Below are positions 1-32,000 of a stretch of DNA of 32,000 bases, piece by piece (the first letter of the stretch is position 1; every line of letters begins with the position of its first letter). The translations under genes and the position numbers were made by a program. Below the pieces are notes generated by a model. That model was not told where the DNA came from. It saw only the letters and a program-made list of their open reading frames with translations, and made no database searches. Origin of the DNA: Polynucleobacter sp. MWH-UH19D (GTDB lineage: Bacteria; Pseudomonadota; Gammaproteobacteria; Burkholderiales; Burkholderiaceae); assembly GCF_040409795.1 (NCBI RefSeq), contig NZ_CP099571.1:1713439-1745438 (forward strand), written 5' to 3'.

Positions 1-30
1 AGAAACGGTACACACCTTGCGCACAGAATT

Positions 31-47
31 TGTCGTTTTAAACGACA
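31..47. repeat. 17-bp palindrome copy P1 (TGTCGTTTTAAACGACA, centre T)
   Basis: Perfect palindrome read directly; lies 3 nt beyond the stop of the minus-strand ORF 51..812. Confidence 0.95.
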
Positions 48-50
48 TTT

Positions 51-812
51 CTATCCCACCTTAACTTCATAAGCCTCTTTGTAAATTGGCTTAAGAACTC
101 TTACCAATGAATCTACATCCATTGCGGCTAAGTTGGATCTACCGCCCAATGTATCAACTTTCATCATGAAATTTCTAAAATTATCCCTCTTGAAAGGCGT
201 ACCAGATGTGTAGGCTTCATCAGTAATTTTAAGAATGGCGGTTGTGACATTAATTGCATTTGCTGAACTATTTCTCTCTAAAAGAGATGATCGATAGTCA
301 CTATTGAAAAATAGAATTTCAAAAACCTTATCGACAGAGAAAGCTGGTATGTTTTTAGCCATATATCCCATCCACCACAAGCGAGAGATAGCGTTATCTC
401 TCATGCGACCACGGACTCCATTGGCAAACCAGTGACTTGAGATGTGATTCTGAATCTTTTCTTCGCTTGATGATTTGAATGGCCATCTTTCGTTTACATA
501 TCCTTTAAACAAGGAGAAACATAAAGTAACCCATAATCTTTCATCGGTTGCCTGGGCGGGTGTTAGTTCAGGCAAAATTTGAAGAATCAATTTACAGTTT
601 TCGGTATCTCCATTTAATTCCTGAGTTGCCCCCTTTGGCATCACCAGAGTAACCTCAGTATTAACTTTGTAATTTGTTGTCACAAGAGACAAATGCAATT
701 CATCACACAAATCATCAAATGACAGTTCCAGTAATGCTGGATTCGCCAAGAGAGATCTCTTGAGCTTTAGTACGCTCTCAGTTTTTAAAACGCTATATAA
801 GTTATCCGACAT
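51..812 (-). CDS. Hypothetical protein, last gene of the methyltransferase/GHKL operon
   Basis: 253-aa ORF whose start overlaps the upstream gene by 11 nt (translational coupling). No motif I can name; contains W-rich segments (DERLWVTL, ISRLWWMGY). Confidence 0.75.
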   Translation of the reverse strand: MSDNLYSVLKTESVLKLKRSLLANPALLELSFDDLCDELHLSLVTTNYKVNTEVTLVMPKGATQELNGDTENCKLILQILPELTPAQATDERLWVTLCFSLFKGYVNERWPFKSSSEEKIQNHISSHWFANGVRGRMRDNAISRLWWMGYMAKNIPAFSVDKVFEILFFNSDYRSSLLERNSSANAINVTTAILKITDEAYTSGTPFKRDNFRNFMMKVDTLGGRSNLAAMDVDSLVRVLKPIYKEAYEVKVG

Positions 813-1632
813 TTCTAATCAACCTTTGTACGCCATATTTGGCAACTAGTTTTTGTGAATTTATGCAGAGTTCATTGAAATCACTCTCTTCGCTAATATG
901 CACACCGAGAGTTTCGAGCTTTAACTTCAAGGCCCTTACCCACTTATATCCATCAGCGTCTTCATTTTTAATGATGTATTCCAAGGCTGCATGTATACAG
1001 TCTTTATATACAGACATTGCCAACATAGGAGCCTTATCCCGCTCCTCCCTACATACATCCCAAACATGTCGGAATTTTTTACCCATCAAAATGATGATCA
1101 TGTCTTGCTCAAGACTAAAGCGATAAGTCTCTTCTGGAATTTCAGTTGATGTCTCAACCCTAACCAATGATTCAAACTGCAATTTATCAAATTCAATGTA
1201 TCGAATTTGCGGATCATCGATTGCCATAATGTCACCCGTTTGAAGTGCGAATGGCTCTTCGCCAAACTCTTCATTCAAGTCTTCAGATTGAAAACTTTGA
1301 ATATTCTGGGAAACAATAACCAAAGGAGTAAACGTAACTTTTCCATATAACTGGCCCGTCTCAAAATCGATTTGCCCATCATTGCCAACTAAAAATACTT
1401 TTCTAAATAAAGTGTCGGAGCAATGGACATCAATTGCATAAGATGCCTTCTTGGCTACAATCAACTTTTGAATGTCATCGTTAGATAATAAAAAGCTATA
1501 GTCGAGAATGACATGCTCTGCTGGGCCCGCCATCTCCTTACGTGTATCCATCGTTGATTGAAACTCCGAGTCTAGATAATCATCACCTCGACCCAAAATT
1601 GGATATGGAAATGCCTTAATTATTGACTTCAT
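802..1632 (-). CDS. Hypothetical protein, third large gene of the methyltransferase/GHKL operon
   Basis: 276-aa ORF overlapping both neighbours (17 nt and 11 nt). No recognisable catalytic motif. Confidence 0.75.
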   Translation of the reverse strand: MKSIIKAFPYPILGRGDDYLDSEFQSTMDTRKEMAGPAEHVILDYSFLLSNDDIQKLIVAKKASYAIDVHCSDTLFRKVFLVGNDGQIDFETGQLYGKVTFTPLVIVSQNIQSFQSEDLNEEFGEEPFALQTGDIMAIDDPQIRYIEFDKLQFESLVRVETSTEIPEETYRFSLEQDMIIILMGKKFRHVWDVCREERDKAPMLAMSVYKDCIHAALEYIIKNEDADGYKWVRALKLKLETLGVHISEESDFNELCINSQKLVAKYGVQRLIRNVG

Positions 1633-3529
1633 GTGCCTCAGCCTCTATCGCAAAATCTACAGTCTTATCCGCAAAGGTTACTAATACATATTCCCTTTGC
1701 CCGCTAATTAGTTCAACGTCTATCGCAGTGACTGGCTTGTTATTAACTATCAAGCTAATCGGCTCACTTCCAATCTCACCAGATTTTTTAAATCTAATCG
1801 ACGCCAAACCTGTTATAGGAGAATCAAAGTAAATATAGGCTTGGTTAGAACCTGTCGCCCGCATCCTCAAGTTTTCTAACTTCTGATAATTTTTGGGTAG
1901 CCCTCCATGCGTCGGAGAAGATGGCCCAACAATCTTTTTACCCCCTTTTGGATCTGGCAAGTTGCCCCCCTTACCTTTTCGCTTCTTATTGCCGCCTCTA
2001 AGGCCACGCCCATCCATTTCTTCAGGGTCGCCATCACCCGCTTTGGGTTTATCTGAAGGAGTCGGTTTTGGCTTAAATGAGTAGTTTCCATTAGCTATCT
2101 GAATTGAAGCACCACGCTCTAATGTGCCACTACCTTCTTCTGGATTCTCAGAGATTTCAGAAAAAAGATCTTGGAGCTCATCTACAGTCACGCGATCTGT
2201 GGATGAATACTCTGCAAAACGTTTAAGTAGATCCCTTACAGCATTAGAAAATGTGTAATATTTTTTTTCGGCTTCTTTACGTTTTTGTAAATTGTCAATC
2301 CGATCAAATGCAAAATTATTATGCTCGGGATTTTCAAGTGTTTTCAGGGTTTCAGACCCATCCCCAGTTACACAAACAAAGAAATCAAAAGGCTTCAAAT
2401 TTGGAAATCTCTGCAACGCCGGTGCGGATCTTGTTATCAACATTCCATTTTCGCGAGCAATCGCTACTGAACGCCCTTCAACATCTTCATTCATCCTTAT
2501 GTACCAATCAATTCTTCCGAATTTAGGTATCTGTTGCTCGCCCTTATGAGTACTATTAACAACGGTTTCAATTGCCTGGAAACAATCTAACAAATAATCT
2601 TTATTAACCTCATCAAACTCTTGGCTCAATCTATCTTTGTAGTACTGATACTTTTCTTCGATATTTTGAGAATTTAATTCCTCGTCTTCACCAATCTTGA
2701 CGATTAAACTTCCTTTACGAATTGCATAGAAAAAGTTTGCTATTGCAGTAATAACAATAGAAGGATACGAATTCAAATTAAAAATAGTATGTGGAACAAA
2801 AATACTTGTACCTGTATTTTTTGAGAACTTTTCTCTAATATCTATTGCCCATTGCGGTATATCTAAGCCATCCAATGGAAGGCAGCCCGCAGGTATTCCA
2901 TAAAAACCCGTTCCTTGAGTCATTTCATGTTCAGTTTTGTTGTAAGACTGAAGGATGCTCTTACCCTGAAACCTATAAACGTGCTGATTATTTTGCTCAA
3001 TTTTCGTCAAATAAAAGAGTGCGCGAACATTGCTATTTGCAAAAGGTGCTTTAGAACCATGTCCAAATGACCCCAATGATGAAGCTGAAGTCTTTTGACT
3101 TAAGCCTGCACCCTTAGTCAAAGCGAACCATGCTCCATTAGGCCCGCCAATTGGGCCAGTTAATCCAGTCGTATTACTGTCGTGTATGCACAAAAAATTA
3201 ATTTTCTCTTCATCATTAATTAGTTTGATTGCGCGATCATAAAAATCAACAGCAGGATCGAGGTTTTGTTTCTTAGCAGTAGCTTTTGCTTGAACAAGAT
3301 GCTCCTCAAGCTCCGATACCTCTGGAACATCTTTTTTATCGATGCTAACTATATTGAATGAGACTGTAACTGGTTCAGTTCTCATCAATCCTGCATCTAA
3401 GCTGTTTTGAACAATTTCTCTCACGAGAGATGAAAGTCGATGCCCTTTAAAAGTGTCTATCCCAGAATCATTAAACCCTGCGGCTAGACCCCCTTGGTTA
3501 TCAGGAAAGTACCATTTCGCCTTTGACAT
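1616..3529 (-). CDS. GHKL (Bergerat-fold, MORC/Hsp90/MutL-like) ATPase with a Gly/Lys/Pro-rich linker and a C-terminal beta-rich domain
   Basis: N-box EIVQNSLDA (ExxxNxxD), HDSNTTGLTG (DxGxG-like) and GSFGHGSKA (GxxGxG lid) near the N-terminus. 637 aa; start overlaps the methyltransferase stop by 29 nt. Confidence 0.8.
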   Translation of the reverse strand: MSKAKWYFPDNQGGLAAGFNDSGIDTFKGHRLSSLVREIVQNSLDAGLMRTEPVTVSFNIVSIDKKDVPEVSELEEHLVQAKATAKKQNLDPAVDFYDRAIKLINDEEKINFLCIHDSNTTGLTGPIGGPNGAWFALTKGAGLSQKTSASSLGSFGHGSKAPFANSNVRALFYLTKIEQNNQHVYRFQGKSILQSYNKTEHEMTQGTGFYGIPAGCLPLDGLDIPQWAIDIREKFSKNTGTSIFVPHTIFNLNSYPSIVITAIANFFYAIRKGSLIVKIGEDEELNSQNIEEKYQYYKDRLSQEFDEVNKDYLLDCFQAIETVVNSTHKGEQQIPKFGRIDWYIRMNEDVEGRSVAIARENGMLITRSAPALQRFPNLKPFDFFVCVTGDGSETLKTLENPEHNNFAFDRIDNLQKRKEAEKKYYTFSNAVRDLLKRFAEYSSTDRVTVDELQDLFSEISENPEEGSGTLERGASIQIANGNYSFKPKPTPSDKPKAGDGDPEEMDGRGLRGGNKKRKGKGGNLPDPKGGKKIVGPSSPTHGGLPKNYQKLENLRMRATGSNQAYIYFDSPITGLASIRFKKSGEIGSEPISLIVNNKPVTAIDVELISGQREYVLVTFADKTVDFAIEAEAHEVNN

Positions 3530-4520
3530 TTTCTTCCTCTAATATTGTTTGAATAATTTTTTTAAATATTTCATCTGCTACATCTGTACAAATTGCATTT
3601 CCGATCATTGAAAGTTTTGAGCTTTCTGAAATTCCAGCTGGAAACTCAAATTCCTTCTTTTCAATGCATTGCAACCTCATCAACTCATCCACACTTAATT
3701 TACGAACACCAAAGTCATCGACTAAAAAAGGCACGTTATGGCCACCACCGCCCATATTGGCGGTTAATGTAGGGCAAACATTTTCAGGACATGAACGAGC
3801 ATCCACACGTCGAATTTGAAAGAGCCTATTTGTCCCATCCAATTCGGCGTTTCTTCTAATCATCCTTGCATATTTGTTCTCTTCATCAAGATAGAGTCTT
3901 GCTTCGCTTCTTTTATCTTTGTTGATGTATTTCCATAGATTTTTTTTACCCTTTTTTACTTCTGGAAATATGAACTTATTTTTCTTAAAATATTTTGAGT
4001 GTGTAGCAACTATGAATAATCTCTCTCGTCTTTGTGCTGTATCCCCGATTTCATAGCTATCCAATATTTGGGCGTTATTAATATTGACCCAGTAACCGGC
4101 CTTTCTAAGTTCATTGATTACGACTCGCAATCTTGCCCCGCCATCAAATAACTTCAAATTTGGAACGTTTTCAAGCAATAACACTTTTGGAGGGTTTGCC
4201 ATTTCCCCGCAAATTCTTGGAATCTCAAAAAACAACTTCCCACGCTCGTCATCAAAACCTAGATTTTCACCAGCCACTGAAAATGATTGGCAGGGAAACC
4301 CCGCAGACAAAATATCTATAGTTTCATTTAACTCGGGGAACTCCGATGGACAAACTTCTCTTACATCCCCCATAAACACAGTAGATGATGGGAAGTTGTG
4401 CCGTAGCGTAAGACAACAAGCATCATCCATTTCGTTTATAAAAACGGTTTCAACGCCGTTTCTTTGGGCAGCAAGAACAAATCCCCCCAATCCGGCAAAA
4501 AGAGCTACATGTCGATACAT
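3501..4520 (-). CDS. DNA (cytosine-5) methyltransferase
   Basis: Canonical C5-MTase motifs: FAGLGG (motif I), GFPCQSFS (motif IV, catalytic Cys), ENV (motif VI), QRRERLFIV (motif VIII) and C-terminal GNA (motif X). Confidence 0.92.
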   Translation of the reverse strand: MYRHVALFAGLGGFVLAAQRNGVETVFINEMDDACCLTLRHNFPSSTVFMGDVREVCPSEFPELNETIDILSAGFPCQSFSVAGENLGFDDERGKLFFEIPRICGEMANPPKVLLLENVPNLKLFDGGARLRVVINELRKAGYWVNINNAQILDSYEIGDTAQRRERLFIVATHSKYFKKNKFIFPEVKKGKKNLWKYINKDKRSEARLYLDEENKYARMIRRNAELDGTNRLFQIRRVDARSCPENVCPTLTANMGGGGHNVPFLVDDFGVRKLSVDELMRLQCIEKKEFEFPAGISESSKLSMIGNAICTDVADEIFKKIIQTILEEENVKGEMVLS

Positions 4521-4537
4521 TCAAAAAACCTTTAATT

Positions 4538-4786
4538 CTATTTTTTAGACTTATTTTTAAAGGTAAATGCTACCTGGCTTTCAGCTGAACCTGACTTATA
4601 TCTCTGTTTTGCGTTTTTCATTTCAGACTCAAGGGCATCAAACATCTCTTTTACATGCTCTTCGCTGTATGAATAATTTCGCGTATCACTTAGGTTTCCA
4701 ATAAGCCTAATTCGATTCATAGCTTCTGATACCCTTTTCTGGGCCAGGCGCTCAAACTTCTCATACTTCTCAGTATCTTTAGTCAT
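4538..4786 (-). CDS. Small helical protein, first gene of the methyltransferase operon (possible controller/regulator)
   Basis: 82-aa ORF with a GGAAGGA Shine-Dalgarno just upstream, 17 nt upstream of the methyltransferase gene on the same strand. Confidence 0.6.
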   Translation of the reverse strand: MTKDTEKYEKFERLAQKRVSEAMNRIRLIGNLSDTRNYSYSEEHVKEMFDALESEMKNAKQRYKSGSAESQVAFTFKNKSKK

Positions 4787-4901
4787 ATTTTTCCTTCCAG
4801 TGTTACTACAAATTTGATATATTTCTGTAATATATCATAAAATTATACTTAGATATAGAAATATTCATAATATATTTTTGCAATATTAAGGATATAAGTA
4901 C

Positions 4902-5204
4902 ATGAAATTATTACCTTTTTTCACAATACTATTTGCAACATTCGGGGCATATGCTCAGCCTTACAACCTAAATAGCTCCCCATACAACATGGAGAACTCG
5001 CCCTACAACATGGAGAACTCGCCCTACAACATGCGAAATAGCCCTTACAACATCGAGAACAGTCCATACAACTTAAATTCAACAAATGGGGTTTACGACA
5101 ATTCTGGCAATCGCATTGGTTATGAAGTTAAAGCCCCAAGTGGGGTTACAAACTATTTTGACAATAGCGGAAACAGGATTGGGTATACCCCAGCAAAAAA
5201 ATGA
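4902..5204 (+). CDS. Secreted small repeat protein (SPYN heptad repeats plus two DNSGNRIGY repeats)
   Basis: AAGGA SD; signal-peptide-like N-terminus MKLLPFFTILFATFGAYA; six PYN[LMI]xNS heptads encoded by 21-bp tandem repeats. Confidence 0.7.
   Translation: MKLLPFFTILFATFGAYAQPYNLNSSPYNMENSPYNMENSPYNMRNSPYNIENSPYNLNSTNGVYDNSGNRIGYEVKAPSGVTNYFDNSGNRIGYTPAKK
4958..5084 (+). repeat. Six tandem 21-bp coding repeats (cc[ct]tacaacatggagaactcg-like)
   Basis: Read directly; two adjacent units are identical (5001-5021 matches the preceding unit) and the outer units are degenerate. Confidence 0.85.
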
Positions 5205-5440
5205 TTGCATCCCTAGTAATTGCTATTGCTTTGGCGACAATCAAGCCCGAACCCGTCTTGATACGTAGCGCAATTGATCTTTCAAGAATCATTGGACTAC
5301 CAAGAATGAAGTCTTTTGATAAGCATATTTTGAAAACTGTCTACTTAAATGAAATGGATTCAAGTCAGACCTATCAATCCAATACAAGACGAGAATTTTT
5401 TAATAATTATTTCAGAATAAGTGCAACAAGAATTAGGTAA
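5201..5440 (+). CDS. Hypothetical small protein with a hydrophobic N-terminus
   Basis: ATGA start/stop overlap with the upstream gene; same-strand tight spacing with 5450..5794. Confidence 0.4.
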   Translation: MIASLVIAIALATIKPEPVLIRSAIDLSRIIGLPRMKSFDKHILKTVYLNEMDSSQTYQSNTRREFFNNYFRISATRIR

Positions 5441-5449
5441 GGAGAGAAG

Positions 5450-5794
5450 ATGCGTGACTATACATACATAGATGGCTATCGATTCACAATCTGGAACATA
5501 TATCGTAGCAAACGCTTTGATATTGACCGTCTAGATATAAATTTTGCTGATAAAGAGAAGCCTAACTTTGTCAGAGGATTGAGGGTGGTAGATCACAACG
5601 AATCGGAAACTTATTTACTTCATGGAGGAGATGCTGACAATCTAAGCTACAGCCTGTGTTACCTTCATCATGAGAACAAAGAAAATATTCCAGATTATTT
5701 TGATGAATACCTAATTCAAGCCACTTCCAAAAAAGAATATCTTGTCCATAAATTATTTGAAGAAGAGAAACCATTAGAAGTTGCCGTTCATTAG
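5450..5794 (+). CDS. Hypothetical protein
   Basis: 114-aa ORF with a strong SD (AAGGAGAGAAG before ATG). Confidence 0.65.
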   Translation: MRDYTYIDGYRFTIWNIYRSKRFDIDRLDINFADKEKPNFVRGLRVVDHNESETYLLHGGDADNLSYSLCYLHHENKENIPDYFDEYLIQATSKKEYLVHKLFEEEKPLEVAVH

Positions 5795-5806
5795 CCCTTC
5801 AATAAA

Positions 5807-5823
5807 TGTCGTTTTAAACGACG
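5807..5823. repeat. 17-bp palindrome copy P2 (TGTCGTTTTAAACGACG, centre T)
   Basis: Lies 12 nt after the stop of 5450..5794 and directly abuts the stop of the minus-strand mini-ORF. Confidence 0.95.
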
Positions 5824-5994
5824 TTATTTGCGCTTTCGATTTCTACGCTCAAACTCAATAGCCCCGTCCAATATCGCTTTTTGTTTCTCAGCCTCTTTAT
5901 GACGATTAATTAAGTCTTTGCCTGTAATGACCGATTTGTCATTTAGCAGGTCATCTAAAGTCTTTTTAATCTTCTTCGATTCGCTTGTGAGCAT
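5824..5994 (-). CDS. Possible 56-aa basic/helical mini-protein (MLTSESKKIKKTLDDLL...ERRNRKRK)
   Basis: Hand-translated ORF below the 60-aa cut-off of the track. It fills most of the 207-bp space between palindromes P2 and P3. No clear SD. Confidence 0.3.
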   Translation of the reverse strand: MLTSESKKIKKTLDDLLNDKSVITGKDLINRHKEAEKQKAILDGAIEFERRNRKRK

Positions 5995-6030
5995 TTTTAA
6001 ATGCTAATAAAGACTTGGGGTAATGTCTAC

Positions 6031-6047
6031 TGTCGTTTTAAACGACA
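6031..6047. repeat. 17-bp palindrome copy P3 (centre T)
   Basis: Perfect copy; it overlaps the stop codon and last three Val codons of ORF 6038..7015. Confidence 0.95.
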
Positions 6048-7015
6048 ACTTTAGACTTTCTTTTTCGACTTACACGCAATCTCAAATTAATATAAAACTT
6101 TCTTATGCGAATTAGCCAATTAAGCAGATGAAATAAGGCTTTTGGGAATACATTATCCAAGAAGACAAGCAATATCAAGCTATGTACAAGTAATAAAAAA
6201 TCACTTCCTATTAGATTTCCAAGATACGTATCCTCATCAACTGGCAGCATCATCCAACAAAAAATTGCCACGACTACTGCAAAAAGAATAATTACTCTTT
6301 TTGAGGCTTTATATCCAGCAATTTCTAAAAAATCCGTGCCAGTCACCTTAAGACTATTTTTGGAATAGCCGTCAAAGTAAGTCATTCTCTCTAAACTTTC
6401 GTCGAGAGTTCTTCCAAAGCATCCTTCCAAAAGGAATTTGACGGAATTTATCAGCACATCTAATAGCTTGGTAATAAAACCTGAAACAAAAGCCTTCGAT
6501 CTCAGGCCAATCCCTTTAACAAGATGCACTGAATCAATATGAGCCTCAAATAAGGTAACTAAAATTTTTACGCCTGGAACCAGCTTGTATGCATCATCTA
6601 CAAAGCAGTCCTTCTCTGAATCATAAAAATAAGACCCAATTAAATCCAAATCCATTGGTTTTGGAGTAGAAAAACTTATGGCAACAGAATCTTTAGTGGG
6701 GCAACTAGGATCATCATAGTCATAGTCAATATTTTTAGTCCTATATTTACTCATTACCGCAATACGAAATCTAAGCGGTATGTACCTATCTCCTTTTAAT
6801 TCAAACCTATTCTCATACACGGCCCAAATAACGGCTATGTTGTCTGGATTTCCCTTCTTATCCTTTGCTGGCTTGTATCTAATATCATTGGGATAATTTT
6901 TTTGAATCGAAAATCCGACCTTAGCATCGGTTAGCAACGTAGGGTCATCAAAGCCTGCGAAATTAATGTCGCCAAACTTATCTAAAAATTCTTGGGAATT
7001 TTGAAGGTATGCCAT
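6038..7015 (-). CDS. Hypothetical membrane-anchored protein (soluble N-terminal ~230 aa plus two C-terminal TM helices and a basic tail)
   Basis: 325-aa ORF; hydrophobic stretches VIILFAVVVAIFCWMML and FLLLVHSLILLVFL near the C-terminus. Confidence 0.65.
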   Translation of the reverse strand: MAYLQNSQEFLDKFGDINFAGFDDPTLLTDAKVGFSIQKNYPNDIRYKPAKDKKGNPDNIAVIWAVYENRFELKGDRYIPLRFRIAVMSKYRTKNIDYDYDDPSCPTKDSVAISFSTPKPMDLDLIGSYFYDSEKDCFVDDAYKLVPGVKILVTLFEAHIDSVHLVKGIGLRSKAFVSGFITKLLDVLINSVKFLLEGCFGRTLDESLERMTYFDGYSKNSLKVTGTDFLEIAGYKASKRVIILFAVVVAIFCWMMLPVDEDTYLGNLIGSDFLLLVHSLILLVFLDNVFPKALFHLLNWLIRIRKFYINLRLRVSRKRKSKVVV

Positions 7016-7104
7016 AGCCTAATTATGAGCGGCATTTAGAAATGATGCTGTAATTTTTATCCTGCATTTTCTGGTTGCCCAACTCTACACACCGAAATTA
7101 AGCT

Positions 7105-8397
7105 ATGTTTTTCGCCACAAAAAACATGCTTAAAGAAACAGAAGTGCTTGCCCTTTTCTTTCAAAGCGCCTCTACCTCTGAAAAATCACCCCAACTCAAA
7201 TACCTAGAAAACTTAGCTACTGGCAAGCTAGTACATATGAGGGATGGCAACATCACTTTGTATAAGCGAGAGCGCAGTAAACAGTGGCAAATGCGCTTTA
7301 GGCTTTATGACAAAAAGTGGCACAGAGTCAGTACAGGCTATGAAGATCTGGAATACGCCAAAAAGAAAGCTGGCGATATTTACGATAGAGCCCGCTTTAT
7401 GGAAGAGCTGGGATTGCCACCCCTCAATAAACGCTTTGATTCAGCTGCAGAGTCAACCAAGATAGAACTACAAGGTGATTTAGATAATGGCGTAGGCAAA
7501 AAGATCTATGTAGATTACATCGCAGTAATTGATAACTACCTGATTCCCTTCTTTGGCAAGAAACACTTAACTAACATTAACCACCAAGATATTGCTGAAT
7601 ATGAAGTATGGCGAGCAGACAAGATGAAACGCAAGCTCATGCGCTCAACCATGATGACGCACTTCTCCGCATACAACAGAGTGTTTGATTCAGCAATCAA
7701 GCGTGGCTGGCTAAGCGATAAACACGCCGTACCTAGACTGGGTACTAAAGGGGAGAAAAGCACTCCGAGGCCAGCCTTTACTAGAAAAGAAATTGACTAC
7801 TTGCTGGAATTCTTAAAAACCTGGAGTCAAGGCGGCAAAAATCAAGAAGCTCACCAAGGCAGGCTATTGCTTCGCGATTACATCGAAATATTGATGGCCA
7901 CAGGAATGCGCCATGGTACAGAAGCATTTAACATCCAATGGCGCCATTTAGAGTGGCATACAGATAAGAGCGTTAGATACTTACGCATATGGGTGAATGG
8001 CAAAACAGGCGCTCGCTGGCTAATTGCAAGACACGAAGCTGTTCCAGTAATAGAGCGACTTAAAGCTCGCTTTACAGAATGGGATCACTTAACGCTTGAT
8101 CAATTGCTTGAAGAAAAGCGTGAAGAGTTTGTATGGCGACATCCTAATGGTGAGCGCCCATATGACTTTGTGAGCAGCTTTAAGTGGCTTATGAAAGACT
8201 CTGGATTATTGCTATCGACTACAGGGCATAAGCGCACCATGTATAGCTTCAGACATACCTACGCTACCTTTAGCTTAGTGGAATGGGGCATGGATATTCA
8301 TACGCTAGCAAAGCAAATGGGCACTTCCGTACAAATGCTGGAACGCTTTTACAGCAAACTAACTGCAACGCTAGCAGCTGAGAAACTAGCGGGATAG
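7105..8397 (+). CDS. Tyrosine recombinase / phage-type integrase
   Basis: Catalytic-domain signatures: ATGMRHGTE (Arg I), SFRHTYAT (H-x-x-R) and ERFYSKL (Tyr nucleophile region). The start is uncertain; an internal Met at ~7237 is possible. Confidence 0.85.
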   Translation: MFFATKNMLKETEVLALFFQSASTSEKSPQLKYLENLATGKLVHMRDGNITLYKRERSKQWQMRFRLYDKKWHRVSTGYEDLEYAKKKAGDIYDRARFMEELGLPPLNKRFDSAAESTKIELQGDLDNGVGKKIYVDYIAVIDNYLIPFFGKKHLTNINHQDIAEYEVWRADKMKRKLMRSTMMTHFSAYNRVFDSAIKRGWLSDKHAVPRLGTKGEKSTPRPAFTRKEIDYLLEFLKTWSQGGKNQEAHQGRLLLRDYIEILMATGMRHGTEAFNIQWRHLEWHTDKSVRYLRIWVNGKTGARWLIARHEAVPVIERLKARFTEWDHLTLDQLLEEKREEFVWRHPNGERPYDFVSSFKWLMKDSGLLLSTTGHKRTMYSFRHTYATFSLVEWGMDIHTLAKQMGTSVQMLERFYSKLTATLAAEKLAG

Positions 8398-8533
8398 GAA
8401 CCATTTAAAATGGCTCTTGCATAGTTAATCAGGTAAAACTTAATTCAGATTGATCAACTGTAAAAATCAGCGATTTTGAATCAAATGACCGAATTATTGA
8501 GTAGTCAAAATCAAGTGGGATCTAAAAAAGTAG

Positions 8534-8797
8534 TTAAAGCACAACTTTCTGTGCGCTTAATTTTTTGATCTTAGCTTGAGCTTTTTGAATTTGTTGCGCT
8601 TTACGCTCTGTATCCAATGCTTGCTTAGCAATTTGAGCATTACGCTTAAGTGAGTTAATGCGGGCTTGTGAAGGCGTCAATGGTTTAGTAGGTTTGAATT
8701 CGTAAAAGCGCATACGATTATTTATATGCGCCTTTACATGACCACTACTTACCAAATCCAGCACGAACGGCACCACTGGCTTGCTCAATTTGAGCAT
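8534..8797 (-). CDS. Hypothetical small basic protein
   Basis: ORF with a GGAGAG SD before the ATG at 8797; overlaps the upstream gene by ~53 nt. A shorter form starting at 8713 (MRFYEF...) is an alternative. Confidence 0.45.
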   Translation of the reverse strand: MLKLSKPVVPFVLDLVSSGHVKAHINNRMRFYEFKPTKPLTPSQARINSLKRNAQIAKQALDTERKAQQIQKAQAKIKKLSAQKVVL

Positions 8798-17588: not shown

Positions 17589-17629
17589 TTTGTAGGCAAA
17601 TTACCCATTTTGGGCAGTTTGCCTACAAA
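17589..17629. promoter_or_regulatory. 12-bp perfect inverted repeat (TTTGTAGGCAAA-N17-TTTGCCTACAAA), candidate operator
   Basis: Read directly; lies in the divergent promoter region between the Sel1 gene and the HTH regulator gene. Confidence 0.5.
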
Positions 17630-17657
17630 CCTGTTTTTTTATGAGTATTCTCAAGTC

Positions 17658-18092
17658 ATGGATAAAGAAGTTTCTTTAAAACTCAGCGGTCTTTTATTTG
17701 CAATAAATGATCACTACATCAACCATTTGATTCGGATTTATCGCTTATTTGAAGGAGATATTGAATGTTGCATTGTGCTTGGCGAAATTGCCCATCACAA
17801 TGTACAAAACGTTTATTCCGAGCTAACCGAAGAAAGATTAATGCTTAGTGAGGTAGCTACTAAGTACCGGGGAAGTAATGCTCACTCAATTAGCCTATCA
17901 ACCGGGATCCCCAGAGAAACAGTTAGACGAAAAATTAGAAAACTCGAAGAAATGGGATTTATACAGCAAGATGAGAAAAAACAACTTCGTATTACTAACC
18001 TGCCGCCTATCAAGCTAGAAGAGTTCTCCATGGAGTCTTTAGGTTTATTTATGGGTCTAGTTGACCGACTAAAAAAGCAAGATTATTTATAG
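17658..18092 (+). CDS. Winged-helix/HTH transcriptional regulator
   Basis: HTH-like segment ISLSTGIPRETVRRKIRKLEEMGFI. The first in-frame ATG is at 17658; the track start 17610 is TTG inside the inverted repeat. Confidence 0.65.
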   Translation: MDKEVSLKLSGLLFAINDHYINHLIRIYRLFEGDIECCIVLGEIAHHNVQNVYSELTEERLMLSEVATKYRGSNAHSISLSTGIPRETVRRKIRKLEEMGFIQQDEKKQLRITNLPPIKLEEFSMESLGLFMGLVDRLKKQDYL

Positions 18093-18101
18093 GATGACGC
18101 T

Positions 18102-18275
18102 TTGAATTCTTATGAAATACTTTCAATTGAAAATGCTGGCGGTAAATACTGGGTAGTTACTTATAAGTTAAGTAATGGCCAAACCGAGATTGAAACTATT
18201 GACGCCTTAGACCATCATGAGGCATTTGTGAAGTTTCGCAATCTGATGATTGAACAACAAAAAGCTCGAAAGTAA
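18102..18275 (+). CDS. Possible 57-aa protein (TTG start)
   Basis: Hand-translated: (M)NSYEILSIENAGGKYWVVTYKLSNGQTEIETIDALDHHEAFVKFRNLMIEQQKARK. AGGA lies 7 nt upstream of the TTG. Confidence 0.3.
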   Translation: MNSYEILSIENAGGKYWVVTYKLSNGQTEIETIDALDHHEAFVKFRNLMIEQQKARK

Positions 18276-18287
18276 TTACTAGTTTTT

Positions 18288-18386
18288 TGTCGTTTAAAAC
18301 GACACTCTGTTACACACCCGCCCAAATCGGTCTTAGACCCTTGTATTAGCTGGTGAATTGATTAGTGCGATCTATTACCACTCCGA
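18288..18386 (+). repeat. Composite ~100-bp element B (17-mer P8 at 18288-18304, centre A)
   Basis: Same architecture as element A; the first 32 nt and the ATTAGTGCGATCTATTACCA block are nearly identical to A. Confidence 0.85.
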
Positions 18387-18398
18387 TAATGACTTGCT

Positions 18399-19220
18399 TT
18401 ATTTAAGTCTTAATATTCGTATAGCCCCACTCAATACTAAAAATCCAATGGCTAAGCCAATAATCCAGTCGGGAACTGGACTGTTAAACCAAGCAACCAA
18501 TACACCAGCAATGATGACACCCAAATTCGCCAAAACATCATTAGCAGAGAAGATATAGCTTGCCCGCATATGAACGCCATCGTTCTTACGCTTAGATATC
18601 AAGAACAAGCAGGTCACATTGACAGCTAACGCCAACACAGAAATCCAAATCATCGTATTGGCTTCGGGTTCGGCACCAATATAGATCTGATAGCCTGATC
18701 GCCAAAGAGCGCCTACGGCTAAAAATAACTCAACAACGCCTGCTAATTTCGCGGCCTTTAATTTATTAGAGGCAGCTTTTCCAACAGCATATAAAGCAAC
18801 TCCATAGACTGCCGCATCAGCAAACATATCCAAGGCATCAGCAATAAGTCCCGCCGACTCTGCCAACCAACCAGCAATGATCTCTACAAAGAACATGGCT
18901 CCGTTAAGCACCAAAAGCCAAATCAAGACTTGAAGCTCTCTTGCTGTTTCTTCTGTATCTTTAGGCCGAATGGGCACAGAATCAACAGATTTATTGCTCT
19001 GAATGCTTGCCCCAAAATTTAACGGCTCTAATTTTGCTAATACATGATTAGGCTCTTCGGAGTGACAAATCACCACTTTGCGATTAGGAATATCAAAATT
19101 CATTGAATGAATTACCAATGAACCCAAGACCATCCTAATCATTTGCTCTTCAGAGGGGCAATCCATAGCCGGCACATGAAATGTTGTTTCAACTACAAGT
19201 TGGGATTGTTTTTCTTTCAT
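18399..19220 (-). CDS. Cation diffusion facilitator (CDF) transporter with an N-terminal HMA-like domain and no C-terminal cytoplasmic domain
   Basis: Six TM segments. TM2 has DALDMFAD and TM5 has SANDVLAN (a D-D/N-D metal site). The ORF ends right after TM6, and the N-terminal ~95 aa look ferredoxin-like. Confidence 0.75.
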   Translation of the reverse strand: MKEKQSQLVVETTFHVPAMDCPSEEQMIRMVLGSLVIHSMNFDIPNRKVVICHSEEPNHVLAKLEPLNFGASIQSNKSVDSVPIRPKDTEETARELQVLIWLLVLNGAMFFVEIIAGWLAESAGLIADALDMFADAAVYGVALYAVGKAASNKLKAAKLAGVVELFLAVGALWRSGYQIYIGAEPEANTMIWISVLALAVNVTCLFLISKRKNDGVHMRASYIFSANDVLANLGVIIAGVLVAWFNSPVPDWIIGLAIGFLVLSGAIRILRLK

Positions 19221-19264
19221 ATATTCGGAATGTATAGGATTTCATAATACTTTCATACAAGAAT

Positions 19265-19273
19265 TGCTATAAT
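19265..19273 (+). promoter_or_regulatory. Extended -10 promoter element (TGcTATAAT) for the riboswitch/exporter transcript
   Basis: TG-n-TATAAT lies ~7 nt upstream of the predicted start of the riboswitch P1 helix. Confidence 0.45.
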
Positions 19274-19279
19274 TGACAC

Positions 19280-19390
19280 GTCACTAGGGAGTAGCCTCTC
19301 TTCTCTACAGAAGATGGCTTACATCAACATACTTGAGCTTCTAGCTTATGGTGTAAGCGGTTTAGATACTTGGCAAGACTTTTGACTACA
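19280..19390 (+). promoter_or_regulatory. yybP-ykoY (manganese) riboswitch aptamer
   Basis: Conserved blocks AGGGAGTAGC (19286-19295), CAACATAC and TTGGCAAGAC (19370-19379). A closing GTCA...TGAC P1 helix is present, and the element sits upstream of a UPF0016 gene. Confidence 0.8.
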
Positions 19391-19432
19391 AACACTTACT
19401 TAGGCTGTGGGTGCGTTGTAGTCATTTGTTTA
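19384..19432 (+). terminator. Riboswitch expression-platform terminator candidate
   Basis: GACTACAA (19384-19391) pairs with TTGTAGTC (19416-19423) and is followed by ATTTGTTT. The 5' arm overlaps the 3' strand of aptamer P1. Confidence 0.45.
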
Positions 19433-19457
19433 TGTCACAGCCTAGAGGACTATCAAA

Positions 19458-20030
19458 ATGGATTCACTCTTAATCTCCACTGGCGTTGTGGCTCTTGCCG
19501 AGATGGGCGATAAAACCCAGTTACTGGCATTTATTCTTGCGGCTCGCTTTAAAAAGCCTGTTCCGATTATTTTGGGTATTCTTGCGGCAACCATCATCAA
19601 CCACGGCTTGGCTGGCGCATTAGGCGCCTGGATTACAGCAATGGTCAACCCTGAAGTATTGCGCTGGATATTAGGCGCCTCATTTATTGGTATGGCTATT
19701 TGGACTTTGATCCCAGACAAGATTGAAGAAGAGGAAACGCAGGTTGCTAAACACTTGGGCGTATTTGGAGCAACCTTTATCACTTTCTTTTTAGCAGAGA
19801 TGGGTGACAAGACTCAATTGGCTACTATCGCCTTGGCCGCTCACTATGTCGCTCCTTTAGCCGTTGTTGTAGGAACGACTTTAGGAATGCTCATTGCGGA
19901 TGTACCAGCAGTATTTGTAGGCAATAAGTTCGCCAAGAAGATTCCGATGAAGCTGGTTCACTCTATTGCGGCCGGCATCTTCGCAGTAATGGGCGTACTC
20001 ACATTACTTGAAGTTGATAAATTATTTTAA
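19458..20030 (+). CDS. UPF0016 / GDT1 (TMEM165) family cation (Mn2+/Ca2+) transporter
   Basis: Two E-x-G-D-K-T-Q motifs (AEMGDKTQL twice) in a 190-aa six-TM protein. Confidence 0.9.
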   Translation: MDSLLISTGVVALAEMGDKTQLLAFILAARFKKPVPIILGILAATIINHGLAGALGAWITAMVNPEVLRWILGASFIGMAIWTLIPDKIEEEETQVAKHLGVFGATFITFFLAEMGDKTQLATIALAAHYVAPLAVVVGTTLGMLIADVPAVFVGNKFAKKIPMKLVHSIAAGIFAVMGVLTLLEVDKLF

Positions 20031-20039
20031 GGAGGCGTT

Positions 20040-20390
20040 ATGACTTGGATTATCACCAAATACTTACTGACAGCCGGAATGGTTGTATTCATTAGTGAAG
20101 TTGCCAAGCGAAGCGATAAGTTAGGTGGATTCATTGCGGCATTGCCCTTGATGACATTACTTACTCTTACTTGGCTATTCATTGAGAATCAATCGGAAGA
20201 GAAAATAGCAAACCACGCTTATTACACTTTTTGGTATGTGATCCCGACACTACCGATGTTTTTACTATTTCCCTATTTGCTACCAAGACTAGGTTTTTGG
20301 CTCACTATGGGAGCAAGTGTTGTGGTGACAGTTATTTGTTTCGGGCTCTTTGCCTTATTGATGAAAAACTTTGGGGTTGAACTGTTGTGA
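20040..20390 (+). CDS. Small membrane protein (DUF3147-like)
   Basis: 116 aa with four hydrophobic segments, 9 nt after the UPF0016 gene. Confidence 0.6.
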   Translation: MTWIITKYLLTAGMVVFISEVAKRSDKLGGFIAALPLMTLLTLTWLFIENQSEEKIANHAYYTFWYVIPTLPMFLLFPYLLPRLGFWLTMGASVVVTVICFGLFALLMKNFGVELL

Positions 20391-20395
20391 TGATT

Positions 20396-20494
20396 TGTCG
20401 TTTTAAACGACAATTCAATACACACCCACTAGATCACACTCTAGCTTCTTGATTTGCTTGGTGAAATAATTAGTGCGATCTATTACTACTCCGA
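20396..20494 (+). repeat. Composite ~100-bp element C (17-mer P9 at 20396-20412, centre T)
   Basis: Shares the 17-mer, ATACACACCC and ATTAGTGCGATCTATTAC blocks with A and B. The middle differs but keeps a short hairpin (CTAGA-N6-TCTAG). Confidence 0.8.
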
Positions 20495-20516
20495 GAAAAG
20501 CCTTAAGTCGCAAAAT

Positions 20517-21410
20517 CTATTTAAATAAAACATGAGCGGCGCCAAAAATAAATTCCTCAAACTCTCTCTTATTCCACGAGATATCAGCTCCGCCATTTAT
20601 TAATCTATGCTGCATATTTGCACAGAACAATTTAGAAGAGTCGACTCTTTTAAGCCAATCAATACAATTTATTACTGCCTCAGTGTAGGTGCTTGTATTG
20701 AATAACTCGTCTGGGACGTTACTTAACATTCCCTCAATAAAGTATGAAGGCGCACTACCAATATTAATAATTTTCTGTTCAACTAACTTTTTTCTTAGGT
20801 TTTTAAAAATTCTAATCACATGCTTCAACATTCCAAGAGTTCTTTTGTTTTTTTCTACTAGATAATCCTTGTGAAGCTGAGGAAAGTTAACAATATGAGT
20901 GCCATCTTTTTTATAAAAACTAATTCCCTCAAGATAATCATCTGGTTTCATTGGATCAAAAGAAAAATATTTTCGGTGCTTGATTGCGACTAATACATCA
21001 GCTTTGCGACGATTTCCTTTGGGTGATATTTGTATGGCCTTCGAGCCAATTACAACCTCAGAATCGAATCTTGCTATCAATAAATTAACTACATCACCTC
21101 TAAAATCAGAATATTTATATGCCGCACTAATAGGAAATGCGGCTTGAAATTTATTCTTTTGATTATCAGAAATTAGGCTTAAATCATATGTAAATGCGGA
21201 ATCAAGTCGAATGATGATGTCTACATCACTCTCTCCAATGACATTTGTGTCATTTGCATAAGATCCCTGTAAAAAGATCTTTGTGGCTTTTGATTGATAG
21301 GCTGCATTTCTATCCTCAAGGACGCCTCTAATAGTCGAATATGTCTCCTTTGATGTTACCTGGGCGCCTATAGAAGACATAGACTCCAACTCTAACTCTG
21401 AAATTGGCAT
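20517..21410 (-). CDS. CD-NTase/SMODS-like nucleotidyltransferase (CBASS cyclase candidate)
   Basis: Pol-beta NTase signature QGSYANDTNVIGESDVDIII (GS...DxD) and a third acidic residue in KADVLVAI. SD GAGGGAG lies inside the end of the patatin gene. Confidence 0.7.
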   Translation of the reverse strand: MPISELELESMSSIGAQVTSKETYSTIRGVLEDRNAAYQSKATKIFLQGSYANDTNVIGESDVDIIIRLDSAFTYDLSLISDNQKNKFQAAFPISAAYKYSDFRGDVVNLLIARFDSEVVIGSKAIQISPKGNRRKADVLVAIKHRKYFSFDPMKPDDYLEGISFYKKDGTHIVNFPQLHKDYLVEKNKRTLGMLKHVIRIFKNLRKKLVEQKIINIGSAPSYFIEGMLSNVPDELFNTSTYTEAVINCIDWLKRVDSSKLFCANMQHRLINGGADISWNKREFEEFIFGAAHVLFK

Positions 21411-21420
21411 TTCGACTCCC

Positions 21421-22356
21421 TCATAAATTCAAGGCTCTTAGGGCCACTTCATATTTTCTAAAGGAGTCTCGACCAAATTGAAATAATAAGTTCAATTTCT
21501 TGATATCAGACTCCAACAGGTCAACAGCTAAAGCACCCTTAGTTGAAGACTCATTAATTCTTACAATCGGGACATTTTTGAATATCAAATTCGTCAACTG
21601 CTCCATAGAGCGGGTATTCATATTCAAGGTTTTTTTAAGTAGCCTCTCTAAGGTCCAAATAAATATCATTCTCTGATACCAAGGCTTTATCGGCTCTATA
21701 TAGTCACCAACTCCCACACTTACAACACGCAAATCGAATTCAGAGTAATTAAGGGGGCCTACTGCATCACTGATTGAAAAAAGAGTCGGGTTGTTTGCGA
21801 TGTATCCACCGTCTATTAGCTCCCATGTAAGGCCATCATCCGCCTGCACTACTTTTCTCTCAAACAATGGATACGCCGAACATGATGAAACTACAGCATC
21901 AGCCAAAGAACACCCAAATCCAGGCTTAAAACTGGCAGTCATACCGTGCGCCTGTTCTAGGTTTGACTTAAAAATCATCGGCTTCTCTTCCAGCCACTTT
22001 GACGCAACAATACCCAGCTTAACTTTTAAATCTGAAACGGTGTAATGCCCAAATAACTCATTCGCATATAACTCCAACTTTTGAGTTCTTCCATTTGAAG
22101 TTTTTTGGGACATTATTTCTGGAATAAGGCGCCTGTATTGATCAACGATCTCACTTACAGACTTACCAAGACCAAGCATGGTTGCAATAATTGCACCTGT
22201 ACTGGTTCCATAAATTAGATCAAAGTGCAAACCAAGGGGTTTATCCCCTAAAGCTGCCTCAAGCTCTGAAAGTACCCCGAGGGTATACATGCCCTTCGAC
22301 CCTCCACCATCGAGGCTAAGAATCTTGCATAGGGGCTTCTGAGGGGATGTATTCAC
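21421..22356 (-). CDS. capV: Patatin-like phospholipase (CapV-like CBASS effector)
   Basis: Oxyanion DGGGSKG, nucleophile GTSTG (GxSxG) and DGG(Y) Asp motif. GTG start; directly upstream of the NTase gene, as in capV-dncV. Confidence 0.8.
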   Translation of the reverse strand: MNTSPQKPLCKILSLDGGGSKGMYTLGVLSELEAALGDKPLGLHFDLIYGTSTGAIIATMLGLGKSVSEIVDQYRRLIPEIMSQKTSNGRTQKLELYANELFGHYTVSDLKVKLGIVASKWLEEKPMIFKSNLEQAHGMTASFKPGFGCSLADAVVSSCSAYPLFERKVVQADDGLTWELIDGGYIANNPTLFSISDAVGPLNYSEFDLRVVSVGVGDYIEPIKPWYQRMIFIWTLERLLKKTLNMNTRSMEQLTNLIFKNVPIVRINESSTKGALAVDLLESDIKKLNLLFQFGRDSFRKYEVALRALNL

Positions 22357-22382
22357 ACCCTCATCTTATATTTTTTAGAATC

Positions 22383-22399
22383 AGTCGTTTTAAACGACA
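22383..22399. repeat. 17-bp palindrome copy P10 (AGTCGTTTTAAACGACA, centre T)
   Basis: Lies 26 nt upstream of the patatin start codon; it is the last copy before the island/core junction. Confidence 0.9.
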
Positions 22400-22565
22400 C
22401 CTCATGCCGCTACCCTCCGCTCTGAGCCATATGGTTACAGGGTTTTTTCCAGCAAACCCTTATTCTTCGGTACTTTGCAGGCGGTGTGTAGCACGGCGAA
22501 AACCATGGTTTTCTAAGTGTTTGATTTTATTGGGAAAAGGGTCGGCAACCTAAGAACCTTGCGAG

Positions 22566-22604
22566 TTATGATTCCGTCGCTCTAACCAACTGAGCTAATT
22601 CGCC
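22566..22604 (-). pseudogene. 5' half of a tRNA gene with anticodon CAU (Met/Ile2 type), truncated in the anticodon loop
   Basis: The minus strand reads GGCGAAT-TA-GCTC-AGTTGGTTA-GAGC-G-ACGGA-ATCATAA. The expected TCCGT, T-arm and ATTCGCC acceptor strand are absent. Confidence 0.6.
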
Positions 22605-22672
22605 GAAGGTGTGATTGTAGCAAATCCGCCTCATTCTGTAACCGCAAAGCCCATAAACCGTAATATAGGCAC

Positions 22673-22993
22673 ATGAGAACGCACTTCCCTAAAATCCTGA
22701 TCTGGTTTGTTTTGCTCGCTTTTGCGCCACTAGGGGCATTTGCCGCTCAGATCTATATAACTAACTATCCGTCAGAAGCTAATGCAAAGGTATTTGTCAC
22801 TAAATATCCTTCTGAAGCGAATTGCATTGTGTATGAGACCCAATACTCCAGTGACACCGAACCTGGCGTGTGGTTTTACACAAAATACAAAAGCGATGCA
22901 CGCGCTGTAATTGCTTACACCCAATACAAATCCGAGGCTGACTTGATTGTCTATTACACCAAGTACAAGAGCGACGCCCGCTGTCGTTATTAA
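22673..22993 (+). CDS. Secreted repeat protein (six T-x-Y-x-S-[ED]-[AT] repeats)
   Basis: Signal peptide followed by TNYPSEANAKVFV / TKYPSEANCIVYE / TQYSSDTEPGVWFY / TKYKSDARAVIAY / TQYKSEADLIVYY / TKYKSDARCRY. Confidence 0.7.
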   Translation: MRTHFPKILIWFVLLAFAPLGAFAAQIYITNYPSEANAKVFVTKYPSEANCIVYETQYSSDTEPGVWFYTKYKSDARAVIAYTQYKSEADLIVYYTKYKSDARCRY

Positions 22994-23016
22994 TGTAATT
23001 CTTTGGAATCGAGCTA

Positions 23017-23628
23017 ATGCGATTGCTTTCAATATCCTCTGGCAAGGTAGCGCCTTTGTTTGGCGATCACCATCCAGACTACAAATCCGTTCCATCAGCT
23101 ATTCGCAAAACTAGTATCAGTAATTTAGAAAGTTGCGTACAAATTCACATCAACAAACTTGGTGTTCAAGATGATGAACAAGCGGACCTTAATGTACATG
23201 GTGGAGTTGAAAAAGCTATTTACGTTTACCCAGCAGAACATTACGTTTTTTGGAATCAACTACTTACTCGGGAAACCAAAAAACCCACCTCTCTTAAACA
23301 TGGATCACTTGGTGAAAATTTCACCATTGAGGGTTTACTAGAAACCGAGGTATTTGTTGGCGATAAATTAGAGATTGGTGATCTGGAATTTGCTGTTACC
23401 AAATTACGAGAGCCATGCTTTAAATTCAACGCAGCACTTGGCTATAAGGGTGCTGCAAAAGCTATGGTTCAATCTGGCTATAGTGGCTGGTATTTGCGAG
23501 TACTGAAAACTGGGCTGGTGTCAGCAGGAGCAACCATTAAGCTAATCCCAGGCCCAAGAAATACTTCCATCGCTCAGCAAAATCAAAATCTGCTCATGAA
23601 GCGCAATCAGAAAGATCTTTGGGATTGA
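23017..23628 (+). CDS. MOSC domain protein (YiiM-like)
   Basis: GDKLEIGDLEFAVTKLREPCFKF matches the MOSC signature with its conserved Cys. Confidence 0.85.
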   Translation: MRLLSISSGKVAPLFGDHHPDYKSVPSAIRKTSISNLESCVQIHINKLGVQDDEQADLNVHGGVEKAIYVYPAEHYVFWNQLLTRETKKPTSLKHGSLGENFTIEGLLETEVFVGDKLEIGDLEFAVTKLREPCFKFNAALGYKGAAKAMVQSGYSGWYLRVLKTGLVSAGATIKLIPGPRNTSIAQQNQNLLMKRNQKDLWD

Positions 23629-23631
23629 TAT

Positions 23632-23663
23632 AAAAAAACCCGATCATTTCTGATCGGGTTTTT
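23632..23663. terminator. Bidirectional rho-independent terminator
   Basis: AAAAAAA-CCCGATC-ATTTCT-GATCGGG-TTTTT between convergent genes. Confidence 0.85.
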
Positions 23664-23686
23664 AATTTCCTCCAGACTAAAGAATC

Positions 23687-25357
23687 TTAGTCACGCGCGT
23701 AGATATCTACGTCTTTAGTTTCACGTACAAACAGTGTACCGATTACCAATGTCATCGCAGCGATGATGATTGGGTACCAGAGACCATAGTAAATGTTACC
23801 GTTCTGCGCAACCAAGGCAAAGGAGATCGTTGGCAACAAGCCACCGAACCAGCCGTTACCAATATGGTATGGCAATGACATAGAGGTGTAGCGAATGCGG
23901 GTTGGGAACATCTCAACCAACATTGCGGCGATTGGACCATAAACCATGGTTACCAAGATCACCAAGTACACCAACAAGAGCAATACAGCAACATAGTTAA
24001 CCTGTGCTGGATCAGCTTTAGCTGGATAACCTTCTTTATTCAAAGCTTCGCGAATAGCTTTCTTGAATTCAGCATCTTTTGCTTTTGCCTCAGCAGGATC
24101 AATGCCCTTAGCTGAGTAGCCCTGAACTTCAATATCGCCAATCTTCACAACCGCTGTGGAACCAGCAGGGCCAGCAACAGTGCTATAGCTAGCAGAGTTA
24201 GAAGCCATCACTTGTTTTGCAATATCGCAAGAACTAGTGAACTTAGCTGTACCAGTTGGGTTGAACTGGAAGGTACATTCGTTTACATCAGCAGTAATAG
24301 TTGCTGGTGCAGTAGCCATTGCCTTTTCCAATGCTGGGTTAGCAAAGTGTGTCAAAGCATTAAACACGGAAACAGGAGTGTTAGGGATGTAAGTAATTAC
24401 AGCCAATAACAAACCGCCCATGATGATGACTTTACGACCAATCTTGTCAGACAAGCTACCGAACACGACGAAGAATGGTGTACCAATTACCAATGAAGCA
24501 GCAATTAATAAGTTTGCAGTCTTAGCATCTACCTTCAATACTTGGGTGAGATAGAACAAAGCGTAGAACTGGCCCGTATACCAAACCACCGCTTGACCTG
24601 CAACCAGACCAAACAATGCCAAGATAACGATCTTCAAGTTTTTCCACTGACCGAATGACTCGCCCAAAGGAGCTTTAGATAACTTACCTTCTTCTTTCAT
24701 CTTCTTGAAAGCTGGCGACTCATTCATGGACAAACGAATCCAAACAGAGACTGCCAACAATGCGATAGAAACGATGAAAGGAACACGCCAACCCCACACA
24801 TCAAAGTCTGGGCCAGTGAATTCACGTGTGAACAAAATCACGAGCAAAGACAAGAACAAGCCTAAAGTAGCTGTAGTCTGAATCCATGCTGTGTATGCAC
24901 CGCGACGACCATGAGGAGCATGCTCCGCAACATAAGTAGCTGCACCGCCGTACTCACCACCCAAAGCCAAACCTTGAAGCATACGCAATGCAATCAAGAT
25001 GACTGGAGCAGCAACACCGATGGTTGCATAGTTAGGCAGAATACCCACGATGAAAGTCGCGCCACCCATTAACAGGATGGTCACCAAGAAGGTGTACTTA
25101 CGACCAATCAAATCACCTAAGCGACCGAACACCAATGCGCCGAATGGACGCACGATGAAACCAGCAGCAAACGCTAACAAAGCGAAAATGAAGGCAGAGC
25201 CAGCATCTAAGCCTGAGAAGAATTGCTTAGCGATAACCGCCGCAAGTGAACCGTATAAATAAAAGTCATACCACTCAAAAACCGTACCTAGTGAAGAAGC
25301 AAAAATAACTTTGCGCTCTTCGGCGGTCATTGGGGCTGCTTTGTGTGCTGTTGACAT
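23687..25357 (-). CDS. MFS metabolite:H+ symporter (MHS family) with a large hydrophilic insert
   Basis: N-terminus AEERKVIFASSLGTVFEWYDFYLYG and GRLGDLIGRK are typical of the MHS family. 556 aa. Confidence 0.85.
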   Translation of the reverse strand: MSTAHKAAPMTAEERKVIFASSLGTVFEWYDFYLYGSLAAVIAKQFFSGLDAGSAFIFALLAFAAGFIVRPFGALVFGRLGDLIGRKYTFLVTILLMGGATFIVGILPNYATIGVAAPVILIALRMLQGLALGGEYGGAATYVAEHAPHGRRGAYTAWIQTTATLGLFLSLLVILFTREFTGPDFDVWGWRVPFIVSIALLAVSVWIRLSMNESPAFKKMKEEGKLSKAPLGESFGQWKNLKIVILALFGLVAGQAVVWYTGQFYALFYLTQVLKVDAKTANLLIAASLVIGTPFFVVFGSLSDKIGRKVIIMGGLLLAVITYIPNTPVSVFNALTHFANPALEKAMATAPATITADVNECTFQFNPTGTAKFTSSCDIAKQVMASNSASYSTVAGPAGSTAVVKIGDIEVQGYSAKGIDPAEAKAKDAEFKKAIREALNKEGYPAKADPAQVNYVAVLLLLVYLVILVTMVYGPIAAMLVEMFPTRIRYTSMSLPYHIGNGWFGGLLPTISFALVAQNGNIYYGLWYPIIIAAMTLVIGTLFVRETKDVDIYARD

Positions 25358-25690
25358 CCGTAGCTCCTAACTATTTTTATTGAATAAATAAACAACGAAC
25401 CGATTATGCTGTGAAAAAAATCAAAGAAATCCACTAGTTAGGGTAATTCCCCATCAAATCGGATCGGGGTTTTCCCGAAAAATGTGGATTTGATGCAACG
25501 CACTTAATCCATGATGTCTTCATGGATTTGCACTATTTGATTGCAATCTGCCCAAGTCAAGTGCATGTTGAGCAAACCAAGTGCAAATCATCTCACTCGT
25601 CATATTGCACTCCGTTTTTAATGTTTTCTGAAGATAGTAAATAGCGTTGCTAGATATACCCCAATAAATATTACACAAGGAGCAAATCAA

Positions 25691-26776
25691 ATGAAAAGAC
25701 GTGACTTTTTAGGCAAGACCACACTAGGCGCTGCTGCAGGTGTTTTAGCAGCACCAGCAATCGCTCAATCCATGCCAGAGGTGAAATGGCGATGCGCATC
25801 CAGTTTTCCCAAGAGCTTAGACACTATTTATGGTGGTGGCGAATTTATTTCTAAACGTGTAGCAGCTCTTACTGACGGTAAATTTCAAATTCGTATTTTT
25901 GGTGCTGGCGAGATTGTCCCTGCCTTTGGCACCGTGGACGCGGTCCAGCAGGGTACTGTGGAATGTACTCACACAGCTGGCTACTACTTTGTCGGCAAGA
26001 ACAAGACTTTTGCCTTTGACACTACCGTGCCGTTTGGCATGAACCAGCGCCAACAAAATGCGTGGATGTATTGGGGTGGTGGCTTAAAACTGCAACGCGA
26101 GTTCTTACGCGACTACAACATCATCTCCTTTCCAGCAGGCAATACAGGAACTCAGATGGGTGGATGGTTCAAAAAGCCAGTGAAAACTGTTGCAGACCTC
26201 AAAGGCCTCAAGATGCGTATCGCTGGTCTTGGCGGTGAAGTCATGTCTCGTCTAGGTGCAATTCCACAACAGATCGCAGGTGGCGACATTTATCCTGCAC
26301 TCGAAAAGGGTGTGATCGACGCAGCAGAGTGGGTCGGTCCATATGACGATGAAAAATTGGGCTTCTACAAAATAGCCCCGTACTACTACTATCCAGGATG
26401 GTGGGAGGCATGTTCGATGTACTCCATGTATGTAAACATCAAAGAATGGGAAAAGCTTCCTAAGCAATATCAAGAAGCCCTTGCCTCAGCCTGTGCGGAA
26501 TGCAACATCGACATGATGGCCGAGTATGACTACAAGAATCCAATTGCCCTGCAGAGCTTGATCAAAAATGGTGTGAAACTGCAATCATATTCAACTGAAA
26601 TTATGAAAGCAGCATCAACCGCAGCCTTTGAGATGTATGAAGAAGAGGCTGGCAAAAATCCTTCCTTTAAGAAGATTTATGAGCCATGGAAAAAATTCCG
26701 CAATGATCAAATGCTCTGGAATAAAGTCGCTGAGCAGACTCTCATGAGCTTCATGCTAACCAACCCAGTCAAGTAA
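25691..26776 (+). CDS. dctP: TRAP transporter substrate-binding subunit (DctP type, Tat signal)
   Basis: MKRRDFLGKT...AAPAIAQ twin-arginine leader; followed by the Q and M subunit genes. Confidence 0.85.
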   Translation: MKRRDFLGKTTLGAAAGVLAAPAIAQSMPEVKWRCASSFPKSLDTIYGGGEFISKRVAALTDGKFQIRIFGAGEIVPAFGTVDAVQQGTVECTHTAGYYFVGKNKTFAFDTTVPFGMNQRQQNAWMYWGGGLKLQREFLRDYNIISFPAGNTGTQMGGWFKKPVKTVADLKGLKMRIAGLGGEVMSRLGAIPQQIAGGDIYPALEKGVIDAAEWVGPYDDEKLGFYKIAPYYYYPGWWEACSMYSMYVNIKEWEKLPKQYQEALASACAECNIDMMAEYDYKNPIALQSLIKNGVKLQSYSTEIMKAASTAAFEMYEEEAGKNPSFKKIYEPWKKFRNDQMLWNKVAEQTLMSFMLTNPVK

Positions 26777-26795
26777 ACCAAAGCGAGATACTGAA

Positions 26796-27338
26796 ATGCC
26801 AAAACAATTTTTAGTTTTTGCAAATTTCGTTGATCGCTTAAATGACCGTTTTGGTGTTTTAGCAAGTTGGATGGTTCTTATTGCCGTACTGATCAGCACT
26901 GCAAATGCGCTGATCCGGTACGGCTTTAATATCAGCTCAAACGGTTGGTTAGAGGCTCAATGGTATTTGTTTGCGGGAATGGTTATGTTTGGTGCCGCAA
27001 CCACCTTTCGTCTTAATGAGCATGTGCGGGTAGACGTGCTTTATGCCCTTTATCCCAATAAAGTGCGTCTCTGGTTAGATTTTTGGGGTGGAATCGTTTT
27101 CTTCCTGCCCATGACCATCATTATTGGCTGGTATTCCTGGGAGTTTTTCATAACTTCGATCATTCAAAGTGAAACCTCAAGTAACCCCGGCGGACTTATT
27201 CGCTGGCCAGTGCGTGGCGTAATTACTTTAGGCTTCTTTTTGCTAACCCTTCAAGGCATCTCTGAAGTCATTAAGCGCTATGCAGCGATTATCGGCATGA
27301 TTCAGATCGATCCTAAGTACGAAAGACCCTTGCAATGA
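26796..27338 (+). CDS. dctQ: TRAP transporter small permease
   Basis: 180-aa four-TM protein between the P and M genes; 4-nt overlap with the M gene. Confidence 0.85.
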   Translation: MPKQFLVFANFVDRLNDRFGVLASWMVLIAVLISTANALIRYGFNISSNGWLEAQWYLFAGMVMFGAATTFRLNEHVRVDVLYALYPNKVRLWLDFWGGIVFFLPMTIIIGWYSWEFFITSIIQSETSSNPGGLIRWPVRGVITLGFFLLTLQGISEVIKRYAAIIGMIQIDPKYERPLQ

Positions 27339-28780
27339 TTAGTCATGACTTGATGGCCCCCATTATGTTTGGGGGCTTAATTGTATTTTTGCTGCTTGGA
27401 TATCCAGCAGCCTTCTCTCTCGGCGCAGTTGGTCTGTTCTTCTCCTTAATTGGTATTGAAATAGGAATGTTTCAGCCCACATTCTTGCAAGCACTACCAG
27501 ACCGCGTTTTCGGAATTCTTTCGAATGACCTTTTGTTATCCATACCCTTCTTCACCTTCATGGGGGCCATTCTTGAAAAGTGTGGATTAGCAGAAGACAT
27601 GCTCGAAGGTCTAGGCCAGCTCTTTGGACCAATACGTGGTGGTTTAGCCTACGCGGTCATTATTGTTGGCGCAATTCTTGGGGCAATTACTGGAACTGTG
27701 GCTGCATCAGTCATTGCAATGGGCTTAATTTCCTTGCCTATCATGCTGCGCTATGGATATAACCCACGCGTAGCAACGGGTGTGATTGCAGCGTCTGGAA
27801 CAATTACTCAACTCATTCCTCCCTCATTGGTATTGATTGTGTTGGCAGACCAGTTGGGTAAATCCGTTGGCGATATGTATGCTGGCGCTATTGGACCATC
27901 CATCATTCAAGTCGTTCTGTTTTGCCTATTCATTTTCTTCTTATCAATTTTCAGACCCCAGGATGTTCCAGCGCTTCCGCCAGAAGCACGTCCAAAAATT
28001 GATTGGAAATTATTCAGGCGAATCTTATGGGGCATCGTTCCATCGATTGCTCTGATCTTCTTGGTACTGGGAACCATCTTGATGGGTCTTGCCACCCCCA
28101 CCGAAGGCGGCGCAATGGGATCTGTCGGAGCCTTAGTACTGGCAGCAATGAATAAGCGTTTAGAAAAGTCTTTGGTCTGGGAAGCAATGACCTCAACCAT
28201 GCGCATCAATGCGATGGTGATTTTCATTCTGATCGGCTCCACTGTATTTGGCCTCGCATTCCGCGGCGTTGATGGCGACCTTTGGATTGAGCATCTCTTA
28301 TCAGGTCTACCTGGTGGCCAAGTAGGCTTTTTAATCGTGGTGAACCTGTTTGTTTTCTTCTTAGCCTTCTTCTTAGACTATTTCGAAATCGCCTTCATCA
28401 TCATCCCGCTCTTAGCGCCGGTTGCAGATAAGCTTGGGATTGATCTCATTTGGTTTGGTGTGTTGCTAGGAGCTAATATGCAAACATCATTCATGCATCC
28501 ACCATTTGGTTTTGCCTTGTTCTATTTGCGTGGAGTGGCACCAAAATCTCTCAAAAGCTCTGATATCTACTATGGTGCACTGCCATGGGTGGCTTTACAA
28601 CTCATGCTAGTGGCTATCATCATTTTCATACCAGAAACTGTTACCTACTTTATTGATAAGCCTACAGTAGCGATCGATGCAAATGGTCCGTCAATTGATC
28701 CACTTGCTGGTGTTGAGCAAAATGAAATCACTGTAGACTCTAGTGCAGAAATCGAGCGTCAGCTTCGAGAAAATAAATAA
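27335..28780 (+). CDS. dctM: TRAP transporter large permease
   Basis: 481-aa polytopic protein in operon position after dctQ. Confidence 0.88.
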   Translation: MISHDLMAPIMFGGLIVFLLLGYPAAFSLGAVGLFFSLIGIEIGMFQPTFLQALPDRVFGILSNDLLLSIPFFTFMGAILEKCGLAEDMLEGLGQLFGPIRGGLAYAVIIVGAILGAITGTVAASVIAMGLISLPIMLRYGYNPRVATGVIAASGTITQLIPPSLVLIVLADQLGKSVGDMYAGAIGPSIIQVVLFCLFIFFLSIFRPQDVPALPPEARPKIDWKLFRRILWGIVPSIALIFLVLGTILMGLATPTEGGAMGSVGALVLAAMNKRLEKSLVWEAMTSTMRINAMVIFILIGSTVFGLAFRGVDGDLWIEHLLSGLPGGQVGFLIVVNLFVFFLAFFLDYFEIAFIIIPLLAPVADKLGIDLIWFGVLLGANMQTSFMHPPFGFALFYLRGVAPKSLKSSDIYYGALPWVALQLMLVAIIIFIPETVTYFIDKPTVAIDANGPSIDPLAGVEQNEITVDSSAEIERQLRENK

Positions 28781-28802
28781 AACTAAAAAGTAGAGGTTTT
28801 GC

Positions 28803-30401
28803 ATGCAACCAAAATGGGGAATCAGGGGGATGGCGGTAGCGCCCCACTCTCTCGCGTCTGAATCTGCTTTGGCAGTTCTCCGCGAGGGGGGTAACGCACT
28901 AGAAGCAATGATTGCTGCGGCAGCAACTATTGCCGTGGTCTACCCGCATATGAATTCCATTGGCGGTGATTCCTTTTGGGTCATTCACTCTCCTGGAAAA
29001 GCCATGGGCGGAATTGATGCTTGCGGTGCCGCAGCTGGCTTAGCAACTAAAGAGTGGTACAGAGAGCGTGGCATTACCAAGACAATTCCTTTTAGAGGTC
29101 CAATAGCTGCCAATACTGTTGCTGGAACAATTTCAGGCTGGGGTGCTGCTCACAAACTTTCCAAGCAGGGCTTGGGCGGAAGAATGCCTCTATCTAGATT
29201 ACTGGCAGATGCTATTCACTACGCTGAAAGTGGGGTGCCAGTTACCCATAGCCAATCGAGCTTAACGGCAAAAAAGAGTGAAGAGCTAAAGCCCATTCCA
29301 GGCTTTGCAAAAACATTTTTGGTAAATGGCAAGGCCCCTGAAGTTGGCAGCATTTTTAAACAAGCTCGTCTTGCAAAAACACTTCGCCAAATTGCTACTA
29401 AGGGTACGGAAGATTTTTATCGTGGCGACCTTGCTGAACTTATCGGAAAAGAACTTGCAGAGATTGGAAGCCCGCTACGTCTGGCAGATCTTCAGCGCCA
29501 TCATGCCAAGCTCATTGACCCCCTAGAACTCAAGCACAGCATCGGCAATGTTTACAACATGATTCCGCCTACCCAAGGCGTGGTTTCGCTCATGATCATT
29601 GGCATCTTGGACCAGTTAAATCTCAAGCGCTTCAAAGTTGATAGCACTGAATACGTCCATCACTGCGTTGAAGCAACCAAACAAGCGTTCAAGATTCGCG
29701 ATCAATTTGTTACAGACCCTGCTTACATGACCAAGAATGCGCAATCATTCTTATCTCCAGAGTTTCTAAAAAAACTTGCCAAGAACATCGACCCAAATAA
29801 AGCCCTACCATGGGGTCAAGGCAAGGGACCTGCCGATACGATTTGGATGGGCGTAATTGATGGTGATGGTAATTGCGTATCCTTTATTCAAAGCATCTAT
29901 CACGAGTTTGGCGCAGGTATTGTTCTACCCCAATCCGGAATCAATTGGCAAAACCGCGGCTGTAGTTTCTCTCTCGACCCTAAAACACTTAATCACCTTG
30001 AGCCCTATCGAAAACCATTTCACACCCTTAATCCAGCCATGGCTTTATTTAAAGACGGTCGTTCAATGGTCTATGGGACTATGGGTGGAGATGGTCAACC
30101 CCAAACGCAATGTGCAGTATTTACACGCACCGCTACTTACGGCCTAGATCCTCAAGATGCTATTAGTCGTCCTCGCTGGTTATTGGGTCGCACTTGGGGT
30201 CAAACAAGTGATAGCCTTAAATTAGAGTCTCGCTTCAGCCCGTGGGTCGCAAAAGAACTTCATGAAATGGGTCACGAAATTGAAATGCTTGATGCCTTCG
30301 ATGAAACCGTAGGTCATGCAGGTTGCATCATTCGCGAACCATCCGGTACCCTGCGCGGTGGCTGGGACCCTCGAAGCGATGGAGCAGTTAGCGCGTTTTA
30401 G
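28803..30401 (+). CDS. ggt: Gamma-glutamyltransferase family protein
   Basis: N-terminal APHSLASEAG-type block, a conserved Thr nucleophile region (PADTIWMGVID) and C-terminal GGWDPRSDG. Confidence 0.85.
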   Translation: MQPKWGIRGMAVAPHSLASESALAVLREGGNALEAMIAAAATIAVVYPHMNSIGGDSFWVIHSPGKAMGGIDACGAAAGLATKEWYRERGITKTIPFRGPIAANTVAGTISGWGAAHKLSKQGLGGRMPLSRLLADAIHYAESGVPVTHSQSSLTAKKSEELKPIPGFAKTFLVNGKAPEVGSIFKQARLAKTLRQIATKGTEDFYRGDLAELIGKELAEIGSPLRLADLQRHHAKLIDPLELKHSIGNVYNMIPPTQGVVSLMIIGILDQLNLKRFKVDSTEYVHHCVEATKQAFKIRDQFVTDPAYMTKNAQSFLSPEFLKKLAKNIDPNKALPWGQGKGPADTIWMGVIDGDGNCVSFIQSIYHEFGAGIVLPQSGINWQNRGCSFSLDPKTLNHLEPYRKPFHTLNPAMALFKDGRSMVYGTMGGDGQPQTQCAVFTRTATYGLDPQDAISRPRWLLGRTWGQTSDSLKLESRFSPWVAKELHEMGHEIEMLDAFDETVGHAGCIIREPSGTLRGGWDPRSDGAVSAF

Positions 30402-31017
30402 TAATAAATAGTTTAGGTACGCGCAGATCCCAATAAATAGCGGCTGCGCGTAATCCAAATATTCCCAACATGCAAAGAACAGAGCCCTCGATGGCATATT
30501 GCGGAAAAAAATTCAGAATCAAGACGTAAGCACAGCAACCAAAAGTTACCGGAATAGCATAGAGCTCATGCGACATGATGAGCGTTTTTCTTCCGGCCAA
30601 AACATCCCGTATCAATCCGCCACCAATAGCAGTAATGACACCTAAAATTACTGGGGCAACCGGTAAACCATAGTTAATACTCCAAGCTTTGTCAGCGCCC
30701 TGTATTGCAAACAATGCGGCACCAAAACCATCTATGTAAAGCATCAAACGATAAATTTGTGGTTGTGTAAAAAAAGATTCGGCAACAAAAGTGAGAACAC
30801 TCGCACCTAAAGCTAGCCACACATACACTTGATTTTCAGACCAAAAGACAGGAGCCTCCAAAATAATGTCACGAATGGTTCCGCCACCAATAGCGGTAAT
30901 GAGCCCAAGAACCAACACCCCAAATAGATCAACTCCTCGATCCGCAATTGCTAATACGCCCGTAACTGCAAACGCCATGGTTGCAATAACGCCGACCCAA
31001 AATTGAATATGTTCCAT
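30388..31017 (-). CDS. TRIC / UPF0126 (YadS-like) cation channel family protein
   Basis: Duplicated GGG(T/L)IRD motifs in a seven-TM 209-aa protein. Confidence 0.8.
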   Translation of the reverse strand: MEHIQFWVGVIATMAFAVTGVLAIADRGVDLFGVLVLGLITAIGGGTIRDIILEAPVFWSENQVYVWLALGASVLTFVAESFFTQPQIYRLMLYIDGFGAALFAIQGADKAWSINYGLPVAPVILGVITAIGGGLIRDVLAGRKTLIMSHELYAIPVTFGCCAYVLILNFFPQYAIEGSVLCMLGIFGLRAAAIYWDLRVPKLFITKTR

Positions 31018-31103
31018 AGGAATGAGTCTAAAACACTTTAAATAAAGTTCATCTCAATTTGCCACCATGCATATACTGAGAGTAAATAATTCGCTATAAA
31101 TAG

Positions 31104-31805
31104 ATGATGACCACGAAATCTCAATCCAAGCCTAAGCTCTACAGTTTTTGGCGAAGCTCAGCAGCCTTCCGTGTGAGAATTGCATTGAATCTCAAGGGGA
31201 TTCCTTACGAGATTATTCCTATTCATCTCACCAAAAATGGTGGCGCTCAATTTAATCCAGATTATTCAGAAAAAAATCCTACTCACTTGGTACCGCTGTT
31301 TGAAGATAATGAAATTAGTATTCATCAATCACTAGCCATCATTGAGTATTTGGAGGAAACGCATCCTGCTCCACCTCTTTTGCCTGCATCCCCCCAGGAC
31401 CGCGCTTGGGTTCGCTCATTAGCAATGGATATTGCATGTGATATTCACCCTATTAATAATGTACGAGTTTTGAAATATCTTCTAAAAGATTTGGGCTGCG
31501 ATAAAGAAGCAAAAGAGATTTGGTATCAGCACTGGATTCGGTTAGGCCTTGAGAGTCTAGAGAAACAATTGCGCTCAGACTCTCGCCTTGGTCGCTTTGC
31601 TTATGGAGATCAACCTGGACTTGTGGAGGTTTGCCTGGTCCCGCAATTGTTCAATGCACTCAGTAGCGAGATGGATCTCAGTCCTTATCCAACCTTACTC
31701 AAGATTTTGCATGAGTGCTTAATGCTTCCCGCCTTTATTGAAGCTTCTTGGGAAAAGCAAATTGATGCTGAGGGTCTAAACCCCAGAATTCCACCACAAA
31801 AATAA
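31104..31805 (+). CDS. maiA: Maleylacetoacetate isomerase (zeta-class GST)
   Basis: LYSFWRSSAAFRVRIALNLKGIPYE matches the zeta-GST signature SSxxxRVRIAL. Confidence 0.85.
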   Translation: MMTTKSQSKPKLYSFWRSSAAFRVRIALNLKGIPYEIIPIHLTKNGGAQFNPDYSEKNPTHLVPLFEDNEISIHQSLAIIEYLEETHPAPPLLPASPQDRAWVRSLAMDIACDIHPINNVRVLKYLLKDLGCDKEAKEIWYQHWIRLGLESLEKQLRSDSRLGRFAYGDQPGLVEVCLVPQLFNALSSEMDLSPYPTLLKILHECLMLPAFIEASWEKQIDAEGLNPRIPPQK

Positions 31806-32000
31806 TGACAATGTCAGCAAAGAACCAATAGTCGTAATGAGCACTACGCGAGAAATCACACTGCCATCAGCCTTGTAATATTGCGCCAGCATAAATGGGC
31901 CAGTTCCTGTTGGTAGTGCACTCAAAATTACAACCGCATTTAACCAAAGAGTTGGCAGACTCAAAATAGGGCCCGCAATCAACCAGGCAATCAGCGGCTG
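31776..32000 (-). CDS. AEC (auxin efflux carrier) family transporter, C-terminal part; gene continues beyond the window
   Basis: ALPTGTGPFMLAQYY-type C-terminal segment; the frame stays open to the window edge. Confidence 0.55.
   Translation of the reverse strand, partial: QPLIAWLIAGPILSLPTLWLNAVVILSALPTGTGPFMLAQYYKADGSVISRVVLITTIGSLLTLSLFLWWNSGV

Follow-up and report, generated by a model that had tools for sequence, protein, structure and literature searches.

An integrative element in a tRNA-Met gene

The stretch of DNA analysed here, 32,000 nucleotides from Polynucleobacter sp. MWH-UH19D and referred to below as the window, most likely holds most of a ~22.6-kb tycheposon-like integrative element of a Polynucleobacter. 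The island interrupts a tRNA-Met gene within its anticodon loop, with the junction at about 22552-22560. The 5' half of tRNA-Met(CAT) lies at this att junction (22553..22607, minus strand) and is recognised by its identity to the uninterrupted tRNA of empty-site contigs; neither ARAGORN nor Rfam calls a tRNA there. The empty site, an intact tRNA without the island, is found in ten metagenome contigs of close relatives, and in all ten the alignment runs from 22560 onward at 91-98% identity, starting in the anticodon loop. The right att arm (22407-22607) is 76% identical to L157 7364-7576, and the other end of the element consists, in relatives, of an intact tRNA, an arm and the palindrome described below. 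Both hallmarks of a tRNA-integrating island, a repeated part of the tRNA and relatives with the empty site, are found. The initial annotation missed this classical integrative element, with its tRNA-Met insertion and conserved core. The att crossover lies 120-155 nt outside the outermost palindromes and, to judge from the sequence, it is this ordinary crossover and not the palindrome that bounds the island as a whole.

The element core comprises a P4-type integrase, a 188-aa recombinase, a DUF6641 gene, a Polynucleobacter-1 RNA and an AAA+ gene pair. The 430-aa P4-type tyrosine integrase (7105..8397, plus strand; P4/phrog_1-like by profile match) is the likeliest candidate to act at the tRNA-Met att site and presumably carried out the insertion there. 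Its homologs are 85-91% identical in tRNA-Met elements (L259, L266) and 44-49% identical in tRNA-Phe elements (L286, L275, L309, L327), and in these two tRNA-Met and four tRNA-Phe elements the integrase lineage, by sequence identity, tracks the tRNA target. The DUF6641 gene (8745..9182, minus strand), which a palindrome often follows, precedes the Polynucleobacter-1 RNA motif (RF01718; 9373..9506, plus strand), a core feature situated upstream of the 188-aa recombinase and kept in L218, L158, L140, L145 and L217. The 188-aa tyrosine recombinase itself (10191..10757, plus strand) has a catalytic domain only, is of FimB/XerA-like size and is a candidate enzyme for the palindrome. It has the complete R-K-H-R-H-Y catalytic set, its Pfam PF00589 match covers 16-186 of 198, its closest solved relatives are XerA-like, and it is ~80% identical between elements of both tRNA types; both of the tyrosine recombinases first noticed in this DNA are real. 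The 257-aa protein and a clamp-loader-like AAA+ ATPase form a conserved core gene pair (12178..13665, plus strand), and a model of the 257-aa protein finds no match; a 257-aa protein is identical to one of strain MWH-UH19D.

The cargo lies on either side of this core. Module 1 (51..4786, minus strand) holds the candidate defence system PDC-M33 (C, B, A) and a type II C5 methyltransferase. Between 14420 and 22356 there are further modules separated by palindromes: DUF6803 with a 110-aa gene; an MFS gene; Sel1 with a wHTH gene; CDF with an Mn riboswitch-GDT1 unit and a 116-aa gene; and a CBASS cyclase with a patatin effector. The modules of the window are found on both strands, and a riboswitch-led operon and promoter-like boxes of their own are among them.

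Copies of the palindrome in the window and in related elements

Between positions 31 and 22399 we find nine exact copies of GTCGTTTWAAACGAC, seen as exact matches to GTCGTTTNAAACGAC (n=9) at 32, 5808, 6032, 14231, 15467, 16693, 18289, 20397 and 22384, where dinucleotide shuffles of the window give an expectation of 0.00 copies. The palindrome is absent from the right-hand 9.4 kb of the window (22400-32000). The nine intergenic copies reported in the initial annotation and the emptiness of the right-hand end are borne out, as is the central base, which is A at 14231, 15467 and 18289 and T in the other six, but only seven of the nine are the perfect 17-mers that had been claimed for all, the copy at 5807 ending in ...CGACG and that at 22383 starting with AGTCG.... 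The central base had also been thought to set a polarity, and such a polarity is not conserved at homologous positions. Across the family A and T are near-equal at the centre and G or C almost never occur, a pattern expected if the site flips. Sequence conservation is confined to the 17 positions with their single central base, and beyond them there is just a preference for A/T over 2-3 nt. The sequence is identical in 184/337 sites and the few variants are lineage-wide; among sites with two mismatches, 38% are symmetric compensatory variants compared with 2% expected.

All window copies are intergenic and close to gene ends, in agreement with the proximity to start and stop codons first described. 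Family-wide (172 non-redundant members) the median position is 8 nt past the stop codon, with a usual spacing from the upstream stop of 5-9 nt, and most copies lie just past stop codons or in convergent gaps without a promoter. The statement that no copy is followed by a T-tract is roughly right: on the plus strand, T-rich sequence lies 3' of three to four copies, but the adjacent genes are on the minus strand.

Copy 1 (31..47), TGTCGTTTTAAACGACA, is perfect, forms the innermost end of the left att arm and lies 3 nt past the stop of the DUF6339/PDC-M33C gene; its left flank (1-30) matches the arm that adjoins an intact tRNA-Met in L204, L266 and L259. Copy 2 (5807..5823), with one outer mismatch, sits in the convergent gap between the 114-aa and 56-aa genes, and copy 3 (6031..6047), which is perfect, overlaps the stop codon of a 325-aa gene; in relatives a palindrome directly abuts the integrase upstream region. 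The end of the conserved element core is marked by copy 4 (14230..14246; perfect, centre A), the equivalent position in L266 being 12462. Copy 5 (15466..15482), again perfect with centre A, lies between the MFS stop codon and the point where the 110-aa gene starts, with its arm ACGACA 17 nt from a TAGAAT box, and HSPs to L145, L194 and L160 end at its edge. Copy 6 (16692..16708; perfect) precedes the MFS start by 24 nt; 1 nt beyond this copy, HSPs to L205 and L157 end, and the partner there is a tRNA-Phe arm. Copy 7 (18288..18304; perfect, centre A) occupies a convergent gap and copy 8 (20396..20412; perfect) lies 6 nt past the 116-aa (BV97_02767-like) gene, where HSPs to L180, L153, L234, L145 and L186 all terminate at 20412. 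Copy 9 (22383..22399), with one outer mismatch, closes the right att arm on its inner side and precedes the patatin gene by 27 nt. An 85-nt extension, designated type C, follows directly after copy 4, and such extensions also accompany copies 7 and 8 (14247..14335, plus strand; 18305-18392 and 20413-20500). Their conserved blocks ..ACACAC(C)C.. and TTAGTGCGATCTATTACYRCTCCGA flank a variable middle, and every one of the 12 type C copies found directly adjoins a palindrome.

Two degenerate copies, rather than the single one first counted, lie inside coding regions, both on the plus strand. CGTCGTTTTGAACGACA (12225..12241; two mismatches) encodes VVLND within the variable N-terminal tail of the 257-aa protein, and in the protein alignment VVLND is the sole conserved stretch of that tail; the equivalent of this copy is a perfect palindrome in L140, L218, L158, L217, L266 and L286. 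The other (10343..10359; three mismatches) encodes DVLND in the 188-aa recombinase gene and may be coincidental.

On the sequence evidence the palindrome is a signature of an element family in Polynucleobacter and other freshwater Betaproteobacteria. Beside the 188-aa recombinase there is ~1 copy per 4.6 kb, compared with zero in sampled core DNA. In 600 kb anchored solely on this recombinase we count 96 TGTCGTTT-type and 17 TGTCCTTT-type sites, and these are nearly all of the perfect 8+1+8 palindromes there. The ten empty-site contigs of close relatives have no palindrome at up to two mismatches. Among the matches listed for other Polynucleobacter genomes, the motif falls in neighbouring 8-kb blocks, and five of the six large contigs with at least two match blocks have these no more than 24 kb apart; likewise among the matches listed, it is present in many Polynucleobacter species and several genera, alongside element-encoded recombinases. 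The first description of the motif as restricted to the island therefore stands for the DNA sampled. It is tightly associated with element genes: TGTCGTTTWAAACGACA closes each att arm and sits on either side of the integrase module, of the conserved core and of every cargo module, and its positions at module borders are conserved among related elements. At the att junctions examined, of tRNA-Met and tRNA-Phe elements alike, it is always 30-250 nt away.

The sites also change in concert. Within any one element they are uniformly TGTCG or uniformly TGTCC, and in one lineage the variant TGTCC...GGACA substitutes at every site, even within a coding region: the equivalent of the copy at 12225 is of the TGTCC type in C-type elements, with the protein sequence altered there. 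Of the core proteins, the 257-aa one differs most between G-type and C-type elements (57% identity), the 188-aa recombinase being 92% identical, and no residue of the recombinase distinguishes the two types.

Module junctions at the palindrome and their explanation

At the tRNA-Phe-proximal end of related elements we see 18 different partners across the palindrome in 20 cases. In both partner sequences, many HSPs of 75-91% identity end at 0-1 nt from the edge of the palindrome, and two sequence pairs that are 99-99.7% identical turn into unrelated DNA exactly at that edge. The same module end thus occurs with different partners and the switch falls at the 17-mer, as was proposed when the site was placed at module joints. 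The integrase module, with a palindrome at each end, is 85-91% identical among tRNA-Met elements and 44-49% identical between tRNA-Phe and tRNA-Met elements, with a core that is ~80% identical. One module is found in both orientations between two sites (L153 versus L180), a single inter-genome case, and no inverted segments are seen within a population or in the element core. Of the proposal that module boundaries among relatives coincide with the palindrome, one part holds, as synteny breakpoints are 10-fold enriched there, yet only ~6% of them fall within 2 nt and ~13% within 30 nt. Most module borders lack a palindrome and most synteny breakpoints lie elsewhere.

As related islands swap modules at the palindrome, we suggest that it is a new cassette-exchange site. 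Tentatively, and from sequence comparison, we favour the reading that it is the module-exchange recombination site, and the standard joint, of this element family. A dimer of an element-encoded protein would bind the symmetric site. We see the conserved 188-aa recombinase as the best candidate; it would bind TGTCG arms on either side of a TTTWAAA overlap, where the DNA would be cut. Recombination could then take place between any pair of copies, whether in a single element or in two co-resident ones, as a site-specific exchange not driven by short homology. Since the site is almost symmetric, whole modules could be inserted, deleted, replaced or inverted, among them the integrase module, on which the tRNA target depends. 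A wider proposal, which we hold more loosely, is that this is a previously undescribed cassette system in which tRNA-integrating islands of streamlined freshwater Betaproteobacteria are built of interchangeable modules with a 17-bp symmetric site and a minimal 188-aa recombinase. If so, cargo, regulatory RNA, att arms and the integrase module could be swapped, inverted or captured between elements, and the system would be a functional integron for whole modules, unrelated to IntI/attC or Xer/dif.

Several observations weigh against exchange. A minority of breakpoints lie at the site, and the order DUF6641/188-aa recombinase/267-aa/257-aa/AAA+ shows no rearrangement in ~20 elements despite conserved internal sites. 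The 8.2-kb recombinase-bearing block, at first taken for one exchange module, is instead the conserved core of a widespread element family whose palindromes are never seen rearranging. There is no type-specific recombinase residue, and distant homologs of the recombinase (~48% identity: L130, L146, L154) have no internal sites. The insertion of the window's 325-aa gene next to a palindrome left no second copy on its other side, and 17 bp is short for a tyrosine-recombinase core site.

A binding role explains much of the same data. The recombinase core-site reading first offered stands in part, as to mobile DNA, module joints, partner switching and the reality of both recombinases. A serious rival, though to us the less likely one, is that the palindrome is an operator or insulator to which a dimeric element-encoded protein binds at every copy, silencing or insulating modules; the fast-evolving 257-aa protein or a small uncharacterised protein would be a candidate binder. 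On this reading module exchange would arise as a side effect of ordinary recombination, the 17-mer being the one sequence common to all elements. Perfect dyad symmetry fits such a role, as do conserved sites within a never-rearranged core, two coding regions included, the majority of breakpoints lying away from the site, and the many near-identical sites confined to one element in short intergenic gaps, which is the picture of a binding-site array. The element-wide switch to TGTCC is the expectation for a protein-site specificity pair, and it is the 257-aa protein that has diverged most. Some copies overlap promoters, with ACGACA-17 nt-TAGAAT occurring 9 times compared with 2.2 expected, and TTGTCG-16 nt-TATAAT as the other overlap. 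However, the promoter arrangement occurs in only ~3% of flanks, and most copies, past stop codons or in convergent gaps, have no promoter. Profile scans find no helix-turn-helix repressor in the conserved core, and the model of the 257-aa protein is without a match. Efficient RecA recombination usually needs more than 17 bp, and the 18 partners in 20 cases and the exact-edge switches are seen although the site is below that length.

An RNA-level role, in which a 3'-end hairpin stabilises or marks the end of the module transcript or serves as a processing site, appears improbable. The hairpin would act from either strand because it is palindromic, its median position 8 nt past the stop codon is suitable, pairing-preserving symmetric variants are over-represented, and it folds better than shuffles (z = -3.3 to -4.7). 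It is nevertheless weak, at -6.6 kcal/mol compared with -11.8 and -13.4 for local terminators, and the T-rich tails are on the wrong strand, opposite the upstream genes; an intrinsic terminator is rejected on both counts. There are no G-U or other freely compensated variants, 184/337 sites being identical, and copies also lie upstream of genes, in gene-less att arms and within the 5' part of coding regions. Such a role would also leave the exchange junctions unexplained.

We regard it as very unlikely that the palindromes serve the tRNA integrases as arm-type sites or as sites for accessory factors, with the internal copies as relics of tandemly integrated small elements that have since lost their tRNA repeats. 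The palindrome within 30-250 nt of every att junction examined would agree with this, and so would its pairing beside tRNA-Phe with a TGTCC variant 46 nt distant and the tandem tRNA-Phe 3' fragments present in arrays. But the fragment search and self-comparison reveal no further tRNA-Met or tRNA-Phe fragments in the window, the same palindrome serves integrases that are 44-49% identical and have different tRNA targets, and internal copies hold conserved positions inside the core of one element.

Least credible is the genome-wide REP/BIME-like Polynucleobacter family, island-specific in appearance only, that had been offered as the alternative: REP/BIME sequences occur in hundreds of copies dispersed in core intergenic regions with an associated RAYT (Y1 transposase), and, for all that this motif is present in many Polynucleobacter species among the matches listed and forms mosaic combinations with other conserved sequence blocks, it has zero copies in the 9.4-kb core of the window and in the empty-site contigs, is clustered (five of six large contigs within 24 kb, among the matches listed) and tied to element genes, and Pfam scans, covering 30 ORFs of the window that span the island in full plus a single core gene, find no RAYT/Y1 transposase.

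Significance and comparison with known systems

Polynucleobacter and similar planktonic bacteria have small genomes with few classical transposons, and islands drive their microdiversity; little is understood of how such islands acquire and exchange cargo. A standard joint common to islands with different tRNA targets and to several genera would give a testable plug-and-play mechanism, which would cover defence systems (here CBASS and PDC-M33) and metal-homeostasis genes. If the 188-aa enzyme acts at the palindrome, the two would be among the smallest tyrosine-recombinase/site pairs known and possibly a useful tool. If the palindrome is a global operator instead, a non-phage element would have a silencing system akin to that of stoperators. 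In both cases the 17-mer is of practical use as a marker when islands and module borders are sought in genomes and metagenomes.

The stoperators of cluster A mycobacteriophages such as L5 and the KorB O_B sites of IncP plasmids are dozens of near-identical short binding sites per element, located in small gaps between genes, at the ends of genes and occasionally within them. The likeness lies in the many short repeated sites scattered over a single mobile element. Stoperators, in contrast, lack symmetry and depend on orientation, and the binding repressor is known for both the stoperator and KorB systems, whereas no matching repressor is found in the present element; to our knowledge neither kind of site has been reported as a cassette junction. 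With FimB/FimE the 188-aa recombinase shares its size and single-domain build, and, as for FimB/FimE and shufflons, symmetric sites would permit inversion; between two genomes, one module is found in both orientations. The recombinase scores 41.6 bits with the invertase model PRK09870 (cut-off 221), and neither an invertible promoter nor alternative C-termini, features of invertases and shufflons, are found.

The initial annotation compared the array to integron attC arrays and Xer/pdif modules, and the defining features of attC and of dif/pdif are missing here. The attC site is an imperfect hairpin of 57-141 nt with RYYYAAC/GTTRRRY boxes, and integron cassettes are co-oriented, mostly promoterless and expressed from Pc beside attI. 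Alike are the succession of genes or gene groups and then a hairpin-forming site within a few nt of the stop codon, the occurrence of the same cassette in many contexts with the junction at the site, and a tyrosine recombinase encoded nearby. The element site is an invariant perfect 17-bp palindrome, however, and GTTTWAAAC contains neither core box; the modules are on both strands, with their own promoters and a riboswitch, inside a tRNA-integrating element. As an IntI the 188-aa protein is rejected, scoring 36.9 bits with TIGR02249 (cut-off 265) and 21.4 bits with PRK15417 (cut-off 435). The pdif modules of Acinetobacter have a 28-bp asymmetric site (11-6-11) that is used by the host XerC/XerD on plasmids (PMC6449649, PMC5790767). 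Here too accessory modules, carrying metal resistance and other adaptive genes, are bounded by one short recombination-type site and are shuffled between replicons. The element site differs from dif/pdif in being 17 bp long and symmetric, with conservation of 17 nt only, and in lying in chromosomal islands with element-encoded recombinases; no host Xer gene is found within the window.

A further close framework is that of the tycheposons and related tRNA-integrating cargo islands (bioRxiv 10.1101/2020.12.28.424599, Hackl et al.; Methylophilaceae islands, PMC10872708), for which tRNA-Met(CAT) is among the reported targets. The present element resembles them in its integration in a tRNA gene, its partial tRNA repeat and a tyrosine recombinase lineage that tracks the tRNA target, and also in its modular defence and metal/nutrient cargo and in the genome-streamlined planktonic hosts. 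An internal repeated palindrome at module joints is not found in a text search of 10.1101/2020.12.28.424599 or PMC10872708. In further contrast to the tycheposons, the partial tRNA retained here comes from the 5' side, the crossover point lies in the anticodon loop, and the element has a second, minimal recombinase and a distinct conserved core.

Copies, anatomy and placement of the palindrome

A pattern search of the window with GTCGTTTNAAACGAC finds nine exact matches, at 32, 5808, 6032, 14231, 15467, 16693, 18289, 20397 and 22384, against an expectation of 0.00 from 100 dinucleotide-preserving shuffles, and none past 22400. The initial annotation had described nine copies of a 17-bp palindrome (TGTCGTTTWAAACGACA) that are intergenic, absent from the DNA to the right of the island, and centred on T in six cases and A in three. 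All of this is borne out, as each of the nine lies between ORFs or overlaps a stop codon, and the same centre-base counts are obtained. The copies had also been taken to be perfect 17-mers, which holds for seven but not for those at 5807 and 22383, each with one outer mismatch, and where a single degenerate copy had been recorded within a coding region we find two (12225 and 10343). At up to three mismatches to the 17-mer the window has eleven copies in all, seven of them perfect.

Information content is limited to the 17 positions, beyond which there is an A/T preference for 2–3 nt, and the centre base is T in 59 cases, A in 64 and G or C twice (by eye). The 337 non-redundant sites with up to two mismatches comprise 184 perfect copies, 71 with a single mismatch (at the outermost base in 40) and 82 with two; 31 of these 82 are symmetric complementary variants, where about 2% would be expected. 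For 172 sites, the median distance is 8 nt from the preceding stop codon (85 gene ends) and 44 nt to the following start codon (53 gene starts), and 17% of the sites are within ORFs. In the approximately 20 elements that we mapped, the palindrome marks each att arm at its inner end, flanks the integrase gene on both sides and occurs between cargo modules; it also follows the DUF6641 gene, the 188-aa recombinase or 120-aa gene and the AAA+ or 172-aa gene, and lies at codons 16–21 of the 257-aa gene. The copy within the 257-aa gene encodes VVLND, the sole conserved stretch of a variable N-terminal tail, which points to selection on the DNA.

The main variant, TGTCCTTTWAAAGGACA, has TGTCC rather than TGTCG, and we refer to the two forms as C-type and G-type respectively. 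One tight lineage has the TGTCC form at all of the places listed, the copy inside the 257-aa gene being altered as well (VVLND to VLLKD), and 12 loci are C-only compared with 48 that are G-only. The same variant also accompanies the standard site, at a distance of 46 nt, in the tRNA-Phe arm, a conserved segment of some 170 nt that follows tRNA-Phe or its 22-nt 3′ fragment (seen in relatives L130, L132, L146, L154, L219, L234, L327 and others; L numbers denote loci or contigs compared with the window), and some of these arms have a third hairpin, GCGTCGCTTAAATCGACGC. A perfect palindrome is present within the N-terminal coding region of the 430-aa integrase (WQCRFKRQ) at L140 5828, L234 126, L235 3883 and L238 3730; as these form one closely related lineage and the window has no trace of it, we give it little weight.

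Some copies are abutted by an 85-nt sequence, designated the type C extension (a label unrelated to C-type sites), at 14247–14335, 18305–18392 and 20413–20500, and in L147, L157 (two copies), L188, L259, L260 (two copies), L262 and L266. It always abuts a palindrome, and its middle is variable and lies between conserved ACACAC(C)C and TTAGTGCGATCTATTACYRCTCCGA blocks. Individual copies apparently form different hairpins, with stems that are out of register by eye, and RNAalifold returned the palindrome stem alone as a shared fold. We consider the extension a possible small RNA or, alternatively, an extended and structured version of the site.

Integration site, cargo and conserved core of the island

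The first core protein to the right of the island (22673–22993) has an identical counterpart in ten metagenome contigs that lack the island; these run from recA through DUF2878, a terminator and an intact minus-strand tRNA-Met(CAT) to the homologue of the 22673–22993 gene. All ten align with the window from 22560 onward at 91–98% identity. Window positions 22553–22607 are the 5′ half of tRNA-Met(CAT), and identity to the empty site begins in the anticodon loop; from this we conclude that the island is an element that integrated into tRNA-Met through an ordinary att crossover. At the other end, L204, L259 and L266 have an intact tRNA-Met, an arm of about 120 nt and then the palindrome, with a flank matching window positions 1–30, and from these relatives we infer the probable left junction of the window's island. 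With this layout at both ends, the outermost palindromes lie 120–155 nt inside the att junctions, while the empty-site contigs have no palindrome at up to two mismatches; an accessory role for the palindrome in the att arms is among the less likely readings. The att junction at 22531–22607 (minus strand) retains the tRNA-Met 5′ half and the chromosomal promoter, and at the opposite end, as seen in L204, L259 and L266, the element supplies a new tRNA 5′ half and promoter. An integrating element usually restores the 3′ end of the tRNA, and the tRNA-Met case is the reverse.

The cargo comprises a candidate PDC-M33 defence system with a type II methyltransferase, a DUF6803 pair, an MFS transporter, Sel1 with a winged-helix protein, a CDF exporter with Mn riboswitch-GDT1 and a 116-aa protein, and a CBASS cyclase with a phospholipase effector. 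The candidate PDC-M33 genes (A, B and C) sit beside the C5 methyltransferase at 51–4520 (minus strand), and the two-gene CBASS (cyclase and patatin phospholipase) is at 20517–22356 (minus strand). At 19274–20390 (plus strand) an Mn2+ (yybP-ykoY) riboswitch (Rfam; 19274–19451) lies upstream of the genes for a GDT1-family exporter and for the 116-aa membrane protein, with the CDF/HMA exporter convergent on these genes. The 116-aa gene stands alone between two palindromes in other genomes (L145 7428–7855). In L251–L253 (L251 5721–6017) its product is identical to that of window 20040–20390, but there are no TGTCGTTT sites; downstream of the gene lie TGTCGCGAAACGCGACA and TGTCGGGTTACCCGACA, palindromes of other sequence that share the outer arms. 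The DUF6803, 110-aa and 116-aa genes are adjacent in these three loci and 4.6 kb apart in the window, with palindrome-bounded modules between.

What had been annotated as an 8.2-kb recombinase block does contain the recombinases, but it is a conserved element core that recurs in many loci. Its genes are the 430-aa P4-type integrase (7105–8397, plus strand), DUF6641, the Polynucleobacter-1 RNA, the 188-aa tyrosine recombinase (10191–10757, plus strand), 120-aa, 267-aa and 257-aa proteins, and a clamp-loader-like AAA+ ATPase. The 188-aa recombinase consists of a catalytic domain only, with R, K, H, R, H and Y all present. This gene set recurs in many Polynucleobacter loci and in MAGs labelled Methylophilaceae, Comamonadaceae, Limnohabitans and others, and its order is constant across the mapped elements. 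The integrase module is found on either side of the core and in either orientation, with 85–91% identity to the window in tRNA-Met elements and 44–49% in tRNA-Phe elements, whereas the rest of the core is at about 80%.

The Polynucleobacter-1 RNA (RF01718; Rfam, 9373–9506, plus strand) occupies the interval from DUF6641 to the 188-aa recombinase, a position that is conserved in L218, L158, L140, L145 and L217. The motif was described in 2010 and, to our knowledge, no function has been assigned to it since; its position in the conserved core suggests a regulatory RNA that belongs to the element and not to the host. The 257-aa protein (12178–12951, plus strand) has a 100% identical counterpart in Polynucleobacter sp. 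MWH-UH19D. It belongs to an unannotated family with at least 564 members in freshwater metagenomes, which has an invariant C-terminal AANDADG, and the clamp-loader-like AAA+ gene is always the next gene downstream. For the 257-aa protein there is no Pfam domain, PDB relative by sequence or Foldseek match (AlphaFold2 model pLDDT 69).

Distribution of the motif and exchange at the site

We searched for TTGTCGTTTWAAACGACA in 185,579 species genomes. Among the matches listed (at least 120), about half are in Polynucleobacter species or freshwater betaproteobacterial MAGs, where Polynucleobacter hit blocks often carry 2–4 copies, and the others are single, in unrelated taxa and consistent with chance. 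Where a large contig in this set has several hit blocks, these are no more than 24 kb apart in five cases out of six, which, for the matches listed, points to clustering of the motif. An independent sample of 80 metagenome loci (600 kb), anchored on the 188-aa recombinase alone, has 96 perfect 8+1+8 palindromes of TGTCGTTT type, 17 of TGTCCTTT type and 10 of AGTCGTTT type, while each unrelated perfect 8+1+8 palindrome occurs at most three times. Site density is about 1 per 4.6 kb near the element and zero in the sampled core DNA. The palindrome is real and specific to the element family. The alternative first offered, a genome-wide REP family, is rejected on the sampled DNA, as is a DNA-uptake sequence, since copies are clustered near the element and there are none in the window's core DNA or the empty-site contigs. 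A phage origin is dismissed, as the 15-mer gives single chance matches in viral contigs and the 257-aa family has no relatives there.

Comparison of the window with genome loci by blastn gives many HSPs of 75–91% identity that stop 0–1 nt past the palindrome in both sequences, for example at 15482 (L145), 16709 (L205, L157) and 20412 (L180, L153, L234, L145, L186). Between L153 and L234, identity is 99.3% over the 300 nt to one side of a palindrome but 24% beyond it; L157 and L180 switch similarly, and one module between two sites has opposite orientations in L153 and L180. When the flanks of 117 sites are clustered, the tRNA-Phe-proximal end, present 20 times, has 18 different partner clusters on the far side of the palindrome. 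Of 1229 synteny breakpoints, 5.7% lie within 2 nt of a site compared with 0.6% of random positions, and 13% within 30 nt compared with 2.3%. The proposal that module boundaries fall at the 17-mer is partly upheld, by exact switches and by enrichment, although most breakpoints are elsewhere; the site is a strongly preferred junction, far from the sole one. In the window a 325-aa gene sits between the palindrome at 6031 and the integrase upstream region, which abuts a palindrome directly in four relatives, and no second palindrome is found beside this gene at the integrase upstream region.

Function of the site and relation to known systems

Taken together, the observations are consistent with a symmetric site that is specific to the element, is recognised by a protein, and both marks and mediates the joints between modules. 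Our leading, though tentative, reading is a recombination site, at which the candidate 188-aa recombinase would act to exchange modules. We favour it because of the junction evidence and the swapping of the integrase module between elements, and because in one lineage all sites have changed together. Further reasons are a centre confined to A or T, as though sites were flipping, and the conservation of the 188-aa recombinase, like the site, across elements with differing tRNA targets. The island-restricted recombination site first proposed keeps its element specificity and its exchange junctions, with the 188-aa recombinase as candidate enzyme. Against the recombination reading count the breakpoints, most of which lie elsewhere, an unshuffled core despite sites inside it, distant recombinase homologs without internal sites, and the finding that no residue of the 188-aa recombinase tracks the G and C site types. 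Neither it nor DUF6641 has discriminating residues and the C-type is a single clade, so that the covariation counts as one event, and we abandoned this comparison as a route to the specificity protein.

In the main rival, which we consider somewhat less likely, a regulator encoded by the element would bind the site, much as at stoperators or KorB sites, and exchange would be a by-product. In its favour, the 257-aa protein diverges fast between site types, and a subset of copies supplies a −35-like box, ACGACA-17 nt-TAGAAT being observed 9 times against 2.2 expected. As this layout is present in only about 3% of flanks, a general promoter element is rejected. In the window it is seen at 15443–15471 (minus strand), where the palindrome arm ACGACA is exactly 17 nt from TAGAAT, and it recurs in the homologous flanks of L145, L157, L160, L180, L192, L194, L203, L207, L225, L228 and L239. 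Before the 116-aa gene in L228 and L145, TTGTCG is followed by 16 nt (the remaining palindrome and 4 nt) and then TATAAT. A role at RNA ends is less likely: the site hairpin as RNA is at −6.6 kcal/mol, compared with −11.8 and −13.4 kcal/mol for two local terminators, and T-rich tails are on the wrong strand relative to the adjacent genes, which rules out an intrinsic terminator, in agreement with the initial annotation, where this role had been set aside.

To return to the recombination-site reading, our literature search found no mention of the motif sequence. Neither the tycheposon preprint (bioRxiv 10.1101/2020.12.28.424599) nor the Methylophilaceae island paper (PMC10872708), when searched with the terms 'palindrom' and 'inverted repeat', mentions palindromic joints inside the islands. 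We class the palindrome as a cassette-junction kind of site, with a proposed mechanism and no prior description found in the literature searched. The island itself joins the tRNA-integrating cargo islands, tycheposons included, as a new member. The site fails the defining features both of attC/IntI and of dif/pdif, and its likeness to each is limited to the way in which modules are delimited and exchanged.

What the first reader, a model, noticed from the sequence alone, without database searches (positions are those of the whole stretch)
22400..22620. Island/core junction marked by a tRNA(CAU) gene broken exactly in the anticodon loop
SEEN: the minus strand from 22604 gives a canonical acceptor strand, D-arm, anticodon stem 5' strand and loop ATCATAA. 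The sequence then diverges (CTCGCAAGG...). No complementary stem strand, T-arm or ATTCGCC acceptor strand is present, and I could not find the missing 3' half anywhere in the window. To the right the composition and gene content become core-like. ESTABLISHED: many tyrosine integrases cross over within the anticodon loop of tRNA genes. INFERENCE: this is an att junction. Since the 5' half is not rejoined to a functional 3' half, either the intact gene lies at the far (unseen) left end of the island or the gene was inactivated.
Basis: partly seen in the sequence, partly recalled or inferred. Interest (0 to 1): 0.6.

Follow-up and report, generated by a model that had tools for sequence, protein, structure and literature searches.

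The report
Displaced tRNA-Met front half marking island edge
The half tRNA gene is the host's original front half, pushed aside when a 22.7-kb mobile island inserted into the anticodon loop of the tRNA-Met gene and rebuilt the gene at its far end with its own promoter piece and front half, which is a rare but already documented layout.

Summary

- **What is there:** Window 22604→22566 (minus strand) holds the first 39 nt of a tRNA-Met(CAU) gene, ending at the last base of the anticodon loop. No 3' half follows it.
- **Where the intact gene is:** It lies just outside the window, 90 bp left of position 1, on the same strand.
- **The repeat:** A perfect 60-bp direct repeat (21 bp upstream plus 39 nt of tRNA) brackets 22,693 bp.
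- **Empty site:** Five relatives have left flank, tRNA and right flank contiguous.
- **Which copy is native:** The fragment keeps the native promoter. The rebuilt gene keeps the native 3' half and terminator but has island DNA upstream.
- **Recurrence:** The same break recurs in at least 11 of 151 genomes of the genus and in 80 metagenomic junctions.
- **Crossover:** Three genomes have classical 3'-half islands at the same tRNA. Together the two types confine the crossover to AATCATAA.
- **Likely enzyme:** A 430-aa tyrosine integrase (7105-8397). Its homologues sit 100-270 nt from the junction in compact islands.

Islands that leave a 5' fragment are known but rare (159 of 3919 in Islander). 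This scan has already met the layout on other genomes. This is a new member of a known kind.

The parts
22566..22604 (-). Displaced native 5' part of the tRNA-Met(CAU) gene: linear nt 1-39, canonical positions 1-38, ending with the anticodon loop ATCATAA
22566..22573 (-). AATCATAA, the 8-nt segment within which strand exchange must occur. It is the overlap between the identity blocks of 5'-type and 3'-type islands.
22605..22625 (-). 21 bp upstream of the tRNA that also belong to the 60-bp direct repeat. Contains TGCTACAAT, a TG-extended -10 box.
22614..22642 (-). Native tRNA promoter-like site (GTTACA-17-TACAAT, TG before the -10), now pointing into the island
   Evidence: upstream sequence homologous to island-free relative G022
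22399..22565 (-). Island-side att arm between the crossover and the last island palindrome. Conserved in the G104 and G066 islands and in metagenomic family-A junctions.
22384..22398 (.). Last copy of the island-restricted palindrome GTCGTTTWAAACGAC, bounding the att arm
1..22565 (.). Island body inside the window. The island continues about 128 bp left of position 1, where it ends with its own promoter piece and tRNA 5' half fused to the native 3' half (genome 1713273-1713349). Copy-to-copy distance is 22,693 bp.
32..46 (.). First island palindrome, 121 bp upstream of the rebuilt tRNA. The equivalent copy lies 77-129 nt upstream of the tRNA start in other islands.
7105..8397 (+). 430-aa tyrosine integrase, the candidate enzyme for integration at the tRNA-Met anticodon loop. 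The catalytic residues R269, K300, R383, H384, H399 and Y416 are conserved.
10161..10757 (+). Catalytic-domain-only mini tyrosine recombinase, part of the conserved island core. Not the likely tRNA integrase.
20517..22356 (-). Patatin plus SMODS nucleotidyltransferase (CBASS-like) operon, the first genes downstream of the displaced native tRNA promoter
22673..22993 (+). First core gene (DUF6150) of the right flank, conserved next to the tRNA in relatives

Best explanation
The fragment is the attL-type junction of a 22.7-kb integrative island in the single elongator-type tRNA-Met(CAU) gene of a Polynucleobacter genome. The island's attP carried a copy of the tRNA's 5' part (nt 1-39) together with a -10 promoter element. 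A tyrosine integrase exchanged strands within the anticodon loop (AATCATAA).

After integration, the host's own promoter and 5' half were left as a dead stump at the right end of the island. At the left end, the island-borne promoter piece and 5' half are fused to the host's 3' half and terminator, which restores a complete gene.

Shown: the repeat, the empty site, which copy is native, the invariant break point, and the association of the integrase with this junction type. Inferred: that the 430-aa integrase at 7105-8397 is the enzyme, that the rebuilt gene is transcribed from the TG-extended -10 box, and that the displaced native promoter now reads into the island.
For: - **Repeat and intact gene:** The intact tRNA lies 90 bp left of the window on the same strand, and a perfect 60-bp direct repeat is present.
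- **Empty site:** Five relatives carry left flank, tRNA and right flank contiguously.
- **Native versus island sequence:** The fragment's upstream region aligns with the closest island-free relative beyond the repeat. The intact copy's downstream terminator aligns with all relatives, but its upstream sequence beyond -21 does not.
- **Invariant break point:** In eight genomic islands the 3' end of the repeat is always after ATCATAA, while the 5' end varies from +2 to -21, and each island brings its own -10-like box. Eighty metagenomic junctions in about five arm families break at the same base.
- **Crossover mapping:** 3'-type islands at the same tRNA have a repeat that starts at AATCATAA.
- **Integrase association:** Int430 homologues lie about 200 nt from the fragment in four compact genomic islands and in all 15 metagenomic junctions of arm families B and D. 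The family is annotated as tyrosine integrase (PF00589), and its catalytic residues are invariant.
- **Configuration:** It matches the Islander rule that a 5' fragment lies upstream of the tDNA.
Against: - In G000 the integrase gene is 14 kb from the junction and inverted relative to the compact islands.
- Two islands with the same junction (G104, G106) have no integrase.
- Pfam's catalytic-domain model did not reach E <= 0.01 on the G000 protein itself.
- There is no read-level or experimental evidence of excision.
- No attP form of the G000-type junction was found in public contigs.
- The rebuilt gene lacks a recognisable -35 box.
Confidence: 0.86

Rival explanations
1. The structure was created by site-specific integration in some ancestor or donor, but it reached this genome by homologous recombination of the flanks or by vertical descent. 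It is now a fixed, immobile island.
For: The island-borne repeat is identical to the native copy even in lineage-specific bases: T in the D-loop and the 21-bp upstream stretch, which differ in the closest relative. The integrase module is internal and inverted. Integrase-less islands exist with the same junction. No circular form was found.
Against: The integrase reading frame and catalytic residues are intact. Both att arms and both repeat copies are perfectly preserved. This is a statement about history and does not contradict the att-junction reading.
Confidence: 0.3
2. The mini tyrosine recombinase (10161-10757), not the 430-aa integrase, performs the tRNA integration.
For: It is conserved (49-93% identity) in six other islands, including the 3'-type islands of G052 and G114.
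Against: It is never adjacent to the att junction. It has only the catalytic domain. The 430-aa integrase family directly abuts the junction in 19 compact islands or contigs.
Confidence: 0.08
3. The island inserted upstream of an untouched tRNA gene (crossover near -21). On this reading the half tRNA at 22566-22604 is island-borne DNA, not the host's.
For: A direct repeat alone cannot say where within it the exchange took place.
Against: Sequence upstream of the fragment beyond the repeat is homologous to the native upstream region of G022. In G104 the repeat starts only at tRNA nt +2, so no exchange upstream of the gene is possible there. The 3' edge of the repeat is invariant while the 5' edge varies. 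The 3'-type islands start their repeat in the same loop.
Confidence: 0.03
4. The tRNA gene is interrupted by an intron (for example a group I intron in the anticodon loop, as in Azoarcus tRNA-Ile), and the 3' exon lies further downstream.
For: The break lies in the anticodon loop of a CAU tRNA in a betaproteobacterium, where such introns are known (my own recollection).
Against: No intron family matches even at E <= 10. There is no 3' half in the window. The next 22.7 kb hold about 25 genes on both strands. A second complete gene with its own 5' half exists.
Confidence: 0.01

Closest known systems
Genomic islands with a displaced 5' tDNA fragment and an anticodon-centred attP (Islander; Hudson, Lau & Williams 2015, PMC4383910; 'reversed target orientation', Zhao & Williams 2002, cited in PMC1635311 and PMC6563490)
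   Same: Intact tDNA plus a co-oriented 5' fragment lying upstream of it, a tyrosine integrase inside, crossover at the anticodon loop, and restoration of the gene by element-borne sequence.
   Different: This is a particular, very common freshwater family at tRNA-Met(CAU). The element also brings part or all of the promoter. Related integrases at the same loop leave the opposite (3') half. Many copies lack an integrase.
Classical tRNA-integrating islands and prophages that carry the 3' part of the tRNA (Williams 2002 sublocation classes; 3760 of 3919 Islander islands)
   Same: Tyrosine integrase, symmetric anticodon stem-loop target, direct repeat, and tandem accretion at one tRNA.
   Different: Opposite polarity. 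Here the element must supply transcription signals, and the host promoter is left pointing into the element.
Tycheposons and additive flexible islands of streamlined planktonic bacteria (Hackl et al., bioRxiv 10.1101/2020.12.28.424599; a tRNA-Met-flanked tycheposon in freshwater Methylophilaceae, PMC10872708)
   Same: tRNA-anchored, tyrosine-recombinase-driven islands carrying defence and nutrient or metal cargo. Partial tRNA copies separate tandem elements. Hosts are abundant streamlined plankton.
   Different: Membership of the tycheposon integrase clades and the presence of their replication modules were not tested. The island here is subdivided by a specific 15-bp palindrome, a feature I did not see mentioned in the passages of these two papers that I read.
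tRNA-dependent lysogeny (phage integration destroys a host tRNA and the phage supplies a complete tRNA gene; PMC10865867)
   Same: Integration into a tRNA gene, with the loss compensated by the element.
   Different: Here the gene is rebuilt as a chimera. The native 3' half and terminator are contiguous with the left flank, so it is not replaced by a separate element-borne gene.

Membership tests
tDNA-integrated genomic island (Islander definition) | A full tDNA and a cognate end fragment in the same orientation on one replicon | tested here: met
   both copies are on the minus strand, and the fragment covers tRNA nt 1-39.
tDNA-integrated genomic island (Islander definition) | Correct configuration: a 5' fragment lies upstream of the tDNA | tested here: met
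   On the minus strand the fragment (genome 1736004-1736042) is upstream of the intact gene (1713273-1713349). The rule is quoted.
tDNA-integrated genomic island (Islander definition) | A tyrosine integrase gene inside the interval, and a length of 2-200 kb | tested here: met
   integrase at 7105-8397. Length 22,693 bp.
tDNA-integrated genomic island (Islander definition) | Uninterrupted target site in relatives | tested here: met
   G022, G005, G024, G008 and G002 have the flanks and tRNA contiguous.
Anticodon-centred (class A) attachment site | The identity block ends or starts at the anticodon loop, which is flanked by the symmetric stem | tested here: met
   the 5'-type repeat always ends after ATCATAA, and the 3'-type repeat starts at AATCATAA.
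Anticodon-centred (class A) attachment site | Strand cleavage positions 6-8 bp apart within the loop | not testable with these tools
   This needs in vitro cleavage mapping or heteroduplex analysis.
Reversed-orientation (5'-fragment) tRNA islands | The element carries the 5' portion of the gene and supplies upstream transcription signals | tested here: met
   sequence upstream of the rebuilt gene is island DNA with its own -10-like box in all eight islands. In G000 the repeat includes TGCTACAAT.
Reversed-orientation (5'-fragment) tRNA islands | The rebuilt gene is expressed and functional | not testable with these tools
   ARAGORN calls it a normal tRNA, and it differs from relatives' genes by one D-loop base.
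Intron-containing tRNA gene (group I intron in the anticodon loop) | An intron RNA fold followed by the 3' exon | tested here: not met
Integron | An IntI-type integrase with an attI/attC cassette array | tested here: not met
   the integron-integrase models score 36.9 bits (cut-off 265) and 21.4 bits (cut-off 435) on the mini recombinase and give no hit on the 430-aa protein. The cassette-like palindromes are not attC-like in length.
Tycheposon | An integrase from the tycheposon tyrosine-recombinase clades plus a replication or packaging module | not tested
   I only read the papers. No reference sequences were compared.
tRNA-dependent lysogeny | The host tRNA is destroyed and a complete tRNA gene is carried by the element | tested here: not met
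   the 3' half and terminator of the intact gene are the native ones.

The most novel reading that the evidence does not exclude
The att region may itself be one cassette of a two-tier recombination system. The att region here means the island promoter piece, the tRNA 5' half and the roughly 170-bp arm, bounded on both sides by the palindrome GTCGTTTWAAACGAC.

In this reading, the 430-aa integrase docks the whole island at the tRNA-Met anticodon loop. A second activity, possibly the mini tyrosine recombinase, shuffles, inverts and exchanges palindrome-bounded modules between islands. Those modules would include the att and integrase modules. This would explain integrase-less islands, the inverted internal integrase in G000, and the displaced host tRNA promoter being wired to whatever module lies next to it.
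Probability: 0.3. Interest if true: 0.7.

Novelty: new member of a known kind. Interest (0 to 1): 0.4.

Why it matters
This locus fixes both ends of a 22.7-kb defence and metal-homeostasis island in an abundant freshwater bacterium, and it explains an apparently broken essential tRNA gene.

It adds a well-populated natural family to a rare class: at least 11 of 151 genomes and 80 metagenomic junctions, in a class that makes up about 4% of mapped tRNA islands. In that class the element must carry promoter signals as well as the tRNA half.

Related elements leave the opposite half at the same loop, so the exchange region can be narrowed to 8 nt from sequence alone. That gives a ready-made attP/attB/integrase set for testing how target polarity is determined.

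Tried and rejected
- **Intron in the anticodon loop:** no Rfam match even at E <= 10.
- **3' half elsewhere in the window:** none found.
- **Island-side arm as a decayed tRNA 3' half:** not supported. 542 of 2000 shuffles align at least as well.
- **Further internal tRNA-fragment copies in G000 (tandem composition):** none found by BLAST.
- **Solved-structure sequence relatives of the integrase:** none at E <= 1.
- **attP or circular form:** no exact G000-type junction in metagenome or viral contigs, and no broken 5' half at all in viral contigs.
- **Link between family-A arms and a G000-like integrase in metagenomic contigs:** the contigs are too short to tell.
- **Whether 5'-type and 3'-type integrases are separate clades:** the ML tree nests the 3'-type inside the 5'-type diversity, but the AU test does not reject 5'-type monophyly (p = 0.283). 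This is unresolved.
- **Primary papers:** Williams 2002 and Zhao & Williams 2002 are not held in the library. I cite them only through papers that cite them.

Full report
**Observation.** On the minus strand from window 22604 the sequence reads GGCGAAT TA GCTC AGTTGGTTA GAGC G ACGGA ATCATAA. That is an acceptor strand, a D-arm, the 5' strand of the anticodon stem and a CAU anticodon loop. It then continues CTCGCAAGG with no complementary stem strand, T-arm or acceptor 3' strand. ARAGORN reports no tRNA in the whole window. Rfam gives only a sub-threshold tRNA hit there, 16.1 bits against a gathering score of 29. No T-arm plus ATTCGCC pattern exists in the window. The description is accurate.

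**Where the rest of the gene is.** The window is G000:C1:1713439-1745438. ARAGORN on the whole 1.95-Mb genome finds three CAU tRNAs.
- One has initiator features: a C1/A72 mismatch and GGG/CCC in the anticodon stem.
- One resembles tRNA-Ile2.
- The third, c[1713273,1713349], lies 90-166 bp left of the window start on the same strand and begins with the same 39 nt as the fragment.

The assignment of these three types rests on my reading of identity elements. The conclusion that the third is the only elongator tRNA-Met gene is therefore an inference.

The two loci share a perfect 60-bp direct repeat: ATTTGCTACAATCACACCTTC followed by tRNA nt 1-39. The copies lie at genome 1713311-1713370 and at window 22566-22625, which is 22,693 bp apart. 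No other copy exists in the genome.

**Empty site, and which copy is native.** I searched 40 relatives with the right flank and then inspected the loci. G022, G005, G024, G008 and G002 carry the left flank, an intact tRNA-Met(CAU) and the right flank contiguously. The alignment shows three things.
- The sequence upstream of the G000 fragment, beyond the repeat, is homologous to the native upstream region of the closest island-free relative, G022.
- The terminator hairpin downstream of the G000 intact gene matches all relatives.
- The sequence upstream of the intact gene beyond -21 is unrelated to any relative.

So the stump at 22566-22604 is the host's original promoter and 5' half. The working gene is a chimera of island-borne upstream sequence and 5' half with the host's 3' half.

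**Generality and crossover point.** Counting 5' halves and 3' halves in 151 genomes of the genus gives at least 11 genomes with an extra 5' half: G000, G010, G066, G072, G073, G104, G106, G144, G149 (two extra), G152 and G158. In every case where both copies lie on one contig (G000, G010, G066, G072, G104, G106, G144, G149, G158) the extra copy is upstream of the intact gene. It lies 9-26 kb away, except in G149, where the two extra copies are 93 and 114 kb away.

In eight islands analysed base by base, the 3' edge of the repeat is invariant, falling after ATCATAA. The 5' edge varies from tRNA nt +2 (G104) to -21 (G000, G072). Each island brings its own -10-like box (TATAAT, TACAAT or TAAAAT).

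Three genomes (G019, G052, G114) instead have classical islands downstream of the same tRNA. Their 46-bp repeat, AATCATAA...CCA, starts at canonical position 31. The two identity blocks overlap only in AATCATAA, so exchange must occur within the anticodon loop plus A31.

A metagenome scan for 5' halves followed by any base other than T returned 103 stretches. Of the 84 junctions in the 80 loci retrieved, 4 are intact tRNAs of another taxon and 80 are genuine breaks at the same base. These fall into about five families of island-side arm. Four contigs carry two junctions 3-5 kb apart, and about 25 junctions have an island palindrome 77-129 nt upstream, so they are attP-like or tandem junctions.

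**The enzyme.** The island has one full-length tyrosine recombinase (7105-8397, 430 aa) and a catalytic-domain-only mini recombinase (10161-10757).
- The 430-aa protein belongs to a large family: 2296 hits, annotated as tyrosine-type recombinase/integrase, with PF00589 in relatives from Polynucleobacter, Rhodoferax and Ferrovaceae.
- It retains invariant R269, K300, R383-H384, H399 and Y416.
- Homologues at 40% identity lie about 200 nt from the fragment, in the tRNA's direction, in the compact 10-kb islands of G010, G072, G144 and G158.
- Homologues also follow all 15 metagenomic junctions of arm families B and D.
- G052 and G114, the 3'-type islands, have a 30%-identical homologue directly downstream of the intact tRNA.
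- In G000 and G066 (91% identical integrase) the integrase module is internal and inverted. G104 and G106 have none.

Assigning int430 as the integrase for this junction is therefore a well-supported inference, not a demonstration. Whether the polarity of the carried half switched once or several times within the family is unresolved: the ML tree nests the 3'-type inside the 5'-type diversity, but the AU test gives p = 0.283.

**Transcription logic (inference).** The fragment retains a promoter-like site, GTTACA-17-TACAAT with an upstream TG. No minus-strand terminator-like site lies between it and the patatin/SMODS operon at 22356-20517. The rebuilt gene keeps only the TG-extended -10 box and has no recognisable -35. 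In compact islands the displaced host promoter points at the integrase gene.

**Comparison with what is known.**
- Islander reports 3760 islands with a 3' fragment and 159 with a 5' fragment, and 2083 anticodon-centred sites. It states the configuration rule that this locus obeys.
- Krupovic et al. [quoted passage not shown]
- Tycheposon-type additive islands at tRNA genes, including a tRNA-Met-flanked one in freshwater Methylophilaceae, are the nearest ecological parallel.
- Earlier notes of this scan report the same reversed layout on other genomes, at tRNA-Leu, tRNA-Met, tRNA-Pro and tRNA-Arg.

The finding is a real, well-resolved instance of a rare known kind.

**Island context.** The island body carries the following:
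- DUF6339/unknown/C5-methylase genes;
- an integrase core: int430, DUF6641, Polynucleobacter-1 RNA, the mini recombinase and an AAA ATPase;
- an MFS transporter, a Sel1-repeat protein and an HTH protein;
- a CDF transporter and a Mn-riboswitch-controlled GDT1 exporter;
- the CBASS-like pair.

It is cut into modules by ten copies of GTCGTTTWAAACGAC, which occur nowhere else in the genome. That palindrome is present in 93 of 151 genomes of the genus. Homology blocks shared with the G066 and G104 islands begin or end within about 10-40 bp of palindromes (about 70-90 bp for the Sel1+HTH block, which includes a composite element next to the palindrome). Module order differs between islands. Both att arms are themselves bounded by palindromes. 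This supports module exchange at the palindromes but does not identify the enzyme.

Noticed in passing
window 32-22398 (copies at 32, 5808, 6032, 12226, 14231, 15467, 16693, 18289, 20397, 22384): The 15-bp directional palindrome GTCGTTTWAAACGAC occurs 10 times in the island and nowhere else in the 1.95-Mb genome at up to 2 mismatches. It is present, usually clustered, in 93 of 151 genomes of the genus. Homology blocks shared with other islands start or end at it (MFS block within 9-11 nt), and module order differs between islands. The extended consensus AWTT-GTCG-TTTTAAA-CGAC-AAWT looks like a tyrosine-recombinase core site.
   Followed up: partly
G019:C1:1890155-1903849, G052:C1:1915498-1923867, G114:C5:155845-164969 (L025-L027): Classical 3'-half islands sit at the same tRNA-Met gene, with a 46-bp repeat starting at AATCATAA. 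G052 and G114 carry distant homologues of the same integrase (30%), DUF6641 (41%) and the mini recombinase (54%) but no exact palindrome copies.
   Followed up: partly
G101:C1:220925-231612, G103:C3:375750-387874, G023:C1:2001486-2012376, G165:C1:1800099-1814296, G162:C1:1996268-2004720: In several genomes the palindrome clusters lie about 205-225 kb from the tRNA-Met gene, not next to it. That suggests a second conserved docking site for the same kind of modular island. In G000 a tRNA-Phe gene lies at that distance.
   Followed up: no
G149:C1:1890165, 1982972, 2004122: One genome has three 5' halves of the tRNA-Met gene (one intact gene plus two stumps, 93 and 114 kb upstream). It is a candidate large tandem array of islands.
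   Followed up: no
L031, L046, L050, L062 (metagenome contigs): These contigs each carry two broken 5' halves 3-5 kb apart. In L031 and L046 each junction has a palindrome about 85-106 nt upstream and about 196 nt downstream; the other two contigs show this only in part. They look like small integrase-less cassettes stacked in tandem at the tRNA. Arm family C (about 52 of 80 junctions) never has an integrase within 3 kb.
   Followed up: partly
G144 island (L020), upstream of its rebuilt tRNA: The island-borne promoter region in G144 (GGGGCGGATTTGCTACAATCACACC) matches the native promoter of the G000/G022 lineage rather than G144's own. These islands appear to carry a promoter captured from another host lineage.
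   Followed up: no
window 20517-22356: A patatin plus SMODS-domain nucleotidyltransferase pair (CBASS-like) is the first operon downstream of the displaced native tRNA promoter. No terminator-like site lies in between on that strand.
   Followed up: partly
window 51-4520: A four-gene minus-strand block (DUF6339, two proteins of 276 and 637 aa with no family match, and a C5 cytosine methylase) sits at the tRNA-proximal end of the island. It may be an uncharacterised restriction or defence module.
   Followed up: no
window 9373-9506: A Polynucleobacter-1 RNA (RF01718, 96 bits) lies between DUF6641 and the mini recombinase in the conserved island core.
   Followed up: no
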